Source: a virus (Duplodnaviria > Caudoviricetes). From it: a DNA stretch of 64,000 bases. This document shows, piece after piece, positions 1 to 64,000 of this stretch. The notes beneath the pieces were generated by a model, which worked only from the letters and a program-made list of their open reading frames with translations, made no database searches and had not been told where the DNA came from. Positions within the stretch are counted from its first letter, which is position 1. The number at the start of each line of letters is the position of its first letter. The position numbers were made by a program, and so were the translations under genes. The stretch lies in the IMG/VR virus record IMGVR_UViG_3300007513_000003; one strand, written 5' to 3'.

Positions 1-108
1 CTGAATCGCAGCATAGTGTTGAGTAGCATCGACCCATGTCTGTCTCATGCTACCCGCAATGTTACGATAGATGATATGGTATCGCTTGTTAGTGGCTTTC
101 AATTTCAT
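1..108 (-). CDS. hypothetical protein, truncated by window edge (MKLKATNKRYHIIYRNIAG...)
   Basis: Hand translation: ATG at 108 overlaps the TAA of the upstream ORF (TAATG coupling); frame stays open to position 1. Confidence 0.6.
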   Translation of the reverse strand, partial: MKLKATNKRYHIIYRNIAGSMRQTWVDATQHYAAIQ

Positions 109-416
109 TATACGGCTCCCTGGACAACACGGTCCCAGTAGGTGTCATGTAAAACATTCTCACGGAGTCCACGCTCGAGCATCTCGTCCTCGTCCATGTC
201 CAACTCATATCGGACTACCTCATAACGGGGCTCTTCCCCACCGTTTAAGTCACGGTCGAAGCGGGCCATCCGTTCAGCGTGGGTAGCGCCGGCATCGCAG
301 TCAATAATACGAAAGTATGACTGGCTACTGTGGATGTCTTTAAAATCCACAAGGTAGAAGTAGTAACCTTTGGGGTGGTCCTCTGTGGACTGGTTGAACG
401 TGTTGAGAGTTTTCAT
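108..416 (-). CDS. acidic hypothetical protein, probable early gene
   Basis: 102-aa ORF preceded by a sigma70-like promoter; locally higher GC. Confidence 0.75.
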   Translation of the reverse strand: MKTLNTFNQSTEDHPKGYYFYLVDFKDIHSSQSYFRIIDCDAGATHAERMARFDRDLNGGEEPRYEVVRYELDMDEDEMLERGLRENVLHDTYWDRVVQGAV

Positions 417-447
417 CTGTTTCCCTGTTTCTTTAACCTATATATAC

Positions 448-476
448 ATTATATAGGATTATGGGAAAAATGTCAC
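448..476 (-). promoter_or_regulatory. sigma70-type early promoter
   Basis: Minus strand GTGACA-N17-TATAAT. Confidence 0.7.
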
Positions 477-490
477 GAAGAAAGTGTATC

Positions 491-585
491 TAAGTGCTTG
501 AAAAATAAGGGGAATTAAAAAAGTTGAAATTTTGAGAAAATCCTTTAAAATCAAGCATTTAAAAAGTCAATGATTTCAATGACTT
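491..585. repeat. two imperfect inverted repeats in an intergenic region
   Basis: TAAGTGCTTGA (491-501) / TCAAGCATTTA (551-561); AAGTCAATGA-TT-TCAATGACTT (564-585). Confidence 0.6.
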
Positions 586-603
586 AGGGAAAATGGGGGA
601 TTT

Positions 604-1062
604 TTACCCAGAAACGGCTTTTTCAACTGCATCATCTATGTCTTTAGGACGATCTTTTAGTTTTTGAAAGATATTCTTTTTCTTTGCGGCTAGTGGCGTT
701 TCTTCGTCATCTTTGCCTGTTAGTTTTTTATAACCAGCATATCCAGCACCTGCAAGCGCCGCAAGACTCCGAGCGGCGCCCGCGGCGTCCACGCGGGCAA
801 GCGCCGCAAGACCCGCCACTAGTGGCCAGCCTTCGTATAATGAGCCTTCTTGAATTTGACGCCTAATAGTAGCAGGGTCTTTGCCTGCCAATAACATGCC
901 TTCTTTGCCTTTCATATCTAAAGCATTGTCAGTAGGCTTCCACTTTTTAGTTGGTTTTTTGTTATTGTGTGCTACGTGCGGATTAGCAACGGTAGCGATA
1001 TTACCACTACTAGTGGCTCTTGGTGTTGCGGCTTCAAAGATTTCAAATTCTTTAAGTCTCAT
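604..1062 (-). CDS. probable virion internal protein with M-R-L-x-E-F leader and Ala/Gly-rich hydrophobic segment
   Basis: MRLKEFEIFEA start; TAAATA 5 nt upstream of ATG. Confidence 0.65.
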   Translation of the reverse strand: MRLKEFEIFEAATPRATSSGNIATVANPHVAHNNKKPTKKWKPTDNALDMKGKEGMLLAGKDPATIRRQIQEGSLYEGWPLVAGLAALARVDAAGAARSLAALAGAGYAGYKKLTGKDDEETPLAAKKKNIFQKLKDRPKDIDDAVEKAVSG

Positions 1063-1077
1063 ACTATTATTTATACT

Positions 1078-1416
1078 TTATAGGCGTTTATATAACCACT
1101 GTGAAATAGGAATATACGGATAGTCGTCCCAATCTGAGTACGGTGCGTCCTTTAGTTTCTCGTCTTTAGTTTCTTTTTTATCGTGTGTTTCTTTGTCTTT
1201 TTGTTGAGGAATATGTTGAGAATTACTAATCATTTCCCATTCCTCTTCTGTGTAAGGCATATGTGCTACTTCTTTTTTCTCTTGTGCCTCTGTACTTAAA
1301 TCACGAGTAAACCCACACTTTTTACAAACATAAATGCGATGGTCTATGATGTAACTACTATTTCCCTCACATTGCGAACATTGTATAAGTGTAGATTTTT
1401 TTTCGTTTTTAGCCAT
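1078..1416 (-). CDS. zinc-ribbon hypothetical protein
   Basis: CSQC...CKKC. Confidence 0.6.
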   Translation of the reverse strand: MAKNEKKSTLIQCSQCEGNSSYIIDHRIYVCKKCGFTRDLSTEAQEKKEVAHMPYTEEEWEMISNSQHIPQQKDKETHDKKETKDEKLKDAPYSDWDDYPYIPISQWLYKRL

Positions 1417-1846
1417 TGTTTAAGACATGATGGTCAGGTAACTCATCTTGTGAGTCGCTCCACTTTCCAACATGTTCCGTTTTAAACTCATGCTCTCTGT
1501 CTAAATATTTCCATTCAAGTTTTACTAAACCGAATTCTTGCAATTTCTCAAAAACTTGAATAGGTTTAAATGGCCCGCAAGTATAAACATCTAATTGAAG
1601 CAATGCTGGGTTTGGTTCGTCCCAAATATGCATTGCAATATGGCTTGTTTCAATGATTGAAACAACTGTGATGCCTGCGTTTCCTTCTACTTTCACATAC
1701 TCACAATGTGGACCTGAAAGTAATTTCATATCGATAGTTTTAATTAAATCTATCATCCATTGTTTTGTTTTTTCTACATCGTTCTCATCAGGAGGATTTG
1801 ATACTTCCGCTCTAATGATTAAATGTTTATGAATTGGCAATGCCAT
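1409..1846 (-). CDS. speD: S-adenosylmethionine decarboxylase proenzyme (class 1B)
   Basis: HKHLII, GIT..SIIETSHIAMHIW (E/S self-cleavage site), DVYTCG. Confidence 0.85.
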   Translation of the reverse strand: MALPIHKHLIIRAEVSNPPDENDVEKTKQWMIDLIKTIDMKLLSGPHCEYVKVEGNAGITVVSIIETSHIAMHIWDEPNPALLQLDVYTCGPFKPIQVFEKLQEFGLVKLEWKYLDREHEFKTEHVGKWSDSQDELPDHHVLNNG

Positions 1847-1857
1847 TATAATAATTC

Positions 1858-2049
1858 CTATATTTTTGCTAATATTGCAATTAATAAGATAATAATTAAA
1901 AACAACTCAGCCGCTAGAATAGTATGATACCAAACCCAACGTGCTTTGTATACTTTCTTTTTGTTAAACGTTTCTTTAATTTCAGTAACAAAGCTAGTGT
2001 CTTTGGCTGGTTCTTTTTTGTTATTATCTTTTGCAAAAAATTGCTTCAT
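1858..2049 (-). CDS. small membrane protein
   Basis: C-terminal hydrophobic helix; TAAATA upstream. Confidence 0.65.
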   Translation of the reverse strand: MKQFFAKDNNKKEPAKDTSFVTEIKETFNKKKVYKARWVWYHTILAAELFLIIILLIAILAKI

Positions 2050-2079
2050 ATATGGTATTTATATAAAACAGTTTTTAGG

Positions 2080-3114
2080 TTAAGAATAGTCTTCTAATTC
2101 ACCGTTACGTTCTATTTCATTTGTAGCACAATGAACACCTGTATCCCAAAAGGTTGTTGCTTTCATGTCTACTGGAACACACGTTATGCCTTTTTTCTCT
2201 AATTTGTCGAATAAAGTAGGATATGTTCCTGTAAACAAAATTGTTTTTTCGTTAATACTTAAACTATTTAAATTAAAATAAGTTTCTTCTGTACATGTCT
2301 CTAAAAACTTATAAAACCATTGAGCAATTATTGGGTGGAATTTTTTATGGCGATGTTCATTCACTTTATGCCATGCTTCTTTTACATCGCCGAAGCCTTC
2401 TACATGAATCCTTTCCCATTTTGCAAAAAACGTAGGTAAACATTCAGAAGGTAAACTTGTTATTAATAGTCCTGGTCGAACAAGGAATAGTTGAGAATCT
2501 ATATGGCCATCTGTATCTAATAAATGAAACTTTGCTTTAGGATTAATAGATTTAATCCACTCCATATATAATTGCTTACCTAACTCATTACCCTCATTAG
2601 CAGAATCTTTAGATAATATGATATCATTGCCACATTTTAGTGAAAGTGTGGGTTCATATAAGGGTCTGCCTAAATCTATTTCTGGATCAAACTTATCATA
2701 GTCACCATCAAAAAATATATCATTAGTAGGTAATTCATATATATTATCAAAACTATATTGATTTAGAACATGATCACATGAATTTATACTAAAGCGGTCC
2801 CAGTCCATTGCATAATTTCCTTTATAAAGACTGTTTCCATATATAGTATACATATCTCTAACAGCTAACGGCGGTGTAGTAATTGATGTGCCGTTGTGAA
2901 ATGGATAATCTTGCACACTTCGATGTGTTTGAATATCATAACTAATGAGTACTTTTTCTAACTCATCTAACTCTTGTCTTGACTTGTTGATTATTTCAGT
3001 AAAATACTTTTCATATCTGTTTTTTAATTTTGTATAAGGAATAATACTTTCAGGATTTGGCAATGTGCCAATGATACAAGATTTTAATGGATTAAATTCC
3101 GCCCAAACACTCAT
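2080..3114 (-). CDS. amidinotransferase family protein (glycine/inosamine amidinotransferase fold)
   Basis: WAEFNPLKSCIIG, PLAVRD, GHID (catalytic His), GVHC (catalytic Cys). Confidence 0.8.
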   Translation of the reverse strand: MSVWAEFNPLKSCIIGTLPNPESIIPYTKLKNRYEKYFTEIINKSRQELDELEKVLISYDIQTHRSVQDYPFHNGTSITTPPLAVRDMYTIYGNSLYKGNYAMDWDRFSINSCDHVLNQYSFDNIYELPTNDIFFDGDYDKFDPEIDLGRPLYEPTLSLKCGNDIILSKDSANEGNELGKQLYMEWIKSINPKAKFHLLDTDGHIDSQLFLVRPGLLITSLPSECLPTFFAKWERIHVEGFGDVKEAWHKVNEHRHKKFHPIIAQWFYKFLETCTEETYFNLNSLSINEKTILFTGTYPTLFDKLEKKGITCVPVDMKATTFWDTGVHCATNEIERNGELEDYS

Positions 3115-3130
3115 CAAATTTCCTAAATCT

Positions 3131-3559
3131 TTAATATATAAAAATAGATATTATAGTATAAAATACTATAAACAACATTACATAATTCAATAAACGACTT
3201 GATGAGTGTCGCTTTTGAGGATGTAGAAGACCTTGTCTTTCTTCCCACGTTGTGTTTGCTTCTAATACTTGTGTAAAGTGTTCTACTTTAAGTCTACCTT
3301 CTAATATAAATTTACCAATTGCTTCTTGCAACTCTATACGCACAGGAAAAGGAAGTTGCAACTTATTAGTTGGCATTAGTGAAAAATTACGTGACCACTT
3401 ATCCCAAGGATCACCTTGTACACCTACTTGACTGTGTGCATACATATAGGTTTGTTCGTCAGTATAATTTTGGACACTACTAACAACATTAATAAGTTGG
3501 CAATCTGTTAAACCTTGTACTATGACTTCTTGAGCATTGTCTGAGTATGTTGTTTTCAA
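3131..3559 (-). CDS. hypothetical protein with C-terminal TM helix
   Basis: 142-aa ORF in a coupled gene run. Confidence 0.65.
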   Translation of the reverse strand: MKTTYSDNAQEVIVQGLTDCQLINVVSSVQNYTDEQTYMYAHSQVGVQGDPWDKWSRNFSLMPTNKLQLPFPVRIELQEAIGKFILEGRLKVEHFTQVLEANTTWEERQGLLHPQKRHSSSRLLNYVMLFIVFYTIISIFIY

Positions 3560-3957
3560 TGGAATGCACCTTTAATTTTAAGTTCTTCAAGTTTTTCAGC
3601 GAACATTTCTTTATCTTCTATACTCATATCTTCCATGAGTTGCTTTTCTGTCATAAACTTTTTTATTACTTTGGTTCTTTCAGTGTTTTCATCAAAAGTT
3701 ATTTCTGCTTCACCAAAGTCTAACTCTTCCTTAGGAATACGTGGCATTATTTTTAAGAACAAAATATATAACTGCAAATAAGTTTTGGCATAGACATAAG
3801 ATTGCTTCATAGCCTGCTCTTCAATTGAGTCATCAGGATTTATTTTCATATCTTCTTTGTTGCCGGGGTTTTCATGTAACCAATCTTCAAACACCTCTGC
3901 TACATCTGCATAGAGGTCAAGTTCTTCAGCAGTTATTTTAATTTTATCACCCATCAT
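3556..3957 (-). CDS. acidic hypothetical protein
   Basis: 133-aa ORF overlapping the next gene by ATGA-type coupling. Confidence 0.7.
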   Translation of the reverse strand: MMGDKIKITAEELDLYADVAEVFEDWLHENPGNKEDMKINPDDSIEEQAMKQSYVYAKTYLQLYILFLKIMPRIPKEELDFGEAEITFDENTERTKVIKKFMTEKQLMEDMSIEDKEMFAEKLEELKIKGAFH

Positions 3958-3970
3958 AGTATTTACCCTT

Positions 3971-4588
3971 TTATTCCCATGGCGTGATTATATCAAAGTC
4001 CAGTGACTTACCATCCGTGCTCATGTCTTGATTATCGATATATTCGCCATCGTAGTATATACCAGTGACGAGAATATCATCGTTAATTTCACATATATCA
4101 AAGTTAACTTTTGATGGATCAAACTTGCCTTCAATATCAATAGTGCCTTCGTAGAATGTACCTTTCTCAGTATGGATACCAGCAAGTGTATATTCTTTAG
4201 GCTTTGGCATGATTTCTTCTTCTTGTAGCATGTTTCCTTCTTCATCATAGTCTTCTACAAATTCGACAAGGCCCCCGTAATAGATATTGTCTAGTTCTTT
4301 GGCTTCCCAACCAATGCCATCCATTTCAACAATCTCAAGTTGGGCATGATCTCGAGACACGCCATATTCATGGCCGCGGTCATCATGCTCATACCAATTG
4401 CTTAATGTTGCGTATTTTGGAATTTTGATGTCAGGGTTTTCTTCAGCAAACCAGTCCGGACTACCTACATACTCGTAAAAGTAATCACTCATTTCGTCTG
4501 ATTGCCAAAACTCGGCGCACTTTTTGGTAATTTTACCAAGTACCACTTCGCCGCCGTAACCGGTTAATATAAATTTAATGTGTGCCAT
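3971..4588 (-). CDS. acidic hypothetical protein
   Basis: 205-aa ORF with SD (AAAGGA) and a sigma70 promoter. Confidence 0.75.
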   Translation of the reverse strand: MAHIKFILTGYGGEVVLGKITKKCAEFWQSDEMSDYFYEYVGSPDWFAEENPDIKIPKYATLSNWYEHDDRGHEYGVSRDHAQLEIVEMDGIGWEAKELDNIYYGGLVEFVEDYDEEGNMLQEEEIMPKPKEYTLAGIHTEKGTFYEGTIDIEGKFDPSKVNFDICEINDDILVTGIYYDGEYIDNQDMSTDGKSLDFDIITPWE

Positions 4589-4623
4589 AACTAATTTCCT
4601 TTAAGGTGATTAAAAGTACTATT

Positions 4624-4652
4624 AGTATAACATTATTTTGAGATCACGTCAA
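4624..4652 (-). promoter_or_regulatory. sigma70-type promoter
   Basis: TTGACG-N17-TATACT. Confidence 0.7.
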
Positions 4653-4677
4653 GATTAACGAGATTTTTTAAGAAGGG

Positions 4678-5016
4678 TTATTTTTCGCTTGGTTTGTGGG
4701 TCTTATAAGAATTTTCGTCTTTCACCAACGCCAAAATTAATTGATATTTTTCCCAGGCTTCTTGTAATGCTGGGTGTTTATCACGCAATCGTTGTTCATC
4801 AAAGTGTTGTTTACCTATATTCAATAAATCATCGTGAGATAGCCAACGTCCATGCTCTTTTGTTATTGGTGGTTCGTCGTCTGTTGGGACAAGTACTTCA
4901 GTAGTAGATCCCATGGGCACTCTTCTGGTGATAGTTCTCCCATTATCGGGAGTTTCATAGATATATTTTTCTTGTGTTTCTGATCGACGAAAGAGTGCCA
5001 CATGGAGCCCTACCAA
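4678..5016 (-). CDS. hypothetical protein
   Basis: 112-aa ORF co-oriented with neighbours. Confidence 0.6.
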   Translation of the reverse strand: MVGLHVALFRRSETQEKYIYETPDNGRTITRRVPMGSTTEVLVPTDDEPPITKEHGRWLSHDDLLNIGKQHFDEQRLRDKHPALQEAWEKYQLILALVKDENSYKTHKPSEK

Positions 5017-5022
5017 TTCTAA

Positions 5023-5619
5023 TTAGAATGAGACGTTTACATTAACGCCTGCTACAGACTCACTAGTTTCCCAATCACTGTCTAATGGCATTTCCCAGTA
5101 AGGTCTAATAGCAAAAGTTGGGGTCATAGCAATACTCCAGCCTACGCCTATAGTGGATCCTAGGAATGCGTCGGCCTCTTCCCAATCCCACCATAATCTT
5201 CCATATGCATCAATATCATATAAAGCAATGCGGGCCAAAACATCTGTATCCAATGCACTTTCATCAATGTTCCAATTTACTCTTGGAACAATGTTTAAAA
5301 TACTTAATTGCATACCTAAACCAGCACCAACTACATAATCTTTATCATCCGCATATTCGGCCCATGAACTCGCACTTAACGTGCCATTACCAATTCCGGC
5401 CGTAACTGAAAAACCAATATCAGTGTCACTATCAGAATAAGCAGAAAGCCTGTCATTACCGATTCTAAATTCATCCTTATCTGAATAGTTAGCACCTGAT
5501 TGGTCATAACTAACAAACCAGTCTGTTGCGCTAATACGAACGCTACTTTTTGATTCGGCTGCATTTGCTGTACTAAATGCAAAAAACGTTGCCATAATGG
5601 CGTACATCATATTTCTCAT
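5023..5619 (-). CDS. exported protein, probable outer-membrane beta-barrel
   Basis: Signal peptide ending TANA-A; amphipathic aromatic-rich strands; C-terminal VNVSF; SD GGAG. Confidence 0.55.
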   Translation of the reverse strand: MRNMMYAIMATFFAFSTANAAESKSSVRISATDWFVSYDQSGANYSDKDEFRIGNDRLSAYSDSDTDIGFSVTAGIGNGTLSASSWAEYADDKDYVVGAGLGMQLSILNIVPRVNWNIDESALDTDVLARIALYDIDAYGRLWWDWEEADAFLGSTIGVGWSIAMTPTFAIRPYWEMPLDSDWETSESVAGVNVNVSF

Positions 5620-5710
5620 TAATATCTCCTTGTGTGAAATTTACATCTGGGCCTACTAATATATAGTCAAACATTAATATGTTAACCTAGAAACTGATTT
5701 AAGAAAAATA

Positions 5711-7780
5711 TTAACCAGTGCGTTTTGTGATCATTTCAGTGATATTAGCAGGGCACGGTGCGTAGTGACTAAACTCCATACTAAACTGACCACGGCCGCT
5801 CGTCATACCACGCAAGTCGCCAATATAGCCAAACATTTCACCAATTGGTGCTTCTGCCCAAATGCGTACCTTTTGTCCACTAACTTCTTGATTGCTAATC
5901 ATGCCGCGGCGTCTGTTAATGTCGCCAATAACGTCACCAACTTTATCCTCTGGAGCAATTACGTCAAGTTTCATGACAGGCTCTAGTAATTGTGGTCCTG
6001 CTTTAGGCATGGTTTGTCTAAAGCCACCTCGAGCCGCTAATTCAAACGCAATAGCACTTGAGTCAACTGCGTGTGAAGAACCGTCTGTTAATGTCACTTT
6101 AAAGTCTAACAACGGATAACCTGCTACAATGCCGTTATTAGCAGACTCTCTAAAACCTTTTTCAACAGCAGGCCAAAACTCTCTTGGCACATTACCACCG
6201 ACAACTTTTGATTCAAACTCAAAGCCGCCGCCTGATGGCAATGGCTCTATAGTATATTCAATATCACCAAATTGGCCAGAACCACCTGATTGCTTTTTAT
6301 GAACAAATTTGTCTTCCACTGTTTGTGTAATAGTTTCTCTGTATGCTACTTGTGGTTTACCAATACTTACTTCAATGCCATGGGTTCTTTTAAGAATGTC
6401 GCACTTAATGTCTAAGTGTAGTTCGCCCATACCCTTAAGAATAGTTTGCCCACTTTCTTGATCTGTTTCAACATGGAAGGACGGATCTTCAGCGACCATT
6501 TTACCAATAGCAGTTCCTAACTTATCCATGTCACCTTGTGTCTTTGGTTCAACAGCAATACTAATAACCGGGGCAGGGAATACCATTGGCTCTAGTACGG
6601 CGGGTTTATTTTTATCACACAGTGTATGACCTGTTTGTACAGTTTTCATACCAAGCAATGCAATAATATCGCCTGCTTGTGCAGAGTCCTTTTCTTCTCT
6701 ATTGTCGGCATGCATTTCTACAATACGGCCAACACGTTCGGACTTGCCTGTGCTACTGTTATAAATTGTATCACCTTTGTTAAGTTTGCCAGAGTAAATG
6801 CGTGTAAATGTCAATGCACCATACTTGTCGTCCATAATCTTAAACGCAAGTGCTCTTAGTGGTCTGTCATCATCAACAATAGCATGTTCACCTGTTTCAT
6901 TGCCTTCTAAGTCTACTTCTGGCTGTGGATCAACCTCAGTAGGATTAGGCAAATAATCAACCACGGCACTCAATACATTTTGTACGCCTTTATTTTTAAA
7001 TGAACTACCACAGAATGTTGGGAAGAAATCACAATTAATTGTACCCTTGCGAATACACTTTTTAAGATCTTCTTCGCTAATGCTGTCAGGATCCTCCATC
7101 CACTGCATCATTACATCGTCGTCTTGCTCTACAACTTGCTCTACCATTAGATCATAATATTCTTTGGCCTTGTCTGCCAAGTCTGCAGGAATGTCGCTAA
7201 TAGTGTAAGAAGTAGGATCTGCTGAATTTGACCAGGCCCATGCTTTTTGCGTAAGAATGTCTACAATGCCTACAAAATCATCTTCAGCACCAATTGGAAT
7301 AGCCATAATAACTGGTACTGCGTTTAAGCGATCTTTAATTTGCTCTACTACACGATAGAAATCTGCACCAACTCTATCCATTTTGTTAACGTAAATAACA
7401 CGGGCAACTTCACTGTCATTAGCATAACGCCAGTTTGTTTCGGATTGTGGTTCTACGCCTCCTACCGCGCAAAAAACACCAACGCCACCGTCTAATACTT
7501 TCAATGAGCGGTATACTTCAATTGTAAAGTCAACGTGTCCTGGTGTGTCAATAATGTTAAACTGGTGGTCATCCCAAAAGCATGTTGTAGCGGCTGACTG
7601 AATAGTAATACCGCGTTCCTGCTCTTGCTCCATAAAATCTGTAGTAGCGGCGCCGTCATGTACTTCGCCTATCTTATGGATTTTACCTGTTAGTTTTAAA
7701 ATGCGCTCTGTTGTTGTAGTTTTACCTGCATCAACGTGAGCGAAAATTCCTATGTTTCTATACTTTTGTAGATCTGACAT
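5711..7780 (-). CDS. fusA: translation elongation factor G, full length (689 aa)
   Basis: [15 protein letters not shown] (G1), RGITI (G2), DTPGHVDF (G3), NKMD (G4), [30 protein letters not shown]. Confidence 0.97.
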
Positions 7781-7807
7781 TCTTATTGCTCCAGCAAAAA
7801 TTTCTTA

Positions 7808-7854
7808 TATTTATAAGCAATAAGTATTGTACACTATTATTATGGTAATGTCAA
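7808..7854 (-). promoter_or_regulatory. tandem sigma70 promoter and T4-type late promoter for fusA
   Basis: TTGACA-N17-TACAAT (7826-7854) and TATAAATA (7808-7815). Confidence 0.7.
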
Positions 7855-7858
7855 ATAA

Positions 7859-9493
7859 TTAGAAACCCCACCAATCACGTACTCCGGGATTAAATGACCC
7901 GCTGGTTGTTCCTGTTATTTTCTCAACTTGCCCATCGCTGTTAGGCACGGGAGTAGAACTGAAATATTTATACTTTATCCATTCTTTACATTTATGACCT
8001 CCAACAAAAATTTCTTGTTCATTATAAGCATCTAATTCTACTTTATATCCCCAGATATAAGCAATATAGTTTAGCACGTCTACAGTAGATTCGTTTGCTA
8101 ATTCTCTACCGCTTTTACCTCTGTATAAATGTAACAATAATGTTCTTTTATCATCATGATCAAAGTCTCTTACTTGTATATCTGGAATGCGATAGTTATA
8201 GTCATATTGTCTTGCTAATTCTTTGCGTATGCTCTTGTAACCAGCGTTGTTATGGATTGCTTTTACTTGATAATGTGGATCTTGCTTGCGGTCGCCAAGT
8301 TGGAACAATCTAAAATCACGTATAACTTTTGGAGATAAAAACTGTAGTATAAAACTCTCGTCCCTATAATTAGCAACGATGTCTAATGTAATCTCTTTCC
8401 AATTACCGCCAGCAACATCAGGAAACCATTCTTTATCTTCTTTTGTTGGCTCATCGCACATACGTTTAATGTCTTGAAAAATAGCAAAACCTAATGCATA
8501 TGGATTTATGCCACCATAATATGGTTTATCAAATGTAAGTTGGTTTAAAACGTTTGTGTGTAGTTTTAAAAACTCTAGCATACTTGCGTCACAAATCAAA
8601 CCTTTTTCATGTAAACGATTCATTGTATAATAATGCACAAAGCAAGCATATCCTTCGTTCATCACTTTTGTTTGTCCTTGCGGATAAAAATATTGTGCTA
8701 TCTTACGCACAATACGACATAATTCGCGTTGCCAATCTGTTAAATTAGGCGCGTTTTTTTCAAGGAAATATATAATGTTTTCTTCTGGTTTATCCAAATA
8801 AACATATTTTCTGTCTGTTTTCTTCTTTTCTTCCTTTTTACGTTTAATTACTGTTGTGTCCCATAACTCATTAACATGTTTGCGTAAGTATTCTGCCCTT
8901 TCACCCGCTTTCTCTGCCTCTGCATACGAATTAAGTTTTACTGGACGCTTATATTTGTTAATACCGTAATTACGAATAGAGTGTAATGCATCTAAAAATA
9001 GTTCTACTTCGTCTAATCCATATTTTTCTTCACACTTCTTAACAAAGTTTTTAGCAAATACAAGATAATCAATAATTGCTTCTGCGTTTGTCCATGTTTT
9101 AAACAAGTAGTTATTTTTAAAGAAATGGTTGTGGCCAAACGCGGCGTGAGCAATAACTAATGCTTGCGTGGTCATTGTATTCTCTTCCATGAGATAGTTT
9201 ATGCATGGATTACTATTAATAACGAGTTCGTATGCTAAACTAGTTCTACCTTTTCTGTATTGATTTTCATAATGTGACCATGCCTTACCATTGCTCCAAT
9301 GGTTATATGATAAGGGCATACCAATACTTGCATATGCATCTAACATTTGCTCAAACGTTACAACTTCAAGTTGGTTCGTGTAAGTATCGCAACCAAGTTC
9401 ATTAACTGCAATATCTTCGCAAGCATCGTAGATGTTACTTACAAGTTCAAAACTCCAATCATCTTGTTGTGTGAATAATAGTTTAGTCATCAC
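7859..9493 (-). CDS. spoVR: SpoVR/YcgB family protein
   Basis: MPLSYNHWSNG, LAYELVINSNPC, HAAFGHNHFFKNN, TKVMNEGYA, YRDESFI.QFLSP. Confidence 0.93.
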   Translation of the reverse strand: MMTKLLFTQQDDWSFELVSNIYDACEDIAVNELGCDTYTNQLEVVTFEQMLDAYASIGMPLSYNHWSNGKAWSHYENQYRKGRTSLAYELVINSNPCINYLMEENTMTTQALVIAHAAFGHNHFFKNNYLFKTWTNAEAIIDYLVFAKNFVKKCEEKYGLDEVELFLDALHSIRNYGINKYKRPVKLNSYAEAEKAGERAEYLRKHVNELWDTTVIKRKKEEKKKTDRKYVYLDKPEENIIYFLEKNAPNLTDWQRELCRIVRKIAQYFYPQGQTKVMNEGYACFVHYYTMNRLHEKGLICDASMLEFLKLHTNVLNQLTFDKPYYGGINPYALGFAIFQDIKRMCDEPTKEDKEWFPDVAGGNWKEITLDIVANYRDESFILQFLSPKVIRDFRLFQLGDRKQDPHYQVKAIHNNAGYKSIRKELARQYDYNYRIPDIQVRDFDHDDKRTLLLHLYRGKSGRELANESTVDVLNYIAYIWGYKVELDAYNEQEIFVGGHKCKEWIKYKYFSSTPVPNSDGQVEKITGTTSGSFNPGVRDWWGF

Positions 9494-10829
9494 TTTTATC
9501 CTTTGGTGTAAAAAACCTTCTAAAAACTGGATATATATCTTTGCTTTGATGAACTCTACCTAATTGTATATTCGACCATTCTTGTGATAACATATAATAT
9601 CTCTTTTCCATACCAGCGCCTGCTACATATTTCAAATCAGCATGTGTCTGACCTGCATTAGGAACAATGCATAAGAATGTAAAATATTGGCAAATAGGTA
9701 AAAGATCGTTGCGTAAAACTTCTGCTACTTTATCATTGTCTGTTGTAAAATTATCACCATCACTTGCCTGGCTAATATAAATGTTCCAGTGTTCTAAATC
9801 ATATCGCTTCTTAATAATTTCATGTGTTAATTCTAATGCTGAACTTACTACTGTGCCGCCACTTTCTTTGCTATTAAAGAATTCATCTTCTGTACATTCC
9901 TTAGCAACAGTATGGTGGCGTATAAACACAATGTCTACCAAGTCATACTTCATATTTAAAAACATATGTAGTAAAATAAAAAAGCGTTTTGCTAAATTCT
10001 TTTCACGTTCTTGCATTGATATTGATACATCTAAAATACAAAACATTACAGCCGCATTTTTAGGCTTTGGTACTTTAGAGAAGTTGTTAAACTTTAGATC
10101 AATTGGATCAATAAACGAGATAGCATTGTATCTTGCTCGTATGCGTTTTATCTCTTCCTCAATCTCTTGCAAACGTAGCCATTCTTGTGTTCTATGATCT
10201 TTGCCTGGTGGCAATGTAGCAAAAAACTCAAGTATTTTATCACGCTCTTCTAGTAGTTCGCGTAATTTTCTTCCCTTAGGCTTTTTAAGAGCCAAACGTC
10301 TGCCAATACTGCGTATCATGCTCTGTTCTAAATTTAGATTGTTTGGTGAGCCTTCATTTACATAACCTGCTCTTTCAACACTAAACTCTTCAATACTTTT
10401 CTTTTGTTTCTCTATTAAATCAGGAAGTTCTAAGTCTTCAAATAATATATCTAAAAATTCATCTTTGTTTATAGAGAATACAAAATCGTCTTCGCCATAT
10501 GCATCATCTGAACCTTCAGATCCGCCGCCGCCTCCTTGGCCACCCTGGGGTGGTTTGCGTATTTTATCGCCAGGAACATATTCTTTATTGCCGGGTAAGA
10601 CATAATCTTTTTCACCTGATTTAGGATCGTATTGGAATTGTGGTTCTTTAATACTTTTAGCAGGAACTTTGACGCGGCTGCCAGACTTTAGATCCTTGAT
10701 AGATCTGTTTTTAATAGTTTCGTCTAAGCTTTCCTTAATATACTTCTTTGACCGCTCAATGAAGCGTTGTCTATTGGAAAGATTCTTTCCCTTAGGATTT
10801 GAACGCCTGTCAATAATATGCTTGGCCAT
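9483..10829 (-). CDS. yeaH: YeaH/YhbH family vWA-like protein
   Basis: IIDRR.NPKGKNLSNRQRF, Gly-rich linker, DVSISM (MIDAS-like), ESGGTVVSSAL, SDGDN. Confidence 0.93.
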   Translation of the reverse strand: MAKHIIDRRSNPKGKNLSNRQRFIERSKKYIKESLDETIKNRSIKDLKSGSRVKVPAKSIKEPQFQYDPKSGEKDYVLPGNKEYVPGDKIRKPPQGGQGGGGGSEGSDDAYGEDDFVFSINKDEFLDILFEDLELPDLIEKQKKSIEEFSVERAGYVNEGSPNNLNLEQSMIRSIGRRLALKKPKGRKLRELLEERDKILEFFATLPPGKDHRTQEWLRLQEIEEEIKRIRARYNAISFIDPIDLKFNNFSKVPKPKNAAVMFCILDVSISMQEREKNLAKRFFILLHMFLNMKYDLVDIVFIRHHTVAKECTEDEFFNSKESGGTVVSSALELTHEIIKKRYDLEHWNIYISQASDGDNFTTDNDKVAEVLRNDLLPICQYFTFLCIVPNAGQTHADLKYVAGAGMEKRYYMLSQEWSNIQLGRVHQSKDIYPVFRRFFTPKDKSDD

Positions 10830-10838
10830 GGTAAACCC

Positions 10839-12779
10839 TTAACTTGACTTCTGGGTTCTCATGTACCATTCAACAAGTCTACGAACTTGCCTATCAGTAT
10901 AACCTTTCTCTTCCATACGAGCAACAAAGTCATTGTGCTTTTGTTGGTCATCTTTGTTTTGCTTATTACCAAAGGAAATAATAGGTAGTAGTTCTTCTGT
11001 GGACGCAAACATTTTCTTTTCAATAATCTCGCGTAGTTTTTCATAACTCGACCACTTTGGATTCTTACCTTTGTTTTTTGCTTTTGCTCTCAATACAAAG
11101 TTGACTACTTCGCTACGGAAGTCTTTTGGATTAGCGATACCGGCTGGTTTCTCAATCTTCTCTAACTCCTCGTTTAGTACTTCGCGGCTAAACAAGTTGC
11201 CTGTGTCAGGATCTTTAAAGTCAATCTCTTGAATCCAGTGATCAGCGTATTCAATATAACGATCAAACAAGTTTTGTCCATAATCACTATAACTTTCTAA
11301 ATATGCTTTTTGTATTTCATTACCAATAAAGTCAGCATACTTTGGAGCCAACCATTCTTTAATAAAGTTTGTGAGCGTTTTTTCATTTTCCTCACCAAAC
11401 TGATCGCGTCTAATTGCTTGCTCTAGTACAAACATCAAATGTACTGGATCAGCCGCAATCTCGTTTGTGTCAAAGTTAAACACTTGTGACAGTATCTTAA
11501 ACGCAAAACGTGTTGATGAGCCAGACATGCCTTCGTCTACTCCCGCAACGTCTTTATATTCTTGTAGTGACTTTGCTTGTGGATCAGTGTCTTTTAAATT
11601 CTTGCCGTTATACACTTGCATTTTGGAAAACAAATTACTGTTTTCATGCTCACGCAGTCTACTTAAAATACTATACTGCGATAACATTTCAAGTGTTTGC
11701 GGGGCACATGGATGCTGTGCTAGTCCACTTGAGTCTAGCATCTTTTCGTAAATACTAATCTCTTCATCAATACGTAAGCAGTAAGGAACCTTAACAACAT
11801 ACACACGATCTAGGAACGCTTCGTTGTTTTTGTTGTTCTTAAATGACTGCCATTCTGATTCGTTACTATGTGCTAAAATTGTTCCACTAAACGGAATAGC
11901 ACTAATACCTTCTGTACCCATATAGTTGCCTTCCTGCGTAGCAGTTAGCAATGGGTGTAATACTTTGATTGGTGCTTTAAACATTTCAACAAATTCCATA
12001 AGGCCTTGGTTGCCTTTACATAATGCACCACTAAATGCGTATGAGTCTGGATCGTGTTGTGAGAAGTACTCAAGTTGACGAATATCTGTCTTACCAACCA
12101 ATGAACTAATGTCTTGGTTGTTTTCGTCACCTGGCTCTGTTTTTACTACAGCAATCTGTTTTAGTTTACTTGGCTGTAATTTTACTACTGTAAATTTAGT
12201 AATGTCACCATCAAATTCATCCAAGCGTTTAATTGCCCATGGGCTTAGTAAGCCAGTTAGGTAACGCTTTGATATTTTATATTCTTTCTCAATTTGCTCA
12301 CCATATTTCTCAGGAGAGAACAGAGACAACGGACTTTCAAAAACAGGGCTAATTACATCGCCTGCTTTTAGTACATAAATTGGATGTATTTCCATTAATT
12401 CTTTTAAACGTTCAGCAAGACTCGACTTGCCGCCGCCCACTGGGCCCAACAAATATAATATTTGTTTACGTTCTTCTAAGCCTTGTGCGGCATGTTTAAA
12501 AAATCCAACAATTCTTTCTACGGTATCTTCTAGTCCGTAAAAGTCTTTAAATGCTGGATATACTCGTAATGTTCTGTTCAGGAAGATGCGTGACAACCGT
12601 GGATCTTCCGAAGTATCTATATGCTCTGGGTCCCCAATGGCAGCTAACATTCGTTCTGCTGATGTAGCATATGCGAGTGGGTCCTTCTTACATAGATTTA
12701 GATACTCTTCAAGTGTGAACTCTTGCTCTTTATATGATTGGTAATCTGCAGAGAACTCCTTTAATAGTTTGCTTGCCAT
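10839..12779 (-). CDS. prkA: PrkA/YeaG family AAA+ Ser/Thr kinase
   Basis: Walker A LLGPVGGGKSS, EPGDENNQDIS, EFVEMFKAPIKVLHPLLTATQE, HSNESEW. Confidence 0.95.
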   Translation of the reverse strand: MASKLLKEFSADYQSYKEQEFTLEEYLNLCKKDPLAYATSAERMLAAIGDPEHIDTSEDPRLSRIFLNRTLRVYPAFKDFYGLEDTVERIVGFFKHAAQGLEERKQILYLLGPVGGGKSSLAERLKELMEIHPIYVLKAGDVISPVFESPLSLFSPEKYGEQIEKEYKISKRYLTGLLSPWAIKRLDEFDGDITKFTVVKLQPSKLKQIAVVKTEPGDENNQDISSLVGKTDIRQLEYFSQHDPDSYAFSGALCKGNQGLMEFVEMFKAPIKVLHPLLTATQEGNYMGTEGISAIPFSGTILAHSNESEWQSFKNNKNNEAFLDRVYVVKVPYCLRIDEEISIYEKMLDSSGLAQHPCAPQTLEMLSQYSILSRLREHENSNLFSKMQVYNGKNLKDTDPQAKSLQEYKDVAGVDEGMSGSSTRFAFKILSQVFNFDTNEIAADPVHLMFVLEQAIRRDQFGEENEKTLTNFIKEWLAPKYADFIGNEIQKAYLESYSDYGQNLFDRYIEYADHWIQEIDFKDPDTGNLFSREVLNEELEKIEKPAGIANPKDFRSEVVNFVLRAKAKNKGKNPKWSSYEKLREIIEKKMFASTEELLPIISFGNKQNKDDQQKHNDFVARMEEKGYTDRQVRRLVEWYMRTQKSS

Positions 12780-12884
12780 AATCTTTGCTCCTGTGCTTTA
12801 TGGTTCTTTACTATATTTAGCGTTTTTTATTACGGTAATAAACGCATAATAAATACAAGTACACGTTCGTGATATATCATTGCA

Positions 12885-14333
12885 ATGATTACATTTATAT
12901 TTGAGCCAGATATTCCTTCAAACCAGAAAGAAGAAAAAGAGGTTAAAGCAGGTGGCGCTCCGATTATTTCAAACGGAGCGGGGATAGATAAACATTCATC
13001 GTTACCGTACAGTATTATTTCTAATGCTGTTAGACCCGCCACCTTTAAAGATGCTATCAATAACACTGAAGGTATGCAAGCAAAGTCTCTTAAAGAAGTT
13101 GATTTATCAGCTGACGATATCTATATATACCCCATTTTTACAACAGAATTCTTAAGCGTATTTGGTTATACACATGAATATGAATCAAAATATAAATTTT
13201 TAGATCCTGTAAGAGTAATAATACCATCTATTTTCGAGTTTTTGCCAGATTCTATTATTGACAAAGCAAGAAAAAAGGAATTGTATATTGCTGTTATGTC
13301 AATTTGTGAAGGGAAGTCTTATTATTCTGGCTGGGATTATGTTAAGTTTTCTTGTAACATGCACGGAATTTCTGAATCGCAAATTATACCTGTGTTGTGT
13401 GGTGAGCATAGTGAATATAAAGATGATGTCTTAAATTTTCGCAAAGACTATATACATTTAAATTATTATGCATTGGAGCTCAGTTATAAAATAAAAAAAG
13501 GCTATGAAACTATATTAAACACATTATCAAATGAAAAAAAGAAGCATTTTATTTGTCTTAATTCACAAATAAAACCACATAGATATCACTTAGTGTCAAA
13601 TATTTTTAATAACGATTTAATAAATTATGGATATATATCTTGCCAAAATTATGAAAGTCATGTAAACAATTTTTCACAAATTGAAGGAATCTATCAAATG
13701 AGAGAAGTATTAAGACAAGATGGCGCTAATATTTCTGAATTTTTACAATTTTATTCCACCTTACCTTACACTGTAGATAGTATCAATCAAAACAATTACA
13801 CTAATGCATTGCATTCTTCATGGAATCATGATTCAAAATTATATGACCTTAATATTAACAAGGCCTGTGATATTACTAGTAATCAAATTGATGCTTATTA
13901 TAAAGCTGCTGTAATTGATGTTATAACAGAAACAGCATTAATAGATCACGATATTAAATTTTTAACTGAAAAAACATTTAAAGCAATTATGTATAAAATG
14001 CCTTTTATTATATCCGGAGATAAAGGAAACAATAAAGAACTATTACGACATGGTTTTAAGTTATATGACATGCTCTTTGATTATACATTTGACGATTATG
14101 ATTCATACGTTGATAGAAACAATGCTATCACGAAACAACTTAAAAAGTATTGTGATATGCCACTTAAAGACTTCGTCAATAGAGTACAACAAGATGATGT
14201 TCAGAAAGTAATAGAACATAATTTTACAATGCTAAAAAATAATAATGTGTGGCAGAACTTTGCTAACGACTTGGTGCGACAGCTACTGGGGCATAATAAT
14301 GTATGGCTAAACTTTGATAATGATTTATACTGA
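12885..14333 (+). CDS. hypothetical protein, possibly glycosyltransferase-related
   Basis: 482-aa ORF; FICLNSQIKPHR, VITET, FLTEKTFKAI..PFII pattern recalled from large marine phage proteins. Confidence 0.55.
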   Translation: MITFIFEPDIPSNQKEEKEVKAGGAPIISNGAGIDKHSSLPYSIISNAVRPATFKDAINNTEGMQAKSLKEVDLSADDIYIYPIFTTEFLSVFGYTHEYESKYKFLDPVRVIIPSIFEFLPDSIIDKARKKELYIAVMSICEGKSYYSGWDYVKFSCNMHGISESQIIPVLCGEHSEYKDDVLNFRKDYIHLNYYALELSYKIKKGYETILNTLSNEKKKHFICLNSQIKPHRYHLVSNIFNNDLINYGYISCQNYESHVNNFSQIEGIYQMREVLRQDGANISEFLQFYSTLPYTVDSINQNNYTNALHSSWNHDSKLYDLNINKACDITSNQIDAYYKAAVIDVITETALIDHDIKFLTEKTFKAIMYKMPFIISGDKGNNKELLRHGFKLYDMLFDYTFDDYDSYVDRNNAITKQLKKYCDMPLKDFVNRVQQDDVQKVIEHNFTMLKNNNVWQNFANDLVRQLLGHNNVWLNFDNDLY

Positions 14334-14344
14334 ACTCTAACCAG

Positions 14345-15688
14345 TTAGTAATAGATTTTATATATTTCTCTTACGTCATATTCAGGGTGATGTTTTTGTA
14401 GTATTTCTAGAGCGTTTCGAATTCTACTATAATCATTTTCTTTATTGAATGTAAAGTTTTTCAAAGATTCAATTAGATTTTTTATTTGTTCAATATCATC
14501 GCTGTAAAAACAACTACTTTTCTTCAGTGTGTGTTCAATTTTCTCTCTGCAATTTTGGACGACATCATAGGGAACTAATCGCAAGTTAAAATCACTGCTA
14601 TCTACCATTTGAACAAGCCCTGCTATACGCACTCTCTTATGCATAGGTATTTTTTTATTTTTTAGATCCATAAAAGAAAGTAGTTCATCTAAATATGGCA
14701 ACGTTAACGCTGTTATAACTATATTAAACGAAACTGGAGTATGATCGCATTCTAGGCCAATCTGTAAATATTGATCAATATTTTTTTCTAGTTTTGTCCA
14801 TTTTACAGGATATCTCTGTAATTCAATCGCCGGGCCTACACTATCAATACTTAATACTAACATAACAAGTTTAAAATGCTTGATGATTTCAATGAATCTA
14901 GGATGAATCATTGTCGTATTTGTAGTTATTACTAATTCTATATTTTTACTGTGATCGCATTCTATCAAATATTCTAAAAATTTTAAATTTTCTAATATTA
15001 TAGTGGGTTCGCCGCCACTTAAATACAATCGAGTAATATTGCTTATTCTTTTTTCTCCAATAATATTTTTTAATCCTATTTTTGAAGGCCAATTATATTT
15101 TTTAAGTTTTTTAGAAGTTCTACTCGCACCCGCGTATTCATTGTCAGGCCTGCCTGTTTCAGAAAGATCATATTTAAATTGGCTTAAATCATCAACGCCT
15201 AGTCTATTAAAAAATCTTCCATAGGTAATACTATAATCACTATTACAAATTTTACATGCCAAGTTACATGTATTTCCAGACTGTATTTGATAAAAATAAG
15301 GATAGCTATCGTCTAATATAAAATTATTTTTAACACTTTTATCAACAACGTCTTGTATGTGAGGATAGCTATCCTCCGCACCAAGCGCCGCCTGGCGAAC
15401 ACTCCACATGCCACGTTCTTCAGAGTCCCAGCAATTCTGACATTCAGGTGCCTTAACTCCATTATATAGATTTTCTCGAAGTTTAAGCATCCTTTTGGAA
15501 TTCCACGCATCATTTAAAGTATGTGTGTTTATGTTATAGTGATTTCCGTTCTCATCCAAGTGGGCATACTCTTTATCGTTACTCGAGGCACAACAAAATT
15601 TTATATCACCATTGGTTTCTATTTCTTGATGGGCCCAGGGATAAGTGCAAAGTGGTTTATTCATTATCTTGTATTTTAGATTGGACAA
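14345..15688 (-). CDS. radical SAM protein with N-terminal SPASM/twitch-like Cys cluster
   Basis: CNLACKIC, SGGEP, N-terminal CTYPW...CC...CQNC. Confidence 0.88.
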   Translation of the reverse strand: MSNLKYKIMNKPLCTYPWAHQEIETNGDIKFCCASSNDKEYAHLDENGNHYNINTHTLNDAWNSKRMLKLRENLYNGVKAPECQNCWDSEERGMWSVRQAALGAEDSYPHIQDVVDKSVKNNFILDDSYPYFYQIQSGNTCNLACKICNSDYSITYGRFFNRLGVDDLSQFKYDLSETGRPDNEYAGASRTSKKLKKYNWPSKIGLKNIIGEKRISNITRLYLSGGEPTIILENLKFLEYLIECDHSKNIELVITTNTTMIHPRFIEIIKHFKLVMLVLSIDSVGPAIELQRYPVKWTKLEKNIDQYLQIGLECDHTPVSFNIVITALTLPYLDELLSFMDLKNKKIPMHKRVRIAGLVQMVDSSDFNLRLVPYDVVQNCREKIEHTLKKSSCFYSDDIEQIKNLIESLKNFTFNKENDYSRIRNALEILQKHHPEYDVREIYKIYY

Positions 15689-16301
15689 ATCTATCTAACC
15701 CTTCGTATGTGTCGTACAGCACATAACGCCACGAATCAAACTCTGCCGGATGTGGATATTCTTCTGGCTTTATAAAAATAAAAGTAATATTATAAAAATG
15801 TTTAAACAATAACTCAAACTGTTTTATCCATTTTTCTGGATTACGTGGTCCTTGCTTTTCGTTTCTATAATGTTCTGTATTTAGATATATGTTATTAGCA
15901 TACTTTTGGTTTTTTCCCTTGCCATAAAAGTCGTAACCCAACAACATAATAACATCTGCTTCTTCTTTTATAGCAGTATAAACAGCATACAATCCACTGC
16001 TCCAATTAATAGGTTGTTGGTATGTTTCTAAACCAAAATAAGGAAGATCGGGCAACACTCTTACTTTATCTTTTGCTAAGTAGTGCGCCCAATCCTTACG
16101 GGTGTAAAAGTTAGAGCGTAAGTGAACGCCATTACTGACTGCTTCTCTTGCCCTAAACTTATTACAGCATATCAAATTGTCAACGTGATTGTCTCGCCAA
16201 ATCGCGCCGCATCCGTATAACGGTCCTATGTCGCGCAACTTTTGTAAATCATAACTTTTGCGTGTCTCACCATTGCCAATACAATATGCTATTTTTTTCA
16301 T
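15657..16301 (-). CDS. GNG.SR/MptE(DUF115)-like nucleotide-sugar-related protein
   Basis: AYCIGNGETR, YGCGA, WSSG, LLGYDF. Confidence 0.55.
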   Translation of the reverse strand: MKKIAYCIGNGETRKSYDLQKLRDIGPLYGCGAIWRDNHVDNLICCNKFRAREAVSNGVHLRSNFYTRKDWAHYLAKDKVRVLPDLPYFGLETYQQPINWSSGLYAVYTAIKEEADVIMLLGYDFYGKGKNQKYANNIYLNTEHYRNEKQGPRNPEKWIKQFELLFKHFYNITFIFIKPEEYPHPAEFDSWRYVLYDTYEGLDRFVQSKIQDNE

Positions 16302-16326
16302 CTGGTAATTACCTTTAAATATTTAT

Positions 16327-16707
16327 ATGAGCGAAGTAACATCCCCAGAAGAAGCAGTAGAAAAAGCAGAAAAAACAGCAACAAGTATCGAAGAACTACT
16401 TCTGAATACTAGTTTAGATGCTACTGAATTTTTATTACCTTGGATTGCAATCCTAGTCAGCGTAATTGCGGCATTAATGGTCAAGGACTGGACTGTTGCT
16501 ATTGTTCGTGGTATACGTTTTAAAATGAGTCCTACTTTTAATCCGGGCGACTTGGTATTACTAGAAGGTGAAGAAGCAGTTATTATATCTATAGGACTTA
16601 TTAGAACTATATTTGAACGAACTGAAAATGGCGCCACTGTTTGGCGTTATGTTCCGAACGAAAGACTTGCGTTTTTAAAACTAGAGAAAGTAGTTAGACC
16701 TGCCTAA
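16327..16707 (+). CDS. small MscS-like membrane protein
   Basis: TM helix then FNPGDLVLLEG..AVIISIG...VPNERL, as in the MscS beta domain. Confidence 0.6.
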   Translation: MSEVTSPEEAVEKAEKTATSIEELLLNTSLDATEFLLPWIAILVSVIAALMVKDWTVAIVRGIRFKMSPTFNPGDLVLLEGEEAVIISIGLIRTIFERTENGATVWRYVPNERLAFLKLEKVVRPA

Positions 16708-16931
16708 GGCTTTATATAATCAAAATAAGAAGAACGTTCTTCTTCTAATTGTCTATTTTTATTATAATGACTATAAACATTATCTAACACACTTTTATGG
16801 CCCAGGCAAGTGACACCATCAATTGGTAAATCACCGCAACTCATCTTAAAGAATTTAATTGCATCTGCATGAGTTTTTGCTGATGTCACATATAGCGTAG
16901 TACCAGATTTTACTTCAAATTGATATTCCAT
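16704..16931 (-). CDS. hypothetical protein
   Basis: 75-aa ORF; TAAATA-N5-ATG. Confidence 0.55.
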   Translation of the reverse strand: MEYQFEVKSGTTLYVTSAKTHADAIKFFKMSCGDLPIDGVTCLGHKSVLDNVYSHYNKNRQLEEERSSYFDYIKP

Positions 16932-16949
16932 AGAAGTATTTAAGTATGG

Positions 16950-18032
16950 CTAGTCAAAAGTACCAACAAATCCGAAAAAGATTCTATTTTGATAAAAATC
17001 ATCAGTTGTGGTATAGGTATAGTCCATTACAAAGTCTAATGAATTATTATTAGTTTCACTTTCAAGTAAATTAAATGTTCTTCTTGTACCATACATTTGA
17101 TAATTGTCTGTCAAATCCATTCTCAATTCAAAATCATAATTGGTATGTAGATAGTAGGCACCAAATGCAATCAAAGCAACACCTACAACTGCCATGGCAG
17201 TTTCAGCATCTTTGTTTTTCTTCTCAGGCACTTCTTCTGCACCACAAAACGTAATACTTCTGCCGTTACCTGTGCCTATTGCGCCCGCCGCACATGCCGC
17301 ATCACCTAATGCTCTAGCGTTCGCTGATCTACTTTCAAATGAATACTCGGACGCAACAACTGGTTTACCAGTTACTGCAATTGCATGAGCCACCATGGCC
17401 TTTACTTGTTCTGCTGTCTTACCGAAACCTGTCTGTAGAAATACATAGTCTGCATTTGCAAAGTATGCCGGTTTAACGCCCGGCGTTAAATGCACACCAA
17501 CAGGTTTATTTGTTTTACTTTTTAGATGTGCGACTAGTGCCTGTACTTGCGCGGCACTCCAATACTCATCACATTCTAGGCAAGTAACATATCCTGTGAC
17601 TTTGTCATCAAATCTAGCAACCATATTACTAAAGTGTGCCTTCTGGGCCTCCATGGATTGATTTGTGATAGAAGGACTATCATCAGGTGTCAACCATAGA
17701 ACTGGTTTAAGTCCCATGTTATTAAGTTCATCTAGTCTTGTTTCCCAATCGGGTCGAGGACTGATGGCATTGAGATTATAACCACCGCCATTGTCTCCAC
17801 CGTTTCTGGTGTAGAGATAGATGTGAGTATCGCCGTTTGCTTTGGCGGCATTTCGCATACCAGCCTTATTGGCATTGGGGTGAAGATAATTAAGTGTCAT
17901 CCACTTACTATCTAACATCAAAAAACTGGCACTGTGGCCATGTAGTGAATATGCAGGGTCGTATGCATATGTATTGGAAACGCCTAATACCACTAGTATA
18001 AACGCAACCAATGTTGCAATATACTTTTTCAT
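16950..18032 (-). CDS. exported protein with glycoside-hydrolase-like barrel and membrane segment
   Basis: Signal peptide; LECDEYW and VASEY acidic motifs; hydrophobic AVVGVALIAFGAYYL segment. Confidence 0.45.
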   Translation of the reverse strand: MKKYIATLVAFILVVLGVSNTYAYDPAYSLHGHSASFLMLDSKWMTLNYLHPNANKAGMRNAAKANGDTHIYLYTRNGGDNGGGYNLNAISPRPDWETRLDELNNMGLKPVLWLTPDDSPSITNQSMEAQKAHFSNMVARFDDKVTGYVTCLECDEYWSAAQVQALVAHLKSKTNKPVGVHLTPGVKPAYFANADYVFLQTGFGKTAEQVKAMVAHAIAVTGKPVVASEYSFESRSANARALGDAACAAGAIGTGNGRSITFCGAEEVPEKKNKDAETAMAVVGVALIAFGAYYLHTNYDFELRMDLTDNYQMYGTRRTFNLLESETNNNSLDFVMDYTYTTTDDFYQNRIFFGFVGTFD

Positions 18033-18155
18033 ATAAGAATCCTTGTCGATATTATTATGACTTAATTGAGATTCTTAATAATTGATAAAGTCTGTATAAT
18101 TTATAATAGTATGTTATTATTTAAGTAAAATTTCACAAAGAATAATATACGCATA

Positions 18156-19088
18156 TTATCCTTTAAATTTTGGACATGGATGTATCGTGCCAAACTCACC
18201 CCAAATACCTGGCTCGCCTGTGCCAATGCAAACCCAACCTATAGGTTTGCCCTGTCTTGGCTCAAGGTTCCAAACAATTTCGCCACGTACATGATAACCA
18301 GAGTCTGGTTGAATTTTAGAGGATGACATCGTAGTTTGTGCAAATTTAATATCACCGCGCACTTCTAATTTAGTGCTAGGATCAATAGTGCCAATGCCTA
18401 CATTGCCGTCAGGTGTGATAGTTAGATGGGATTGTTTTTCGGTAGTCATAGCATCTGTGCCCAGATGCATTTTTTCTTTTCTTGCAGTACCTATGTAGCC
18501 TTCACCTTTTTTGCCGTCAATAAAAAGTTCTGCGCCACCTTGTGTAATAACATGTAAAGTAGCGGCGGGCTCTGATGTATTAATACCAATTCTTTGGTCT
18601 GTTGCATTTACCATGAACGTACCATAACCAGCAGAAAGATTGCCCATTACACCAAGTTTTTCCAAATTACCTACACTTCTTAAATTACTATATACAATAC
18701 TTGGTCCCAATTCATTGCGAGATAAGACCTTATCTGCACCCATGTGAATAAAGTTGCCTTTGCCTAAGTGTAAGTCAGTTTCAAATTCGTTTGATGAAAA
18801 AACATAATGTAAATTTTGTACAGTAAGTTTATTACTGACCGTCATCGTTCGTACATTAATATCTGATGCATCAATGTCTGTTACATAAATGCTGTCTACA
18901 CTTAAACCGTCGTTATCTAAATGTAAAACTTGCTGTGTTGCTTCATCTCTAATACCAGTACTAGAAAAATCGGTAATTGTTCCGCCTTTAATATAATCAC
19001 CTGATAAATCATCTTCAGAAAATTTTAAATAATTTACTGTAATTAAATCCGGATGTATTAATGTTTCTAAAGATGCAATGCTTCCCAT
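18156..19088 (-). CDS. virion structural protein, tail-fibre-like
   Basis: RIGINTSEP and GNVGIGTIDPSTKLEVRG repeats typical of phage fibres. Confidence 0.65.
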   Translation of the reverse strand: MGSIASLETLIHPDLITVNYLKFSEDDLSGDYIKGGTITDFSSTGIRDEATQQVLHLDNDGLSVDSIYVTDIDASDINVRTMTVSNKLTVQNLHYVFSSNEFETDLHLGKGNFIHMGADKVLSRNELGPSIVYSNLRSVGNLEKLGVMGNLSAGYGTFMVNATDQRIGINTSEPAATLHVITQGGAELFIDGKKGEGYIGTARKEKMHLGTDAMTTEKQSHLTITPDGNVGIGTIDPSTKLEVRGDIKFAQTTMSSSKIQPDSGYHVRGEIVWNLEPRQGKPIGWVCIGTGEPGIWGEFGTIHPCPKFKG

Positions 19089-19098
19089 AATTTATTCC

Positions 19099-19869
19099 TC
19101 ATCGAGTTATAGATATAATATATTGATTCTCACTACTATACATTGGCTTGTAAATAAGTTTTTTATGTACAACAAAATTGTTCCAGCCCAGTGATGCTGT
19201 ATGATAAGCAAGTTGCTTAAAGAACATTGCTTGGCGATCTACTGGTTCAAATGAATTTAATTCATTCGTAGTTTGATTAATAACGTATGCATAATGACGC
19301 CATTTCTTTCTATCTTCTTGATTCCATTTTCTATTGTTAATAAAGATAAATTCGGAATCATCATTTCTTAGATAAAATGGATCTGCGAATAATTTACTGT
19401 TAAATTTGATATTTTTATAATCCATTAGCGTAGTTAACAATATTCCATCATCATTAAGTAACGTTAGTGAGTCTTGTAGTTGTGAATGTTGGTCGTCTTC
19501 ACTAGTAGAAAATGTATAATACTGATCTAGTGCTAATACACAATCATATTTTTCAATATCTTCATCCATATGGAACTTCATACTAAATGTGTCTAATGGT
19601 GCATTATGGTTGGTAATAGTAACATCATATGCTTCACACAATGCGTTAGCATAATCTATGGCATCAGGATCATCTGAAATATAGCTGACATCGTAACCAC
19701 TGGTGGCGAAATCGACCAAGGAACAATGCCAATTCAAACTAATAATTTTTTTAGGACTAACATTACTTTCTTCAAATGCTTTAAGAATAGTTTCTGTTTT
19801 ACGATTAATTATTTTTTGAATCTTGTCTTTATTAATTAACGTTTTCGCTAAATTATAGAAATCTTTCAA
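19099..19869 (-). CDS. class I SAM-dependent methyltransferase-like protein
   Basis: TTG start with GGAG SD; KYDCVLALD and LNDDGILL strands; motif I degenerate. Confidence 0.45.
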   Translation of the reverse strand: MKDFYNLAKTLINKDKIQKIINRKTETILKAFEESNVSPKKIISLNWHCSLVDFATSGYDVSYISDDPDAIDYANALCEAYDVTITNHNAPLDTFSMKFHMDEDIEKYDCVLALDQYYTFSTSEDDQHSQLQDSLTLLNDDGILLTTLMDYKNIKFNSKLFADPFYLRNDDSEFIFINNRKWNQEDRKKWRHYAYVINQTTNELNSFEPVDRQAMFFKQLAYHTASLGWNNFVVHKKLIYKPMYSSENQYIISITR

Positions 19870-20029
19870 AAGTGTCTCCGGTAAATCTTAATAATAGTTA
19901 AAGTAATTTCTTTATGGTATTTATACAAAATTCCGCAGAAATACGCTATAAGTTTAGCCGTTAAAATACTTTTAGGTTATGAAGTCGTGCAGAAACCCAT
20001 ATAACAAATTGTTATATAGTGTAATTAAT

Positions 20030-20230
20030 TTAGGATTGTTCGCCAGTAGAGATGAATTCTAAACCGGCATATCTACCAACGTATGTTTTATCAACAGGAG
20101 TTTTTCTATATAGCTTAATAGGAACGTCTGTTCCATGAATAGCCACCTCAAGTATTTTATCGCTTTTACGTAAAATATCTGCTGGAACCTTTTGATTGTT
20201 GTCAGTACAAGTTAATTCAGTTGTTTTCAT
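20030..20230 (-). CDS. small hypothetical protein
   Basis: 66-aa ORF coupled to the upstream gene. Confidence 0.6.
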   Translation of the reverse strand: MKTTELTCTDNNQKVPADILRKSDKILEVAIHGTDVPIKLYRKTPVDKTYVGRYAGLEFISTGEQS

Positions 20231-20988
20231 TTAAGTAATTTATTTATAAACTCCTGTTCTATATAGTTTGCATAATCTTTATGTGCTTCGGGACCAAAAT
20301 GTTGCCATTTGTCCGATTTATGACCTAAGGCCACTGACTTACGAGTGAAAGCAATGGATGGATCATAGGGATCATTAAACAACCATGCGTCATTATTCCA
20401 GTTATTTTTAAAGAATTCGTTTACATTAAAAACCTCGTGTAAATGTAAAAACATGTGCTTAAAGTTTCTTTTAGTTAACCAATCACTAAATTCTTTAAAG
20501 TAGTATTGAAACTCTAGAGTTCTAGATTGAAATATTATGTTGCCTGTTTCCTTATGGTCATTTAATAGTCTATTTGTATAGTTAGACCACATCATGCTAA
20601 GTGTAATCCATTCAGCACTTTTGTCATGCCAGCGTATTTTATCAAAATTGGGAGGAAGCACACTTTCGCGAAAATTATACTGGTATAACGGTTCGCCACA
20701 TATTTGATGCCATACTCCATCTGCATACCATTCGGTACGTTCAACTGTTGACCACCCTATTAGAACTATAGTATTTTCAGGGTCTTTATCTCTTAGAAAT
20801 TCTTTACTAGTGCGAATAATTCTGTTGTTACTACATCCAGCAACGGATTCATTTATATAGTCTAGATTATGTTTTTTTGCTAGTAATCCAGCAAATGATA
20901 CTTCAGGCTGAAACATTATAGATTCTTCACTGTTTGGATGTTGGTAAGTTGCCGCAAGATGGCTGTCGCCGTTAGTGTATAAAAGCAT
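20227..20988 (-). CDS. SGNH/GDSL hydrolase-like protein
   Basis: LYTNGDSH block I, VAGCSNNRI, QHFGPEAH. Confidence 0.7.
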   Translation of the reverse strand: MLLYTNGDSHLAATYQHPNSEESIMFQPEVSFAGLLAKKHNLDYINESVAGCSNNRIIRTSKEFLRDKDPENTIVLIGWSTVERTEWYADGVWHQICGEPLYQYNFRESVLPPNFDKIRWHDKSAEWITLSMMWSNYTNRLLNDHKETGNIIFQSRTLEFQYYFKEFSDWLTKRNFKHMFLHLHEVFNVNEFFKNNWNNDAWLFNDPYDPSIAFTRKSVALGHKSDKWQHFGPEAHKDYANYIEQEFINKLLK

Positions 20989-21006
20989 TATTTACAAGTC
21001 AATATG

Positions 21007-21465
21007 TTAATTAACATAATCATCAAATAAACCATGTATTACATCAACAGCATTTTGAAAATCGTTAAACACCCAATTTGCCTTCGCTTTAATAAGTGGA
21101 TGGTTAGCGAGATATTCATCATCTGTGACGACAATAAGAGGTTTTCTTAAGCCAATTGCCCAACCAATTTCAATAATTGTGCCATATGACGGTCTACGGT
21201 TATTTAGTTCTTTTGGCAAAAATGCTAATACTAAGTCACATGTTTCTGTGTCATACCAATTTTTAGCGGCAATTGCTCCGGGAGCATTAAATCTTGGGTC
21301 ATTTCCAGGACCATATGTTTCTCCTTGCATTGGCTCACAACGCAACGGAGAAATTCCAATAATATTAGGATTTAGTTTTTCACTAACTTCATTTCGCCAG
21401 TCGTTCGCTTCGCCGTAAGTGCATTCCGCAATCGGGCCTGCGAGATAGATGTATTTTTTAGTCAT
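21007..21465 (-). CDS. nucleoside 2-deoxyribosyltransferase / nucleotide N-glycosidase family
   Basis: IYLAGPI, CDLVLA, SYGTIIEIGWA. Confidence 0.85.
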   Translation of the reverse strand: MTKKYIYLAGPIAECTYGEANDWRNEVSEKLNPNIIGISPLRCEPMQGETYGPGNDPRFNAPGAIAAKNWYDTETCDLVLAFLPKELNNRRPSYGTIIEIGWAIGLRKPLIVVTDDEYLANHPLIKAKANWVFNDFQNAVDVIHGLFDDYVN

Positions 21466-21471
21466 AACACA

Positions 21472-21500
21472 ATTTTATACTATGTTACTAAGAAAGTCAA
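21472..21500 (-). promoter_or_regulatory. sigma70-type promoter
   Basis: TTGACT-N17-TAAAAT. Confidence 0.6.
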
Positions 21501-21510
21501 GTATATTGTT

Positions 21511-22143
21511 CTAGTCTGCTAAACCTGCGGCCTTAAGGAATAACTCGTCGTTAAAACGTGGGTTGTCTTGTCTAAACAAGGTTACCAAACGATCAGCAAA
21601 GTCCATTCTTGCATTAAGGTCTGTAATTTCTTGCAACATACTTGCAAATAGTTCATAATGCTTGCGTGAAAATGCTTCGTCTAGTTGTTGATCAGAAGTT
21701 TCATCAACTTCTTCAACACTTTCTGATGTTGCTAACATAGCACGTTGAACGGCTGGGTGCTCTGATAAGCCTGGAGCAATACCTTCAATTGCTTCTATTG
21801 CGTCTGTTAAGTTGCCACCTTTATAACGTGGATCATTTAAAATACCAAAAGCCATTCTAATTTGTTTTTCTGTGAACTCGCCATCTTCTCTTTCATACTT
21901 GGATTTATGGAGTGTTCCATGGTCTGTGTCTTCTTCTTCACTGCTTACAAGTTTATATTCACTCGCTGGGCGATCATCAAAGTCATCAACACTTACCCAT
22001 GCTTCTTCTAACTCGTCATCTTCTTCTAATGCTTCAAGTTCTTCTAGAGTAAGTTCTTCTTCAACCTCGTCCTCTGCAATAACATCTGCAGGCTTTGGTT
22101 GGTTAATTAAGTCTAGTGTTGTTAAAATGCTTCTCATATCCAT
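21511..22143 (-). CDS. acidic probable virion/head protein
   Basis: MDMRSIL leader, several L-x-E sites, late box upstream. Confidence 0.55.
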   Translation of the reverse strand: MDMRSILTTLDLINQPKPADVIAEDEVEEELTLEELEALEEDDELEEAWVSVDDFDDRPASEYKLVSSEEEDTDHGTLHKSKYEREDGEFTEKQIRMAFGILNDPRYKGGNLTDAIEAIEGIAPGLSEHPAVQRAMLATSESVEEVDETSDQQLDEAFSRKHYELFASMLQEITDLNARMDFADRLVTLFRQDNPRFNDELFLKAAGLAD

Positions 22144-22200
22144 AGTAATGTTTCCATCGTAAAGTTAATAAAGTACTATTGTATTTATGTAAATATTAAT

Positions 22201-23088
22201 ATGAACGATGATTTAAAAAAAGTCCGTAAAATGGATTTAGATGTACTAGACAAATTTCTACTAGAAAAAACAGATTATTCTAATGTAAAACCATTAAATT
22301 TAAAGTTTGATGTTATTTTTATGAGTTATTATGAAAAAGATGCTGATAAAAACTTTGAAACTTTAAAAAAACTAGTACCAAATGCAAAAAGAGTAAATGG
22401 CGTTACGGGCATACTCAATGCTTATAACGCATGTAGGGAATTGTCCGAAACAAAATTTTATTATATTGTCGAAGGAGACAATATTATATGTAATGATTTT
22501 GACTTTAAACTTCCTATTCAATGGTATAAAAACGTTTTGTACCATAATATTCGTGATCAAAAAGAAAATTCTATTCCGGTTGACATAGAAACAATTTATC
22601 CAAATTTATCAGTTATGTGGGATACAGTAAATCCTATTAACGGAGAAATTTTACCACACAGTCCAATAGGCTTTACATATAAATCTAATAAACCATATAT
22701 ATATTATCCAAAAGCTACCGCAGCTGATACATTTAAAGCGTCCGGAGTTCCTGTACGACGAATCGGAAGTATTGATGCATTTAATTCTTCTCCTTACGAT
22801 GCATGGAAGGCAGGCTTTAGAATAGGAAATAGACTTACTTATCAAATACTAAATATGAAGACACCCAAGCACGATACACTTTACCAAGAAGAAAGATTGC
22901 ACCATTGGGAAAGCGTAGGTTATGATCGTTATAACGGTAAATATTGCATAGAAGGTGTTAAGTTAGGAATGTCGTTAGCCTTGAAGGACGATAATTGGTG
23001 GCTAAAATATAGAGAGACGTCACAAAATTTTAATAATTTAAAAAATATTTTTAAAAAAGAGTATGGAACAGAGTATCACAATAACTGA
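22201..23088 (+). CDS. glycosyltransferase-like phage protein
   Basis: FDVIFMSYYE, RVNGVTGI, YIVEGDN, AWKAGFR. Confidence 0.55.
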   Translation: MNDDLKKVRKMDLDVLDKFLLEKTDYSNVKPLNLKFDVIFMSYYEKDADKNFETLKKLVPNAKRVNGVTGILNAYNACRELSETKFYYIVEGDNIICNDFDFKLPIQWYKNVLYHNIRDQKENSIPVDIETIYPNLSVMWDTVNPINGEILPHSPIGFTYKSNKPYIYYPKATAADTFKASGVPVRRIGSIDAFNSSPYDAWKAGFRIGNRLTYQILNMKTPKHDTLYQEERLHHWESVGYDRYNGKYCIEGVKLGMSLALKDDNWWLKYRETSQNFNNLKNIFKKEYGTEYHNN

Positions 23089-23395
23089 ATCAGCACTAGC
23101 ACAACTACTAGTGATTGCAAACAAAAACGAAGTATCCGACGTTAGATACTTTTTAGATGGCGGCGGATGTTCCGGGTTGCTTGGTAAATGGGCAATTGGA
23201 ACAGGTAAAGAGGAAAGCGATATTACTTTTGATCTAGGCGAAAGTAAAGAACTTCTAATAGATAGTTTAACAGCATCATATATGAAAGATGCTACTATAG
23301 ATTATACTGGTGATTTTATGCCTGCTTTTAAAGTAACAATACCAGACACTAATTCATGCGGTTGTGGCGAATCTTTTCAGATGCCTAATAATTAG
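23063..23395 (+). CDS. HesB/IscA family Fe-S cluster carrier
   Basis: ITITESA, GGGCSG, SCGCGESF. Confidence 0.9.
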   Translation: MEQSITITESALAQLLVIANKNEVSDVRYFLDGGGCSGLLGKWAIGTGKEESDITFDLGESKELLIDSLTASYMKDATIDYTGDFMPAFKVTIPDTNSCGCGESFQMPNN

Positions 23396-24051
23396 ACTGT
23401 AAATCTTTCCACACTTTTATTAATAATTAAATTATAAATTTCTTCCCAATTTTTTGCTAAGGGAATGTCACCTTCATAGTCCATATTATGCCCGTGTTCG
23501 AATATAACGCTGTTAAGTCCTAAACGTTTTCCTACTTCTGCATTTTTTACTTTATCTTCGATCCACCAGCATTGTGTATTTCTGTACGGCGATAGTGCTT
23601 CATCTTTGTCGGCACCAGTATCTAGACAAATAACTTTCTCAAATGCTGTTTCACCAAACAGTTTTGCCAAGTTTCTCTCACGTAGTTTACCTGCGTATGG
23701 ATCTGTGCTTAGTGATGTAATAGCATGGAAAACATAACCGTGCTGTTCATGTAATTTCTTAACATAGTGAACAGAGTCACGCGAGGGCGGCAAAAATCCA
23801 ATTGACGCACTTTCATTAAAACTTGATGTGAGTCGTTTGCCTTGTTCTGGTGTAATGCTAAAACGTTTAGCAATACCATATATTTGTTTGTGTTCTTTTA
23901 TAGGAGTGTGTCCGTGTTTTTCCATCCATACGTGAAAAGCAAACTCCCAATCTAGTAAAACGCCATCTACGTCTGTTAGTATTATTTTGTCTTTTATCAT
24001 GTCTTTGTATTGTTCATAAGTTTTTATATTATATGTGGATATTGTAGTCAC
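23392..24051 (-). CDS. HAD-superfamily 5'(3')-deoxyribonucleotidase-like hydrolase
   Basis: ILTDVDGVLLDW (DxD motif), WWIEDK. Confidence 0.8.
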   Translation of the reverse strand: MTTISTYNIKTYEQYKDMIKDKIILTDVDGVLLDWEFAFHVWMEKHGHTPIKEHKQIYGIAKRFSITPEQGKRLTSSFNESASIGFLPPSRDSVHYVKKLHEQHGYVFHAITSLSTDPYAGKLRERNLAKLFGETAFEKVICLDTGADKDEALSPYRNTQCWWIEDKVKNAEVGKRLGLNSVIFEHGHNMDYEGDIPLAKNWEEIYNLIINKSVERFTV

Positions 24052-24248
24052 TATTCACTAGAAGGCTTTGCTGTGGTTTTAAACCAGCCAGTCCCTTTAA
24101 GAACAAAGTTAGATTGTGATATTATTTTTTTAAGTGTTTCTTGAGAGCAATGTGGGCAAAACTTTAATGGCTCATCATTTATTTTTTGCATGACTTCTAC
24201 CATCATTTCACATACTTCATTTGTGCATTTATATTCGTATATTGGCAT
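24051..24248 (-). CDS. FmdB family zinc-ribbon protein
   Basis: MPIYEYKC...CPHC...FVLKGTGWFKT. Confidence 0.88.
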   Translation of the reverse strand: MPIYEYKCTNEVCEMMVEVMQKINDEPLKFCPHCSQETLKKIISQSNFVLKGTGWFKTTAKPSSE

Positions 24249-24250
24249 AT

Positions 24251-24547
24251 TTAAATATCCAAATCTTGATCATCCAATATTGATTCAATATGTGGTGATA
24301 CTGTTTTATAATCAGCGATTTCCATTAAAAGCGCATCATCTTTAACCATATATATATAGGCTATACTATTTGGATTTCTCTTTCGCATAACTTTTTCAAG
24401 CCACACTATTTTATTTGATTCTGCAACCTTTCTTTCTTCGCCTTTTGAAATGATATGCCAAAGTCTTACTGGCTTCCAAGCAAACCAAATATGCCATTCT
24501 TGTAATCTTATACGCTTTTCATCCCTGGTTTCTTTTGTCCAATGCAT
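24251..24547 (-). CDS. hypothetical protein
   Basis: 98-aa ORF with WHIWFAWKPV motif. Confidence 0.65.
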   Translation of the reverse strand: MHWTKETRDEKRIRLQEWHIWFAWKPVRLWHIISKGEERKVAESNKIVWLEKVMRKRNPNSIAYIYMVKDDALLMEIADYKTVSPHIESILDDQDLDI

Positions 24548-24559
24548 TGTTGAGATTTC

Positions 24560-25351
24560 CTATGCAAACTGTTCTCCATATTCATCAATTGATTCAAAAT
24601 CATGCTCATTTGCTAACATCGCATTTCCATATTCAATAACCATTAACTTACATGCTTTGCGTTTGTTTTCATTACGCAATGCATGGAATTGACCCAATGG
24701 AATATAAAAATGTTGATGAGCGTCTAAATCACGTGATTTAATATTTCCTAATGTTTCTTCCCATGCATAGTCTACTATACATTGACCACCCATAACAAAC
24801 CAAAATTCACTTTTTCTCATATGGCGCCCAAAAGTCATTTGATGTTTGGGTTCCAAACTTACTTCTTTTACTCTACAATTACTATCTTGATATACAACAT
24901 TATAATAACCATAATCCGTATAACACATACCAAATTTATAATTACGAATCAATTGACTAGATGAAGTCTTCTTTTCAAAACCACCAACGCCAAAAATAAA
25001 CTCAACGTCTGCTATTGCTTGTTCAGGAACATTGGTGGTGTCTCTGTCACCCCCGTTGGCAAAAACAATTGTATCATTTGGATAATGTTCCTTTATTTTT
25101 TCTAATGCATGGATGGCAGTATTGTCTTTGTCATTAAATCCAACTACATCGTCTACTACTGAAAGACTATTAAGAATAAGTGCCCTCTCTTCAAAAAGCA
25201 TAAATGATCTACCTTTTTTACGAGAAAGCCACTTGTCACTGTTTAAAGCCACGATAAGTTTGTCGCCAAGTTTTTTGGCCTCATTAAATAATGCAATGTG
25301 CCCTTTATGAATCGGATCAAATCCGCCTGAGACTACTACTATCGTCGCCAT
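24560..25351 (-). CDS. cytidylyltransferase-like (HIGH) domain fused to a cupin (sugar isomerase-like) domain
   Basis: SGGFDPIHKGHI, ALNSD, FANGGDR; C-terminal RHMRKSEFW...FHAL. Confidence 0.85.
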   Translation of the reverse strand: MATIVVVSGGFDPIHKGHIALFNEAKKLGDKLIVALNSDKWLSRKKGRSFMLFEERALILNSLSVVDDVVGFNDKDNTAIHALEKIKEHYPNDTIVFANGGDRDTTNVPEQAIADVEFIFGVGGFEKKTSSSQLIRNYKFGMCYTDYGYYNVVYQDSNCRVKEVSLEPKHQMTFGRHMRKSEFWFVMGGQCIVDYAWEETLGNIKSRDLDAHQHFYIPLGQFHALRNENKRKACKLMVIEYGNAMLANEHDFESIDEYGEQFA

Positions 25352-25388
25352 ATTAATATTTATTCGTAATCTATTTTACTGTACTATA

Positions 25389-25417
25389 ATTATATATTAC
25401 ATTACGGTCATTGTCAA
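25389..25417 (-). promoter_or_regulatory. sigma70-type promoter
   Basis: TTGACA-N17-TATAAT. Confidence 0.8.
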
Positions 25418-26436
25418 GAAATAGCGTATTTGTTTAGATTGCGCTCGAATTCGCTCAAACGTTTATATATTGAACGCAATTCTGTAATTGTTGTCCAGTT
25501 ATGCAAGAATAATGCAAACCCACCATGTACTTTCTGGAACGCATTTGACACTTGCACTACTACACCTAATAATACAGCACCAGTAAACAAACTTGGACCT
25601 ACGATTAAGTAAGGCACAATAACCATTGCTTGATCATACATAATCATCCATGTGTCAAAATATCCATAGTGTAAGTACAAACGTTGATAGTTGAAACGTA
25701 TGCCTGTGAATAAACTTGCTAATGTTTCTGGTTGTGCATAGTTTACTTTGTCATCTTCACCAAACACTAAATCCTTTCTAAATGCGGCTTCGACACGTTG
25801 ATTGTTATATTCAAGTCCGGGCAGTTTAATACCTACAAACCATGAAATAACCAACCCGCCTATAGATACAAATAATGCTACCCATACAAGTGAGCCAGGA
25901 ATGTCGCTAAAGAATGGAATAGTAACTGAAGAACTTAACCCCCACAGCACTGGAATAAACGCAACGAGTGTCATTAACGCCCGCACAACTTGCAATCCCA
26001 AACTTTCTACAATTCTAGCAAACCGATTGCAGTCCTCTTGAATACGCTGTGATGCACCTTCAATTTCTTCTTCAACATTGCGCCAACGCGGAATGTAGTC
26101 AAAGGTCATTGCCTCTCGCCAACGGAGTCCGTATATGCGTGTAAACCACCCAGTGAGCACCGCTAACAGCACATATGGAAATGCTAATACAGCAAATGAG
26201 GGATCACCATCACTAAAATATTGTAAGCCTAGTAATTTTTCATAAAATAAAGAAATGCCTTCACTGGCATTATTTTTATATTCACCAGACTTTTGTAGTA
26301 AGTCATAAAATCCACCATACCATGTGTTTATCGCTACTGTTAATTGAACTTGTAACCATAACGATATAACTAATAGAGAGCCACCGCCATAAGCCCATAG
26401 TGCCCATTTCTTAGTTTTATAAAATGCTTTTATCAT
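25414..26436 (-). CDS. sbmA: SbmA/BacA-like peptide transporter
   Basis: QVQLTVAINTWYGGFYDLLQ, EGASQRIQED, NNQRVEAAFRKDLV, multiple TM helices. Confidence 0.8.
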   Translation of the reverse strand: MIKAFYKTKKWALWAYGGGSLLVISLWLQVQLTVAINTWYGGFYDLLQKSGEYKNNASEGISLFYEKLLGLQYFSDGDPSFAVLAFPYVLLAVLTGWFTRIYGLRWREAMTFDYIPRWRNVEEEIEGASQRIQEDCNRFARIVESLGLQVVRALMTLVAFIPVLWGLSSSVTIPFFSDIPGSLVWVALFVSIGGLVISWFVGIKLPGLEYNNQRVEAAFRKDLVFGEDDKVNYAQPETLASLFTGIRFNYQRLYLHYGYFDTWMIMYDQAMVIVPYLIVGPSLFTGAVLLGVVVQVSNAFQKVHGGFALFLHNWTTITELRSIYKRLSEFERNLNKYAIS

Positions 26437-26678
26437 TTATTTTTGTGCCGATAAATTAAAGTGTCCATTAATTGAACTATGATTGATAGATCATGATTAA
26501 AATCTTCATTATCAGTATCAATACCGCTTTCTGCTAAAACATCGAGTGTCTTAATTAACCAACGATCAGATACTGTTTTAGTAAATTCATCATCGAAAAT
26601 TTTATGTAGGAAATTTCCGTCAATATTGGTTTCGTCTATTTTCTTTCCTTTAATATCAACGACGTTGTCATCACTCAT
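26433..26678 (-). CDS. hypothetical protein
   Basis: Likely start MSDDNVVDI at 26678. Confidence 0.6.
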   Translation of the reverse strand: MSDDNVVDIKGKKIDETNIDGNFLHKIFDDEFTKTVSDRWLIKTLDVLAESGIDTDNEDFNHDLSIIVQLMDTLIYRHKNK

Positions 26679-27024
26679 CTGGCCAGTCCCTGTATAATGC
26701 GTGTTGGATATCATCTGCTACAAATTGATTGAACGACTTATGTTTTTCATCAACCTTGCCTTCCACTTCATCTAAAACATAGCGATCAGGCCTGGCAACG
26801 CGATGGAAAGCTGACTCCAATTGCGACATGTCTGTTGTTTCAATCATAATATGCCATTCTGGCAAATCTTGTATACTGCGAAATCCTAACTTACAACGTG
26901 TAATACGATATGATTCGATTTTATTTTCTTCTTTGAGTTGATTAAGGAAACTTTTAATATTGTCGACAAATTCTTCGTCGGTAATATCACCTTCAATATT
27001 TGCCCAGACGTGATAGATATCCAT
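26671..27024 (-). CDS. conserved hypothetical protein (dimeric alpha/beta-barrel-like, DUF6614-like)
   Basis: YHVW, RITRCKLGF, EWHIMIE. Confidence 0.55.
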   Translation of the reverse strand: MDIYHVWANIEGDITDEEFVDNIKSFLNQLKEENKIESYRITRCKLGFRSIQDLPEWHIMIETTDMSQLESAFHRVARPDRYVLDEVEGKVDEKHKSFNQFVADDIQHALYRDWPDE

Positions 27025-27053
27025 AATAATACTTATGCATAAAGAATTTATGT

Positions 27054-27473
27054 TTAATTTAAATTGAAATTGTTACATACATTATGTTCTTCACAATCTT
27101 TAATAGAATTTTTAGCAACGTCTATTGCTTTTTCTAGCATTGCGAACCAATGTTCAGCGTCGATATAACCAACCCATCTTACAATTTCTCGCTTTTTTTC
27201 TTCGTCCCATATAAAGAACGTAGGAGTGGCATAAAGTTTTTTTATTTTGCCGTCACGATAGTATTGAATATAATCTAAGTTTTCAATAATACCATGTGTA
27301 ATGTTAATTTCTATCAAAGGAAGATACGAATCTAATTCTGGAGTATAGAGTGGCTGTACTTGTGCCTGCCATGCGCGACACGACGGACACCAATCTGCTT
27401 CTACAACAAATAGTTGTAAACTATACGCTGTTGTTGGTATTAATAATAACAAGAATAATAATAATTTTCTCAT
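27054..27473 (-). CDS. exported thioredoxin-fold protein (SoxS-like)
   Basis: Signal peptide, WCPSC, TPTF, RWVGY. Confidence 0.75.
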   Translation of the reverse strand: MRKLLLFLLLLIPTTAYSLQLFVVEADWCPSCRAWQAQVQPLYTPELDSYLPLIEINITHGIIENLDYIQYYRDGKIKKLYATPTFFIWDEEKKREIVRWVGYIDAEHWFAMLEKAIDVAKNSIKDCEEHNVCNNFNLN

Positions 27474-27503
27474 ACTGTATTTATTATTTAATAAATATTG
27501 ATT

Positions 27504-27737
27504 ATGGACGATGGCATAATAGACTTTGACAAAATATTGAAGTTAAAGAAGAAAAAACAACAAGAAATTGAAGAACTTCGTACAAGAATTAAAGAATTAA
27601 ACAACAACAAATTTTGGATTGAAAAGGAAATTCAAATAGCCGAGTTTCTCATTTTTTCTATAGAAAAAGAAATTGCGCCCGGGGCAGTTGTAGCTGCATT
27701 AATCGAAAATGAGTTGAGAGATCTTGATGAAGAATAA
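27504..27737 (+). CDS. small coiled-coil protein
   Basis: ATG 6 nt after TAAATA. Confidence 0.6.
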   Translation: MDDGIIDFDKILKLKKKKQQEIEELRTRIKELNNNKFWIEKEIQIAEFLIFSIEKEIAPGAVVAALIENELRDLDEE

Positions 27738-28311
27738 TATAGCATTTGTACTAGGGAATGGCACAAGTAGACAAGCGATATCTTTAGACAGTTTAAAAGA
27801 AAATGGAATAGTCTATGGATGTAATGCATTGTATAGAGAGTTCACTCCACATCATCTTGTCGCCGTTAATCCTGAAATGATATTTGAAATTAATAAGGCA
27901 AAATATAAAGGAGCAACCTACTTTGAAAATCCACACGGCTGGAGTTCTGGACCTACAGCATTGTGGTTAGCAAGTAACATTGGACATACCACCATCTACA
28001 TATTAGGATTTGACTTTACTGGTTTAAACGGAAAAATTAATAATATATATGCCGGCACACCAAACTATCTAGACACTGATTCTGAAGAAGTGTATTATGG
28101 TAACTGGTTAAAACATACTGCTGAAGTTATAGAAGAGTTCCCACAAATAGATTATATTAGAATTAAAAACAACAATTATAATCCTGAAAAATTATCTATA
28201 CTTAGTAATTACAATGAAGAGGAAATAAGTATGTTTGCAAAAAGAATAAACTTAGCAAATGATATCGGCCAAATTCATCAGGTATTACGAACTAAAAAAG
28301 TTTTTAATTAG
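27727..28311 (+). CDS. GNG.SR/MptE(DUF115)-like protein, paralogue of 15657..16301
   Basis: AFVLGNGTSR, YGCNA, WSSGP, ILGFDF. Confidence 0.6.
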   Translation: MKNNIAFVLGNGTSRQAISLDSLKENGIVYGCNALYREFTPHHLVAVNPEMIFEINKAKYKGATYFENPHGWSSGPTALWLASNIGHTTIYILGFDFTGLNGKINNIYAGTPNYLDTDSEEVYYGNWLKHTAEVIEEFPQIDYIRIKNNNYNPEKLSILSNYNEEEISMFAKRINLANDIGQIHQVLRTKKVFN

Positions 28312-28795
28312 CGGGGTTTGAAAGGAAACGATCTTTTTCTAGGCCATACTTGTCTAATATATAGTAATATAAATCTACATATTTTTCATAATGCAGTATT
28401 TCGTAATCTCTGCCGCGCCCATCTTGCGATCGTTCTAGCCATGTTTCTGGATTTGCTGATCCTTTTGACCTGTTAATAGAAGAACATGCCGGAACATGAT
28501 TTTCCGAATCATTAGCAAACTCTACCCAAAGTTCTTTTGGTAATCCTAACTCACATGCTTCTTTTAAACTTACAACATGGTCAATGTCAATACCGTCGCA
28601 TAGTGGATGAACACCTCGTTCATAGCCTGTATACCAACCATGTGTTGCATCACTTGAGTAGGATCGAAAGTTAAATTGTTCTCTAACGTTAGTACAACCT
28701 TCAACACACGCAACCGCATTAATGCTTGCGTATGTTAGTAAGCCTAATAACCCTAATACTAATATAACATTTTTAATAATATTTCTTGTTATCAT
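28304..28795 (-). CDS. exported HNH nuclease (DUF1524/GmrSD-C-like)
   Basis: Signal peptide; IDIDHVVSL...ANDSENHVPAC..INRSKG. Confidence 0.75.
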   Translation of the reverse strand: MITRNIIKNVILVLGLLGLLTYASINAVACVEGCTNVREQFNFRSYSSDATHGWYTGYERGVHPLCDGIDIDHVVSLKEACELGLPKELWVEFANDSENHVPACSSINRSKGSANPETWLERSQDGRGRDYEILHYEKYVDLYYYILDKYGLEKDRFLSNPAN

Positions 28796-29577
28796 GAATA
28801 CATACTTCCATATAAATCTAAATAAGGTACTAACACATTTTTACACCAGTCACAATGACCTTCATAACTCGGATGCATCCCGTCTTCATAGAGGGTAATA
28901 TTTTTATCTATAGACCATTGCAGTATGCTTTTTTCTAGAGGTATTACTTTAATATTAGAATATCTATGTAAAAAATCCAATGTTTGTGGGTACATCTCGT
29001 CTTTGTATTCTCCATACCAATCCCAACCAAAATATAATATTATTTCTTTGACCGTATTAGACCATAAGCCTATATTAACAAGCGTTTCTTGCAAATGATA
29101 AATTGTTCGGGTAAGGCAGCCAAATTTCATTTCATAATGAAATCTTTGATTGTTTGCTCTAATACTTATTGCTTTCCTGTTAAAAATACTCCATTCTTCT
29201 TCAGTATAACTTTTTAGTTTATTGTGATAGAACCACATCCAATCCCAGTCAGGTTTCTTCTCAACGTCGTCTTCCCCATATTTAAGACCATGAAACTCTA
29301 CATCTTGATCGTCATTCAATAGATAAAAAAGTCTATCTGGCGCTGTTAACTGCCAAAGTAGTGTGGTATCTTTATTAATTAAATTTTTTGCATAAAGATT
29401 AGATAATCTATGGTGTTGTAAATAATTGTCTCCACCGCCTTGTGAAATATGTTTAATATCTAAACTATAGGTACCATTTAAATAGTGCACATAGCCGTGC
29501 TGTTGAGTTAAACTACATCCTGTTAAACTACATCCTAAAGCAACATATTTGTAAGGCGTTTCTTCTTTCGTTTCCAT
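28792..29577 (-). CDS. SGNH hydrolase-like protein
   Basis: ALGCSLT, GGDN, DGMHPSYEGH; start inferred from TAAATA-N5-ATG. Confidence 0.6.
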   Translation of the reverse strand: METKEETPYKYVALGCSLTGCSLTQQHGYVHYLNGTYSLDIKHISQGGGDNYLQHHRLSNLYAKNLINKDTTLLWQLTAPDRLFYLLNDDQDVEFHGLKYGEDDVEKKPDWDWMWFYHNKLKSYTEEEWSIFNRKAISIRANNQRFHYEMKFGCLTRTIYHLQETLVNIGLWSNTVKEIILYFGWDWYGEYKDEMYPQTLDFLHRYSNIKVIPLEKSILQWSIDKNITLYEDGMHPSYEGHCDWCKNVLVPYLDLYGSMYS

Positions 29578-29589
29578 ACACATATTTAG

Positions 29590-29847
29590 TGGGGGCGACT
29601 TTGTTAAGAAGGTGTCGCCCCCGAAACCCCCTACGCGACCGCTAATTAGGCGGCTAATGCGTAATCGTAATAATCGTCATTTGCAATTATATAGTTTGCT
29701 GTTTTTTAATATGGAACTGCTCCCATATGTCGTCCATTTATCCTCTTCACCCTGTCGAAACTGTGTCACCCCCGTAAAAAATTTGGTGGAGGTGCCGGGC
29801 ACTGCCCCCGGGTCCAGAATGCGTACTTTCAACTTCATACGACAATC
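29590..29847 (-). ncRNA. ssrA: two-piece (circularly permuted) tmRNA; tag ANDDYYDYALAA
   Basis: Minus strand: acceptor piece ...GGACCCGGGGGCAGTGCCCGGCACCTCCACCA (ends 29784), 10-nt intervening segment, coding piece GGGGGTGACACAGTTTCGAC (starts 29773); 7-bp acceptor stem with G3:U70; tag ORF 29646-29684; late box 29853-29860. Confidence 0.93.
29591..29622 (-). terminator. GC-rich hairpin at the 3' end of the tmRNA coding piece
   Basis: GGGGGCGAC...GTCGCCCCC. Confidence 0.65.
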
Positions 29848-29872
29848 AAAATTATTTATATAGGTGTAGAAG

Positions 29873-29902
29873 AATAAAGGAATACCTGAGCATTCCTTTA
29901 TT
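29873..29902. terminator. 11-bp perfect hairpin between rpmG and ssrA
   Basis: AATAAAGGAAT-N8-ATTCCTTTATT. Confidence 0.65.
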
Positions 29903-30071
29903 TAATTTTCTTTTCTTCAAACCAGACGTGTTTTCTTAAAACTGGATCGTATTTCTTTTTACGTAGTTTTTCAGGATTGCGTCCGTTTTTAGTAGTAGTA
30001 TAATAGTAGCCAGTGCCTTCTGTTGACACTAGTTTAACTATTCTAATTGATTTACTAGTAGGATAAGACAT
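29898..30071 (-). CDS. rpmG: 50S ribosomal protein bL33 (57 aa, non-zinc type), absent from the ORF track
   Basis: Hand translation [57 protein letters not shown]; TAATG coupling to the upstream ORF. Confidence 0.93.
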
Positions 30072-30397
30072 TAGTATTGATTTTTTGTTGTGTTGTCGGC
30101 AAACGCATGATTGTCAATAACATGTTCTTTTGCTTTTTCATTTGTCATTTCATCAGATGTTTCCGGAATAAAAGGAACATCAAGATTTGTGTAAATGTTA
30201 TACCAACGTGATGATGGGCCCCATGTTGCGGGCCCGCAATCGAAATATGGTGTTTCAGTGTACCTATGTGTTTCTTTGAGTATTTGTTTTGAATTTGATT
30301 CTTGCAGATCTTTACAAAATGCGTAAAAAGTTTCTGCTTTTTCAACATCGCCTTCTGCAAGTTTGAGACACTCTAATTTTAAAGTTGAGTCATCCAT
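30071..30397 (-). CDS. hypothetical protein
   Basis: [10 protein letters not shown]-terminus; SD-like AGGA. Confidence 0.65.
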
Positions 30398-30411
30398 AAT
30401 CAAATCCTATA

Positions 30412-30579
30412 TTAGTCTTGCCAAATTCTCCATGCACCGTAAATAATAGCGGCCCATGCAATCCAAGTAACTAGTGGTGAAAATAATAGTGCAAGAACAC
30501 CAACACCTACTAGTACTGTGCCATCCCAAGTTGATCTTTCTGACCATTTTGCTTTGGCCCAATCAATTAAATTAAACAT
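30412..30579 (-). CDS. 55-aa membrane protein, absent from the ORF track
   Basis: Hand translation MFNLIDWAKAKWSERSTWDGTVLVGVGVLALLFSPLVTWIAWAAIIYGAWRIWQD; SD AGGAG. Confidence 0.7.
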   Translation of the reverse strand: MFNLIDWAKAKWSERSTWDGTVLVGVGVLALLFSPLVTWIAWAAIIYGAWRIWQD

Positions 30580-30602
30580 AATAAGCTCCTTTAAAATATA
30601 AG

Positions 30603-30902
30603 TTATTTATCCGCTTCTACTTTAACTTGTAGCGGATAATTATTATTTCGTGCCAAAAGTGTCACTTCAATACCGTGTTGTTCAGCAATTTCATATGGCA
30701 AAATAGCAACAATAGCAGAACCTTCTGCATCTACTTTATATGTTAGTTCTTGTGCTTCTTCTAATGTGTGGCTAAACACAGTCATAAGAACATTAACAAC
30801 AAAGTCCATTGGTGTTACATCATCATTGATGAATATAACTTTATACAATGATGGCTCTTTTAAATCTAATTGCTTTTTAATCTTGGTTGCAGTATCAGAC
30901 AT
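30603..30902 (-). CDS. clpS: ATP-dependent Clp protease adaptor ClpS
   Basis: EPSLYKVIFINDDVTPMDFVV.VL..VF, V..EGSAIV, YEIAE, YPLQVKVE. Confidence 0.92.
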   Translation of the reverse strand: MSDTATKIKKQLDLKEPSLYKVIFINDDVTPMDFVVNVLMTVFSHTLEEAQELTYKVDAEGSAIVAILPYEIAEQHGIEVTLLARNNNYPLQVKVEADK

Positions 30903-31465
30903 TAATTATCCTTTTCGTAATCTTTCTTAATATTTTTATCTACAAAGTCTTTTAGTCTATATATTTTATATCTTGCGCCTTCTCGAGTTTGTCCACTTTG
31001 CCCTCGCTCCAGCATACCCTCTAAAAATTCAATAACTAGTGGGTTTCCTTTTTTCTTTGCTTCTCTTCCACGTTTAAGTTCTTCTTGCATTTCTCGTGAG
31101 AAAGGTATTTTATATAAACGAGTATTTCTCTCTCCTAAATGTTGCACCCATATTTCTATTACATGCCCTTGTCGTTGTCCATCAAGTAGCACAACTTTTC
31201 CTGAAGGGTATGTAGGAAGTGCATATCCTAGAAAATTATTTAACTTCACTATTGTACTATAGAATAAGAAAAAAATCAATGGAATTGTTAAAAACTTTAT
31301 ATAAAACTTAGCTGGTGTTTTTAGTAATGCGTATAATACTAATATTGCTAATACTAGCATGGCACCCAATTGTAAACCAAACTCGTATATAATATTATAC
31401 CAGTCTGATAAAACGATTTCATCCGTAGTATAATCAGTAAAATCTATTATTTCTTTCTCTGACAT
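30902..31465 (-). CDS. membrane protein, third gene of the ExbB/MotA-type module
   Basis: Two N-terminal TM helices; coupled gene order. Confidence 0.65.
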   Translation of the reverse strand: MSEKEIIDFTDYTTDEIVLSDWYNIIYEFGLQLGAMLVLAILVLYALLKTPAKFYIKFLTIPLIFFLFYSTIVKLNNFLGYALPTYPSGKVVLLDGQRQGHVIEIWVQHLGERNTRLYKIPFSREMQEELKRGREAKKKGNPLVIEFLEGMLERGQSGQTREGARYKIYRLKDFVDKNIKKDYEKDN

Positions 31466-31467
31466 AA

Positions 31468-32298
31468 CTAATTAGTTCCCTCTTGTTGCCATTTTCTCAA
31501 TTGAGTTGTCATTCCATCCCATAGACTAGGATCATATGTATCACCAATTGCCATAGGATGATTGCCATTATCGTCTTCAAAGTGTGTTAACCCATCTGTA
31601 TATACAAATGGTGTCGGATGATTATTAACGTATTCTATAGAATATGTATAACTTTGGGTACCGTCTGGGGTTGCGATTCCATTCTCTCTTTGTACAACTG
31701 TAAAGTTAAATGCAGTAACTTCTTCGCCAGTTTCTGTCATTTCAAATTTGGCAGTAGTAATTTCTTTAAACGGATTTACTCTTACTAATTCAACTGTTAC
31801 AGGTATTGGATATTTGGGAGGATTTGGAGATATGTCCTCAGGATTATCTGCTCCCGTGTATCCGGAAAGTCTTGACCGATGTGCATAATAGTGTACATTA
31901 ACTGTCCATTCACCTGGAATCCAGCCACGTATAGTAGCAACTTCAACATTTTCATCTACTGCTACTATAGTGCCGTCTGCTAACATAAGTGTATCGTTTG
32001 CCGCGCCCAAATCATCTCTATCTAAATGCATTAAGCCTGATGTGCGCGATTTAAAACTAACAACATTACCTTCAGGATCTTTTACCCACAAGTCAATATC
32101 ACTGTAATTGCCAACTTCCCAAGTCAATGTAATAATTAGTTCAGACTTAGGGTCTATTTTTTTATTCGTAGGTATAGGAGGTTGTATTAGCAAAAAAGAG
32201 ATAACAAACAGAAATACGAAACCTACTAATGTATTAAAAAGTAGATCAGTAAATCCTAGTCCTGAAAATTTTGATCGCTCACGCTTTCCTGTGGTCAT
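31468..32298 (-). CDS. single-TM partner of the MotA/ExbB-like protein
   Basis: GFTDLLFNTL (conserved TM Asp as in ExbD/TolR/MotB), then DIDLWVKDP periplasmic domain. Confidence 0.65.
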   Translation of the reverse strand: MTTGKRERSKFSGLGFTDLLFNTLVGFVFLFVISFLLIQPPIPTNKKIDPKSELIITLTWEVGNYSDIDLWVKDPEGNVVSFKSRTSGLMHLDRDDLGAANDTLMLADGTIVAVDENVEVATIRGWIPGEWTVNVHYYAHRSRLSGYTGADNPEDISPNPPKYPIPVTVELVRVNPFKEITTAKFEMTETGEEVTAFNFTVVQRENGIATPDGTQSYTYSIEYVNNHPTPFVYTDGLTHFEDDNGNHPMAIGDTYDPSLWDGMTTQLRKWQQEGTN

Positions 32299-32749
32299 AT
32301 TCTAAGTTTATCAATTGAAGTTTTGAAAGTAACGAACACGTTAAACCCACCAATGTAGTAGTTAATGCTGTACTCATACCAGCAGCCATGTCGCGAATGA
32401 CTTCTTTTGCCTGTCCGATGTTTGATAAATCTAGATCGTTAAACGAGCCACCAAGCATTATAATAAATCCAGTTACTGTTCCAATTAGTCCTAGTGATAC
32501 CATCGACTCGGCGAAGAACCAAGATACTTCTATAGATCTAAAGTTTAATGGTTTGCGTTTAGAAACTTTGTATGTTTGTAACCCTATATTGGCTGTTACG
32601 CCTGTAAACAATGCTATAATAAAGAAACTAATTTTTGTTTGGTCTAAATACCAAAGAGTACGCCACATATCAAAATAATATAATACTGCGGCACTACATG
32701 CTATTACGCAGGTCAATAACCACCACTTTAAGAAACTATTAGACTTCAT
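32279..32749 (-). CDS. MotA/TolQ/ExbB proton channel family protein
   Basis: SLGLIGTVTGFI, GMSTALTTTLVGL; start inferred from TAAATA-N5-ATG. Confidence 0.85.
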   Translation of the reverse strand: MKSNSFLKWWLLTCVIACSAAVLYYFDMWRTLWYLDQTKISFFIIALFTGVTANIGLQTYKVSKRKPLNFRSIEVSWFFAESMVSLGLIGTVTGFIIMLGGSFNDLDLSNIGQAKEVIRDMAAGMSTALTTTLVGLTCSLLSKLQLINLEYDHRKA

Positions 32750-32792
32750 TAATATATTTATGTAAAAGAATATTATTATAAATATTTGTACC

Positions 32793-33860
32793 ATGCACGA
32801 CAAAAAGTTCTTTTGTATAGAGCCTTTCGTAAGTCTTTCTATAGTTAAAGAAGATCATATTTTTCCTTGTTGTCTTAATGAAGGGCAAAAAAGCACTCAA
32901 AAAGATGACCTATGGAACGATCCTTATCTTGAAAATATACGAAAACAAATTCTAAACAACGAAGTTCCTGAAGAATGTCGCGCCTGTGTTGAACAAGAAA
33001 AGTTTGGTCGATATAGCAGACGATTACATTCTAATGATGTTTGGTTAGAACAACACGGCAATTTTGAAGATGCTCTTGAAAATGATGCTCCGTATAAGTT
33101 AGATTTTTGGACTGGAAACTTGTGTAATTTGGCTTGTAGTACTTGTACATATACAAATAGTTCATCATGGTTTACACTTCTTAAAAAAGCAGATAAAGCA
33201 GGAAAAACTGATTTACGTTATAAAGGAAACTATGTAAGTAATTTAGATTACTCTTATGAATTTAAAAAAGAAGATATTCCGAATATTGACTTTAAAAATA
33301 TGGAAAATATACACTTCAACGGCGGTGAACCCTTGCTAACAGATTCACACTTTAAAATTTTAAATTTAATTCCGCCAGAACAAAGAAAGGATGTTTATGT
33401 CATTTATAACACAAACGGTACCGTCAGAATAGATTTAGAAGATGAAAAATGGAGTATTTTCAAAGAATACAAAAGTGTCGATATGTGTTTTAGTATAGAT
33501 GGCATTGAAGAAACATTTAATTATGTTAGATGGCCTGCTAAATGGGAAGAAGTACAAAGCAACATTGATCTATGGGCTGAATATTGTTATGGAAAATATG
33601 ATGACTGCCACTTTGAAATGAGTGTAAACATGGTAAAAACTCCGCACAATTATACAACGTTTGATAATGCCGTTAAATATGTCACTGATCGTTGGTTTAC
33701 CAAACTTATTGCGATTCGAAACGCAAGCATTGATGAATATGTGTTTACTACTAATGATCATTCTTTTATGGATTGGTCAGACGCACAATTTGAAGAATAC
33801 ACAAAGACAGAAGAATTTTTCTTGCAAACAAAAAATTTAGAAACACTACGAAATCTTTGA
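32793..33860 (+). CDS. radical SAM protein with N-terminal SPASM/twitch-like Cys cluster
   Basis: CNLACSTC, FNGGEPL, FSIDG; N-terminal FCIEPF..PCC..CRAC. Confidence 0.88.
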   Translation: MHDKKFFCIEPFVSLSIVKEDHIFPCCLNEGQKSTQKDDLWNDPYLENIRKQILNNEVPEECRACVEQEKFGRYSRRLHSNDVWLEQHGNFEDALENDAPYKLDFWTGNLCNLACSTCTYTNSSSWFTLLKKADKAGKTDLRYKGNYVSNLDYSYEFKKEDIPNIDFKNMENIHFNGGEPLLTDSHFKILNLIPPEQRKDVYVIYNTNGTVRIDLEDEKWSIFKEYKSVDMCFSIDGIEETFNYVRWPAKWEEVQSNIDLWAEYCYGKYDDCHFEMSVNMVKTPHNYTTFDNAVKYVTDRWFTKLIAIRNASIDEYVFTTNDHSFMDWSDAQFEEYTKTEEFFLQTKNLETLRNL

Positions 33861-33869
33861 TAAATATTA

Positions 33870-33898
33870 TTGACATATTAAAGCAAAGATGCTATAAT
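33870..33898 (+). promoter_or_regulatory. sigma70-type promoter of hsp20
   Basis: TTGACA-N17-TATAAT. Confidence 0.8.
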
Positions 33899-33904
33899 AT
33901 GTAA

Positions 33905-33960
33905 TATAAGTGCTCAATTGGGAGGCTTATAACTTTACTCGCTTAATATAAGGAGGAACT
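33905..33960 (+). promoter_or_regulatory. ROSE-like RNA thermometer in the hsp20 5'UTR
   Basis: CUCGCUU (33938-33944) pairs with AAGGAG (33950-33955) with a bulged G. Confidence 0.6.
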
Positions 33961-33964
33961 TAAA

Positions 33965-34399
33965 ATGACAGAGTATAGAATCACATCTGGGAATCTAATC
34001 CCAACACTTAACCGACACATGGTAGGCTTCGATCGTCTCTTTGGCGATATGGACAGATTGTTTACAAGGGGCCAAGCACCATCTTACCCACCTTACAACA
34101 TCGAAAAACTTAGCGATACAGAATATGTTATCACTATCGCTGTCGCTGGTTTTGATCAAGGTGATCTTTCAGTAACCGTTGACAACGGCGTTCTTAATGT
34201 CTCAGGACACAAAGAAGATTCAGATAAGCAAACATGGTTACACAAGGGCATCGCTACACGCGACTTCCAACGCTCTTGGAACCTTGCTGAATTTGTTAAG
34301 GTTGTCTCAGCAGAGTGTAAAAACGGTATGCTTGAAGTTCGTTTGGTTCAAGAAGTTCCTGAAACCGCTAAACCCAAGGAAATTGAGATTAAATTTTAA
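33965..34399 (+). CDS. ibpA: small heat shock protein Hsp20 (IbpA-like)
   Basis: VGFDRLF, YPPYNI, IAVAGF, LHKGIA.RDF.R, NGMLEV.L...VPE. Confidence 0.92.
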   Translation: MTEYRITSGNLIPTLNRHMVGFDRLFGDMDRLFTRGQAPSYPPYNIEKLSDTEYVITIAVAGFDQGDLSVTVDNGVLNVSGHKEDSDKQTWLHKGIATRDFQRSWNLAEFVKVVSAECKNGMLEVRLVQEVPETAKPKEIEIKF

Positions 34400-34422
34400 T
34401 CTTTTTAGGGAGGAGATGGAAG

Positions 34423-34441
34423 TGGGGGCAGTTTGCCCCCA
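34423..34441. terminator. hairpin terminator between convergent hsp20 and rpsU
   Basis: TGGGGGCA-GTT-TGCCCCCA. Confidence 0.7.
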
Positions 34442-34470
34442 TTTTCATAGCAAATTTTGTATCTTAGTCG

Positions 34471-34782
34471 TTAGTATAATCTATTTTTACTAGGTATTCT
34501 TTCTGCTTGCTCTTTAAGATGCCGCTTGCGGGCAACGTCTCTTGCTCTTTTTCTTTTAATACTTGGCTTTTCATAATGTTCGCGGGCTTTTAGTTCTTGC
34601 AATTTGCCGTCGTTGTCTATTTTCTTCTTAAGTTTACGTATTGCCTTTTCAACATTTCCGTCATTAACCCAAACTCTGAGTCCTGTAATTTTTACTGGAG
34701 CCCGTTTATCTTTTTGTTTGAATGGCGCTCTTCTATTATTATTCCATTTTGTATTTCTATTATTCCAAGTTTGTGCCATCAT
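34471..34782 (-). CDS. rpsU: 30S ribosomal protein bS21 with basic N-terminal extension
   Basis: V.VNDGNVEKAIRKLKKKI, REHYEKPS.KRKR. Confidence 0.88.
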   Translation of the reverse strand: MMAQTWNNRNTKWNNNRRAPFKQKDKRAPVKITGLRVWVNDGNVEKAIRKLKKKIDNDGKLQELKAREHYEKPSIKRKRARDVARKRHLKEQAERIPSKNRLY

Positions 34783-35168
34783 TCCTCCAAGTATTGTAGT
34801 GGCTCTATAATATTTTTTATTCTGTTTTTATTTAATAAACTATATGATTCTGCGATACTATCATCGCAAAAGTAATAGCAGTTATTTTTATTTAACATCC
34901 ATCCAAACACGTGAGCAATAATATGATTGTATCGTAAATCAATTATTATGATATCTGATTGTTGCGTAGTATTAAGCAACCAATCTATATTGTCATTCAT
35001 AACCGGATCATAGATACATAAACTAACATCTAAATCTACATGTTTTAGTGTATTTAAAATTTCTCTTTGATCTTCTAAACCACATGCCGCAATTAATATG
35101 TTTAATGCTGATCCGTAATATTTGTCAGGTGGAGTTATAAGTGTAATTGTGTTATTCGCCGAGGACAT
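34779..35168 (-). CDS. hypothetical protein
   Basis: 129-aa ORF, ITLITPPD motif. Confidence 0.65.
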   Translation of the reverse strand: MSSANNTITLITPPDKYYGSALNILIAACGLEDQREILNTLKHVDLDVSLCIYDPVMNDNIDWLLNTTQQSDIIIIDLRYNHIIAHVFGWMLNKNNCYYFCDDSIAESYSLLNKNRIKNIIEPLQYLEE

Positions 35169-37092
35169 CTTTACGTTTTAAGGTTGTTTGTAAGTATTCT
35201 TGTTCTTCTTCTGTAAACTCTGTAACACTTACACCATTATTTACACGTGACATTAAGTCGTCGATCTGTTTTTGACTTAATTTCTTTTGTTTGTCAGACT
35301 TGTTTAATTCTTTCTTAAGTTTTTCTATTTCTTTTTCTAACTTTTTAACTTTTTTAGTATCTTCTTTATGTACCACAAATGGTTTGCCTTCTAACTGTTC
35401 CTTTTCTACTACTTTCTTTTCTACAATTTTCTCTACAATAACTTCAACAGGAACTTCTTTAATCACTTCCTTTTCAACTATTACCTCTACTGGCACTTCC
35501 TTCTCAACCAGTTTCTCAACCTCTACTATCTTTTCAACTTCAACAGGAACTTCCTTTTCTACTATCTTCTCAACCTCTACTATCTTTTCTACAACCTTCT
35601 CTACTTCAACAGGAACTTCCTTCTCAACTAGTTTCTCAACTTCTACAATTTTCTCTACAACTTTCTCTACTTCGACAGGAACTTCCTTTTCTACTATCTT
35701 CTCAACCTCTACTATTTTCTCTACGACTTTTGGCTGATCAGTCTTTTTTTTACTAGCAGGTGGTTCTGTAGGTGGTGTTGGTTTTCGTGGTTTATCTGTG
35801 CGGAATCTTATTAGTGTCATATTACCAGCAATAACTAACAATACTGCTAATGGATCAAATACAAATATAATAACAATAATAACCCATCTTACAGCATCTT
35901 CCAGTAAGTCAGTCGTAATATCATTGCCATATATTAAACCAGCAATGTACTTAATTGGGCCCACTTCTGCTTCTAATTCTCTTACTTGGCTTGCTAACAC
36001 AAAACGTTCTTCATTTAATGTGTCTATTTGTGTATAATAGTTTTCAATTTCTATCTCTAACTCTTTTACTTTGCCTTCTACTTCGTCTGCTTTAACGCCC
36101 ATTTGCTCTTGTAATGATTTAATTTCATTATTAGCGGCGGTAATTTCTGCTTGTGTTTGCTGTCTTAACTCATCAATCTTTTGCTGATGTGGTTTAACTT
36201 TATTAGTGTAGTCTGCTCTTAATGCTGTTATTTGTTTTTGAACATCATCTGATACATCAATCTCTTTTTGTCGCAGTTCATTAATTTCGTTTTCAATTTC
36301 TCTAATTTGTGCGGCAAGTTCATCTCTGCGTGGTTGCTGTTCTTTTCTTAATTCTCTACCTTTTTCAACCCAATCTGTAATATTACCCCACGCACTTTTT
36401 TCTACACCTTTGTCTGTATATGCTTTAACATCAGTGTCTAATTGTGCTATTGTTTGATTAACACGCTCGATGGCTTGTTGTTTTACTACAACATCTTCTT
36501 GAACACGAGATTGTGCTACTTTAATGCGTTCTTCTTCTACGTCAATATTGTTTTCTAACTGCTCACGTAATGACTGTATCTGTGCTTCTTCTTGTGCTAT
36601 TAAACTGCTGACTCTATTCCAAGCACCATCACGTATTTGCTCTTGCTGTTCTATTGCTCTTGCTATATTTGTATTGTGTTGTCCTGTATCATTACTTTCT
36701 AATCTAGTAATTTTTTCTTTAGTAACATTTACTCTGCCATTATAGCGAGCAATTTTTTCATCAATACGTTCTACTTGTGCTTGTGCTTGTCCTGCGCCAG
36801 TAGTTTGTTCTACGTGGGCCTTGGATAAAAAGCCAAAGATACCCATAGAGGTAATAAACATTAGCACAACAACCGCAAGAGTAAGATAATACTTTAAAAA
36901 TTTAGGTATGTTGAACCAAAACTGGTAGAGCCACGAGGCAGTTACTAACTTACCTACTTCAAGAACCGCCCCCATAATAGCAATGGGTACAGCCGCGGCG
37001 GCAAATATAGCCATTAATCCTATAATGCTATAATATGCGGCAACGGCACTGATAGACAGCGCCGTCAATAGTACAAATAATGCAAAACCCAT
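35152..37092 (-). CDS. membrane-anchored long coiled-coil protein with V/E/K repeats
   Basis: Three N-terminal TMs, coiled coil, EVGPIKYIA, VFDPLAVLL TM, repeat tract. Confidence 0.8.
   Translation of the reverse strand: MGFALFVLLTALSISAVAAYYSIIGLMAIFAAAAVPIAIMGAVLEVGKLVTASWLYQFWFNIPKFLKYYLTLAVVVLMFITSMGIFGFLSKAHVEQTTGAGQAQAQVERIDEKIARYNGRVNVTKEKITRLESNDTGQHNTNIARAIEQQEQIRDGAWNRVSSLIAQEEAQIQSLREQLENNIDVEEERIKVAQSRVQEDVVVKQQAIERVNQTIAQLDTDVKAYTDKGVEKSAWGNITDWVEKGRELRKEQQPRRDELAAQIREIENEINELRQKEIDVSDDVQKQITALRADYTNKVKPHQQKIDELRQQTQAEITAANNEIKSLQEQMGVKADEVEGKVKELEIEIENYYTQIDTLNEERFVLASQVRELEAEVGPIKYIAGLIYGNDITTDLLEDAVRWVIIVIIFVFDPLAVLLVIAGNMTLIRFRTDKPRKPTPPTEPPASKKKTDQPKVVEKIVEVEKIVEKEVPVEVEKVVEKIVEVEKLVEKEVPVEVEKVVEKIVEVEKIVEKEVPVEVEKIVEVEKLVEKEVPVEVIVEKEVIKEVPVEVIVEKIVEKKVVEKEQLEGKPFVVHKEDTKKVKKLEKEIEKLKKELNKSDKQKKLSQKQIDDLMSRVNNGVSVTEFTEEEQEYLQTTLKRKDVLGE
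35399..35730 (-). repeat. coding tandem repeats EKIVEVEK(I/L)VEKEVPVEV
   Basis: Visible in the translation of 35152..37092. Confidence 0.9.
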
Positions 37093-37153
37093 TGTACTAG
37101 TATTTATTGTTATATATAAACTTTATAACCACTAATTTTGCTGTAAATATGGG

Positions 37154-37174
37154 TAACCACACCGAGTGTGGTTA
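37154..37174. promoter_or_regulatory. perfect 9-3-9 palindrome upstream of a small exported protein gene
   Basis: TAACCACAC-CGA-GTGTGGTTA. Confidence 0.55.
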
Positions 37175-37192
37175 TATTATGGAGGTATTATA

Positions 37193-37408
37193 ATGATAAA
37201 GGCTCTTTTAAGCGCAGCTTTATTACTAGGTCTTTCTGGAATCGCATCTGCAGAAGGTCGTGATGTAGCTTGGGAGAATTTCCAAGGAACAGTCGGCACT
37301 CCTGGCCCTTGCGAAGTTCTAGTAAATGATAAAGGTAAACCATATGTTTGTTGGACTATCTTTCCAGGACCTGGTGCAGAAGGCTCCGGAGAAGATTACC
37401 GCAAGTAA
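37193..37408 (+). CDS. small exported protein (71 aa)
   Basis: SD GGAGG; signal peptide MIKALLSAALLLGLSGIASA; two Cys. Confidence 0.7.
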   Translation: MIKALLSAALLLGLSGIASAEGRDVAWENFQGTVGTPGPCEVLVNDKGKPYVCWTIFPGPGAEGSGEDYRK

Positions 37409-37492
37409 ACATTAATTTATTTCTATTATAGGAGAAGGGCGTACGGAATGGTTTTGCTATTAGCAGGATTACCGGCGCCCTTTTTCACTCCA

Positions 37493-38338
37493 TTAATTAT
37501 TATACATTTCCATAGCACGAATAAAACGTGTCATACCAATGCCACCGCCTACTCTTGGAAAGAAGTCCATTGCTAAAAAGTCTTCCAACTCTTTTTCAAC
37601 TCTTTCTCTACCAAACGTATCAAATAGTATATTAGCATAACCGCCGTCACTAATAGTATGGAACATATGTTTCATTTGTTCTTTATCTGTAGCACGTTCT
37701 GCTGATCCAATTGTTTCTTGTCCAGCAATAATAACATCAATCTTTGCCGCAGTTTCGCCATCGTCGTTTTGTTTCATGTTCCAAAATGGACTTGTGTAGT
37801 TTGGAAAGTTTTTAATCATTGCTACACGGCCATTAAAGTTTTGGCACATTTTTTCTTCATGCTCGTGTTCTAATTCTTTAACGCCGTAAATATCACACCA
37901 TTCTAAATAATCTTTAGCAACAATGTTTTCGCCATCGGACCATGTTAAGTAGTCCATAAGTTCGCGTTCCATCTTCTCTAAATCTAAAATAGTTCCTGGA
38001 AACTCAAACTCAAACATTGGAAATATTAGTTCATGTCTACCAGCTACCGGATTTGGCTCTTGCCTATAGGAGGTGGAAATACAAAAAAACCCCGGAACGT
38101 CGGGGCGTGTTAGTAATTCATGTTCGAGCCACATTTGGCCCGTTTGTGGCAGGGGCCATAGTTGCCCTGCGTAATTATAGGTCGCTATTGTTGTTGGATC
38201 TTCGCATGCCGCTAGTATGCTTAATCTATTTTGTGTGTGTACTTCTAAGAATCCTTTAGCCATAAAAAAAGACCTTAATAGGTCTGCGGCTTGTGTAAAG
38301 TGTTGTGGATTGATAAGTTGTGTCATTGTTTTCTCCAT
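37493..38338 (-). CDS. class II aminoacyl-tRNA synthetase catalytic-domain protein (Asn/Asp/Lys-like, no anticodon domain)
   Basis: Motif 2 SYRQEP...RH..IFPMFEFE, ETIGSAER, motif 3 PRVGGGIGMTRF; only 281 aa. Confidence 0.85.
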   Translation of the reverse strand: MEKTMTQLINPQHFTQAADLLRSFFMAKGFLEVHTQNRLSILAACEDPTTIATYNYAGQLWPLPQTGQMWLEHELLTRPDVPGFFCISTSYRQEPNPVAGRHELIFPMFEFEFPGTILDLEKMERELMDYLTWSDGENIVAKDYLEWCDIYGVKELEHEHEEKMCQNFNGRVAMIKNFPNYTSPFWNMKQNDDGETAAKIDVIIAGQETIGSAERATDKEQMKHMFHTISDGGYANILFDTFGRERVEKELEDFLAMDFFPRVGGGIGMTRFIRAMEMYNN

Positions 38339-38373
38339 TCAAAATTTTTTTAGGCCTGTTGCCTAAACTGTTT

Positions 38374-38389
38374 CTATTTATATAAATAG
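38374..38389. promoter_or_regulatory. palindromic bidirectional late promoter
   Basis: CTATTTATATAAATAG between divergent genes; TATAAATA on both strands. Confidence 0.65.
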
Positions 38390-38421
38390 TATAAAATAGA
38401 TACTATATATGGAGTAATAAT

Positions 38422-38682
38422 ATGGCAGCAAACGGAATTTCAACACTAGGAACAAGACAAGCAAGGCAAGATGCAAAACTTAATATTGCTGAAGCCAAGC
38501 GACAAGGTAAGGTTGTGGCAACTGATGGCACAATCACTGGCGCGGCTGATCCATCTAAACCATATTATAGAACTTTAAATACATTAGACAAGAATTTACT
38601 TCCTAATCCATATAACGGAAACAATGTCGCTCCGGATGATGGAGCAAGTGCGCCTTTAACTTCTGGTAGGCCCTGGACTTAA
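38422..38682 (+). CDS. small probable virion protein
   Basis: MAANGISTL...; late box and GGAG SD upstream. Confidence 0.65.
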   Translation: MAANGISTLGTRQARQDAKLNIAEAKRQGKVVATDGTITGAADPSKPYYRTLNTLDKNLLPNPYNGNNVAPDDGASAPLTSGRPWT

Positions 38683-39275
38683 TACTTGTCTCGGAAGTCT
38701 GAAGGATTATTTTTATCATAGTCATATGCGCGACTATGCTTTTCTAATTTACCAACAGTTTTACTAGCATAATCCTTGGCAATGCCAAGTTCTTTAACTC
38801 TATCTGCCACTGCTCTAGCAACGGCTACTTGGTCCGCTGTTGGTGGATTTGCTTTGGAGGATGATAAGAAGCCTGACAGTAGATTAGCAACATCATCATC
38901 AAATTGCCCTACTACGTCTCTTAAAATATGAAGTAATAACGCAGTAGCGCCGGCTTCTTTTGAAATTAATGCAGGACTTTTGCCTGGTTTTAGGTTTGTT
39001 GTTTTAATTCGACTAATCATATCACTAACATCACGGCCTGCTTTGGTCTGTTGTGTTTCATAATCAGGAATAGACATACCAGTTTGTTTAATAAATTTAT
39101 CATTTACTTCAGTGGCTTGGTTGTTTAACTCTTCGGCGTCTGCTACCTTGCCTTTTTCTTCAAGTTCGCCAGCTTTATCAATTAATTTATTAAATAATTT
39201 AACTTGTCGCTTAAGAATTGCCTGTTTTGCTTTTTCGGCTGCTTTGCTTTCTTGTAGTATGTCTGTAATTTTCAT
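38679..39275 (-). CDS. probable head-internal protein (MKITDILQES leader)
   Basis: Leader motif shared with many neighbours. Confidence 0.6.
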   Translation of the reverse strand: MKITDILQESKAAEKAKQAILKRQVKLFNKLIDKAGELEEKGKVADAEELNNQATEVNDKFIKQTGMSIPDYETQQTKAGRDVSDMISRIKTTNLKPGKSPALISKEAGATALLLHILRDVVGQFDDDVANLLSGFLSSSKANPPTADQVAVARAVADRVKELGIAKDYASKTVGKLEKHSRAYDYDKNNPSDFRDKY

Positions 39276-39276
39276 T

Positions 39277-39906
39277 TTACTTTCTAGCGTTTAACATCTC
39301 ATCACTCATATCACCTATTGTACCACTAGGCTTTTTCGTTTTCTTTGCAACAGATTTTGGTTGTCTTTGGTTAAACTTATCTTGGGCAGCTTTGCTTGTT
39401 GCAGTACCTGCTACGCTTGAAGTTGAAGCACGTGGTAGTACGCTTCTTGCTCTTTTTGGTGTGCTTGTTGCAGTACCTGCTACGCTTGAAGTTGAAGCAC
39501 GTGGTAGTACGCTTCTTGCTCTTTTTGGTGTGCTTGTTTTTGCTTTTGCACTACCAAATTCGCCGGCGGCGTCAGCAGTTTGTCCTGCTTTAACATTTTT
39601 GTTAACTATAGCTGATTTCTTTGCTTTTGCTACTGGTGTACCAGCAAACTCACCTGCATCCATTGGTGTTGGTGTTTTATCAGCGCCCGTTCCGCCAAAT
39701 GCGTCTAAGCCAACATTTCTTTCTCTTTGGGCGGCAACATTTGTATCTCTTGCTAGTGAGCCTGCGGCAATTTTACCAATTGTGCCTCCTACTTTTTCAT
39801 CTTGTCCTTTATTTAATTCTGCTTTATTTTTCTGAACATATTGCTTCACTTTAGCAGTTGCGTCTGATGTGTTTTTTTTGCCAAATACGAATTCATCAAT
39901 TCTCAT
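39277..39906 (-). CDS. basic low-complexity probable head-internal protein (MRIDEF leader)
   Basis: K/A/T-rich; 23-aa exact duplication. Confidence 0.65.
   Translation of the reverse strand: MRIDEFVFGKKNTSDATAKVKQYVQKNKAELNKGQDEKVGGTIGKIAAGSLARDTNVAAQRERNVGLDAFGGTGADKTPTPMDAGEFAGTPVAKAKKSAIVNKNVKAGQTADAAGEFGSAKAKTSTPKRARSVLPRASTSSVAGTATSTPKRARSVLPRASTSSVAGTATSKAAQDKFNQRQPKSVAKKTKKPSGTIGDMSDEMLNARK
39393..39538 (-). repeat. exact 69-nt tandem duplication (TSTPKRARSVLPRASTSSVAGTA x2)
   Basis: Units 39393-39461 and 39462-39530. Confidence 0.95.
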
Positions 39907-39918
39907 AATAATTATTCC

Positions 39919-40725
39919 TTATTTTCTATCGTCGTCACTTCGAAAAGCGTTTTGAGATGTTGAAGTATTTGGATTTTTCCAGGATTTCTTACGTTTACCA
40001 TCTCTTACAACAACATCTGAACCTGCTTTACGTGTATCAGGTGATGGTTCAAACAAGTTTCTAAGATCACCGTGTGGGTATTTTAGACGTCTACCATCAG
40101 GTGCCTTATAAGGATATTGTTTATCTAAAGCCATATCTCGCGCCGTTCTCTTAGAACCTTGGGACGTTTTATATTCGCTGTCTTTCATACCGGCATTAGC
40201 CTTGATACGAGCAATAGTATCGTCCAATACACTTGGATCTCGATAGGCTTCTTGATCGCCGGATCCTGCGTCTTGGTGTGCACTTGGATCTCCTCCATAG
40301 GCTTCTTGATCTGTTTTTGCTACTGCTGTTCCAGGTGGAGGAGTATTTGGTAATTTGACCGCTACTGCTGTTCCAGGTGGTGGAGTATTTGGTCCTTTGG
40401 CCGCTACTGCTGTTCCAGGTGGTGGAGTATTTGGTAGTGGTGCTTTCTTTGTTTTTGCTCCTGGTGTACCAGCAAACTCACCTGCATCCATTGGTGTTGA
40501 TGCTTGATCTGTTTTTGCTACAGCACTTGTAGTTGGGTCGCCTTCGCGAGCTCTTCTTGCTCTGTGCCCGTGCCTGATTTTGTCTGCTATTGGGTCTGTA
40601 GTAAACTTCTTTTTAAGCCAGCCCAATAGACCTCCAGACTGCGTTTCGTCCGAGGAACCACTTTTTTGCGGCCATCTTTCCATAATGAGTTCATCATTCT
40701 CTTTAATAATATCTAAAATTTTCAT
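39919..40725 (-). CDS. low-complexity probable head-internal protein (MKILDIIKEN leader)
   Basis: PNTPPPGTAVA repeats; DQEAY..DPS x2. Confidence 0.65.
   Translation of the reverse strand: MKILDIIKENDELIMERWPQKSGSSDETQSGGLLGWLKKKFTTDPIADKIRHGHRARRAREGDPTTSAVAKTDQASTPMDAGEFAGTPGAKTKKAPLPNTPPPGTAVAAKGPNTPPPGTAVAVKLPNTPPPGTAVAKTDQEAYGGDPSAHQDAGSGDQEAYRDPSVLDDTIARIKANAGMKDSEYKTSQGSKRTARDMALDKQYPYKAPDGRRLKYPHGDLRNLFEPSPDTRKAGSDVVVRDGKRKKSWKNPNTSTSQNAFRSDDDRK
40319..40435 (-). repeat. three 42-nt-period coding repeats (PNTPPPGTAVA core)
   Basis: Units start at 40319, 40361, 40403. Confidence 0.9.
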
Positions 40726-40822
40726 AATTATGAAATCCTGTAAATAATGTTTTATATATTTATACGTTAGAGTATTATTTTACATATTCTTTTTTATTAT
40801 TCAGGTGGTGAAGGGAAAGTAA

Positions 40823-42535
40823 TTAGGATGTATGCGGTGATATTTTATTAGTCGACGGCACACCTACAGCATTTTGTAATGCTTCTTCAAACTGGCCTGA
40901 ATCTGCCAAAGCCTTAGCAGAGCCTTGCAATACTCCATTCAACGCAGCTTTTATTTTAGGATCTTGGAATTTTTGCGGAAGCGACTCGACAAAACTAGTC
41001 ATTGATTGAATATTTTCTACTACTTTTGGTCCTTCAGACAACGGCAGACTCAATTTTTCCCAGTTTGCAGTTTCTTTTTCCATTATGCCCTGTAATTTTG
41101 CCGCGGCGCTTGCTACACCACTTGATGATACAGATTCAATAGCATCTGGAAGTAACATGTTCAGTGTAGCATTTAATGACATCTGATTTGCCGCTGTGTT
41201 AGCAATCGTTACACCGGCCGCACCAGGCCCTTCTAAATCCTCTGCGCTGTCGTCTGCAGATGACGTTACTTCAGACCAATCTCCAGTCAGTGCTTGCCCA
41301 ACGTAATCAATTGGTGATCCTGCTCCCAAACCAGTTAACGCATTTTGATATTCTTGCAATGCTTGTTCAAAAGGACTCAACGTAGTAGTGCCGTCTGCGT
41401 TAACAGTTGATCCCATAACTGTTCCCATTACGTCATCAAATTTCATTTCACCATTTGTACCTGAACCACCGCCAAATTGGCTTGCTAATTCAGTCGCCGA
41501 ATCACTTGAAACTTTACTAGTTCCACTCGGAAATCCTGTATTTGCTGGTATATTATCAAATCCTGAAACCACATCTCCTAGATCGGCTATGACTCCGTTA
41601 GATAATGCACCAAAATCTCCAGCAAAATCGCTAACATAATTGCTGAATTCCGAGGTACCAATAGCACCACCTGATGCTTTTTTAAAATCCAAAAACTGCG
41701 AGCCATCAGTAATGCCTGACGCTTTAGTTGTTCCTAAAACTGCTTTCATTTCTGATATGCCTGTCGGTGTGTTAACTTTTTGTAATATACTTGTTGCTTG
41801 GCTGTCTGTTAAAGTATCTAAATCAATACCGCTATCACGAACAGCATTTGAAACTACAGGAGATACCAATGCTGATTCTAACAAAGATGCAGAACTTTGA
41901 TCTAGTGGTAATCCAGCCAATGTGCCAAGTTGTGATGCGGCATTTGCAAATCCAGCGCCTGCTGTTCCAGAACCAGAAGCCATTTGAGCAAATTGCCCTG
42001 CTACTTTACCAAGTTCTGAAGAAACTGTTTCTTTTGCACCTTGCACAGCGTTATGCATTACATCTGCAGATTGTGCTACAGCAGATTCTATCTGTGCAAA
42101 ATTTTCTGTAAATTTTGATAAATCATCTGGTATAAGTTTTTTTACATGATTTTCAACAGATTCTATTAATGTAGAACTACCTAACGATGCCTGCATATTA
42201 TCGGGAACCATTCCACAATCTGCTCCTAATTGATGAATTGCGTTAGCGTGTGTTTGAGCACAACCAAACATTCCTGCTTCTTGCCCAGTTGCTTCAACGT
42301 TAGCCAAATTCCCTATCATTGTAGTAGTAACGGCTATTTTTGATTTAATACCATCAATAAGTGCCTGTGTAGACGCTGGCATTTGTATTGCTCTGTTAGG
42401 ATCGCCGATCGGCTTCAACATTTCCTTTAAGGCTTCTGTTCCTAAACAATTGTCGCCAGTCTGACATCCGCCGGCATCTGCCGCCGCCTTTTCTTTTTCT
42501 CTTTGTTGATTAAAGTCCGGTAGTAAAAAAGACAT
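40823..42535 (-). CDS. Ala/Gly/Ser-rich virion structural protein next to PAAR
   Basis: 570 aa; directly downstream of the PAAR gene. Confidence 0.55.
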   Translation of the reverse strand: MSFLLPDFNQQREKEKAAADAGGCQTGDNCLGTEALKEMLKPIGDPNRAIQMPASTQALIDGIKSKIAVTTTMIGNLANVEATGQEAGMFGCAQTHANAIHQLGADCGMVPDNMQASLGSSTLIESVENHVKKLIPDDLSKFTENFAQIESAVAQSADVMHNAVQGAKETVSSELGKVAGQFAQMASGSGTAGAGFANAASQLGTLAGLPLDQSSASLLESALVSPVVSNAVRDSGIDLDTLTDSQATSILQKVNTPTGISEMKAVLGTTKASGITDGSQFLDFKKASGGAIGTSEFSNYVSDFAGDFGALSNGVIADLGDVVSGFDNIPANTGFPSGTSKVSSDSATELASQFGGGSGTNGEMKFDDVMGTVMGSTVNADGTTTLSPFEQALQEYQNALTGLGAGSPIDYVGQALTGDWSEVTSSADDSAEDLEGPGAAGVTIANTAANQMSLNATLNMLLPDAIESVSSSGVASAAAKLQGIMEKETANWEKLSLPLSEGPKVVENIQSMTSFVESLPQKFQDPKIKAALNGVLQGSAKALADSGQFEEALQNAVGVPSTNKISPHTS

Positions 42536-42536
42536 A

Positions 42537-42827
42537 TTATGAACCTACTATAACATCAGGACTACCTACTGCCCTAGGGTGTCCGCATGTATCTATATCA
42601 ACATCAGTTCTTAATGCTGGTTTACCTTCAATAATAACTGATTCACATGTAGAAACGGTTAACGCACTACAATGCGATCCTGGATTCGGGCACGGAGCGT
42701 GGGGCGTCACTGACATGTCAGGAACACCTGCTTTCCTTCCGTTTATAAGAACAGACTTTGCACCACCAGTCGCAATGCCACCGGCCGTGTTAGGATCTTT
42801 TTCTCTTTGTGCTTTCCAACCTGACAT
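42537..42827 (-). CDS. PAAR-repeat spike tip protein
   Basis: SVLINGRKAG, PHAPCP..SH, VIIEGKPALR, CGHPR..GSPDVIVG. Confidence 0.88.
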   Translation of the reverse strand: MSGWKAQREKDPNTAGGIATGGAKSVLINGRKAGVPDMSVTPHAPCPNPGSHCSALTVSTCESVIIEGKPALRTDVDIDTCGHPRAVGSPDVIVGS

Positions 42828-42861
42828 ATAGTTATTTATAACGTATTATAATAACTATTTA

Positions 42862-43152
42862 TTATCCCACACTAATGCCAGTTGTTCCTTGGATATATTG
42901 ATCTGCCATTGGCTTTACTGTTTTGCCGATAACCATACAATGGGATTTGTCTAGTGTGACAGTAGAATCTAACTCCATAGTAAACATAAACTGAGAAATT
43001 CCGACCCCTTGCGGGCCCATTTGTAGAGACATAGGTTTTTCTATTGTGATATGAGTTTCAGTTTCGTCACTAAATCTACCAATAACTTCTTCACCAGATG
43101 TTAATTTAATTGAGATAACATCATTCTTTTTATAATTGACTTCTAATAACAT
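42862..43152 (-). CDS. conserved phage protein, possible Sm-like fold
   Basis: DVISIKLTSGEEVIGRF...ITIEKP. Confidence 0.55.
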   Translation of the reverse strand: MLLEVNYKKNDVISIKLTSGEEVIGRFSDETETHITIEKPMSLQMGPQGVGISQFMFTMELDSTVTLDKSHCMVIGKTVKPMADQYIQGTTGISVG

Positions 43153-43750
43153 TTGTACTTTCCTTGAATATTTTTATTGCACTAGTGCATATTAATAAAG
43201 CAATACCTCCGCCTATAACGATATCTGGAATATTGCTTTGTGTAAACATTACCAATAATCCTGCTATAATAATACCAACACTTGATAATGCATCATTTCT
43301 ACAACATATATAAGCACTCTTAAGATTAATATCTTTGTTTCTATAATATAACAATATTACTGCTGATATAATATTTCCTATTAATACAAAAATACCTACA
43401 TAAGTTATAGGGTGTGGATCAGGAACATATCCCGTCATAATGTTATTAAGGACATATACTAATGCCATAATACCAAACGCAAACATTATTATTGATTTGA
43501 CTAACGCTAGTTTGGCTTTTGTTTTTACTGCTGATCCTATAACAACTATACTACTTCCTAATATAAGTGCATCGCCTATATTATGAGCACTATCACTTAA
43601 TAAACTTACTGAATGAGACAATATACCATAATATAACTCTAATCCAAACATAAGTGCATTGATTAAAAAGCATATGATTAGTGCGTTGCGTTCACAGGCT
43701 TGGCATTGATCGACTGGCCGGCACGTATCATCGAGACATAAACGAAACAT
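43130..43750 (-). CDS. cation diffusion facilitator (CDF) family transporter, TM domain only
   Basis: SVSLLSDSAHNIGDA, CCRNDA, PDIVIG; six TMs. Confidence 0.8.
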   Translation of the reverse strand: MFRLCLDDTCRPVDQCQACERNALIICFLINALMFGLELYYGILSHSVSLLSDSAHNIGDALILGSSIVVIGSAVKTKAKLALVKSIIMFAFGIMALVYVLNNIMTGYVPDPHPITYVGIFVLIGNIISAVILLYYRNKDINLKSAYICCRNDALSSVGIIIAGLLVMFTQSNIPDIVIGGGIALLICTSAIKIFKESTNVIRSQL

Positions 43751-43983
43751 TATGCAACAAGATCATCAATGGGGTGTGCAATTAATCCGTGAAATCCGCC
43801 TTTAATTAATGTATCGTCTTTATAAATCTGAGGAACAGTTCTAAAACCCTGGCCCAGGATCCATTGCTTTGCTTCTTCGTTTGTATCTAAACTAACTTCT
43901 TTATATTCAATATTGTTTTCTTCTAAATACTTCTTTGCACTAACACAAAAACCACACGTATCTTTACTATATACAGTAATCAT
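43750..43983 (-). CDS. glutaredoxin
   Basis: YSKDTCGFC, RTVPQI, GGF. Confidence 0.9.
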   Translation of the reverse strand: MITVYSKDTCGFCVSAKKYLEENNIEYKEVSLDTNEEAKQWILGQGFRTVPQIYKDDTLIKGGFHGLIAHPIDDLVA

Positions 43984-45107
43984 TTATTTAAATACTCCTT
44001 TAAAATTATTGGTTCTTCTCTATTTGGAAAGTAATCTTGTTTCTCTCCTTCTCTATATAAATCTAACGTTAAGCAATGCAAGCCGCCATCCCAGAAATAA
44101 CAATGTCTCCATGGTACATGTACGGGTTCCATTTTATGCTTTTTTAAAAAATCTAATAGATTTTTATTTGTCATACTACTAACACACACATGGCGCTCAT
44201 CTAATACTAAAACGTTAACGTCAAATACACTTTCCTCAACATACCCTACCCATTCATCTAACCAGGTATTAACATAATTTGCAAATTCTGGATTTGAAAC
44301 CGCTTCAGGATGCCACCATTTACCGTTTGTTTTCTGTTTCCAATTAAAAAAATCTCGAATTTTTTCCCAAGATTCATTTTCTATATAACATACATCCCAA
44401 TTTGGAAAGGTTTCATTATAGTCTTGAAAATCAAATACGCTTATAATAGCACCAGGCTTTATTGGATGAAAACATCCATCACTGTGAGAATATGGATTAT
44501 CTAATACATTTATTCGAGTATCTGCAAACATTCTTTTTAAGCCTGCCCAGGGCATACAGCATGTATAATTTATATAAGCATCTTTTCCTAGTAAAAAGAC
44601 ATTTGCACTTGTAGGAGGGTGTTTTTCTATGGAAAAATTTTCTATTTTTAAATAATCATCCGACTCATTTTGAAAATCAAACATATTATGCAATTTATAT
44701 CCGTTTGACTTGAGTCCATTTGTTATATTTAGATTATCAGCATAATTAGTCCATAGTTTATTTCCTATTACTATTTGATTATCTCTTGGTTGTAATGCAT
44801 TTCTAGGGATTTTTACTTCACCTACTTCATTAATATAATTTTCAATTCTATCGGATTTATCAGATGTAGGACGAATAACTTCGCATCCAAAATCTTTTAA
44901 AATTTTTTCATAATTTGATAAGTCTTCGAGTGTTTCTTCTGCAATTCTTTGCAAAGGGTTTCTAACTTTTGCATCTTTGATATTTTCAAAGAAGTCCGGC
45001 CCCCACACGGTGCCAAGCATTACTTTTTTAAGCGGATCCCATTTATTCCAGATGTTACACTCTTTCATTAATAAGGCGCCTTTAGATTCCACATCCACCC
45101 GCCACAC
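43980..45107 (-). CDS. amidinotransferase family protein (second copy)
   Basis: WNKWDPLKKVMLG, LQPRD, SHSDG, FWDGGLHCLTLDL; the ATG of MKECNIW may be the real start. Confidence 0.85.
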   Translation of the reverse strand: MWRVDVESKGALLMKECNIWNKWDPLKKVMLGTVWGPDFFENIKDAKVRNPLQRIAEETLEDLSNYEKILKDFGCEVIRPTSDKSDRIENYINEVGEVKIPRNALQPRDNQIVIGNKLWTNYADNLNITNGLKSNGYKLHNMFDFQNESDDYLKIENFSIEKHPPTSANVFLLGKDAYINYTCCMPWAGLKRMFADTRINVLDNPYSHSDGCFHPIKPGAIISVFDFQDYNETFPNWDVCYIENESWEKIRDFFNWKQKTNGKWWHPEAVSNPEFANYVNTWLDEWVGYVEESVFDVNVLVLDERHVCVSSMTNKNLLDFLKKHKMEPVHVPWRHCYFWDGGLHCLTLDLYREGEKQDYFPNREEPIILKEYLNK

Positions 45108-46995
45108 ATGCTAGTTCTTGTGAACTGGTGGTCATATCTTGTTCTTCATATTCACTTAGCAATCCCCAATCAACATCTTTGGGCATTTTAGCTAATAACT
45201 CTTTATACTCTTCTTCTGAGCAATCTTGATATGGTGCTTGTCTGTAAGTATGATCGTTAAATGGCAAGAATGAAACTCCTGACATCATATCAAAGTTGTT
45301 ATATACCCATGCACCTACTTCCATCCATTCTGTTTCTTTTACACTAATGGTTACTGATGGTTTGTGTTCGCACCAGTGTTCTTGATATACTTTCCATAAC
45401 TCTAGTTGCTCAATAGCGGTCATGTCTTTACGGTATACACCGTTTTTAGGACCTTTAACTGGGAATGAGAAAACATAAGTATGGTTTGGTTTTGTCACAT
45501 CATCTTCACAAGGAAACCCTGCTTCCTTCATCATCTTAGCAAGTGGATCCTTCTTATCAGCACGAATAGTTCTAATATAATAAGGATTGTGTCTTGCGTG
45601 AATGCCACTTGCACTATCAACTAGTTGACTAACCGTGCCACTTGGTTTTACACAAGTAATAGCGGCTGATTGAGCAATACCTAACTTTGAAGCAATTTCT
45701 TTGTTTGTTGCAACTGCTACTTGTTTAAGTTCTGATAATAATTCCTCAATACCTTTCTTCTTGCCATTCGTAAAAGCATTATCCATAATGCCCGTCAATG
45801 AAACGCCTAATAGTCTTTCTTCTTGGCAGTTATTTTCCCAACGCTTGTTAAGGTATTTAAAGTTAGTAAGTGTTGATTGGAATGTGCCTAAAATTGTAGC
45901 ATTGATAACTTTGTTCTTTAAAGATTCGAGTGTGTCTTCTGGACGAACAACAACTTCAGATAAATTACAAAATTCTTCAGATCTTAAAATAATTTCACTG
46001 CAAGGATTGGTGCCAAAGTTATGCTCTGGATCTCTACGTCCACTTGAAGCGGCAACCTTTTGTGCGGCTTCTCTATTAAAGATACCACGCTCGCCTGATT
46101 TGGAATCATATAATGCTTTCCACTCTTCCATAAAAATACCTACATCTGGTCTTTCTGTATAACAAGCGGAATTGTTTGCTAACGCACGTTGAGTATTGTT
46201 TTCCCACCATTGACCTGCTTTAGCATGTCTCATTCTGTCATCACTTAGGTTGGATAATGAGATAAGTGCTGAGCGGCGAACGCCACCAACTACAACAATT
46301 TCAGCAATCTTACATGTAATGTCGTGACACTCAAGTGATGTTAGTTTACGGCCCGCGGCGTTTTTAAATATATCTATACAAAATCTAAACAAATCTTCCA
46401 ATGGCTCTGGGCCAGAAGCACGACCGCCAAATGTTTTTAATGGTGCGCCTGCTGGGCGAACTCTTGACAAATCCCACTGAGGAATTTGTCCACCATATAG
46501 CAAATGGATAAGTTCTTTAAGTGCCTTTGCCCATCCAAGTTTAGAGTCACTTACCACGATTGTAGTTTCAGTATCATGAAAATCATCTGCAACTCTAGGC
46601 ATCTCGTTAACCATTTGTCTTTCAACACTAAACCCAACGCCTGTTCCATTCATTAAAATATATAAAATCTCATCAAATGCTCTTGGTGTTTCGATAGCAA
46701 CAAATGAACAATTATATCCTGCGATGTTTTCACGTGATAGTGCTTCACCTGCTGTCATAAGACAACGCATTGAAGGCATTATGTCTAAATTTAGAACAGC
46801 ATCTTTTAATTGTGTTTTAAGTCCAGTGGGTAATTTGTATTCACATTGCTGTTTTAAATGTTCTTCGAAAAAGTCGAAGTATCTGCTAACTGTTTCTTCC
46901 CATGTTTCTCTGCGTTTAACATCATATCTGTAACGAGAGTATCTTGATAAGTGAATATACTGCTGATATAGAGTGGGTAATTGATGGGCCGCCAT
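45082..46995 (-). CDS. nrdJ: class II (adenosylcobalamin-dependent) ribonucleotide reductase
   Basis: AGYNCS, GTNPCSEI, FCNLSEV, TCVKPSGTVS, C-terminal LACVAGGC. Confidence 0.92.
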   Translation of the reverse strand: MAAHQLPTLYQQYIHLSRYSRYRYDVKRRETWEETVSRYFDFFEEHLKQQCEYKLPTGLKTQLKDAVLNLDIMPSMRCLMTAGEALSRENIAGYNCSFVAIETPRAFDEILYILMNGTGVGFSVERQMVNEMPRVADDFHDTETTIVVSDSKLGWAKALKELIHLLYGGQIPQWDLSRVRPAGAPLKTFGGRASGPEPLEDLFRFCIDIFKNAAGRKLTSLECHDITCKIAEIVVVGGVRRSALISLSNLSDDRMRHAKAGQWWENNTQRALANNSACYTERPDVGIFMEEWKALYDSKSGERGIFNREAAQKVAASSGRRDPEHNFGTNPCSEIILRSEEFCNLSEVVVRPEDTLESLKNKVINATILGTFQSTLTNFKYLNKRWENNCQEERLLGVSLTGIMDNAFTNGKKKGIEELLSELKQVAVATNKEIASKLGIAQSAAITCVKPSGTVSQLVDSASGIHARHNPYYIRTIRADKKDPLAKMMKEAGFPCEDDVTKPNHTYVFSFPVKGPKNGVYRKDMTAIEQLELWKVYQEHWCEHKPSVTISVKETEWMEVGAWVYNNFDMMSGVSFLPFNDHTYRQAPYQDCSEEEYKELLAKMPKDVDWGLLSEYEEQDMTTSSQELACVAGGCGI

Positions 46996-47022
46996 TTATT
47001 GATTCCTTTATTCTGTTATAAC

Positions 47023-47051
47023 ATTATACAACAAAAGTGCTAAGATGTCAC
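47023..47051 (-). promoter_or_regulatory. sigma70-type promoter of nrdJ
   Basis: GTGACA-N17-TATAAT. Confidence 0.7.
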
Positions 47052-47161
47052 GAATTTTTGTATTAATAATGTATATATCGTAATCACGATATTAAATGTA
47101 TTTAAATGGTCTGTTAGAAAATTATGTAGGTAGTTAAACGTGTTTCTAGGTACACTATAGG

Positions 47162-48994
47162 CTATGAATGTAAATATTCTATATAATATACAAGTGTTGC
47201 GGCCGAACCAGTACTGGTAGTAGTATATCGCATTGTTGCTGTACCAGCACTGTGCGTTACTGTAAATGTAACACCAGTTGCTCCAGTTTGAGTAATAGAA
47301 TCTGTTACAGTAGAAGCACCTGATTTAATTGCTATGCTAAGTTCGCCAACTTGTGATTCAGTACCTCTTGTTATACTATAATACATTTTTACATATTTAA
47401 CTTCCGACTCAAGGAAAGTAATACCAGTAGACGTGGCTGTTTGATTGTCTAGTAATGACAGTTGATTACTAATAGTATGCTCTCTTCTACCAAATAATTC
47501 CTTAGTGTCAGGTATTAATACATATCCGTCAGCGTGATTTAGTTGCACTCTGTCATATGTGCCAACATCACCATCTGTTCTACCAAATTTATCTGATATA
47601 CTTGTGCAATCTGAAACGTTTACGGAGTTAAAATTAATAACATCAGCAACAGCACTAGCAGTAGCATCTGCGTTGCCGTTATTGGCCACGTCAACAAATG
47701 TATTGCCTATAGAATAAATTCCTTGTGCGCGATCAACATCAATTGCTTCATAATCAATATCACGGAATAAAGAACTTGTAATTTTAATACTGTGTGGGCC
47801 TGTGCCTGATGCGGTTGTCTCACCTAACCAAAAACCTTTATACATTGTATCAAAGTTACAGTTATGGAATGATAATCCTTCGATAGCATCATTGGAATAA
47901 ACACCAAGTGGAACACCCTGGAACGAACAAGCATTAAAAACTAAGTTTCTTGTTCTTAGTGCGAGTGTTTCAGATATATTAAAACCGGCCGGTCTGTCAC
48001 TACTATTCAATCCATCAGTACTGTTATATGTGCCAACAAATGCTACATCTTCAAAATAAGAATTTAATGTAGAATCAATTTGAATACAGTCTTGAATTAA
48101 ATGTGTTGAATCAGTAGTTTTAATAGTCATACCTCTAATCACAATATTTTGCGGTTGGGTTGCACTATTATTACCAATATTTGGAGCGGCTTGGCCTTTG
48201 GAGTCAACTGTACGTATAACGCAACTATCATGCCCTGCCGTTTTACTTGACGTAATAGACACGCTGGCAGTTGAATAGCCGGCACCACCACTTACTTGTG
48301 TAAATGATGTAATTGCGCCGTCTGTTATATTTGCTGTAAATGATGCACCAGCACCATCACCTGTAATTGTTACAACAGGGGCAGTAGCATAACCAGCGCC
48401 TGGTGTGGCAACAGTTAATGAACTTACTGCGCCGGCAGTGATAGTCGCTGTGGCTGTTGCATTGGTTTGTGTCTCTTCATATTGTATAATTGTTTTTCCA
48501 GAGCCATCACCGTATAATGTCGCCCAAGTAGGAACTTCTATAGGTGCAGTGACTTTATATACACCTGCAGGGAAATATAAACTTCTGCGGGCCTTTTGTG
48601 TTGTGTCTCTAACAAACAGTTGGTATATTGCTCTTGCAATCGCCGCAGTATCATCTACTGTGCCGTTGCCACTGGCACCAAAGTCCATTATACTTACGTG
48701 GTCATCAAGTCTATCTTGCAATGTTCTAACAATAGGAGCTCCCGCCGTTGCGCCGGTATCTACTGTTGCGCTTGCATTGCCTTCATAAGTAAAATTGATG
48801 AGACCTGCTAAATCACTGTGTTCTGTTAGAATTGCTGTATTGCCAACTACAGGTGCACCAGCACTTAACGGCCCATTACCGATGTATAATTCTCTTGTGT
48901 TGGTTACCCAACCCAATTCAGCATGTGATAACTGTGGAAGATTTTCTGCTAACCCTCTACGATGTTGAATTCTAGAAATTTGTACAATTGCCAT
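47162..48994 (-). CDS. tail fibre/spike-like virion protein with pectate-lyase-like beta-helix
   Basis: MAIVQISRIQHRRG, DFGASGNGTVDDTAAI, LYFPAGVYKV, LYGDG. Confidence 0.75.
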   Translation of the reverse strand: MAIVQISRIQHRRGLAENLPQLSHAELGWVTNTRELYIGNGPLSAGAPVVGNTAILTEHSDLAGLINFTYEGNASATVDTGATAGAPIVRTLQDRLDDHVSIMDFGASGNGTVDDTAAIARAIYQLFVRDTTQKARRSLYFPAGVYKVTAPIEVPTWATLYGDGSGKTIIQYEETQTNATATATITAGAVSSLTVATPGAGYATAPVVTITGDGAGASFTANITDGAITSFTQVSGGAGYSTASVSITSSKTAGHDSCVIRTVDSKGQAAPNIGNNSATQPQNIVIRGMTIKTTDSTHLIQDCIQIDSTLNSYFEDVAFVGTYNSTDGLNSSDRPAGFNISETLALRTRNLVFNACSFQGVPLGVYSNDAIEGLSFHNCNFDTMYKGFWLGETTASGTGPHSIKITSSLFRDIDYEAIDVDRAQGIYSIGNTFVDVANNGNADATASAVADVINFNSVNVSDCTSISDKFGRTDGDVGTYDRVQLNHADGYVLIPDTKELFGRREHTISNQLSLLDNQTATSTGITFLESEVKYVKMYYSITRGTESQVGELSIAIKSGASTVTDSITQTGATGVTFTVTHSAGTATMRYTTTSTGSAATLVYYIEYLHS

Positions 48995-49009
48995 ATGTAT
49001 ATTTATACT

Positions 49010-50449
49010 TTAGGCATTATAATCACAGTTGCTACAAGCAGAGGCACACATATTTAAATTACCACAATCACCGTAGTCGGCATTTAGAGTCTGTAGAAAC
49101 CTATTCTCTGTTGTATTTGGAGTCCATGTATTTGCTATTGTGTCAAAAAATCCTGTTTTGAATACTTCTTCTATACCACCATATTTTAGAGCATTGTTAG
49201 CATCGTTTTTAAAACCAAAAGTTAATAACAATTCTCTCAGATCGTAAGTGTACTCATTTGCAATTCTTGTGTGATTATGACCCATCATACAACACGGATA
49301 AACAAAGCCGTCTGCTGTAATAAAAACTTTAGATTCTGTTACAGCCATGCAATTTATTTTTCTATTACTGTGCTTTTTACTCGATGGTAAACCTCTCAGA
49401 ACTTTATTGACATCAACGTTGTCATATTCTTCAATATTGGTCACTTTCCATAGCGAATCTTTAACCCAAATAAATTTTTCTGCTTCTTCTTCCCATGATT
49501 TATTTTGACTAACATATTTTTCTTGTGCGATTTTTAAAAATGATGTATATTCTTTTATATTAATTTGATCAATTTGGTTATCATCTTCACTAACAAACAT
49601 ATGTGCCTTATATTTTTTTGCAATATTGTATACAGGACCCTTTCCGTGTTTTTGGATAGCCTTTTTAAAAAGATCAGACAATGTTTCATTTACTTCATAA
49701 AGCATTGCATCTAAATATGGATATGATATTTTTATATCTGTTTGTTCTTCATTATTTTTGATGTTTTCTGTTTGATCAGTTAAGTATCTGTCATAATCTT
49801 CTAAGCCTTCCGCACCTTGAAGTTGACCAACATATTCTCCTTTACTGGTATATACTGGAGTATCTTCTGGCCTATCCGTATTGATAATTTCTATTTTTGC
49901 AAAATTATATTCTTTGGCAAGTTCTTTAACATCTTCAAATTGATGTTGATTATGTTTAAAAAGTATAAACTGTAAAATAGCATTTCCACCTGCGTCTATA
50001 AATGCTTTTGCGTTTTCTAAAACTTTTTTAAGATTTGTGTTTTGTCTATAATAAGAATGTACTTCTTGCGTTGTGCCATCTACTGCAAACCATATTTTCA
50101 TATTTTTATACTTTGCAAAATTTGCCCAATAATCAGTACTATGCATTCCGCCGTTGGTATTAATTTCAATTATAATATCATTATTACAGGAATAAAGATA
50201 ATCTACCATTTGAGGTAGATTAGGATTTACTTGGGCGTCTCCAACATTTCCACAAAATATAACACGTTCTAAGTTGGATACCAGTTTTGATGTTAATAAA
50301 AATTTAAACTCATCTAGCGACATGTGTTTTTGATAGGTGCCTGCTAGTTCTCCATATCCATAATATGCTCTACTACAGGCAGGGCATGCCGCGTTACACT
50401 TTTCGGTTATTTCAATTTGTACACTAGTAATATCTTTATATCTATACAT
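49010..50449 (-). CDS. radical SAM protein with C-terminal SPASM-like domain
   Basis: CNAACPAC, FCGNVGD, INTNGG, VYPCC...CASACSNC; start taken as MYRYK at 50449. Confidence 0.85.
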   Translation of the reverse strand: MYRYKDITSVQIEITEKCNAACPACSRAYYGYGELAGTYQKHMSLDEFKFLLTSKLVSNLERVIFCGNVGDAQVNPNLPQMVDYLYSCNNDIIIEINTNGGMHSTDYWANFAKYKNMKIWFAVDGTTQEVHSYYRQNTNLKKVLENAKAFIDAGGNAILQFILFKHNQHQFEDVKELAKEYNFAKIEIINTDRPEDTPVYTSKGEYVGQLQGAEGLEDYDRYLTDQTENIKNNEEQTDIKISYPYLDAMLYEVNETLSDLFKKAIQKHGKGPVYNIAKKYKAHMFVSEDDNQIDQINIKEYTSFLKIAQEKYVSQNKSWEEEAEKFIWVKDSLWKVTNIEEYDNVDVNKVLRGLPSSKKHSNRKINCMAVTESKVFITADGFVYPCCMMGHNHTRIANEYTYDLRELLLTFGFKNDANNALKYGGIEEVFKTGFFDTIANTWTPNTTENRFLQTLNADYGDCGNLNMCASACSNCDYNA

Positions 50450-51128
50450 CCAAATTATAATATTGAGCAACGCGTCTGTTCCATTCGTTAGCTGCGTTCT
50501 CAAACTCCTTGCCTTCGATAACAAACTCTTGATAATTTAAGTCTTTAGAGCACATTAACACAACCCCGGTTTTAATGTCTGTACCAAACATTTCATTGTG
50601 TGCTTGTGCGTATGCGGCTAACTGGCAAAAATAGTTGCTAATCCATTCTTTTTTCTTAGGTTTATTAGTTTGCTTAAAGTCAAGTATTGCTAAGTTACCT
50701 TTCCAAAGTCCTACACAATCTGTTGTGCCTGCGTATAATCCTTCATAGTATAGCGAGACTTCTGTACCATATATTTCGCTAACTTTCCTAAGTCCTTCGG
50801 CAATAATAACATTTGACATGTTGTATGCTTTTTGGTGTATGACATTACTGCCAACTTTGCGTTCATGGCTCTCAATATATAATTCTAAATTTTTATGCAT
50901 TAGTGTGCCGACATTTGCGGCTTCTGTACTAATTTGCTGTGCTTGCGTTTCGCCAACACGCTTTTTCCAGTTTGCTAATGCTTCTCTTTCTTGTTGGGAT
51001 TTAGTCGCGTCTAATATAGTTGTAACGCTAGGAACTGCTGATCCATCAGGTAATTGATACTTGCGTTTTCTATCTATAGTCGTAACACGTTTTAATTCGT
51101 TGTAATCGTATTTTTCCAGTAATATCAT
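50442..51128 (-). CDS. PD-(D/E)XK exonuclease (Cas4/MGME1-like phage recombination nuclease)
   Basis: PSVTTIL, GTLMH, EVSLY, AGTTD, ILDFKQ, QLAAYA. Confidence 0.88.
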   Translation of the reverse strand: MILLEKYDYNELKRVTTIDRKRKYQLPDGSAVPSVTTILDATKSQQEREALANWKKRVGETQAQQISTEAANVGTLMHKNLELYIESHERKVGSNVIHQKAYNMSNVIIAEGLRKVSEIYGTEVSLYYEGLYAGTTDCVGLWKGNLAILDFKQTNKPKKKEWISNYFCQLAAYAQAHNEMFGTDIKTGVVLMCSKDLNYQEFVIEGKEFENAANEWNRRVAQYYNLDV

Positions 51129-51134
51129 GTATAT

Positions 51135-51163
51135 ATTATAATTGATTTAAATTTAGATGTCAA
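51135..51163 (-). promoter_or_regulatory. sigma70-type promoter
   Basis: TTGACA-N17-TATAAT. Confidence 0.8.
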
Positions 51164-51176
51164 GATTTATTCCGCA

Positions 51177-53057
51177 TTAACCTATACGTCTGGCTGGATT
51201 ATTCACCGTAAAAGAAGTATTACCAACTGTGACACTTACTGCTGGCTCATACCCATCACCTGGTTTTGGAAAACGGTAGTGTCCACGATTGCCATTGTTA
51301 AATCCTGTAAATACACCAGTATCTCCGCCCACAATAACAGTTGTTTTGGCATATTTGGAAGGCAACACTACAACAAGCTTATTATCTTTTTCAGATTTTG
51401 GTTTCCAAACTGCTCCAGCTCCCAAAGCACTGAATGAATGAATCCCTATAAAAGTTGTAATAGATCCGCCGTTGCCGCCGTCCTTGTCGCCGACTGAAGC
51501 CCAAGCACTTGCTTTATCATGATTCAAAGTAATATTACCGGCAGTAACTGTCACTGACGATAACTTACTAGTGACTGGCCAACTAGATACATTGTGATGT
51601 AACCAAGATGCACCGACCATACCACTTGATTGTGATGATGTTGTCGATCCGCCCGGTGCAGGCCAAGTAACTTTAATTAAGTTAGATCTTTCGTTAACAT
51701 TTCTTTCGCTTCCCCGCGCTAAACCAGATACCATAAAATAGAGTGTTTCTCCTGTGCTTGGAGACCAAGACGCCAATGGCGGCTGTTTTATATGGTCACC
51801 ATTTACGGCTTTTCGTGATTTAGTTACTTGTCCCGGGCGCATCCATTCCCACGTGGCTGCATACCAATGGCCACTTAAATTAACAAATACCCATGGATTT
51901 GCGGCGACCGGTACACCATTAATAGTGACAGTGCCTCCGACGGGGATCTCGTCTATCAACGAGCCACCAGTTAACAGTTTTCCTGTTGGACTAAATGTTG
52001 TTACGTTAGATACATCTTGGACTGTGCCATCTCCACTGTTTATAATGCCAGGCACTCTTGCGAAATCATTATCTACTTCCGTACGGAATAAACCAATTCC
52101 TGATAATTGTCCCATTGAATTATCAATGTTTCCTGCCATAGTATTGATTAAACCCATTACTGCGTTAAGGGCACCATTCGTATCGCCTGGATCTGCAAAG
52201 TCGTATGATCCGCCGCTTATATCTGTATTTAAATCTTCATACAGGTAATTCTCTGTTCCCATTGCTTGGCCGGCAGGTCTCATTACTACTTGTCCATTTC
52301 CTTTATCACCTAAGCCAAAAAAGTTTATCTTTGTTTGTGGGTGTATTGGCTCAGTTAATCCTTCGACTGGCGCAAGGACTCCACTAGTACTTTGTGTTAA
52401 AGCTTCGCCTGACCTTTCTTTAGGCCCCACTGGCCCCATTTGGTCAGGTTTGCCTATAACTAGTGTATCATCTATTATTGAGATATGATCTAATATCGTA
52501 TTATTCCAATTAATTACCCATTTAATAGGTTCAGTTACTCTTGCATCAAACCAATTTCCAGGATGTATTTGGTATCCTAGTTTTCGAAAATGAGTAAGAA
52601 CAGCATTAATTTGTTTGTGTCTTTGGAAAATCTGTGGTTCTTTTTCTTTTATAGCGGCCATAAGTTCTGGCATTGTCATATCTTGGGCATCAGGAATCTC
52701 CATAATGGAAGTGAAAGGATCACCTGTCCATGCCGCGCCATATTGAAATATTTCTTCAAGTAAAAACCAATGGCCATATGTATACTTGCCAGCCATCACT
52801 GGGCCAGTATCTACTACTGCCCTAACATTTCCTGCTTCTGACGATGTTTTAAGAACTTGATTAATGAACTGTACTTCTTGCTTTACAGATGCATCGCCTA
52901 ATATTGTTCTACTGCGTAACGTAGTCGCAGGCGGTGTTTCAGTATTATCTCCAGTAGTACCTACAGCCGGATCATATGTATACCGTATAGTTGTAGGAGT
53001 TCCATACGCTCCGGTTGAGACTTCATCAGTATCATCAGTATTATTATCGTCAGTCAT
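51177..53057 (-). CDS. large Gly/Thr/Pro-rich virion protein
   Basis: 626 aa, mosaic domain structure, late box upstream. Confidence 0.6.
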   Translation of the reverse strand: MTDDNNTDDTDEVSTGAYGTPTTIRYTYDPAVGTTGDNTETPPATTLRSRTILGDASVKQEVQFINQVLKTSSEAGNVRAVVDTGPVMAGKYTYGHWFLLEEIFQYGAAWTGDPFTSIMEIPDAQDMTMPELMAAIKEKEPQIFQRHKQINAVLTHFRKLGYQIHPGNWFDARVTEPIKWVINWNNTILDHISIIDDTLVIGKPDQMGPVGPKERSGEALTQSTSGVLAPVEGLTEPIHPQTKINFFGLGDKGNGQVVMRPAGQAMGTENYLYEDLNTDISGGSYDFADPGDTNGALNAVMGLINTMAGNIDNSMGQLSGIGLFRTEVDNDFARVPGIINSGDGTVQDVSNVTTFSPTGKLLTGGSLIDEIPVGGTVTINGVPVAANPWVFVNLSGHWYAATWEWMRPGQVTKSRKAVNGDHIKQPPLASWSPSTGETLYFMVSGLARGSERNVNERSNLIKVTWPAPGGSTTSSQSSGMVGASWLHHNVSSWPVTSKLSSVTVTAGNITLNHDKASAWASVGDKDGGNGGSITTFIGIHSFSALGAGAVWKPKSEKDNKLVVVLPSKYAKTTVIVGGDTGVFTGFNNGNRGHYRFPKPGDGYEPAVSVTVGNTSFTVNNPARRIG

Positions 53058-53065
53058 AATAATAT

Positions 53066-53617
53066 TTATAATAGTTTTAGTTTTGTAAGATACAACTGTA
53101 AATCTTTATCATTAACACCTTTAACAGTGCTAGCTGCCTTATGTAAAGCTACTCCAGAATTATCTCCTCGTTTTTTATATTGTATATAATACTTTGCCGC
53201 CAACTTATATGCCTTATTTTTTATTGCTGTCATTAGTTTACCTTCATCAAGTTCCAATTCAGCATATTTGTTATTCATTACCGCAGGCTTTAATTTAAAC
53301 CCTGGGTCTGGTATAATTATTTCATATTTGTCTGTAGTTTTTGTTGATGTTTCTTTAGGCATACCATCTTTTTTTAATTGTTGAAAACTGTTTTTACTTA
53401 ATTGTTTTACCCAATTTTTTTGTTTCTTACCTTTGGGATTAGTCCAAATCAATTGAAATATTTTCTTTTTAGTAGCTCCAGCTCCCAGGCGATACTCTCT
53501 TTCTTCTCCTTCATCAAGTCCATGCCATTCTTTAAATGTTTTAACACCCATTGCGTTTTGCACAGTTCTAAACAGTGTTAAAGCATCTTTACTATTAGCA
53601 AATTCGAAAAGTCTCAT
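53066..53617 (-). CDS. basic probable head-internal protein (MRLFEF leader)
   Basis: TAATG coupling places the start at 53617. Confidence 0.6.
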   Translation of the reverse strand: MRLFEFANSKDALTLFRTVQNAMGVKTFKEWHGLDEGEEREYRLGAGATKKKIFQLIWTNPKGKKQKNWVKQLSKNSFQQLKKDGMPKETSTKTTDKYEIIIPDPGFKLKPAVMNNKYAELELDEGKLMTAIKNKAYKLAAKYYIQYKKRGDNSGVALHKAASTVKGVNDKDLQLYLTKLKLL

Positions 53618-53982
53618 TACCAAGAAATTTCCCAATAAAATGTATCATTTGTTGTGGTGTTTTTCTTTCTAACAATTGTGTACTTTTTATTGGTAAAATG
53701 ACTCATTACTTCTGACATTTGTTCAGATCGTAGTGTGCTTTCTGTATTACCTTTCCATACACTATAAAACGCTTCACCTGTTGCGTCATCATTTGTCATT
53801 GGGCTACCTGTAACTACTGTGCCATTAATAGTAACTGTGGTTGTATCAGTTGCCGTTGTTGACAAAGCGTTACTAGCAACAGCGGCTAATACACGTAATT
53901 CTAGTATTAATATTTCTTGAGCAATTAACTGATTATCTTGTCCGCGATCTCTTGCGTGGGATGCCGTTGGAAAATATGCCAT
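53617..53982 (-). CDS. probable virion structural protein
   Basis: 121-aa ORF in the head gene cluster. Confidence 0.6.
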   Translation of the reverse strand: MAYFPTASHARDRGQDNQLIAQEILILELRVLAAVASNALSTTATDTTTVTINGTVVTGSPMTNDDATGEAFYSVWKGNTESTLRSEQMSEVMSHFTNKKYTIVRKKNTTTNDTFYWEISW

Positions 53983-53985
53983 AAT

Positions 53986-54366
53986 TTATGTTCTCTTCTT
54001 CAATGCTCTTTTAGCCATACTGTCAACTTTGTTTTGACTTGGCTCATCAATATTTGCTTCATCCGAAACATCTACTTCTAATTCTTCTTCTGTGTTTAAT
54101 GTAATGAAATCTTTATCGAAGTTTTTAATTAAATTTTGGACTCCGGGGTCCATATCATAAATTTGTTTAAAACCATCAAAATCTATAACATGCCCTAAGT
54201 TTCTCATAGTATGAACTAATTCTACAAAACTTATTTCATTATCACCTATTTCTGCTGAATTATCTGCACTTTTAAGTTCGTGATTTAATACGGTAATCAA
54301 CGCTTCGACCATGTCGTCGTCTACAGGTCCTTGCTCCGTCAAATTTAAAATTTCAGCAAATCGCAT
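53986..54366 (-). CDS. acidic head-associated protein (MRFAEIL leader)
   Basis: Leader motif; ends VDSMAKRALKKR. Confidence 0.6.
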   Translation of the reverse strand: MRFAEILNLTEQGPVDDDMVEALITVLNHELKSADNSAEIGDNEISFVELVHTMRNLGHVIDFDGFKQIYDMDPGVQNLIKNFDKDFITLNTEEELEVDVSDEANIDEPSQNKVDSMAKRALKKRT

Positions 54367-54367
54367 A

Positions 54368-55516
54368 TTACTCGCGCTCTTCTCTTCCTTCTGGCTCTTC
54401 TGCGCCAGCCGCTACATCAGCAGTTGAAAACTCTTCTTCACCTGGAATTTCTTCACCTGGAATTTCTTCAACATCAGCACCCATTTGCTCTACAGGTTGT
54501 TCTTCACCTGTAATGATTCTGCTTGCTTGTGCTAATGTTTCACGTCCTTGTCCATTTGTATCAACCAAATTGTCTAATGTAGGAAGGGCAATGTTAGCAT
54601 ATGCTTCGCTCATCTCGGAGCCTAATTCATCACGCATTGCATCTAACAATGGTGGTAAATCTTCGTTGCGTAGTTTGCTTAAATCATCAACTGCTTTTTG
54701 TACTCTATCTACAACATCTTTAGATGCTAGTAGTAGTTCTGCTTGGTCTTCTTGACTTTCGTACAATGCGCGTAATCTTTCTGAAATCTCTACCTCTGTT
54801 GATTCTAAGCCAAGTTGTTTCTTTGCTCTTTTATCAATATTTTTTAGTAGTTGCACATTAGCCATGCCTGATCGCATAATGTCATCTAAAATATTAATTA
54901 GAGGAAGGAATGTTTTAACATATATAGCAGGAACAGACTTGCCATTCATAGCCATTTCAATAGCAGTTTTCGCTCGCACCATGTTTTGACCGCCAACTAG
55001 AATACGAAGTGCTTGCATACCTTTAGGATCAAATGTATATCTGTCGTCTTTCTCTTTCTTTTCTGAAATTTCTTCTTCATTTACATCTTCCGGACAAGGT
55101 TTCTTTTTCTTCATCTTACCTGCCGCTTCTTTTACTTTTGCTTTCTTTTTGCCTGGTCTTGCTTTCTTTTTGCCTGGTCCTGCACCAAATCCAGCATCGG
55201 CAGTACTGCCTTGGTTTGGAATTTTTTCTGCATCTGCGGCCTTTTCATTTTCAGGACTAAATTCTAACAACTCTTCAATATGCTTTTCTAAATTTTCTTT
55301 AATAAAGATCTTTGCTAGATATGATTTTGAGTTATGCAAATTGTGCCTATCTTCTGATAAGCGTTGCTTTTTAATCTCTTCATTTACTGTTAGGAGTAAT
55401 TTTTGTGTATGATCTAGGTCCAATTTAGTAATGTCTACCTTTACACCAAAGGCATTTTGGACACTATTGCTTAATTCTCCTGCTGTTTGTGTTGTATTTA
55501 AATCTGTTAAATTCAT
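54368..55516 (-). CDS. probable prohead scaffold/core-like protein
   Basis: Acidic coiled coil with many L-x-E sites. Confidence 0.55.
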   Translation of the reverse strand: MNLTDLNTTQTAGELSNSVQNAFGVKVDITKLDLDHTQKLLLTVNEEIKKQRLSEDRHNLHNSKSYLAKIFIKENLEKHIEELLEFSPENEKAADAEKIPNQGSTADAGFGAGPGKKKARPGKKKAKVKEAAGKMKKKKPCPEDVNEEEISEKKEKDDRYTFDPKGMQALRILVGGQNMVRAKTAIEMAMNGKSVPAIYVKTFLPLINILDDIMRSGMANVQLLKNIDKRAKKQLGLESTEVEISERLRALYESQEDQAELLLASKDVVDRVQKAVDDLSKLRNEDLPPLLDAMRDELGSEMSEAYANIALPTLDNLVDTNGQGRETLAQASRIITGEEQPVEQMGADVEEIPGEEIPGEEEFSTADVAAGAEEPEGREERE

Positions 55517-55561
55517 AATATGTTTCCAAATCTGTAATATAAAATAAGTTATTCGTATTTA

Positions 55562-56041
55562 TTAAAAAACGCAATTATAATATAGTTGCGTTAAGTTGTC
55601 TTTTGCCTCTTGGGCATTCCAAACGTAGGTTTTAACTCTAGATTCTATAAAATCTACTTTAAACCAATCGCTTTCTTCAGCATAATACTTAATTTTTTCT
55701 TTGGATATTAATAATTTTTCAACTGCATTGCCATATTTTATATCGCTCTCGAGTACTTGCTTATATTTTACTTGATCACCATTATTATGAAAAACAGCCA
55801 GCATAATAGCAGCCTTTTTTGTGTATATATTTTTCTCGATAATTGAATAACCTTTGTTATATCCTTTCTTAAGAACATATCCATTTTGTGTTTTTCTAAT
55901 TCGAATATCGCCTACTTTTATGCCTTTATTAAGTTTTTTAATTTTTAAATAATGTAATCTTCCATGCTTTTCTAACTTCTCCATCATGTCGTCATACATG
56001 TCCGAAAAAGTCGCATCGATTTTTTTCTTAGATTGGTTCAT
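55562..56041 (-). CDS. hypothetical protein
   Basis: 159-aa ORF; TAAATA-N5-ATG. Confidence 0.65.
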   Translation of the reverse strand: MNQSKKKIDATFSDMYDDMMEKLEKHGRLHYLKIKKLNKGIKVGDIRIRKTQNGYVLKKGYNKGYSIIEKNIYTKKAAIMLAVFHNNGDQVKYKQVLESDIKYGNAVEKLLISKEKIKYYAEESDWFKVDFIESRVKTYVWNAQEAKDNLTQLYYNCVF

Positions 56042-56077
56042 ACTAATATTTAACCGTATACGGTTGTTTAAAAAATA

Positions 56078-56914
56078 TTATTGGTCAGCAATCATGTTAA
56101 CAATTGTTTTACCACGATTACCAACTTGATTGTACCACTTACTATTTTGTAGTTCTTTTGCGGCAGTTTTCCAATCACCTTTTTCGGCCGCCGCGGAAAA
56201 TTTTGGCCATGTCTTGTGCCAATTTGGACCCATATTATAAGCCAAATCAACCATCGCTTGTTTGCGTCTTTGGTCCGCTAAATTATAACCAGGTGTTGTT
56301 CTTGCACCCTTTACATGATGCTCAAAGTCTTTGTCAAACATTTCGTCTGCTTGTTGGTCTGTAATGCCTTTGGAAAAGTCTTCGCCAGGCTTAACTAAGT
56401 GTCCATAACCAATTGTGTCCTTGCCAACTGTGTCTTTATAAACTTTTAAGCGTTTGCCTTCGTGATGCTTAATCATACTCTTAAGAGCATTTACATCACC
56501 AAATTCTTTGTCATATGGATCTTGTTCGATTGTTTGTGTTATTTGTGTTTTTGTTTGTAGATCAGGCTGTGGTGTATTTTGATCAATTGAATGTATGCCA
56601 CTTGCCGCCAATGCTCCAGCGGCCGCAACACTGGCCGCAGTTTTTTTGAGATCTTCGTTCAATATATCTTTATATAATGACACTTTTATTTGAGACTCAT
56701 CTAGTTTAAAGTTGCGTATATACGCTATCTTACCTTCAACTTTTACACGTTTAAGAATATCCTTCTTAACTAAGCCATCAGCAATCCACTGCTCATGCTC
56801 ATTTAGATCTCTTTTAAATACTCTCTTATCAGTGTATTTTAACAAATAGTCACTCTCTTGTAAATTAACATAAACTAAACTTACGTCAGGATTCTGTATT
56901 TGTGCAAATCTCAT
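56078..56914 (-). CDS. GH24 (T4-type) lysozyme with long N-terminal extension
   Basis: IKHHEGKRLKVYKDTVGKDTIGYGHL, MVDLAYNMG, SKWYNQVGNRG. Confidence 0.88.
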   Translation of the reverse strand: MRFAQIQNPDVSLVYVNLQESDYLLKYTDKRVFKRDLNEHEQWIADGLVKKDILKRVKVEGKIAYIRNFKLDESQIKVSLYKDILNEDLKKTAASVAAAGALAASGIHSIDQNTPQPDLQTKTQITQTIEQDPYDKEFGDVNALKSMIKHHEGKRLKVYKDTVGKDTIGYGHLVKPGEDFSKGITDQQADEMFDKDFEHHVKGARTTPGYNLADQRRKQAMVDLAYNMGPNWHKTWPKFSAAAEKGDWKTAAKELQNSKWYNQVGNRGKTIVNMIADQ

Positions 56915-56923
56915 TTCTTTTTC

Positions 56924-57376
56924 CTAATTTATTTTGTTCAACTCATACTGCACCATGTCGCCTTGGTCTTCAACGTATGCGTTATAGCCTAACTGTCTAG
57001 CAAACTTTTGTACCATTCTAGAATAAAGGTTTGTTCTGCTTGGGTTGTCGCCTATATCTCCTTTTTCACCGGAAAAAAATATCATTTCGGGACTACGTTC
57101 TTTAATAAACTTTTTTATAGCGTGTAAAACTGTAGCAAATATTTTATAAGCATCGCCTTCACCTGATACATCTTGACTATGATTTCTATGAAACTCTACT
57201 TGATATTCCCCGTTCCCTTCATGATTGAACATAATAAGCAGTGGTGTGTCGTCAGGTAAGTTGGCAAATGCTCGCATGCCGCCATGGGGGCCCGGGCCCT
57301 GGAAGCCATCCGTTTCACCTGTCCATGATAGAGGATAAGGTTGGTCAAATGTTTCAAACAGTTCTGCTATTTTCAT
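56924..57376 (-). CDS. probable packaged protein (MKIAELFE leader)
   Basis: Leader motif; GDAYKIFATV, R..LYSRM. Confidence 0.6.
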   Translation of the reverse strand: MKIAELFETFDQPYPLSWTGETDGFQGPGPHGGMRAFANLPDDTPLLIMFNHEGNGEYQVEFHRNHSQDVSGEGDAYKIFATVLHAIKKFIKERSPEMIFFSGEKGDIGDNPSRTNLYSRMVQKFARQLGYNAYVEDQGDMVQYELNKIN

Positions 57377-57906
57377 TTCTTACCGCCTTTCATGTTAAAG
57401 TTCTCGCTTAGGTATTCGTCTAGAGCATCTTCACCAGTTGGACTAATTGCCCAAGCACCATCGCCACCATAAATTAAACCTGAGCCATCTAGTTCATCAT
57501 ATAATCTGCTCATAGCAGGTGTAAGACTGTGTGAATCTTCTTCAAAGTCCATACCTAATTCGTCTGCTGTGGCTATTGCTTTTAACAATAGCATGCCGCC
57601 GTGTCCTTTATTACGAAACTCTGGGAATATTTCTGCAAAGTTACGCACATTATCTTCGTTGCGTGTATGTGTATATTGTCCTGCGTGTTTACCGTCTACG
57701 TATAAATCTACAGTAAAACCATTTTTTTGTTTGGTTACGCGAAACTGCTTACCGTCAACAAAGCTTTCGTTTGTAAGTAATTTTGGCTTTCCGCTACCAA
57801 GTCCTAACTTTTTAACATTAGCATATTCGCTTCCAATTGGAGCGTCTTTTGTGGCATTTTGTTTTGTAATAATGCCTACTGCTTCAGTTAATTCTGCAAT
57901 TTTCAT
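57373..57906 (-). CDS. GNAT-like acetyltransferase with MKIAELTE leader
   Basis: IFPEFRNKGHGGMLL resembles acetyl-CoA binding motif A; AMSRLY. Confidence 0.55.
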   Translation of the reverse strand: MKIAELTEAVGIITKQNATKDAPIGSEYANVKKLGLGSGKPKLLTNESFVDGKQFRVTKQKNGFTVDLYVDGKHAGQYTHTRNEDNVRNFAEIFPEFRNKGHGGMLLLKAIATADELGMDFEEDSHSLTPAMSRLYDELDGSGLIYGGDGAWAISPTGEDALDEYLSENFNMKGGKK

Positions 57907-57913
57907 ACTGTAT

Positions 57914-58504
57914 TTATAGGTTATTGTTAGCTAACCAAGCAGTATATATACTCCGATAATAACTTTCTATCTCAATAACATCTAACAACTTTCCATTAAC
58001 TATATCTTCTAGTTTAATAATATTATCAGTGTGCTGTTTAATTAGGTGAGAGAAATGTATATACATTTCTGCATATTGTTTTATAGTTGTAGCGTCACAT
58101 ACTTGGGTCATTTCTTCCCACGTGTGGGGGCGATGTAACTGTTTAAATCGCTCTGCGGCCCACATTGCTATGTCAAAGTCATCGACAGTAATACCTATGA
58201 AGTCGTGTTTTCGTTCAATATGGTAGGCCAAATCATGACTTGGAATACTACCATAATATTTTGCAATTTCTATTAGGTAATGATCTTTCTCACTATTATT
58301 TTTAAATAAATGGGGTTTTTTAAGTCTACTACGATCTTTTGATAACCTGATTCTATTAGAATCAGACCTGATTCTATTAGAATCAGACCTGATATCAGAC
58401 CTGATTCTATTCTTATTAATTTTGCCATTGCATGAATCATATAGCATAGTAATAAGATCACCGCATGATCCGCCCATGTAAACTATAAGGAATAAGTCTT
58501 TCAT
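57914..58504 (-). CDS. hypothetical protein (P-loop/sulfotransferase-like N-terminus) containing an in-frame palindromic repeat expansion
   Basis: MKDLFLIVYMGGSCGDLI; IKLEDIV. Confidence 0.5.
   Translation of the reverse strand: MKDLFLIVYMGGSCGDLITMLYDSCNGKINKNRIRSDIRSDSNRIRSDSNRIRLSKDRSRLKKPHLFKNNSEKDHYLIEIAKYYGSIPSHDLAYHIERKHDFIGITVDDFDIAMWAAERFKQLHRPHTWEEMTQVCDATTIKQYAEMYIHFSHLIKQHTDNIIKLEDIVNGKLLDVIEIESYYRSIYTAWLANNNL
58345..58411. repeat. palindromic 21-nt tandem repeat array
   Basis: ACCTGATTCTATTAGAATCAG x2, then ACCTGATATCAG and ACCTGATTCTATT. Confidence 0.9.
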
Positions 58505-58640
58505 TAATTGATTTATGATTGGGTGTGGCGTTTTGTTTTGTAACGAGTTCTGCTTTACCTTTACTATACTGCTCGTCATACCATTTACGTAAATTTTCTA
58601 GAATACGTAAATCTTCTGTAAGTAATTCGTTTATTAACAT
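58458..58640 (-). CDS. short leader-bearing ORF, possibly a truncated remnant
   Basis: MLINELLTED start; TKQNAT motif shared with 57373..57906; overlaps the downstream gene. Confidence 0.4.
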   Translation of the reverse strand: MLINELLTEDLRILENLRKWYDEQYSKGKAELVTKQNATPNHKSINERLIPYSLHGRIMR

Positions 58641-58649
58641 TATTTTTTC

Positions 58650-59156
58650 TTATTTATTGGTCAGACTAACACTTTCTACATTTAATGGAATATCACGTCT
58701 ATCTAATTTATTAATTTCTCTAGACTTTTCTCCGATTCCTCTTTCTTGTGCAAAACTAATCTTGGGCGTGCCATCTTGGTTGACGTCATCAATATAATAA
58801 TTTGCTATGAGAAACTCCTTGGTACTGGGATTGTCCGCACTAGGATCTTGTGTCGCGACTACGCGAGAAGGACTTTTAGATACTACAAACCAAAGCTCTG
58901 CCACGTCTGTTAATTTTGGTATTACCGTAAACTGTTGGCCCGGCACCATACCGCGCACTATTTGTTTTTGTTCCGCTTCCGACTTTTTCTTCATTAAAGT
59001 GGGGCCATTGGGATTATCTAGATCAATACGTTTATCTCTAAGATCTATACTAGTCTCTGTACTATCACCCGCATTAGAAGCCAGCGGCAAGGTTGTGCCT
59101 CGAACAGGTCCAGAAATTTGATATACTGCTTCTGTAAATAATTCTTCTAGCTTCAT
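58650..59156 (-). CDS. probable head-internal protein (MKLEELFTE leader)
   Basis: Leader motif. Confidence 0.6.
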   Translation of the reverse strand: MKLEELFTEAVYQISGPVRGTTLPLASNAGDSTETSIDLRDKRIDLDNPNGPTLMKKKSEAEQKQIVRGMVPGQQFTVIPKLTDVAELWFVVSKSPSRVVATQDPSADNPSTKEFLIANYYIDDVNQDGTPKISFAQERGIGEKSREINKLDRRDIPLNVESVSLTNK

Positions 59157-59434
59157 TTGGAGGCCTTATTTAACCGTTGTTTCATAATGCTTGCCGGATT
59201 AGTTCTTTTTGTTCTAGCAGATTTTCTCGCAATTCTTGCTCCTAACTTTGCTTTAGTCATACGTAATTTAAAACGCTTTTTGATATCTGGAGCCGCAAAA
59301 CATTGGGCAGGTTTGGACACAATGCGTCCTTTTCTTCTGCCGCCGGTGCAACGATACTTTCGAACTAATTTATTTCCTTGGCGTTGCCATGCCATTTTTG
59401 TTTCGTTTATGCCAAAGAGTTCTTCTAAATACAT
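59153..59434 (-). CDS. highly basic probable head-internal protein (MYLEELF leader)
   Basis: K/R-rich; KYRCTGGRRKGRIV. Confidence 0.65.
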   Translation of the reverse strand: MYLEELFGINETKMAWQRQGNKLVRKYRCTGGRRKGRIVSKPAQCFAAPDIKKRFKLRMTKAKLGARIARKSARTKRTNPASIMKQRLNKASK

Positions 59435-60663
59435 TATAATGTATTTAGTAATTTTGCTACGTCTTTTTCAATTACACTGTAAGATACGTTAGCAAGAACA
59501 AAACTAAAAAAATCACCATTATGGGCGCTGTCTCTTGCAAGAAGTTTAAGATGCATATTTGGAAGTTTGCAGTTAGAGTCAACGCCTTCAAAATAATCGT
59601 CGTATAATCCGCTAGTTATACCTTTATATATTTTCACCATTGCTTTTTTTAAATTTCTAGAATCATACCCAATAACATTTTTTTGTGTTTTAATTACTAA
59701 GTAATCCATCATAGCCTCTTCTTGGGCAATGACATTTATAAACGATCTGTTGTCTTTGTCTAAAACATATTCTCGTGTATTAATAAATTTAAGGTAATAC
59801 ATTAAATTCCGTATACCAGACGAACAGGTATACGCCTTGCATAATTCAGTAAATAACCCATTAAACTGTTGAAAATTAGCAAAGGAATAAAATATTATAT
59901 TGTTATATTCACACAAATCACGAACTATCGAAAAATTCTTACAAAAGTTTTGATATCGTGTTTGTATATCAAGACTACCGGTGTTTGCGTAATCTATAAC
60001 AGCCCTGTTGTAAATTGCTAAAAATTCTTCACCCGGCACCAATGTGTATGTGCCGTGTTCAATTACATTTTCAAATAAATCAATAAATTCAGAATTTATT
60101 GATAGTAACGAATTGATTCCTATATCATACCTTCTCCAGGCCGGAGGTACCCACAGCACAATATTTGGTTTTATAATATCAATTAATTGATATAATTGTA
60201 CTGTATTTAAATCTGAACTAGCACCAGGTGTACCAAGGTTAAAAACTTCAACGTCATTGGTATTAAATTGAGCAGATATTAATTTTTTGAGTTGTTCTGC
60301 CCAAGTGCTACTATCGTCTATTCCTAAACCAAATGCGTGACTGCATCCAATGGTTACTATTTTTAATTTTGCATCTGAATTAAAGCTAGGACCGCGATAT
60401 CCGTGTGCATTTAAGGTATACTTGACTGTTTTGCCTTTCCAATACGGATTTATTATTTTTTTATCGTACTCAAAAAAATCAAACTCATAAGTTCGTGAAG
60501 GATTTAATATATAATTATTATAAATCTCATAACCGTATATATTATTTGGACCTGAAAAGTCTTCACCTTCTGGAAATAACGGCGGTTTAGATAAAGCTGA
60601 TAATTCAGGATCCCAAAATCCCTTCGTCCACTTTGAAGTGCTACGATATTCTTCGTAATTCAT
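59434..60663 (-). CDS. SGNH hydrolase-like protein
   Basis: LNAHGYRG, TIGCSHAFG, NLGTPGAS, ARDSAHNG. Confidence 0.65.
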   Translation of the reverse strand: MNYEEYRSTSKWTKGFWDPELSALSKPPLFPEGEDFSGPNNIYGYEIYNNYILNPSRTYEFDFFEYDKKIINPYWKGKTVKYTLNAHGYRGPSFNSDAKLKIVTIGCSHAFGLGIDDSSTWAEQLKKLISAQFNTNDVEVFNLGTPGASSDLNTVQLYQLIDIIKPNIVLWVPPAWRRYDIGINSLLSINSEFIDLFENVIEHGTYTLVPGEEFLAIYNRAVIDYANTGSLDIQTRYQNFCKNFSIVRDLCEYNNIIFYSFANFQQFNGLFTELCKAYTCSSGIRNLMYYLKFINTREYVLDKDNRSFINVIAQEEAMMDYLVIKTQKNVIGYDSRNLKKAMVKIYKGITSGLYDDYFEGVDSNCKLPNMHLKLLARDSAHNGDFFSFVLANVSYSVIEKDVAKLLNTL

Positions 60664-60675
60664 ATACGATACTTA

Positions 60676-60924
60676 TTATTGAATGGTTAATAGATAGATC
60701 AATGCTGAAAATAGTGCGGTGATAATGGAGCCACTAAGGACCCACATAGATTTGTATTTGTTTTTTTCTTGGACTAGCAAGTTATGCCTAATCTCATCGA
60801 GTTGCTGTTCAATGACAGTCAAACGACTTTCGATTCGTTCCATATTCTCCTCCAGGTACCCGTATCTCTCTGAGCAAATCTCAACGTGTGCCTCAAGGCT
60901 CTGCCTTTCAATTTCTGATGGCAT
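60676..60924 (-). CDS. small coiled-coil protein with C-terminal TM
   Basis: IERQSLEAHVEICSERY. Confidence 0.65.
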   Translation of the reverse strand: MPSEIERQSLEAHVEICSERYGYLEENMERIESRLTVIEQQLDEIRHNLLVQEKNKYKSMWVLSGSIITALFSALIYLLTIQ

Positions 60925-61051
60925 AACAACTCCTAAAATGTGTAATAATGCCTACCGCCCGCCCTGTATTATATGTGCCTTTTATATGCCTCTTCATTTC
61001 GCCTAAAATGAGCCTAAGTCTTTGCCTAGTACTGTATTTACTCAAAAATTT

Positions 61052-61603
61052 CTAGAAATTAACTAATAGTTTATCGGAGGAAGTAATATAAATGTTTTTA
61101 ATTTTAGGGTTTAAAGCATTCCAAACGGGGGTTTTTATTTTAGCAGTTTCTGTTAAATTTAAAATAACTGGAACGTTTGTTAGATCTTTCATTAATCCAG
61201 ATGCAGGTATGGCTTCTTCGCCTCGCTCTAGATATAATCCAGGTTGTTCAACAGTAAAGGAAGTAGTCCAAAAAACATGTTTTCCTTTAAATGAAGATCC
61301 AAAATTTAAAGCTTTGATGTCGTCTACTGAATATTTTTGGGGTTTTTCGATATACATAGGATTGCCGCGTAAACTAATAGTTTGAATTAAAGTTTCTAAA
61401 TTACTTTGTTGTCCTCTACTTTTATTCCAAGACTTTTCATTATTAACCAATTGATTAATGTCATCTACAAAAGCAGGGGCGTCAGGTCTGTATTGTGCTA
61501 CAAGGCCAGTTTGTGATATATCAATTAAAGTATGTATTGTCAAAAACTCACCAACACCTGAACCAAATCTGCCGCCGGCGGCTAATCCTTTTTCTCTTGC
61601 CAT
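61052..61603 (-). CDS. hypothetical protein, probably virion-associated
   Basis: 183-aa ORF; late box upstream. Confidence 0.6.
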   Translation of the reverse strand: MAREKGLAAGGRFGSGVGEFLTIHTLIDISQTGLVAQYRPDAPAFVDDINQLVNNEKSWNKSRGQQSNLETLIQTISLRGNPMYIEKPQKYSVDDIKALNFGSSFKGKHVFWTTSFTVEQPGLYLERGEEAIPASGLMKDLTNVPVILNLTETAKIKTPVWNALNPKIKNIYITSSDKLLVNF

Positions 61604-61661
61604 TTGTATACCTATAATATGCTACTATTATATTTAGTATAGATTATTTAGCCAAATAAAA

Positions 61662-61683
61662 AGCGGAATGTTACCATTCCGCT
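61662..61683. terminator. intrinsic terminator
   Basis: AGCGGAATG-TTAC-CATTCCGCT flanked by A and T tracts. Confidence 0.75.
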
Positions 61684-61706
61684 GTTTTATTATATAATAT
61701 ATTAAA

Positions 61707-62078
61707 TTATAGAACGTATGTTTTTGCTGTTACTGTTGCTGATGCAAAGTTTACAGAATCAACTGTACCCAAAGCAATTAAAACATCTTCTAAGTGAGCG
61801 GCCAATGTTTCACTGGCTGAGCCATCATATGTGTCTGTACCGTATTCACCCTCGACACAAACTGAAATATTGTTGTCTGCACTATGTAGTGCGCCAATAA
61901 TTACAATGTTAAAGCCTGCGCCTTGAATTGCATCCATGGCGGCTGCTACTGCTGATGTTGGGCCTAGCTTTCCTGAAACATCTGCGCCAAAATCAATATC
62001 TAAGTGTGCTAATGTTTTACCTAGAAAATTGGTGCTAAGACCAAATGATGCAGGTACTGTTCTTGTTACTGAAGCCAT
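61707..62078 (-). CDS. probable capsid decoration/structural protein
   Basis: Own late box, AGGAG SD and terminator; Ala/Gly/Thr-rich. Confidence 0.55.
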   Translation of the reverse strand: MASVTRTVPASFGLSTNFLGKTLAHLDIDFGADVSGKLGPTSAVAAAMDAIQGAGFNIVIIGALHSADNNISVCVEGEYGTDTYDGSASETLAAHLEDVLIALGTVDSVNFASATVTAKTYVL

Positions 62079-62135
62079 TTTAAATCTCCTAATCTAGCGT
62101 TGTTATCTTTATTTATATACAAAAATACAAAATAA

Positions 62136-62163
62136 AAAAGCGGGATATTTCTATCCCGCTTTT
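62136..62163. terminator. bidirectional intrinsic terminator
   Basis: AAAAGCGGGATA-TTTC-TATCCCGCTTTT. Confidence 0.85.
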
Positions 62164-62216
62164 CTTGGAATCATTTGTTTCTAGCAATGCTAAAAACTGT
62201 GATTTTACGCTAATAA

Positions 62217-62546
62217 TTAAGCTAAGCTAACACCTGTGATTGTTTTGACACTTAGTGTTTGTGCGGCAATTGCGTCTAGACGTGCTTCTAGTGCTGTCCA
62301 TACTGCGCCTGAACCGGCTGCAATGTGAGCGTGTGCGCCTGAAAGACCTACTACGAAGCCAGCGGCTGTAACTGTGCCTACGAACTCAACTGTACCGTGC
62401 TGTGCAATTGCTTCTAGTGCTAGTTGTGCATCTGTATCTGTTGTAAAGTCGCCACCTGTTGAACATACCCATGTAATGTCACGAACACCTGCGTACTCTG
62501 AATTATCTTGTGCTGTTGAATAAGCTGGATTTGTATAACCTGCCAT
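62217..62546 (-). CDS. probable capsid decoration/structural protein
   Basis: Same cassette layout as 61707..62078 (late box, AGGAG SD, terminator). Confidence 0.55.
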   Translation of the reverse strand: MAGYTNPAYSTAQDNSEYAGVRDITWVCSTGGDFTTDTDAQLALEAIAQHGTVEFVGTVTAAGFVVGLSGAHAHIAAGSGAVWTALEARLDAIAAQTLSVKTITGVSLA

Positions 62547-62646
62547 TTTTCTAATCTCCTATATCTTGTAATGTATAGATTTCTCTATACCGTTAATATT
62601 ATTTATATCTAATTAGAAAAAATAAACTACGCTATTTCATTGCATA

Positions 62647-63345
62647 TTATTTATTGGCTAGCCACTTTCCTATTCCTTTGCCTACCACATAACCACCGGC
62701 TGTCGCTAGTGCAATTTTTGCTGGTGTACTAATGCCTGTTTTTTCTGGATCTTTAGCACTTTTATCTTCATATCCACCCTTACGCATAAATCCTTCATAT
62801 GGGCCGCGTAAATCACTTTTAGGTGTTTTGGCCCTCAATGCCTGTAACAATCTAGTAGTACCTTGCTTGCGCTCAGTACCATATAATCTATTCCAATCAC
62901 TTAACAATCTTCTTACAGCACTATACTGCCCATTTCTAATACCTAAATTACGCTCTAAACTCATTAAAAATTGTTTGTCGAAGTTCGGATTAGCCTTACC
63001 TTGTGCCACATCTCTGAGATACCTTTTAAATTGTAATAAAGGCATACTTGCCCTACCAACTGGGCCAATTTGATTTGCGTATCTTTCTGGATTACTAAAA
63101 ACAGCTACCCAGTTGTGTAAATCTGTTGCTGTTGATCTAATATTACTGAAATCTTGATATTGCAAAGTTTTTCTAGCATATTCTGATGCCTGCGCGGCTG
63201 TGCTGGGATCAAATCGCATTGCCTGCAATGATAATACCGTCAAGTAAATACTTTCTGCCACTTGTTCAGCACTAAGATTCAAACCACGCTGGGTGCGTAG
63301 TGCTCGTGCTTCTGTTAAATCTTTAATAAAACCCATCAACCCCAC
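62647..63345 (-). CDS. probable virion protein with FIKDLTEA leader and C-terminal Gly/Ala hydrophobic tail
   Basis: Leader motif; IALATAGGYVVGKGIG. Confidence 0.55.
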   Translation of the reverse strand: MGLMGFIKDLTEARALRTQRGLNLSAEQVAESIYLTVLSLQAMRFDPSTAAQASEYARKTLQYQDFSNIRSTATDLHNWVAVFSNPERYANQIGPVGRASMPLLQFKRYLRDVAQGKANPNFDKQFLMSLERNLGIRNGQYSAVRRLLSDWNRLYGTERKQGTTRLLQALRAKTPKSDLRGPYEGFMRKGGYEDKSAKDPEKTGISTPAKIALATAGGYVVGKGIGKWLANK

Positions 63346-64000
63346 TCCTTTTGACTTAAAAAGTTTCTTCTTGAAAACTCCATTCTATCTACTAATTTTA
63401 CGGCATTACCTATTCTATCAATTGCTACAAAACCCTCGGGGTCTGCTACCTCGTAGCCGCCATCTGTTTTATAAAATGTTCCAATACCTTCTACTTTGTT
63501 TAATTTGTTTACTAAGATCATTTTAATCTGTACGATTTGTTTATATATGCCAAGTATTGCTAATAATGTATTACTGTTATCTTCGATAAACTGTTTGTTT
63601 GCTTCTATTTTTTGTACACGCGCCTGTCCTGCAGGCCCTTCAATACCAGTTTTTAGTTTATCAATTTCGGCTTGCATACGATCATCATAATAGTTAATAA
63701 AGTCTTGCAAGAAATTTGTAGCATTGGATACTTGTCCTTCTCCTTGGCGAATCTTTTCGTTAATAAAGATGGGAATATATTTCATAAACTCTTCATTTTT
63801 CAACATTGTGTTGAATTTTGAGGCATTTGTTTTAGATAAAATATCACTCATCTTCTCAACACCGCGCCTTACAGAATCTGTTTCTCTTGCAGTTAATGTA
63901 GCAACGCCTGTTAAATCTTTATACGTAGCATCATCCATCCAAACTTTTTTGTTACCTTCTGGTGCTATTACACCATATTGTGTTTGCATGTCACTAATCT
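63336..64000 (-). CDS. conserved large-phage protein (DUF6267-like C-terminus), probably truncated at the window edge
   Basis: PEGFVAID...VKLVDRMEFSRRNF; frame is open to the window end. Confidence 0.55.
   Translation of the reverse strand, partial: ISDMQTQYGVIAPEGNKKVWMDDATYKDLTGVATLTARETDSVRRGVEKMSDILSKTNASKFNTMLKNEEFMKYIPIFINEKIRQGEGQVSNATNFLQDFINYYDDRMQAEIDKLKTGIEGPAGQARVQKIEANKQFIEDNSNTLLAILGIYKQIVQIKMILVNKLNKVEGIGTFYKTDGGYEVADPEGFVAIDRIGNAVKLVDRMEFSRRNFLSQKEWG

Follow-up and report, generated by a model that had tools for sequence, protein, structure and literature searches.

What does it mean for a phage to place a T4-type late-promoter box at one fixed distance from its start codons? 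In the 64,000-nt stretch of marine giant-phage DNA analysed here (the window), approximately one gene in six starts exactly 5 bases past such a box, TAAATA; the box is fused to the ATG in 11-18% of genes. Counting both strands, TAAATA-N5-ATG occurs 15 times versus ~2.6 expected, the mean of 60 third-order Markov simulations in which the maximum was 6, and neighbouring spacings have 0-5 sites each. The pattern that the initial annotation described is real, and its 14 sites are all in the sequence as stated there (eleven TAAATA-N5, one TAAGTA-N5 at 27024 and two N4 boxes at 27473 and 57906, these three on the minus strand). At 12 of the 15 N5 sites the ATG is the first in an ORF that is 40 aa or longer, and four further genes with N4 or N6 spacing bring the number in the window to 16.

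Most motif genes with an assignable function encode virion or packaging proteins. In the window these are a PAAR gene (42537-42827), with TATAAATA-N5-ATG at 42825..42838 (-), and a tail-fibre-like gene (47162-48994), with TATAAATA-N5-ATG at 48992..49005 (-); the orthologues of both (G001_15891 for PAAR) also have N5. In G001, a 322-kb relative, they include terL, adaptor and tail fibre genes, and in HTVC008M tape measure, gp2, gp4, gp48 and baseplate genes. TATAAATA-N5-ATG also precedes a 152-aa gene (604-1062; site 1060..1073, -), with N7 in the G001 orthologue, and a 626-aa gene (51177-53057; 53055..53068, -), where the TAA of the box doubles as the stop codon of the upstream gene and ATAAATA-N5-ATG is kept in ten orthologues at 41-52% identity. 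ATAAATA-N5-ATG lies before a cytidylyltransferase-cupin gene (24560-25351; 25349..25362, -; orthologue G001_313608 also N5). The N5 spacing of TAAATA is shared with G001 orthologues in a 132-aa gene that the initial annotation did not list (3556-3954; 3952..3965, -; G001_285836), a 295-aa gene (22201-23088; 22190..22203, +; G001_310425) and a 159-aa gene (55562-56041; 56039..56052, -; G001_28939). It is read from the window sequence for a 126-aa gene (16327-16707; 16316..16329, +) and a 75-aa gene (16704-16931; 16929..16942, -). The site at 16316..16329 overlaps a divergent minus-strand box (16320-16325), 18 nt before the ATG at 16301.

Spacings of one base less or more are found for a 139-aa gene (27054-27473; ATAAATA-N4-ATG, 27471..27483, -) and a 177-aa gene (57373-57906; TATAAATA-N4-ATG, 57904..57916, -), both from the window sequence, and for two cases absent from the earlier list: a 63-aa gene (1858-2049; TATAAATA-N6-ATG, 2047..2061, -), whose orthologue G001_285022 has N5, and an N6 site at 27504 (+). 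Of the 16 window sites spaced N4-N6, six carry the complete TATAAATA (1062, 2049, 42827, 48994, 53057 and 57906). Genome-wide, TAAGTA shows no clear N5 peak, and the TAAGTA-N5-ATG variant of a 117-aa gene (26671-27024; 27022..27035, -; window sequence) is kept as a candidate.

The layout extends to uncultured relatives. G001 has 46 N5 sites, against 7 matches to the reversed pattern and 3-14 for each of the other spacings, and three further related contigs give 6/1, 6/1 and 13/3 for N5 versus reversed pattern. The state of the motif agrees between orthologues (8/2/6/46, Fisher p = 3e-5) although the flanking sequence has diverged; some orthologues with the same N-terminus have switched between the leaderless layout and a box followed by a leader and a Shine-Dalgarno (SD) sequence. 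The layout is also present in the cultured Pelagibacter (SAR11) myophages HTVC008M and Mosig, and 12 of 14 sites in HTVC008M are annotated starts. Overall, 52 of 61 N5 sites coincide with the first ATG in a genuine ORF. Only ATG shows the peak: in the three genomes compared, ATG/GTG/TTG counts at N5 are 15/0/1 (the window), 46/2/7 and 14/1/5. Neither TATAAT nor TANNNT peaks at an N5-type distance from ATG. The layout was not found in T4, cyanophages, rhizobiophages or the Rak2/PA5oct-type jumbo phages examined; Cassandra, PA5oct, Ecwhy_1, BF and Atu_ph07 have no N5-ATG enrichment.

The box has the features of a T4 late promoter, in which it spans -13 to -6, lacks a -35 element and is followed by an AT-rich stretch up to +1 (PMC2988020). 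T4 late promoters (TATAAATA, served by the gp55 sigma, gp33 co-activator and gp45 clamp) share with the sites described here the box, the absence of a -35 element and the AT-rich spacer: in a position matrix of 52 sites, there is no conserved base between -45 and -13, the 5-nt spacer favours T at -4, A at -3 and T at -1, and A occupies -12 in 27 of 52 sites, TAAATA itself being fixed by the search. TAAATA is rarer than its own anagrams, and 34-39% of its occurrences are intergenic although intergenic DNA is ~5%. A gp55-type sigma is encoded in G001 (phrog_12791, E = 2e-74; phrog_234, E = 4e-23), and its gene adjoins the SbcD/gp47 gene, a synteny seen in T4 and in Rak2-like phages. HTVC008M encodes gp55, gp33, gp45 and gp44. 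Searches of G001 with T4 gp45, Syn9 gp33 and PF09116 gave no match for gp33 or gp45, which are both small, divergent proteins. In this, G001 resembles the Rak2-like jumbo phages (CBB, GAP32), its closest cultured relatives by gp55, which encode a long-form gp55, lack recognisable gp33 and gp45 genes and carry ATAAATA upstream of structural genes (PMC5259590). A T4 late promoter spanning -13 to -6 at these sites would put +1 on the A of the ATG.

Such a start would leave no leader, and indeed there is no room for an SD sequence upstream of the motif genes, as had been noted from the outset: the box fills -11 to -6 and positions -5 to -1 are AT-rich, versus a GGAG-type SD in ~45% of the other genes. 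Compared with those genes, the 5' ends of motif genes are neither significantly less structured (p = 0.06) nor more A-rich (p = 0.16). Across three genomes pooled, box-to-ATG distances are bimodal, with 75 genes at 4-6 nt, 20 in a trough at 7-16 nt and 44 at 17-28 nt; in the second mode, GGAG mostly lies between box and ATG. In the window, EF-G belongs to this leadered class (TATAAATA 27 nt before the ATG, GGAG between; 7778..7813, -), as does the gene at 30579 (ATAAATA 24 nt upstream, AGGAG between; 30577..30609, -). The gene at 62078 had been offered as a contrast to the motif genes; its AGGAG leader is present, but it too has TATAAATA, 31 nt before the ATG (62076..62115, -), and is thus itself best read as a leadered late promoter.

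Metatranscriptomes provide a further hint. Contigs from two runs break off into Illumina adapter at 48982 and 53044-53046, 12-13 nt inside the motif genes 48994 and 53057 and oriented as RNA 5' ends would be, a weak hint that RNAs begin at the ATG. As assembled contigs from related strains they do not show true 5' ends, and PCR duplicates can yield adapter junctions. The PAAR site (42827) is bridged by contigs of the same RNA libraries, which points to read-through RNA or contaminating DNA.

All together, the T4 geometry, the gp55 of G001, the conservation, the exclusivity for ATG, the bimodal spacing and the weak RNA hints speak for what the initial annotation had proposed: with a probability of roughly three in four, (N)ATAAATA is a gp55-type late promoter whose +1 lies on the A of the ATG or at most one base away, and the late mRNAs are leaderless. 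Host RNA polymerase carrying a phage gp55-family sigma would read (N)ATAAATA as a -10-type box without a -35 element. With the box ending 5 bases before the ATG at 12 window genes (16 with N4/N6), transcription would start at the A or one base from it, and the late messages would probably begin at the AUG itself, without a Shine-Dalgarno or other ribosome-binding site, and enter translation as 5'-AUG mRNAs in general do. In other late genes the same box would be followed by a 13-22-nt leader carrying GGAG. An internal AUG without SD on read-through RNA from upstream would be silent, so that synthesis of the motif-gene proteins would depend on firing of the late promoter. We infer where exactly transcription starts, that it is late and how the messages are translated; late expression of the motif genes is suggested by their homology to T4 late genes.

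Among the alternatives, the one that survives best, though improbable, keeps the late promoter and moves the start off the A, giving "nearly leaderless" genes with a few-nt leader or another start and non-SD translation. Spacings of 4, 6 and 8 nt do occur, and the start choice of RNA polymerase can move by a base or so; however, the sharp N5 peak is exactly the T4 box-to-+1 distance, it is restricted to ATG and a trough follows at 7-16 nt. We consider it distinctly less likely still that TAAATA at -11 to -6 is not a promoter but an A/U-rich, non-SD ribosome-binding element on polycistronic mRNA, as its roughly SD-like position, the same-strand gene closely upstream of most motif genes and the one site bridged by RNA-library contigs would allow. 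The same box also stands 17-28 nt before genes with their own GGAG, it is enriched throughout intergenic DNA, it equals the late box of T4, cyanophages and Rak2-type phages, with gp55 present in G001, and phages of hosts with ordinary SD usage have the box without the N5 spacing. An RNA processing site, with cleavage creating 5' ends near the AUG, has little probability: endonucleases typically target AU-rich sequence and the contig ends do not separate primary from processed ends, but the box equals an established promoter consensus, lacks a -35 element and has a cognate sigma in G001, and no cleavage system of such specificity was found. Finally, a compositional by-product of compact AT-rich junctions (TAA stop, short spacer, ATG) can practically be dismissed. 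In its favour, the box contains TAA, which is the upstream stop in 7 of 60 cases overall (only 1 of 12 window genes). However, most boxes do not coincide with a stop, the Markov, reversed-pattern and anagram controls have no peak (apart from anagrams that read the same box in a shifted frame), conservation of the box contrasts with diverged flanks, and AT-rich T4 and P-SSM2 show no N5 enrichment.

The favoured reading, a leaderless late promoter, departs from T4 itself, which has no preferred box-to-ATG distance (10 N5 sites versus 5 in the control) and whose late mRNAs have SD-containing leaders. Leaderless mRNAs of lambda cI (pRM), Actinobacteria, Deinococcus and archaea have, as here, a -10-type box abutting the start and no SD, and they begin with AUG, as is predicted for the motif genes; they depend, however, on the host housekeeping promoter, whereas in this phage only the late box shows the layout, which would define a stage-specific class within one virus. 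Poxvirus late promoters, in which the TAAATG initiator overlaps the start codon and the mRNAs are essentially without templated leader, offer an analogy only, as these are eukaryotic viruses with their own RNA polymerase, 5' poly(A) heads and cap-dependent translation. In T4, e, soc, 49 and I-TevI are translated only from late-promoter RNA and not from read-through early RNA (PMC3014915), because a hairpin that hides the SD is missing from the late transcript. The motif genes may follow the same logic without a structure; no hairpin would be needed because only the 5'-terminal AUG would be used.

The initial annotation further suggested that the phage bS21, bL33, EF-G and tmRNA remodel ribosomes for leaderless mRNAs. 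This is not supported: PA5oct, Cassandra and SCTP-2 have bS21 without the layout. In E. coli, moreover, ribosomes lacking uS2 and bS21 are the better ones at translating leaderless lambda cI mRNA (PMC10491246), and the phage retains numerous SD-led genes, including some downstream of late boxes. A broader proposal is that selection has made leaderless late expression a programme in its own right, which arose independently in two marine lineages of the T4 superfamily, the Rak2/PA5oct-related giant-phage clade of this phage and the pelagimyophages, making ~10-18% of proteins strictly dependent on late promoters; it might also be linked to ribosomes altered by the phage (through bL33, EF-G and an N-terminally extended bS21), which would change the relative weight of SD-led and 5'-AUG initiation late in infection. 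We regard this as speculative and rather unlikely.

If correct, the favoured reading predicts a stage-specific class of leaderless mRNA in abundant ocean viruses, and raises two questions, how ribosomes of the SAR11 type deal with 5'-AUG mRNAs and whether phage ribosomal proteins participate. No such class is reported in the mapped jumbo-phage transcriptomes of phiKZ and AR9, leaderless mRNAs are not mentioned in the CBB paper (PMC5259590), and we found no paper describing a late box fused to the ATG. Late promoters of pelagimyophages "could not be predicted" (PMC7029224), and boxes sitting directly on start codons, outside motif searches that expect a leader, would explain this. A direct test is possible with HTVC008M and Mosig on Pelagibacter HTCC1062.

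The spacing also supplies a start-codon rule for such genomes, flagging ~10-18% of genes as unable to use an SD. The claim that it picks the better start is borne out for a MotA/ExbB-like gene (32279-32749; ATAAATA-N5-ATG, 32747..32760, -), which aligns from residue 1 with its G001 orthologue at 76% identity; that orthologue has the same N-terminus, with the box 23 nt upstream and AGGAG. For a 261-aa gene (28792-29577; TAAATA-N5-ATG, 29575..29588, -) it did not separate 29577 from an alternative start two codons away, 29583; the box at this site directly adjoins the tmRNA gene at its 3' end. The alignment offset with the G001 orthologue (N6) backs 37092 as the start of a 646-aa gene (35152-37092; ATAAATA-N8-ATG, 37090..37106, -), also absent from the earlier list. 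This is the first gene of an operon that ends with bS21, with a predicted leader of ~3 nt.

The window (64 kb, 36% G+C) has no close cultured phage by DNA search, and 76 of its 89 crude gene calls lie on the minus strand. Every site at which the initial annotation had seen the late-promoter-like hexamer TAAATA close before a start codon was present in the sequence. When TAAATA-to-ATG distances were compared with a random control, a spacing of exactly 5 nt (N5) stood out clearly above background: TAAATA-N5-ATG occurs 15 times on the two strands, where a third-order Markov model predicted 2.6 occurrences and never exceeded 6 across 60 simulations, and the other spacings occur 0-5 times each. At 12 of the 15 sites the ATG is the first of an ORF that encodes 40 aa or more, including one at 3954 that had been overlooked; four further genes show N4 or N6 spacing and one shows N8. 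The N5 peak was confined to ATG, GTG and TTG giving none. A GGAG-type Shine-Dalgarno sequence (SD) was found on ~45% of the window genes other than those with the box directly before the ATG (hereafter motif genes), therefore the genome contains two start classes. The gap before motif genes is always short and positive, never an overlap or a coupled start. That the TAA of the box is simply the stop codon of the upstream gene could be rejected, since the two coincide at just 1 of the 12 window sites and, over three genomes, at 7 of 60.

The layout is also found in relatives. The 626-aa protein starting at 53057 has ten IMG/VR orthologues (41-52% identity), and ATAAATA-N5-ATG is kept in all ten. 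One of these is carried by a contig of 322,647 bp, G001. Genome-wide tests were run on G001 and on the cultured Pelagibacter phage HTVC008M. TAAATA-N5-ATG occurs 46 times in G001, where the reversed pattern is found 7 times and each of the remaining spacings 3-14 times. TAAATA itself is rarer there than its anagrams and is enriched ~7-fold in intergenic regions. N5 enrichment was also seen in three more related contigs. Reciprocal-best matching of the window against G001 gave 62 orthologue pairs; the motif was present in both members of 8 pairs, in neither member of 46 and in only one member of 8 (Fisher p = 3e-5 for agreement). The flanks of these pairs have diverged, their alignments begin at residue 1, and in some pairs the state switches at an unchanged N-terminus; the MotA/ExbB-like gene has N5 in the window and, in G001, a box 23 nt upstream together with AGGAG. 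G001 carries two copies of the cytidylyltransferase-cupin promoter and first codons (313608 and 314124, minus strand), separated by 516 nt. The upstream one, a duplicate late promoter plus start stub, opens an 8-codon frame only.

In a matrix of 52 sites, only (A)TAAATA was conserved, with an AT-rich spacer and no -35 element. The T4 late promoter is an 8-bp box with its first T at -13, followed by AT-rich sequence up to +1 and lacking a -35 element (PMC2988020). Such a box spans -13 to -6, and thus N5 puts the predicted +1 on the A of the ATG. A sigma factor of the gp55 family (phrog_12791, E = 2e-74) is encoded in G001 next to the SbcD/gp47 gene, the same synteny as in the Rak2/PA5oct-type jumbo phages, which are the closest cultured relatives (37-46% identity); searches of G001 for gp33 and gp45 found neither. 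An ATAAATA late motif was described in the Rak2/PA5oct-type group in the CBB paper, which does not mention leaderless mRNAs. Alternatively, the box could act as a translational enhancer. Pooling the window, G001 and HTVC008M, we found the box 4-6 nt before the start in 75 genes, a trough of 20 sites at 7-16 nt, and a second mode of 44 sites at 17-28 nt, where GGAG nearly always lies between box and ATG. A promoter predicts this bimodal spacing, with transcripts that either begin at the AUG or have an SD-sized leader, whereas a translational enhancer does not. A near-palindrome at 16316-16325 is formed by two overlapping late boxes that point away from each other. The one on the plus strand is fused to ATG 16327, and the minus-strand TATAAATA stands 18 nt before ATG 16301 with AAAGG between.

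Host-type -10 boxes (TATAAT, TANNNT, TACAAT) gave no peak at the leaderless distance, therefore the layout belongs to the late class only. Hexamers differing from the box by one base produced slight bumps at most (TAAATT in G001 and HTVC008M, TAAATC in HTVC008M). The TAAGTA proposed as a variant at 27024 is present as described, but TAAGTA shows no bump at N5 spacing and the status of this site is thus uncertain. Motif genes did not differ significantly from other genes in 5' coding structure or A-content. On the minus strand, some genes with neither an SD nor a late box, among them those at 51128 and 61603, show other AT-rich boxes near the ATG, such as TATAAT 7 nt before ATG 51128.

Most motif genes have no annotation, and those that do mostly encode virion or packaging functions: PAAR and a tail-fibre-like protein in the window; the terminase large subunit, a head-tail adaptor, a tail fibre and a tape-measure-like protein in G001. 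Eight of the genes at HTVC008M sites are homologous to late structural genes of T4 (tape measure, gp2, head closure, tail-tube cap, baseplate genes and tail completion). If an internal AUG without an SD is silent on read-through RNA, then a late box fused to the ATG would make translation dependent on firing of the late promoter. In T4, the genes e, soc, 49 and I-TevI achieve via hairpins the same outcome that we infer for the window phage (PMC3014915). Both the gp55-type promoter and leaderless translation are already known. In the literature searched, we found no account of the two being joined systematically to form a late gene class, nor of any gp55-type promoter sitting directly on a start codon, and mapped jumbo-phage transcriptomes contain no leaderless mRNAs.

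The distribution among phages was scored as N5 sites over reversed-pattern controls. Enrichment was absent from T4 (10/5), Cassandra (14/12), Ecwhy_1 (4/14), Atu_ph07 (15/9), BF (5/13), PA5oct (15/12), SCTP-2 (24/19), Syn9 (3/3), P-SSM2 (6/6) and Melnitz (5/3), and three rhizobiophages had no N5 site at all. Both cultured pelagimyophages were enriched, HTVC008M (14/4) and Mosig (11/3). HTVC008M encodes gp55, gp33, gp45 and gp44, and annotated genes start at 12 of its 14 N5 sites. One TAAATA-N5-ATG (142681-142694, plus strand) stands 91 nt before the annotated start of PhoH, where no annotated gene fits; it may mark an overlooked small ORF or an alternative start. For pelagimyophages, metagenomic work has reported late-promoter prediction as "unsuccessful" and bS21 as core to the group (PMC7029224).

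It had been proposed that the phage remodels ribosomes for its leaderless mRNAs. In E. coli, ribosomes without uS2 and bS21 favour the leaderless lambda cI mRNA (PMC10491246). The comparative data do not support the proposal, and a simple rule linking bS21 to leaderless starts was rejected, because bS21 occurs without the layout in PA5oct-type phages, Cassandra and SCTP-2. The window phage also retains many SD-led genes. Rather than bS21, the layout tracks the marine, SAR11-type setting. The nearest cellular homologues of the window bS21 (~50% identity) are scattered among Bdellovibrionota and Desulfobacterota, and in the protein atlas all clusters matched were viral, so that bS21 did not identify the host. 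The host is hinted at only by a permuted tmRNA of alphaproteobacterial type (RF01849, RF04321) at 29588-29882 (minus strand), whose 3' end directly adjoins the following gene's late box (29583-29588, minus strand).

RNA data came from assembled Logan contigs of marine metatranscriptomes, from strains ~90-96% identical to the window. Two contigs, ending at 48982 and at 53044-53046, each run straight into Illumina adapter 12-13 nt inside motif genes (ATGs 48994 and 53057), in an orientation compatible with read 1 running to the RNA 5' end. Standard second-strand protocols lose about ten 5' nucleotides. Such junctions can also result from PCR duplicates, and the PAAR site is spanned by contigs of these libraries. 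The metatranscriptome 5' ends proposed as a check give a weak hint of RNA 5' ends at the two ATGs. Gaps in contig cover lie upstream of 48994, 53057, 56041 and 57906, which fits promoter onsets and was not counted as evidence.

Several other window genes deserve mention. A complete PrkA/DUF444/SpoVR module at 7859-12779 (minus strand), all three genes being SD-led, corresponds to the bacterial stress module of yeaG-yeaH-ycgB type; its PrkA, 92% identical between the window and G001, is the most conserved protein of the comparison. Two radical-SAM genes lie at 14345-15688 and 49010-50524 (minus strand), one with an N-terminal SPASM domain. Finally, a 375-aa ORF in 43980-45107 (minus strand; phrog_25854, no Pfam match) neighbours the ribonucleotide reductase gene. 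In four of four RNA-library runs from related strains, 43985 is joined to 45086 with 15 other letters between, therefore these strains lack the ORF. Its best G001 match is 33% identical and lies at a different location; the ORF may be mobile or a recent insertion.

Follow-up and report, generated by a model that had tools for sequence, protein, structure and literature searches.

The window (the whole stretch of 64,000 nucleotides of viral DNA analysed here) comes from a marine, T4-like jumbo phage with a genome of roughly 330-375 kb. Virion and lysis genes lie inside it, and its IMG/VR relatives (158-322 kb; CheckV completeness 42-90%) carry T4-like gp23, gp20, gp17, gp18, gp21 and gp55, the last being a late sigma factor, so that the DNA can be assigned to a phage. 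An earlier note had listed seven translation or quality-control components in this region (EF-G, tmRNA, bL33, ClpS, Hsp20, bS21 and an aaRS-like protein), and we recovered all of them, intact and in place (ARAGORN, Rfam, Pfam and TIGR). They occupy at least five transcription units with unrelated genes between them; the ~40 interspersed genes, on both strands, include PrkA/YeaH/SpoVR, radical SAM enzymes, SbmA, a nucleoside deoxyribosyltransferase and a cytidylyltransferase.

Components of the locus

EF-G (5711..7780, minus strand; 689 aa) has five EF-G Pfam domains, scores 952.7 bits with TIGR00484 (cut-off, 659) and is the last gene of a conserved PrkA-YeaH-SpoVR-EF-G block. The T4-late-like motif TATAAATA (7808..7815, minus strand) lies 27 nt before its start and is followed by a GGAG Shine-Dalgarno sequence. 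SpoVR, YeaH (DUF444) and PrkA (7859..12779, minus strand; Pfam E-values of 1e-152 to 1e-173) form a stress operon and are context, not translation parts. EF-G is 78-93% identical in nine IMG/VR loci; it adjoins PrkA/YeaH/SpoVR in nine of nine (L001-L009) and lies within 10 kb of ClpS in none of the loci examined. A second translational GTPase was searched for in the lineage and not found.

ClpS, bL33 and tmRNA follow one another on the minus strand within 1.35 kb, as the earlier note had observed. The first two belong to a series of genes that overlap or abut (MotA/ExbB-like, orf31468, orf30902, ClpS, orf30412, orf30071 and bL33; 29898..32803, minus strand) whose order is alike in L010 and L011, and for which a promoter scan found a sigma-70-like site (10/12) at 32803-32775. 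ClpS (30603..30902, minus strand; 99 aa; PF02617, 3.2e-27) keeps the N-degron pocket residues N26-D27-D28 and T30-P31-M32 when aligned to E. coli ClpS structures; its D58 is the equivalent of E. coli H66, a position held by His in relatives. bL33 (29898..30071, minus strand; 57 aa, no Cys pairs), whose start overlaps the stop of the upstream ORF, matches PF00471 (2.3e-15), TIGR01023 (64 bits; cut-off, 24) and, also above cut-off, NF001860. It is 67-77% identical in L010-L015, is specific to the window's clade and lies near ClpS in that clade only.

The tmRNA (29555..29882, minus strand) is of the two-piece, circularly permuted type: ARAGORN called it as permuted, and it scores above gathering with both tmRNA_permuted RF04321 (121.8 bits) and alpha_tmRNA RF01849 (83.7 bits), with homologues in L010, L011, L017 and L022. 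Direct reading of the sequence gave G3:U70, the resume codon GCA and the tag ANDDYYDYALAA in the coding piece, a CCA end in the acceptor piece, and an intervening stretch of ~10 nt, very short against the ~190 nt of the L011 clade. The permuted order, G3:U70, T arm, GCA resume codon and ALAA tag end are those of bacterial trans-translation (tmRNA-SmpB) and of alphaproteobacterial two-piece tmRNAs. Unlike in the bacterial system, the records of the nine relatives searched hold no SmpB gene, so that the tmRNA must depend on host SmpB. In relatives a 15-tRNA array is present ~10 kb beyond the EF-G block; SmpB, IF and RF (including the RF-1 family) were not found in the lineage. Directly before the tmRNA, a further TATAAATA (29853..29860, minus strand) reads as its own predicted late-type promoter. 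Between the bL33 stop and this motif lies a hairpin, which a terminator scan did not call.

On the plus strand, an Hsp20/IbpA-like small heat-shock protein (33965..34399; 144 aa; PF00011, 1.7e-16; NF008013, 1.9e-32) has a strong Shine-Dalgarno sequence and, ending 66 nt before its start, a sigma-70 consensus promoter (33870..33898, plus strand; TTGACA, 17 nt, TG-TATAAT). This match, 12/12 in the promoter scan, predicts early transcription by host RNAP. bS21 (34471..34782, minus strand; 103 aa; PF01165, 4.4e-16; TIGR00030 above cut-off), which has a basic, aromatic N-terminal extension of ~35 aa, shares an overlapping operon (34471..37092, minus strand) with orf34779 and TM35152, a 646-aa membrane and coiled-coil protein; the T4-late-like AATAAATA ends 9 nt before the operon's first ATG.

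The aaRS-like protein (37493..38338, minus strand; 281 aa), with a TATAAATA motif match upstream (38375-38382, minus strand), is a stand-alone AsnRS/AspRS-type class II catalytic domain (PF00152, 7.3e-15) without an anticodon-binding domain. Its AF2 model (pLDDT 94.9) found AsnRS and AspRS catalytic domains as best Foldseek matches (TMq 0.70-0.75), and its profile hit AsnRS (4e-16), AS-AR (1e-7) and EpmA (2e-4) in the PDB. While the archaeal asparagine synthetase AS-AR and EpmA/GenX are likewise cores lacking that domain, the window protein resembles true AsnRS/AspRS catalytic domains more than it does either of these. Stand-alone class IIb cores of ~280 aa are also encoded by cyanophages: the "tRNA ligase" of the Prochlorococcus phages P-SSM2, P-SSM5 and P-SSM7 is 64% identical to it. 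In Prochlorococcus phages and most relatives an unusual tRNA(GUU) with a long arm comes after the gene, which argues for an enzyme core acting on a tRNA substrate; this tRNA was not found in the window. Proximity of the gene to ClpS is confined to the window's clade.

Gene order and selection in the lineage

The earlier note had named patchy, independent distribution and relaxed selection (dN/dS near 1) as signs against its coordinated system, and the close clade shows neither. Wherever a contig of this clade (the window, L007/L010, G001, G005 and G006) covers the parts, all are present in the same order; the apparent absence of ClpS, bL33 and tmRNA from G001 coincides exactly with the ends of its contig. 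Against the nearest relative, dN/dS lies between 0.047 and 0.12 for all six proteins (EF-G, 0.047; ClpS, 0.076; bL33, 0.10; bS21, 0.12), indicating strong purifying selection, although the values are only rough since dS (0.6-1.6) is near saturation. In G001 the parts and the tRNA array fall within one ~65-kb arc. With all translation parts packed into ~65 kb of a genome of roughly 330 kb, some shared function is still conceivable.

Co-occurrence holds for the full set in the close clade but, deeper in the lineage, for a few members only. Among 95 related ClpS loci (the 80 best out of at least 497 matches, plus 17 that an initial search had given), ClpS is accompanied only by Hsp20, by bS21 and, usually, by ClpX, and because these loci represent one lineage, the linkage may be partly inherited gene order, not selection. 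Within this sample, ClpS has Hsp20 immediately upstream in 54 of 56 de-replicated clusters, and bS21 (within 5.5 kb; 33/39), ClpX (29/39; identity backed by zf-C4_ClpX, AAA_2 and D2-small domains) and a TM35152 homologue (30/36) are found near it. In distant relatives, homologues of TM35152, orf34779 and bS21 are all upstream of ClpS, and tmRNA sometimes joins the group at varying positions. bS21, Hsp20 and ClpS are the only parts linked deep in the lineage and represent what is left of a ClpX-bS21-Hsp20-ClpS cassette that most of the 95 loci show; in the window, Hsp20 is inverted and stands 3.5 kb from ClpS.

Promoter classes and degradation machinery

According to the earlier note the whole set would be expressed late, a timing that the motifs do not bear out. 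The T4-late-like TATAAATA and AATAAATA precede only EF-G, tmRNA, the aaRS-like gene and the TM35152-bS21 operon, and Hsp20 and the ClpS-bL33 run have the sigma-70 sites described above. The predicted timing is therefore mixed, the promoter classes being motif matches only: TATAAATA occurs 18 times in the window against 12.2 expected, an enrichment that is not significant, with 16 of the 18 on the coding strand.

Degradation by "ClpS plus LAA tag", also proposed earlier, is mechanistically wrong. The ssrA/LAA tag is handled by SspB/ClpX; ClpS, as Dougan reportedly found in 2002, serves ClpA as its N-degron adaptor and, where substrates are ssrA-tagged, acts as an inhibitor of ClpAP. We accordingly rejected ClpS as an adaptor for the LAA tag. 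ClpA (783 aa), PDF, DnaJ and a ClpP-family protein are encoded by G001, and a transferase-like protein of relatives has a Bpt/ATE-like fold, with no match among 50,697 phage records. Since relatives encode ClpA, a ClpP-family protein and this transferase, their combination with ClpS points to an N-degron pathway. ClpA, the ClpP-family protein, the Bpt-like protein and the tRNA array were seen in relatives only, where the other proteostasis genes lie ~100 kb from the seven-part region.

Iyer et al. (2021, PMC7824862) propose that ClpS encoded by jumbo phages brings targets to ClpAP. By tblastn, ClpS was found in Phosso, PA5oct-like phages and Vibrio 2.275.O, and ClpA in Phosso, Atu_ph07 and 121Q-like phages, at only 33-44% identity. 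Compared with these jumbo phages (Atu_ph07, Phosso, PA5oct, 121Q-like), the window lineage adds the Bpt/ATE-like protein and links ClpS to Hsp20 and bS21.

Origin and possible role of the set

A general model of translation redirection by huge phages is already published (PMC7162821, PMC6375957, PMC9723584), and the blocks are of a kind known from huge phages; the earlier note had conceded as much for the single parts. Al-Shayeb et al. (2020, PMC7162821) list tRNAs, aaRS, EF-G, PDF, tmRNA and an rpS21 whose N-terminal extensions are basic and aromatic; two of their genomes (LR756501 and LR756508) encode 45-50% homologues of the aaRS-like protein. Against that set, the window lineage is T4-like and marine, has a two-piece tmRNA, includes bL33 and ClpS, and yielded no SmpB, IF or RF. 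In aquatic viral contigs the enriched ribosomal proteins are bS21 and bL33, both loosely bound and exchangeable, and phage-encoded bS21 is incorporated into ribosomes (Mizuno et al. 2019, PMC6375957). Across 900 phages, the top neighbours of bS21 include Hsp20 (n=127) and two Clp pVOGs (n=50 and 47) (Chen et al. 2022, PMC9723584). The clades of Chen et al., with Bacteroidetes hosts, have bS21 within a head-gene block; in the window it follows a membrane/coiled-coil gene, and the lineage's ancestral order, ClpX-bS21-Hsp20-ClpS, is unlike theirs. The cassette as such is not described in the sections of Mizuno et al. and Chen et al. considered here.

We favour, at a probability of about 0.65, the reading that the window carries a selectively maintained translation and proteostasis set that is a mosaic of independently acquired, independently regulated blocks and not one system. 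The first block (TM35152-orf34779-bS21, Hsp20 and ClpS) would be a rearranged remnant of a cassette widespread in one large lineage of huge phages, from which the window clade probably lost ClpX, inverted Hsp20 and gained four inserted genes. To this, bL33 and the two-piece tmRNA, with its own late-type motif, would have been added downstream of ClpS in the same clade. The third block would be the stand-alone AsnRS/AspRS-like core common to Prochlorococcus myoviruses, with the long-arm tRNA(GUU) as putative partner in most carriers, and the fourth EF-G, attached to the PrkA-YeaH-SpoVR stress operon. Functionally, bS21 and bL33 may enter host ribosomes, and EF-G and the tRNAs may sustain elongation. 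The tmRNA, Ala-chargeable and using host SmpB, would rescue stalled ribosomes and add a ...YALAA tag read by ClpX/ClpA-type unfoldases. ClpS, phage ClpA and the ClpP-family protein, probably with the Bpt/ATE-like transferase, would degrade N-degron targets, and Hsp20 would be an early-made holdase.

The earlier note had instead proposed one coordinated late ribosome-reprogramming system, acting from initiation and elongation through the E site and rescue to degradation and folding. Conserved order and purifying selection in the close clade, the single arc of G001, late-like motifs on four units, gp55 in the lineage and late bS21 expression reported for another phage lineage (PMC9723584) speak for this idea. 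We nevertheless regard a single system as improbable: the parts have separate histories and lie in at least five units on both strands, with ~40 unrelated genes between them and sigma-70 sites, one perfect, at Hsp20 and the ClpS-bL33 run; deeper relatives share only bS21, Hsp20, ClpS and sometimes tmRNA; EF-G is linked to the stress operon instead; ClpS does not read the LAA tag; and other proteostasis genes are ~100 kb away.

Just as doubtful is a narrower proposal, in which bS21-Hsp20-ClpS (ancestrally with ClpX) is the functional unit, the phage replacing exchangeable host ribosomal proteins while its Clp machinery removes host proteins, with the other four parts unrelated cargo. Tight same-strand adjacency across the 56 ClpS clusters amid variable flanking genes fits it, as do the bS21 neighbours of Chen et al. 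and the ClpA, ClpP-family and Bpt-like proteins of relatives. In the window clade, however, the cassette is broken (Hsp20 inverted, 3 kb inserted, ClpX lost), and since its three genes are now spread over three transcription units whose promoter types differ, strict co-expression is not required.

That the parts are recently captured host genes without a phage role, or cellular contamination, seems very unlikely: auxiliary host-like genes abound in the region, but dN/dS of 0.05-0.12 over 7-40% protein divergence and an order kept in at least five independent contigs from different samples contradict it, the proteins are only ~50% identical to cellular counterparts, and the contigs that encode them also carry phage structural genes.

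A selection-maintained and probably mosaic set of translation and proteostasis genes

All seven parts that the earlier note had listed between positions 5711 and 38338 (EF-G, bL33, tmRNA, ClpS, Hsp20, bS21 and a class II aaRS-like core) are present, as judged by ORF calling with table 11, Pfam, NCBIfam, ARAGORN and Rfam. The note had further proposed that these parts form one coordinated late ribosome-reprogramming system. Of this reading one side stands, in that the phage retains and uses these genes; the toolkit as a whole is best read as a mosaic. A single operon or regulon is contradicted by the motif-level predictions, which place the parts in at least five transcription units on two strands, with mixed promoter motifs and no shared promoter type. 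The region is not a compact cluster either, with about 40 further genes interspersed among the seven parts, including PrkA, YeaH and SpoVR, two radical SAM enzymes, an SbmA/BacA protein, a nucleoside deoxyribosyltransferase, a cytidylyltransferase-cupin protein, a thioredoxin-like protein and a MotA/ExbB-like protein. The SbmA/BacA-family gene (25414-26436, minus strand; Pfam 3.7e-122) is a phage-encoded inner-membrane transporter, with 82-95% identity across the clade and dN/dS of 0.04-0.09.

A 12-kb portion of the window gave no megablast match among 50,697 phage records, indicating that there is no close cultured phage. The DNA runs that contain the stretch come from marine or seawater metagenomes; RNA runs contain just 10-12% of the words. 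Searches of IMG/VR returned nine loci for EF-G (78-93% identity) and seventeen for ClpS, and no relatives were confirmed there with TM35152, a 646-aa membrane/coiled-coil protein, as the query. Eight whole records of relatives (98-322 kb, CheckV completeness 27-90%) imply genomes of about 330-375 kb with a GC content of 35-42%. Since the related phages G001, G005 and G006 carry T4-like gp23, gp20, gp17, gp18, gp21, gp47 and UvsW together with a gp55-like late sigma factor, the lineage is that of a distant T4-like jumbo myovirus.

The co-occurrence across related phages that the earlier note put forward as a check is found in the close clade, where every part and nearly every neighbour appears in the same order (loci L007 and L010; phages G001, G005 and G006). 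G001 might be taken to lack ClpS, bL33 and tmRNA; its contig ends fall exactly there, between SbmA and orf30902, an ORF upstream of ClpS, and this is a break rather than a loss. In deeper relatives (phages G007-G010 and loci L016-L026, with ClpS about 50% identical), what recurs is ClpS, Hsp20, bS21 and the two genes that in the window precede bS21, and EF-G, bL33 and the aaRS-like gene were unseen in these relatives' records, which are only 27-36% complete. The deeply conserved core is bS21-Hsp20-ClpS. Of the remaining pieces, bL33 and tmRNA are specific to the clade, EF-G goes with a stress operon and the aaRS-like gene is mobile.

Relaxed selection on the six proteins, which would have spoken for random cargo, is excluded, even though a dS of 0.6-1.6 makes the individual Nei-Gojobori values (each against the nearest relative) rough. 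The dN/dS ratios run from 0.047 to 0.12, not near 1, with EF-G at 0.047, the aaRS-like gene at 0.071, ClpS at 0.076, bL33 at 0.10, Hsp20 at 0.11 and bS21 at 0.12. This is as low as RNR or PrkA and below the unknown ORFs between the parts.

EF-G (5711-7780, minus strand) contains the Pfam domains GTP_EFTU, D2, EFG_III, EFG_IV and EFG_C and scores 952.7 bits against TIGR00484 (cut-off 659.4), and it stays below the cut-off of each of the EF-G2, Tet and RF3 models. It always follows PrkA-YeaH-SpoVR (7859-12779 in the window), the four-gene block being present in 9/9 EF-G loci, and is never within 10 kb of ClpS in the loci examined. Across the clade, PrkA has an identity of 92-95% and a dN/dS of 0.02-0.04. 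Among the additional translation genes that the earlier note suggested seeking elsewhere in the genome, tRNAs were recovered in relatives, as a 15-tRNA array about 10 kb past EF-G, and no RF-1 family member was found in the relatives' records searched, nor was a second translational GTPase.

The T4-late-like motif TATAAATA occurs 18 times in the window against 12.2 expected, which is not significant; the coding strand nevertheless carries 16 of the 18 copies, most of which immediately precede genes. About 19 of 83 genes, some of them predicted to encode virion or baseplate proteins, have TAAATA 6-17 nt ahead of the ATG. Given this placement and the gp55 of the lineage, the TATAAATA/TAAATA-type motif is plausibly a late promoter. 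Copies of TATAAATA precede EF-G (by 27 nt), the aaRS-like gene (by 36 nt) and, directly, tmRNA, where the motif comes after the hairpin that follows bL33. A second such motif, AATAAATA, ends 9 nt before TM35152, the head of the overlapping operon TM35152-orf34779-bS21. Hsp20 is preceded by a 12/12 match to the sigma-70 consensus with an extended -10 (33870-33898, plus strand), the sole 12/12 match in 9 kb, and the overlapping run from the MotA-like gene through ClpS to bL33 starts at a 10/12 sigma-70-like site. With sigma-70-type and TATAAATA-type motifs both present among the parts, their timing is predicted to be mixed.

The bS21-Hsp20-ClpS core and a candidate N-degron pathway

Both ribosomal proteins are recognized well above threshold. 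bS21 (34471-34782, minus strand) scores 58.8 bits against PF01165 (cut-off 27) and 58 bits against TIGR00030 (cut-off 29), and its alignment to bS21 of solved ribosomes reaches the C-terminal RLY. Its N-terminal extension of about 35 basic and aromatic residues is of the kind reported for huge-phage rpS21 (Al-Shayeb et al. 2020, PMC7162821). bL33 (29898-30071, minus strand; PF00471, 57 bits, cut-off 25; TIGR01023, 64 bits, cut-off 24) has 57 residues and no Cys, and thus represents the C- form, without the zinc-binding Cys pairs. It lies near ClpS in the window's clade only, and one 42% copy was observed beside PrkA in locus L005.

Hsp20 (33965-34399, plus strand) carries the alpha-crystallin domain PF00011 (60.6 bits, cut-off 20.8) and matches the IbpA and IbpB equivalogs at 1e-32 and 1e-30, respectively, yet remains under their cut-offs. 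An alignment-based scan yielded at least 497 IMG/VR contigs with the window's type of ClpS, and the 95 ClpS loci examined (L010-L026 and L097-L174) represent 56 clusters at <90% ClpS identity. Hsp20 is located 470-620 nt upstream of ClpS on the same strand in 54 of these 56 de-replicated clusters, the two exceptions being the window's clade. bS21 lies within 5.5 kb of ClpS in 33/39 clusters, and a TM35152 homologue within 8.5 kb in 30/36. Directly before bS21, most ClpS loci contain a gene of 400 aa (29/39 clusters), which we identify as ClpX from its zf-C4_ClpX, AAA_2 and D2-small domains and its GYVG, IGF and RKH-like loops. From the positions of these genes across the ClpS clusters, the ancestral order is ClpX-bS21-Hsp20-ClpS, a cassette of four genes that is conserved through a large lineage of huge phages, as exemplified by L118 (7955-10297) and L099 (7691-10312). 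The window's clade has a broken cassette: ClpX is lost there, Hsp20 is inverted, and a radical SAM gene, the MotA-like gene, orf31468 and orf30902 are inserted.

ClpS (30603-30902, minus strand; PF02617, 94.6 bits, cut-off 23) falls below the cut-off of all NCBIfam equivalog models and is hence a divergent member of its family. The N-degron pocket of E. coli ClpS includes N34, D35, D36, T38, M40 and H66. The phage pocket retains the NDD and TPM residues, and the position equivalent to H66 is Asp58 (30729-30731) in the window and in its closest relative, L010, and His in all other relatives, so that Asp58 may confer a changed N-degron specificity.

A ClpA partner for ClpS is present in relatives G001 and G007. 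A single run at 221-226 kb of G001 (locus L039, 2004-5793) codes for DnaJ, peptide deformylase and a ClpA of 783 aa, the last with Clp_N, two AAA modules and D2-small; G007 has an ORF similar to this ClpA. About 20 kb from the run, at 202 kb (L038, 1760-2401), G001 encodes a ClpP-family protein that is distinct from the gp21 prohead protease, and strong ClpP matches were also obtained in G007 and G009. Finally, a 235-aa Bpt/ATE-like ORF is found in G001 (L094, 1399-2106, minus strand), G005 (about 122.4 kb) and G006 (about 2.9 kb). It scores 22.6 bits against ATE_C, just below the cut-off of 25, and none of 50,697 phage records contains a match to it. Its AF2 model (pLDDT 84) has ATE1 arginyltransferases as all of its thirty best PDB matches (E about 6e-7), with other aminoacyl-tRNA-dependent transferases among the further matches. 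On the strength of these profile and model matches, the lineage probably encodes an N-degron pathway, with the Bpt-like protein as the writer, ClpS as the reader and ClpA with ClpP as the protease.

The AsnRS-like core and its long-arm tRNA(GUU)

The aaRS-like protein (37493-38338, minus strand; 281 aa) is a class II core matching PF00152, with motifs 2 and 3 present and with R92, R262, G264 and R271 nearly invariant in its family alignment. Its AF2 model (pLDDT 94.9) is closest to the catalytic domains of AsnRS and archaeal/eukaryotic AspRS (Foldseek E about 1e-17, TMq 0.70-0.75). The profile search likewise gave its best match to the AsnRS/AspRS type (4e-16), well ahead of the AS-AR archaeal asparagine synthetase (1e-7) and EpmA (2e-4), so that an EpmA-like or asparagine-synthetase-A identity is less likely than an AsnRS/AspRS-type core on both profile and Foldseek evidence. 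The protein is nevertheless not classed as AsnRS, because the N-terminal OB-fold anticodon-binding domain is absent, the match beginning at position 26 of the catalytic-model profile, and because scores against the asnS/aspS equivalogs are only 28-38 bits for cut-offs of 343-414. It shares 64% identity with the "tRNA ligase" encoded by Prochlorococcus phages P-SSM2, P-SSM5 and P-SSM7. The family is large: clustering at 90% identity gives more than 8000 clusters in metagenomes, and at 50% identity there are 176 with E<1e-30. The aaRS-like gene lies near ClpS in the window's clade only.

A tRNA of 85-87 nt follows the aaRS-like gene in G001 (8563-8647), G005 (25759-25845) and G006 (99141-99227); its anticodon is GUU, its D stem has 3 bp, and its variable arm is long and paired. 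Further copies occur in L175 (4822-4909), L176 (12805-12891) and L177 (12765-12852) and among loci L180-L259, and the length across carriers ranges from 84 to 90 nt. The same pairing is seen in P-SSM2, P-SSM5 and P-SSM7, with the tRNA starting about 10 nt past the gene. Our survey of the pairing covered the best 80 of at least 569 IMG/VR loci, 77 of which had enough downstream DNA to judge; within this sample, the long-arm tRNA lies 11-43 nt after the aaRS-like gene in 50 of the 77, and about 10 more show, in that position, a tRNA of about 100 nt whose call is odd. Across 25 distinct long-arm tRNA sequences, 16 of 22 predicted pairs display compensatory changes, and U1:A72, G73, the encoded CCA and G34-U35-U36 are fixed. 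Position 33 is variable and position 37 is mostly U, which, judged from these aligned sequences, is unusual for a decoding tRNA.

The window has no tRNA between the aaRS-like gene and TM35152 by ARAGORN, nor by Rfam at E up to 10, and L010 is likewise without the long-arm tRNA at this site. The corresponding place in the window (about 37201-37408, plus strand, opposite to the aaRS-like gene) is taken by a small ORF that has a GGAGG site and whose N-terminus resembles a signal peptide.

Two more speculative readings can be put forward. The Bpt/ATE-like writer, the ClpS reader and an eraser made of ClpA and the ClpP-family protein could constitute a complete phage N-degron pathway, linked to bS21 both physically and in evolution; it would tag and destroy exchangeable ribosomal proteins or factors of the host, and phage bS21 and bL33 would substitute for them. 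The AsnRS-like core and tRNA(GUU), in which positions 33 and 37 are unconstrained, could be a dedicated pair outside ordinary decoding, which might serve tRNA-dependent Asn synthesis or aminoacyl donation. These proposals are improbable, with a chance of roughly one in eight. A connection between the two, in which the aaRS/tRNA pair feeds the Bpt-like transferase, is unsupported, as the pair-carrying cyanophages are among the phage records in which the Bpt-like protein finds no counterpart.

The window's translation and proteostasis set belongs to a kind already known from huge phages. EF-G, PDF, tmRNA, aaRS, tRNAs and rpS21 with N-terminal extensions have been described in such genomes, and a model of redirected translation was proposed on that occasion (Al-Shayeb et al. 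2020, PMC7162821). Mizuno et al. (2019, PMC6375957) found bS21 and bL33 enriched in aquatic viral contigs and showed phage bS21 to enter ribosomes. Chen et al. (2022, PMC9723584) link phage bS21 to late expression, and the genes most often next to it in their list include Hsp20 and Clp families. ClpS has been noted in jumbo phages (Iyer et al. 2021, PMC7824862), and ClpA and ClpS occur in Atu_ph07, Phosso, PA5oct-like and 121Q-like phages. In the literature searched, we found no description of the ClpX-bS21-Hsp20-ClpS cassette, the Bpt-like gene or the aaRS-like/tRNA(GUU) pairing, which is not proof of novelty. The jumbo-phage "translation toolkit" is best regarded not as one machine but as separately acquired blocks of differing predicted timing, all maintained by selection. 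Its testable sub-units, namely, the widely conserved cassette, the possible phage N-degron pathway and the minimal AsnRS-like enzyme with its odd tRNA, abundant in marine phages (at least 569 viral contigs with the enzyme), are more telling than a gene list about the means by which phages gain control of protein synthesis and turnover.

The permuted tmRNA and a possible phage host

ARAGORN and Rfam agree on a circularly permuted two-piece tmRNA at 29555-29882 (minus strand) with the tag ANDDYYDYALAA, scoring 121.8 bits against RF04321 (gathering 47) and 83.7 bits against RF01849 (gathering 50). Direct reading shows an acceptor piece ending in CCA and an intervening stretch of about 10 nt; the 5' end of the coding piece pairs with the acceptor strand, including the alanine identity pair G3:U70, the resume codon is GCA, and a stop follows the tag. 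SmpB, another gene that the earlier note suggested seeking, was missing: a search for PF01668 gave no match in the records of nine relatives, one of them G001 at 90% completeness, with the control search positive in 10 bacterial genomes, so the tmRNA would need host SmpB. The degradation route by "ClpS plus LAA tag" suggested in the same note conflicts with established knowledge. ClpS is an adaptor that recognizes N-degrons and inhibits ClpAP on ssrA-tagged proteins, and it is ClpX (with SspB), or else ClpA itself, that reads the C-terminal LAA of the tag.

As to the phage host, Pseudomonadota is suggested by two weak leads, namely, the fit of the tmRNA to the alpha/beta permuted type and the Atlas clusters nearest to EF-G, which are Pseudomonadota EF-G paralogues.

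Some deeper relatives likewise carry a two-piece tmRNA, which lies 7-10 kb away at varying positions. For the tmRNA of the L011 clade, the tags called by ARAGORN are wrong, and Rfam and the alignment give ANDDYYEYALAA. In the G005/G006 clade, the intervening segment measures about 190 nt (L011, about 11040-11230) versus about 10 nt in the window, and it starts with a Shine-Dalgarno-like site and an ATG.

Follow-up and report, generated by a model that had tools for sequence, protein, structure and literature searches.

One lineage of uncultured marine T4-like jumbo phages carries, as a fixed component of its genomes, a gene for elongation factor G (EF-G) whose product probably acts as an ordinary translocase and adds elongation capacity both early and late in infection. 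We found the gene in a 64,000-nt stretch of DNA from the IMG/VR virus record IMGVR_UViG_3300007513_000003 (the whole of this stretch is called the window below). EF-G is encoded on the minus strand, downstream of three genes that form its conserved context, and candidate signals for transcription and translation occupy the interval before its start codon:

5711-7780, minus strand: EF-G coding sequence, ATG start, 689 aa, with domains G (including a G' insert), II, III, IV and V
7789-7792, minus strand: GGAG Shine-Dalgarno sequence, 8 nt before the ATG at 7780
7808-7815, minus strand: TATAAATA, candidate late-promoter box of the T4 type, 27 nt from the EF-G ATG
7826-7854, minus strand: putative sigma70-type promoter TTGACA-N17-TACAAT, with TTGACA at 7854-7849, a 17-nt spacer and TACAAT at 7831-7826
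7859-9493, minus strand: SpoVR, upstream of EF-G, conserved context
9483-10829, minus strand: DUF444/YeaH, upstream of EF-G, conserved context
10839-12779, minus strand: PrkA (NF011999, 1195 bits), upstream of EF-G, conserved context

The encoded protein is a full-length EF-G. Pfam domains covered the ORF from end to end (GTP_EFTU at residues 6-279 with the G' insert included, then D2, EFG_III, EFG_IV and EFG_C), and the NCBIfam EF-G equivalog TIGR00484 matched it with 952.7 bits against a cutoff of 659.4, spanning profile positions 6-688 of 691. The best PDB matches were bacterial EF-G chains (about 760-820 bits, E = 2e-245), while 1WDT, the EF-G2 of T. thermophilus, reached only 374 bits. 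When aligned with E. coli FusA, to which it is 53% identical, the phage protein was seen to keep the P-loop, RGITI (G2), DTPGH with the catalytic His, NKMD and the G5 motif, and both loop tips of domain IV, SGGSGQ and SHAVDSS, were conserved. These comparisons confirmed an initial annotation of this DNA, which had described an intact 689-aa EF-G with all G motifs and domains IV-V. Judging from the motifs, the protein appears to retain every residue needed for ribosome-dependent GTP hydrolysis and tRNA-mRNA translocation.

Every sequence criterion tested placed the protein in EF-G, subfamily EFG I. Identity as EFG II/EF-G2 (the T. thermophilus, Mycobacterium and Bacteroides types) was rejected, as the models NF009377 and NF058620 gave 473.7 and 468.7 bits against cutoffs of 890 and 1000, respectively, and the G2 motif is the canonical RGITI. 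A Tet(M)/Tet(O) ribosomal protection protein was rejected likewise (NF012153, 376 bits against a cutoff of 775), and the protein scored far under the cutoffs of all RF3, LepA, BipA and Bacteroides EF-G2 models. It shares the five-domain architecture and identical catalytic motifs with the canonical str-operon FusA proteins (E. coli b3340; T. thermophilus EF-G) but differs from them in genomic setting. The annotation had described the gene as standing alone, and rpsL, rpsG and tuf were indeed absent from the whole 64-kb window and from all viral EF-G loci, whereas the control loci L090-L094 and E. coli do display the rpsL-rpsG-fusA-tuf arrangement.

The gene resides in a phage genome. A pattern scan of IMG/VR yielded nine contigs (L001-L009, up to 322 kb) with EF-G 78-93% identical, and in nine of nine PrkA, DUF444/YeaH and SpoVR lie upstream of EF-G and common small genes downstream. 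In L001 and L009, the neighbourhood of EF-G was searched for uL11, Smr and Csp, and all three were absent. Two of these IMG/VR records, G006 (322,647 bp, 90% complete by CheckV) and G007 (158 kb), contain a T4 gp23-type major capsid gene (E ~1e-97), and G006 also encodes a gp55-like late sigma (phrog_12791, E = 2e-74). PHROG matches in the window itself included baseplate, tail lysozyme, ribonucleotide reductase and phage radical-SAM proteins. In the EF-G clade, the more remote members P0037 and P0029 were located on compact, one-strand, phage-like contigs, again near SpoVR, in the company of purine-synthesis genes, radical-SAM genes, DNA ligase and DNA methylase. The identical EF-G protein was present on 13 contigs, the longest of 224 kb, and the window's DNA was found in seawater metagenomes of several studies. 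EF-G is genuinely phage-borne and belongs to an uncultured lineage of marine T4-like jumbo phages. A megablast search of GenBank phages with positions 5000-11000 gave no match, so the lineage has no close cultured relative among them. The top "phage" matches in tblastn, at 50-53% identity (fusA2 of Acinetobacter phage MD-2021a, and Salmonella, Listeria and Staphylococcus "phage" records), were set aside, as they are evidently misfiled bacterial str-type EF-G.

An assembly chimera with host DNA, or a recent non-functional capture adrift in the phage genome, might be suspected from the GC content of the EF-G gene, which at ~40% is slightly over the window mean of ~35%; PrkA and other conserved genes share the raised GC, however. 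The gene also occupies one position throughout many assemblies that were made independently in several studies, it belongs to a deep monophyletic clade of phage EF-Gs, and its ORF is intact in all copies. Pairwise dN/dS among the phage EF-Gs was 0.05-0.14, at dS values from 0.4 to above 2, where saturation sets in, and 452 of 689 columns were at least 95% conserved in the phage clade. Strong purifying selection maintains EF-G in these phages. Both the artefact and the passenger explanation are already refuted by synteny and selection, and we assign them next to no remaining probability. The chimeric host insert that the annotation had named as the finding that would overturn it is excluded by the synteny, which is kept in diverged viral contigs with gp23 and gp55 genes.

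The closest cellular relatives are second-copy EF-Gs of bacteria. Proteins 72-75% identical to the phage EF-G came from Gammaproteobacteria (Methylococcaceae, Granulosicoccaceae, Pseudomonadales, Thiotrichales), Verrucomicrobiota (Opitutales, Akkermansiaceae) and filamentous Cyanobacteria. Five complete or large bacterial genomes each had two EF-G genes over the TIGR00484 cutoff:

str-operon copy, beside rpsL, rpsG and tuf: 1130-1210 bits with TIGR00484, 50-55% identity to phage EF-G
stand-alone copy, without ribosomal neighbours: 971-1002 bits with TIGR00484, 72-74% identity to phage EF-G

At the 80 nearest bacterial loci, rpsL, rpsG and tuf were absent within 4 kb in every case, and no conserved neighbour gene of any other kind was common to these loci. 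The type is distributed patchily: among the genomes sampled, it was present in 31 of 151 from Gammaproteobacteria and 5 of 61 from Cyanobacteria. It corresponds to the non-str-operon EFG I genes of Margus et al. (2011, PMC3150367), who described their lateral acquisition in gamma-proteobacteria, along with one cyanobacterial case.

We inferred a 139-row maximum-likelihood tree (LG+G4) and a 63-row site-heterogeneous tree (LG+C20+F+G4). In both, a branch of ~0.7 substitutions per site with support of 100 split the non-str clade from the str-operon EF-Gs. All EF-Gs from viral contigs, together with about 39 metagenomic clusters, formed one clade inside the non-str clade (SH-aLRT 98 with 139 rows; UFBoot/SH-aLRT 100/99 with 63 rows), and the sampled bacterial members were its sister group (94; 89/77). 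The phylogeny that the annotation had called for thus places the phage EF-G inside the non-str EFG I clade, and the suggestion that it is of a second-copy rather than a str-operon type was borne out by both identity and clade support. Because identity within the phage clade drops to 77%, a single old acquisition, with diversification alongside the phages afterwards, is the simplest reading of the trees. One phage ancestor would have taken EF-G from a pool of stand-alone EFG I genes moving laterally among Gammaproteobacteria, Verrucomicrobiota and Cyanobacteria, and the gene would then have diversified with the phages under strong purifying selection. Since the bacterial sample consists of the 80 most similar species, the trees point to this pool and do not name the exact donor.

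The likeness to the non-str EFG I paralogues, often annotated as "elongation factor G 2 / fusA2" (for example in Methylococcus, Methylobacter, Granulosicoccus and Moorena), extends over the full length of the protein and includes the stand-alone position of the gene, an indel pattern common to both without the E. coli-type 7-aa insert after switch I, and the clade-typical Cys67, Cys242 and Cys676. With TIGR00484, phage and bacterial proteins alike score about 950-1000 bits and so exceed its cutoff, and their joint clade has 100% support. The phage copies differ in forming a clade of their own with six fixed substitutions, in residing in a virus genome and in having putative phage-type promoters. 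The EF-G2 proteins of Vibrio and Shewanella are presumably members of the non-str EF-G clade as well, given the identities of 53-56% between EF-G1 and EF-G2 in a table by Palmer et al. We found no published function for the non-str clade of bacteria.

Upstream of EF-G, the annotation had pointed out TTGACA-N17-TACAAT and TATAAATA, and both were verified at 7854-7826 and 7815-7808. The sigma70-like site matches the consensus at 11 of 12 positions and is the best within the surrounding 8.5 kb. Perfect TTGACA-N16-18-TANAAT sites, of which it is one, occurred four times in the window against 0.42 expected, a count that 0 of 100 shuffles reached, and all four sit just upstream of gene starts. The late-promoter word was not enriched by count (18 copies in the window against 12.2 expected). 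By placement, 16 of the 18 copies lie at most 60 nt upstream of a same-strand ORF start, a location for which 7.8% of positions qualify (binomial p ~3e-16, which is an upper bound on the significance because intergenic DNA is AT-rich). Many other late boxes in this genome lie only 4-6 nt from the ATG, whereas EF-G keeps a leader with a Shine-Dalgarno sequence. One further copy of the box precedes the tmRNA gene.

Comparison with four diverged relatives showed that the motifs and their spacing are maintained while the bases between the promoter motifs and GGAG vary. The -35 TTGACA is invariant, the -10 element reads TAnAAT, the spacing is again 17 nt, and GGAGCA is invariant in the four aligned relatives; the late box is kept as (T/A)ATAAATA in L007, L001/L008 and L002/3/4/9. 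With hexamers, a spacing in the range of 16-18 nt, an intergenic position and conservation in relatives, the upstream site qualifies as a putative sigma70-type promoter. The late box, a candidate promoter, resembles the T4 late promoters, which are read by gp55, gp33 and gp45, in being a perfect TATAAATA and in the presence of a gp55-type sigma within the phage lineage, and the T4 combination of late and early sigma70 promoters is paralleled by the consensus sigma70 promoter 11 nt upstream of EF-G's box. The dual promoter is absent in L005, L006, L115 and L117, where EF-G directly follows another ORF, and the early-plus-late design is therefore a property of the window's sub-lineage, not of the whole clade. 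Early in infection, unmodified host RNA polymerase would read EF-G from its own sigma70-type promoter, and later the gene would be read from the T4-type late promoter via the gp55-like sigma. The annotation's proposal of expression throughout infection stands insofar as both motifs are conserved in relatives, which fits early and late use; the timing itself is our prediction from the motifs.

Contigs from three metatranscriptome studies span the EF-G ORF almost completely, starting at 5709 or 5774 and stopping at 7785 or 7786. At only ~93% identity to the window, they derive from a sister strain. Their presence in RNA libraries fits transcription of EF-G at sea, DNA carry-over being possible and strand and 5' end not being readable from such contigs. 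They leave 7813-10220 (SpoVR, YeaH) uncovered, which says nothing on separate transcription, because the source strain is ~93% identical and those genes diverge faster. A transcript 5' end was not deduced from 7785/7786, where two RNA contigs stop with no loose end, as the DNA run does not cover that place. Two apparent joints inside EF-G (7002>7359 and 7129>7347) have short sides of 31 and 23 nt and most likely represent conserved EF-G segments of other organisms.

Only six residues are fixed differences between the phage clade and its bacterial sister clade: S184, Y209, W227, P231, D419 and Q445. The first four fall within the G' subdomain, by which EF-G contacts the L7/L12 stalk, and W227 replaces a Tyr that is invariant across every sampled bacterial EF-G, str and non-str. 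This cluster of changes would suit a replacement factor, in which case host EF-G is inactivated by a defence toxin or by the phage (for example by phosphorylation) and the phage copy escapes and keeps phage translation going. Six substitutions are few, however, and no part of EF-G varies more than G'. The same reading could draw on gene order, EF-G in the closest relatives lying immediately downstream of a PrkA-family kinase/AAA+ module, and on the phosphorylation of EF-G by T7 kinase (cited in PMC6375957). Yet the adjacency to PrkA is loose, with genes inserted between the module and EF-G in L001, L005, L006 and L115, and most phages with the PrkA trio do without EF-G. When 80 viral contigs that contain the trio were examined, EF-G turned up within 10 kb in none besides the nine already known, and five other large jumbo-phage records that have the trio, including two with a completeness of 90% or more, lacked EF-G altogether; the benefit of EF-G would therefore be lineage-specific. 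An early promoter would place the factor in the cell before shut-off, but no EF-G-targeting function was identified in the window. Taken together, we regard replacement of an inactivated host factor as unlikely, though it deserves to be kept in mind.

The annotation had also considered replacement of host EF-G inactivated by oxidation. The cysteines that form the inactivating disulfide, numbered C114/C266 in PMC10212517 for the E. coli protein, correspond to C104/C257 of the phage protein and are invariant in the clade. Retention of this redox-sensitive pair speaks against replacement and against an oxidation-proof variant. A match between phage Cys104/Cys242 and the Synechocystis EF-G redox pair, numbered C105/C242 (PMC6800327), was set aside as probably a coincidence of numbering, because clade members occur in only 5 of the 61 cyanobacterial genomes.

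A translation takeover pair, in which host EF-G is disabled or turned down by the adjacent PrkA-family module or by some other phage factor and the escaping phage copy becomes the privileged translocase, strikes us as highly improbable. The fixed G' changes that such a reading could build on, Tyr-to-Trp among them, are those at the L7/L12-stalk surface.

The window also encodes an alpha-type permuted tmRNA, which would be in keeping with a specialised factor devoted to RRF-dependent recycling, to tmRNA rescue with the phage tmRNA, or to starved, low-GTP translation alongside the PrkA-YeaH-SpoVR starvation module. Such a role would have a parallel in Pseudomonas, Borrelia and Bacteroides, where EF-G paralogues divide the work between them, and EF-G paralogues with split roles do exist, as in EF-G1A and EF-G1B of P. 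aeruginosa (PMC3832671). The GTPase and domain IV translocation residues of the phage protein are all canonical, unlike those of characterised EFG II-type specialised paralogues, and the EF-G2 models failed to recognise it (473 vs 890 and 469 vs 1000 bits). In one bacterial metagenome-assembled genome, L031, prkA-yeaH-spoVR immediately follows an EF-G of the same type as the phage's, but this adjacency was seen at 1 of 80 loci, is not significant alone and is accompanied by no conserved bacterial context. In the 90%-complete G006 we found no RRF, SmpB or EF-Tu, the lone match to an EF-Tu model being EF-G's own G domain, and the recycling specialisation suggested in the annotation gains no support from this relative. 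We consider a specialised role rather improbable. Replacement and specialisation are both possible roles for the phage protein, and what they have to build on is the gene neighbourhood and the G' substitutions.

We favour the simpler alternative that the phage EF-G adds to the translocase pool of the cell. Translocation is broadly cross-compatible between bacteria, while the cooperation of EF-G with RRF is species-specific. A foreign-derived EF-G would for this reason be a poor candidate for recycling with host RRF, and extra translocase capacity is the simplest role. As G006 encodes no RRF, SmpB or EF-Tu, the phage EF-G must use host ribosomes and host partners. Its most likely activity on those ribosomes is ordinary translocation, in cooperation with the EF-Tu and RRF of the host. 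The phage would gain elongation capacity for the whole of infection, probably in an oligotrophic host that grows slowly and has few translation factors; here we assume that the supply of host EF-G is limiting. We know of no biochemical or genetic test of any phage EF-G.

Elongation factors are part of the central machinery of cells, and the viral lineages known to have them are few. In the present case, an abundant group of marine giant phages has long kept EF-G, strongly constrained, together with a tmRNA and with putative early and late promoters for the gene, which makes the lineage a good system for asking whether a virus profits from bringing its own translocase, and a route to the role of the widespread but little-studied second-copy EF-G of marine bacteria. 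Current concepts are unchanged by our results, as phage EF-G genes and the idea that they sustain translation were published in 2020. Al-Shayeb et al. (2020, Nature 578:425, PMC7162821) reported genes for EF-G, EF-Tu and EF-Ts in huge phages and suggested that these keep translation efficient. What we add is the donor family, the single-origin phage clade, purifying selection, the conserved pair of putative early and late promoters and the presence in RNA libraries.

The EF-Gs of those huge phages (LR756501-LR756508) resemble the present one in being full-length and encoded in very large phage genomes, in standing alongside other translation genes (tmRNA, ribosomal proteins and aaRS-like genes), and in the role of sustaining elongation that was proposed for them. 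The huge phages themselves are predicted Bacteroidetes phages from other habitats, whereas the present lineage is marine and T4-like with an alpha-type tmRNA. Their EF-Gs are only 45-49% identical to the EF-G of the window and branch outside the non-str clade, and so represent separate acquisitions.

At six EF-G residues (184, 209, 227, 231, 419 and 445), one state was fixed in the phage EF-G clade and another in its bacterial sister clade. Four of these six phage-clade substitutions lie in the G' subdomain. At residue 227 the phage EF-G carries Trp in place of a Tyr that was invariant across all bacterial EF-Gs sampled.

Perfect sigma70 consensus sites (TTGACA-N16-18-TATAAT) occur shortly upstream of three gene starts:
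25389-25417 (-), sigma70 consensus
33870-33898 (+), sigma70 consensus
51135-51163 (-), sigma70 consensus
Together with the EF-G promoter, these sites probably mark a gene set transcribed by the host polymerase (early). Several copies of the putative T4-type late-promoter box, TATAAATA, lie very close to ORF starts:
box starts 1075, 2063, 42840, 49007, 53070 and 57918 (-), late-promoter boxes
At these boxes 4-6 nt separate the box end from the ORF start, so there is no space for a leader. The EF-G box (7808-7815), by contrast, leaves 27 nt before the start, GGAG included.

Two features flank the EF-G gene:
5023-5619 (-), 198-aa ORF, immediately downstream of EF-G
7859-12779 (-), PrkA-YeaH(DUF444)-SpoVR trio
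The ORF had no match in Pfam, PHROG or NCBIfam, and its conservation in relatives was weak by tblastx. With a signal-peptide-like N-terminus and a C-terminal end ...VNVNVSF, its predicted product looks like a small outer-membrane beta-barrel.

The trio is widespread in large-phage contigs of IMG/VR, which reach 578 kb, and in most viral trio loci (L121-L200; 80 retained from 122 IMG/VR matches) EF-G is absent nearby. In a Thiohalomonadales MAG (L031, 3991-10054), a stand-alone EF-G of the phage type immediately precedes prkA-yeaH-spoVR and shares their strand; the gene set is that of the phage, but the order differs. Since this adjacency was seen in 1 of 80 bacterial loci, it may be coincidence.

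Two further genes concern translation:
29588-29882 (-), circularly permuted tmRNA, alphaproteobacterial type
37493-38338 (-), class II aminoacyl-tRNA-synthetase catalytic core, 281 aa (Pfam tRNA-synt_2)
The tmRNA was detected by Rfam (RF04321, 121.8 bits; RF01849, 83.7 bits) and by ARAGORN, which gave the tag ANDDYYDYALAA; a TATAAATA box lies at 29853-29860. The tmRNA type points tentatively to a host among the alphaproteobacteria. In the 90%-complete related contig G006, no SmpB gene was found. The synthetase core lacks an anticodon domain and missed every cutoff of the AsnRS, AspRS and AsnA models by a wide margin. It shares 64% identity with the protein called 'tRNA ligase' in the Prochlorococcus phages P-SSM2, P-SSM7 and P-SSM5, and huge phages likewise carry such a gene.

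Follow-up and report, generated by a model that had tools for sequence, protein, structure and literature searches.

A circularly permuted tmRNA gene with a mosaic tRNA-like elbow and a tyrosine-rich tag in a phage genome

The stretch of phage DNA analysed here (64 kb, hereafter the window) carries on its minus strand a gene that is probably a functional, phage-encoded, circularly permuted (two-piece) tmRNA. Phage two-piece tmRNAs have already been published (PMC9004378), and the window gene adds one new clade to that list, which in itself is a modest gain. Three new points are of most use: the tRNA-like domain has a mosaic elbow (T arm and D-loop analogue), the tyrosine-rich tag is conserved, and the gene lies in a clpS...L33-tmRNA block.

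Identity and anatomy of the tmRNA gene

ARAGORN called a permuted tmRNA at 29555-29876(-), with the tag ANDDYYDYALAA, as the sole gene it found in the 64 kb. The Rfam model RF04321 (tmRNA_permuted) aligned over its full length, positions 1-213, with 121.8 bits (E 2.9e-23; cut-off 47), and RF01849 (alpha_tmRNA) scored 83.7 bits at the same locus (cut-off 50). These scores far exceed chance. Based on ARAGORN and the two Rfam models, the gene extends over approximately 29588-29847. The order of its parts is permuted, with the T arm, the 3' acceptor strand and CCA lying upstream of the 5' acceptor strand, and ARAGORN flags it as such. No glnA riboswitch or other Rfam family was detected at the locus at E<=1. 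An initial annotation, made from the sequence, had proposed a circularly permuted tmRNA in a phage and had listed its acceptor, spacer, stems, T loop, tag and upstream box; all of these are present on the minus strand, and the tmRNA itself is confirmed by ARAGORN, by RF04321 and by 14 sequence variants in which the pairing is kept. The single-sequence minimum-free-energy fold of the precursor recovered the acceptor stem and the 3' hairpin, not the full fold, and was marginally better than the folds of shuffled sequences (z -1.84).

All features of the gene are given here on the minus strand. The acceptor piece (29784..29847; RF04321 positions 1-64, with pairs kept in the 14 variants) consists of the predicted start, TGTCGT, CATTCTG, the T arm, CACCTCC, A and CCA. 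The acceptor 3' strand CACCTCC (29794-29788) is followed by the discriminator A (29787) and CCA (29786-29784), and it pairs with the 5' strand GGGGGTG (29773-29767) to form a 7-bp stem with G3:U70. The complete alanine identity set, namely the 7-bp acceptor stem, G3:U70, discriminator A and CCA, is present. The T arm CCGGG-GGCAGTG-CCCGG (29795..29811) has a stem of 5 bp (29811-29807 / 29799-29795) and the loop GGCAGTG (29806-29800). Between the two pieces lies a 10-nt spacer (29774..29783), identical to that of the relative L157, which would be removed on processing, being 3' trailer to the acceptor piece and 5' leader to the coding piece. Spacers range from 5 to 264 nt in the alpha-T-loop tmRNA genes that we collected from viral contigs and 19 bacterial loci, and the two shortest bacterial spacers among the collected two-piece tmRNAs measure 5 and 6 nt.

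The coding piece (29588..29773, from the RF04321 and RF01849 alignments and the covariation table) ends in ...ACU and contains, in this order, GGGGGTG, the D-loop analogue, the pairing strands, a hairpin, the tag frame, the stop hairpin, the pseudoknot and the 3' hairpin. The D-loop analogue is ACACAGTT (29759..29766). Two helices that join the pieces can be read directly from the sequence: CATTCTG (29821-29815) with CAGGGTG (29754-29748), and TGTCGT (29844-29839) with ACGACA (29733-29728). The hairpin between the tRNA-like domain and the tag (29710..29727) is closed by a U-A pair in 3 variants, by C-G in 10 and by U-G in 1. The tag frame assigned by ARAGORN runs from the resume codon GCA to TAA (29646..29684) and encodes the tag given above. 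In the 3' pseudoknot (29591..29632), AGGGGGU (29632-29626) pairs with ACCUUCU (29613-29607) in the loop of the hairpin 29622-29614 / 29599-29591; the pseudoknot stem has two compensatory pairs and the hairpin has one.

Conservation of the fold and the tag

Relatives were found in IMG/VR with ClpS and L33 as baits and then with a pattern for the coding piece, which matched 7 IMG/VR and 15 metagenome contigs (~22 contigs). After deduplication, the set comprised 14 distinct variants, that is, the window and 13 relatives, and sequence similarity places the window tmRNA within this small marine phage clade. In all 14 variants the acceptor stem, the T stem, the three inter-piece helices and the following hairpin consist of standard pairs only, and the G:U pair at acceptor position 3 is likewise present in 14/14. 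Compensatory double changes affect seven pairs in five helices. These are a U-A/A-U change in the 3-bp middle helix, changes at two positions of the T stem, a U-A/C-G swap in the post-domain hairpin with one U-G intermediate, one pair in the 3' hairpin, and the changes G-C/C-G and U-A/C-G in the 3' pseudoknot.

Searches outside the clade suggest that it stands alone, with no match among deposited phages beyond ~70 nt of the tRNA-like domain. Megablast of 28000-32000 against deposited phages gave no match, and distant blastn of the tmRNA against the same collection gave two, of 61 and 72 nt, both in the tRNA-like domain. In IMG/VR, the exact 28-mer covering the T arm and acceptor had 0 matches; a degenerate T-arm pattern had more than 115 alpha-T-loop matches, none of them close to the window; and an acceptor-spacer pattern had 14 matches, among them a second phage clade (clade B, described below). 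The 263-aa protein encoded downstream retrieved essentially no relatives when used as bait. The clade signature had 30 matches in bacterial genomes (~185,000 species), all of them chance matches at places without a tmRNA, so no bacterial source lineage was found.

The tags of the clade are ANDDYYDYALAA, ANDDYYDYAMAA, ANDDYYEYALAA, ANDSYYDYALAA and ANNDYYDYALAA; the pattern is ANDDYY(D/E)YA(L/M)AA, with ANDSYYDYALAA and ANNDYYDYALAA in addition. Their codons differ mostly synonymously, as in GCA AAT GAC GAT versus GCT AAC GAC GAC, with further drift between TTA and CTA and among GCC, GCT and GCA. The Ala resume codon, the in-frame stop and the hydrophobic Ala-Ala end of the frame are under selection. 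The compensatory changes, taken together with the synonymous drift of the tag, indicate that the gene is under selection for both fold and tag and is not a remnant. We therefore consider it very unlikely that the gene is a non-functional passenger, such as a captured host gene fragment or an integration-site remnant decaying in the phage. That reading draws on the frequent use of tmRNA genes as integration sites, on the many IMG/VR T-arm pattern matches without an ARAGORN call, and on the non-canonical T loop of the window. It is disfavoured by the 14 variants, in which pairing is complete, helices change in a compensatory manner and tag codons drift synonymously, by the conserved synteny in a lytic T4-like phage with no integrase family among the Pfam matches of the window, and by the lack of the clade signature in any bacterial genome among the ~185,000 species; a non-canonical T loop is, moreover, normal in bacterial and phage two-piece tmRNAs.

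The tyrosine-rich character of the tag, already pointed out in the initial annotation, holds up in comparison with other tags. The window tag contains 3 Tyr, while none of 56 distinct comparison tags, taken from permuted tmRNAs of viral contigs and bacteria, contains more than one. The comparison tags begin with ANDN in 42/56 cases, and those of the clade begin with ANDD. No DDYY-type tag was present in the supplements of two tmRNA papers. The E. coli SsrA tag is AANDENYALAA. The window tag has the AAND start and the YALAA end in common with it, and its middle, DYYD instead of EN, is two residues longer and has two extra Tyr. With this shared start and end, the window tag contains the known ClpX (LAA) determinant along with some of the SspB determinants, and a ClpX-type degron would be expected.

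The unusual middle of the tag can also be read differently, with the RNA as an anti-host tool: either a decoy sequestering SmpB, AlaRS or EF-Tu of the host, or a tagger whose tyrosine-rich tag bypasses the usual ssrA adaptors, perhaps together with the phage ClpS. We regard this as clearly unlikely. Only this clade has such a tag middle, with 3 Tyr where 0/56 tags have more than one and with ANDD instead of ANDN; ClpAP is redirected by the adaptor ClpS, whose gene is at a distance of 0.7 kb; and a tmRNA-like RNA of the mycobacteriophage DS6A inhibits host tmRNA (PMC11915505). On the other hand, the resume codon, frame, stop and ALAA end are intact and under purifying selection, implying that it matters for the tag to be translated. 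Both ends of the tag, AAND and YALAA, are canonical determinants as known from the E. coli tag, and ClpS reads N-terminal residues, with nothing to connect it to a C-terminal tag.

Mosaic elbow and subtype

Compared with its nearest relatives, L157 and L149, the window tmRNA differs in two short patches, each flanking the unchanged spacer. The first is the T arm, which is unique to the window within the clade: 9/17 positions are identical to L157 and L149, and 16/17 to L126 and L128 of clade B. The second is the D-loop analogue, where the clade relatives have ..TGG..; 4/9 positions are identical to L157 and L149, and 8/8 to L126. The rest of the window tmRNA is 96-97% identical to L157 and L149 and 45-51% identical to clade B. 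This second phage tmRNA clade comprises L117, L126, L128 and L129, with tags ANDELF(A)LAA(A).

The T arm of the window is also found in bacteria, as its 17-mer is identical in two alphaproteobacterial-type tmRNAs (L206 and L207) of a Pseudomonadota sample. When the window tmRNA was compared by BLAST with 401 Pseudomonadota genomes, the matches covered essentially only the T arm and acceptor, with three weak matches (E > 0.001) elsewhere in the gene. In 132 T arms, from loci that were themselves retrieved by the T-arm pattern, the loop was GGCGGTA in 83, GGCAGTA in 35 and GGCAGTG, the loop of the window, in 6. By contrast with the window, the T loops of the 13 relatives are of the canonical form TTCGAnn, namely TTCGACT, TTCGAAT or TTCGATC.

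The subtype assigned by Rfam follows these patches. L149, L148 and L132, one from each of three subgroups of the clade, scored 87.2-99.6 bits against the beta_tmRNA model RF01850 (cut-off 84) and only 41-53 bits as alpha_tmRNA. Clade B scored 135-138 bits as beta_tmRNA despite its GGCAGAG T loop; because this beta-scoring clade has the same loop type, a GGCNGUN T loop is not diagnostic of the alpha type. With RF01850 the window itself fell below the cut-off of 84, the beta model being out-competed by the alpha model at 83.7 bits. Despite that score, the alpha-specific outer helices are not formed in the alignment of the window to RF01849, with 12 pairs of these two helices non-standard; the D-loop analogue and the inner helix follow the beta pattern. 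The 'alphaproteobacterial-type' label of the initial annotation is not robust: the T loop of the window and the 83.7 bits of the alpha model agree with it, and the relatives, with canonical T loops and, in the three scored, 87-100 bits as beta, do not. In our reading, the alpha call results from the swapped T arm and D-loop analogue, and the backbone around them is assigned by Rfam, weakly, to the beta type.

The two subtypes were originally described in bacteria, the beta type (RF01850) by Sharkady and Williams (2004, as cited in PMC9004378) and the alpha type (RF01849) in Caulobacter by Keiler, Shapiro and Williams (2000, as cited in PMC9004378). Motifs shared with the beta type are GC(A/G)UUCUGGAC and UUUCGACAGGG and, in some members, the tag end GCAAUGGCUGCCUAA. 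The window gene differs from the beta type at the 3' end, which is a pseudoknot in the window and a terminal hairpin in the beta model. Its likeness to the alpha type includes, beyond the T arm shared with the two bacterial tmRNAs, the 3' motif GGGGU...ACCUU...AACAAA...CCCACU, which resembles the alpha consensus.

In the tRNA-like fold, the T loop touches the D-loop analogue, so a matched replacement of both suggests that the domain is in use. The pattern of identities fits selection on the tRNA-like elbow, with the T arm and D-loop analogue apparently swapped as a matched pair. An assembly artefact is an unlikely source of the T-arm patch. Only 4-5 nt of its left flank agree with alpha-type genes, fewer than a k-mer graph would need to pass through, and the clade sequence resumes on either side of the patch.

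Rfam alpha/beta calls have been used for the host history of marine phages, and the present case illustrates that such a call can flip on a 17-nt T arm; host inference therefore needs a comparison of the whole gene. The joint replacement of the T arm and D-loop analogue also amounts to a natural experiment on which part of a tmRNA must match the host. A broader and more speculative idea, which we consider rather unlikely as a whole, is that the tmRNAs of this marine phage group are modular and traded in pieces. The two parts of the elbow would have been acquired together, as a matched set, from a different lineage of phage tmRNAs to suit the SmpB or tRNA-handling enzymes of a new host, the tyrosine-rich tag would be read by an adaptor or protease route of the phage's choice, and a mini-mRNA in the spacer (see below) would be a second payload, lost in the window. 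If so, the swapped elbow would be a molecular footprint of host switching.

Expression, gene neighbourhood and known systems

The initial annotation had placed the gene under a late promoter. The box TATAAATA (29853..29860, minus strand), an exact match to a T4-type late-promoter-like sequence, predicts, at the spacing usual for this phage, a start at G29847, three bases before the first paired base (29844). The raw number of such boxes in the window is not enriched (18 found versus 12.2 +/- 3.5 expected). Their placement is more informative: of the 16 boxes on the minus strand, 14 are followed within 60 nt by the start of an ORF on that strand, and the box before the tmRNA is the 15th, so that 15/16 precede a gene. 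Among 55 composition-matched permuted 8-mers, 19% of sites were so placed, and none of the 8-mers had more than 6 such sites. A consensus scan found no sigma-70-like site directly upstream of the tmRNA.

Within the clade, the exact box at the tmRNA is found in the window only. In the L148 subgroup this position is occupied by CATAAATA, preceded by the same hairpin. The L149/L157 subgroup lacks the box and differs in both its hairpin and its upstream sequence. Members of the L132 subgroup have neither box nor hairpin, and 8 nt separate their L33 stop codon from the tmRNA gene. In the window, 38 nt separate the end of L33 from the box. Between them is a weak terminator-like hairpin behind the L33 stop (29876..29899, minus strand), followed by AUUCUUC; the hairpin is shared with the L148 subgroup, and it was not called by the consensus terminator scan, for which 3 G-C pairs are required. 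At the other end of the gene, the TAAATA-N5-ATG of the next gene (29575..29588, minus strand; conserved in L149, L157, L164 and L169) abuts the tmRNA 3' end, where the consensus scan found no U-tract or canonical terminator in the window; the L132/L160 subgroup has a canonical terminator there. A function of the box as the late promoter of the tmRNA is credible on this evidence. The late-promoter claim is supported by a box on the right strand and by the 15/16 placement, and it is narrowed by conservation in one subgroup only, so late expression is reasonable for this phage and would not be a property of the clade.

RNA libraries were also considered. Fifteen runs recorded as RNA match part of the stretch, and four were examined, all as assembled contigs, which indicate presence and not ends, strand or level, with DNA carry-over possible. 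A 182-nt contig of a seawater metatranscriptome equals 29569-29748 with one difference and has the window's own tag type, and a second run of the same study has an exact match to 30070-30228. L149-like contigs, which part from the window precisely at the T loop and extend from L33 into the acceptor piece, are present in two other runs, one of which is only presumed to be RNA. A contig of a relative stops precisely after ...CCACCA, weakly hinting at a processed CCA end (the library is filed as metagenomic RNA-Seq and presumed to be RNA), and an RNA-library contig extends 19 nt beyond the predicted tmRNA 3' end.

These observations bear on another possibility, in which the RNA and its job are the same and the gene is not a late gene: it would be transcribed mainly by read-through from the clpS-L33 operon or from a promoter of another class, with the TATAAATA box incidental or additive. 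We hold this to be possible and less probable than late expression from the box. It agrees with the arrangement in the L132 subgroup, where the L33 stop lies so close to the tmRNA and box and hairpin are absent, with L149/L157 lacking the box, with the contigs that bridge L33 and the acceptor piece, with the weak hairpin behind L33 that gave no terminator call, and with the assignment of the tmRNA of the phage Melnitz to an early promoter (PMC9004378). However, 15/16 minus-strand boxes precede a gene, the distance of 8 nt from the box to the first paired base matches the geometry of the other late starts of this phage, and the L148 subgroup retains CATAAATA at this position. Moreover, contigs that cover two genes are no proof of one transcript.

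The gene neighbourhood is conserved. The gene for ribosomal protein L33 (29898..30071, minus strand; Pfam PF00471, E 2.3e-15) is directly upstream of the tmRNA in every clade member, and the gene for the ClpS adaptor (30603..30902, minus strand; PF02617, E 3.2e-27) belongs to the same minus-strand run; in relatives found via ClpS, the tmRNA lies ~0.7-1.7 kb downstream. As judged from this synteny, the tmRNA gene is part of a conserved clpS...L33-tmRNA block in an island of translation and proteostasis genes. The cluster in the window encodes EF-G, S21, L33, a class II aaRS-like protein, Hsp20 and ClpS. The window also encodes a YeaG/PrkA-DUF444-SpoVR trio and phage baseplate-like, lysozyme and ribonucleotide reductase proteins, and the best matches of its proteins are to huge uncultured phages and to the Ralstonia jumbo phage RsoM2USA. 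The block and the tyrosine-rich tag bear on the purpose of phage tmRNAs, which may be rescue, amino-acid recycling or selective tagging.

A phage smpB, which the initial annotation had considered, was not found: SmpB (PF01668) is absent among the 79 window ORFs of >=90 aa and in five related IMG/VR records of 11-235 kb, all of them incomplete. The tmRNA would accordingly depend on host SmpB for its function. We infer the following course for its processing, charging and use. A single precursor would be transcribed, most likely from its own TATAAATA box with a start near 29847. Host RNase P would cut before G29773, and the 10-nt spacer would be trimmed back to CCA (29784), giving a 64-nt acceptor piece and a ~186-nt coding piece. 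The two pieces would be held together by four helices, namely the acceptor stem, CAUUCUG/CAGGGUG, the 3-bp middle helix and UGUCGU/ACGACA. Host AlaRS would charge the RNA through G3:U70, and host SmpB and EF-Tu would deliver it to stalled ribosomes. Translation would resume at GCA 29684, adding ANDDYYDYALAA, and the ALAA end of this tag would direct the product to ClpXP-type proteolysis.

Buchholz et al. (2022) described a two-piece ssrA in Melnitz, a phage of OM43 (Methylophilales), and counted 53 two-piece tmRNAs, 50 of them aquatic, in a survey of 18,146 phage genomes, as well as permuted tmRNAs in 17/47 Melnitz-like contigs; a host transition from SAR11 to OM43 was inferred from the alpha-type ssrA (PMC9004378). 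The Melnitz and pelagimyophage-like tmRNAs and that of the window are all circularly permuted, belong to marine T4-like myophages and contain a tag frame. No phage SmpB was reported for Melnitz (PMC9004378), and none was found in the window. By description, the window differs in having no glnA riboswitch at Rfam E<=1, a late-type TATAAATA box in place of the proposed early promoter, L33 and clpS as neighbours of the tmRNA, a tyrosine-rich tag, and closest relatives that score as beta-type and not alpha-type. The tmRNA of a pelagiphage-like contig (L014), used as query, did not retrieve Melnitz. Al-Shayeb et al. (2020) listed tmRNAs and SmpB for huge phages (PMC7162821). Like these, the window represents a giant phage with a tmRNA beside translation genes (EF-G, ribosomal proteins); the earlier list consists of ARAGORN tmRNAs without anatomy, and the window differs in that no SmpB was found in the parts searched. 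A tmRNA database of 2025 contains 79 phage sequences (PMC11915505).

A further observation concerns the spacer. In 10/13 sister variants, the distance from CCA to GGGGGTG is 189-198 nt, and the spacer contains a small ORF. These long spacers encode a conserved peptide of 47-50 aa with a basic N-terminal part and a predicted C-terminal membrane helix (for example, L148:646-786 and L132:6126-6266). The ORF has an AGGAGG ribosome-binding site, and its UGA stop lies one base before the RNase P site. Eight variants of the peptide were collected, and far pairs differ by ~15 synonymous and ~16 non-synonymous codons. The peptide had no confident family in Pfam or PHROG, and the window contains no copy of it. 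Six unrelated IMG/VR phage tmRNA lineages likewise have spacers of 132-264 nt with ORFs; RF04321 spans these genes at full length, and ARAGORN made no call in 4/5 of the results read. As contents of such spacers, the database paper of 2025 names a tRNA gene and a repeat only (PMC11915505). The spacer measures only 9-10 nt in the window and the L149/L157 group, and since the end of this short form, TTTTTTAC, resembles the tail of the long form, it probably arose by deletion.

A peptide encoded in the long spacers of sister tmRNA genes

In sister tmRNA genes of the window's phage clade, the intervening sequence between the acceptor and coding pieces is 189–198 nt long and encodes a conserved membrane peptide of 47–50 aa. 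This intervening sequence was located at 601–792 in L148, at 6081–6272 in L132, and in eight more variants. The ORF comes with an AGGAGG site of its own, and 1 nt separates the end of its stop codon from the downstream RNase P site. The window tmRNA has likely lost the spacer peptide, with a 10-nt spacer remaining. ORFs in long spacers were also observed in six unrelated phage tmRNA lineages (L048, L096, L016, L030, L035, and L072), most of which were missed by ARAGORN. The same program misread the long-spacer permuted tmRNAs of L132 and L148, giving long tags that are spurious, or overlapping predictions of the one-piece type; the Rfam model RF04321 (tmRNA_permuted) aligned to both over the full length and gave the correct tag, ANDDYYEYALAA.

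A bacterial tmRNA possibly related to the host question

A two-piece tmRNA with the alpha-type T loop (L211) was found in a small-genome bacterium (G322, 0.9 Mb). It has an 11-nt spacer and contains the UUUCGACAGG motif, and the final 15 nt of its tag (GCAATGGCTGCCTAA) are common to the phage variant L149. This bacterial locus could be a pointer to a host lineage.

Genes surrounding the tmRNA in the window

The tmRNA is surrounded by an island for translation and proteostasis, which comprises a full-length EF-G (5711–7780), ribosomal protein S21 (34471–34782), a class II aaRS-like catalytic domain (37493–38338), Hsp20, and ClpS; the three genes with coordinates are on the minus strand, as are all those described below. 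Ribosomal protein L33 (57 aa, 29898–30071) was identified by Pfam with an E value of 2e-15. L33 seems to be rare among known phages, because the only tblastn matches in 50,697 deposited phage records resembled bacterial sequence or contamination.

The gene directly 3' of the tmRNA (28792–29583, TAAATA-N5-ATG start) encodes a 263-aa protein with Trp-rich motifs, which has almost no relatives in IMG/VR and no family in Pfam or PHROG. The phage also carries an SbmA/BacA-family inner-membrane transporter gene (25414–26436, Pfam E value 4e-122) and a complete trio of YeaG/PrkA kinase, DUF444 (YeaH-like), and SpoVR (7859–12779). The trio showed 56–68% identity to genes of 630–640-kb uncultured phages and Ralstonia phage RsoM2USA, and the same range covers a record named Enterobacter phage LAU1.
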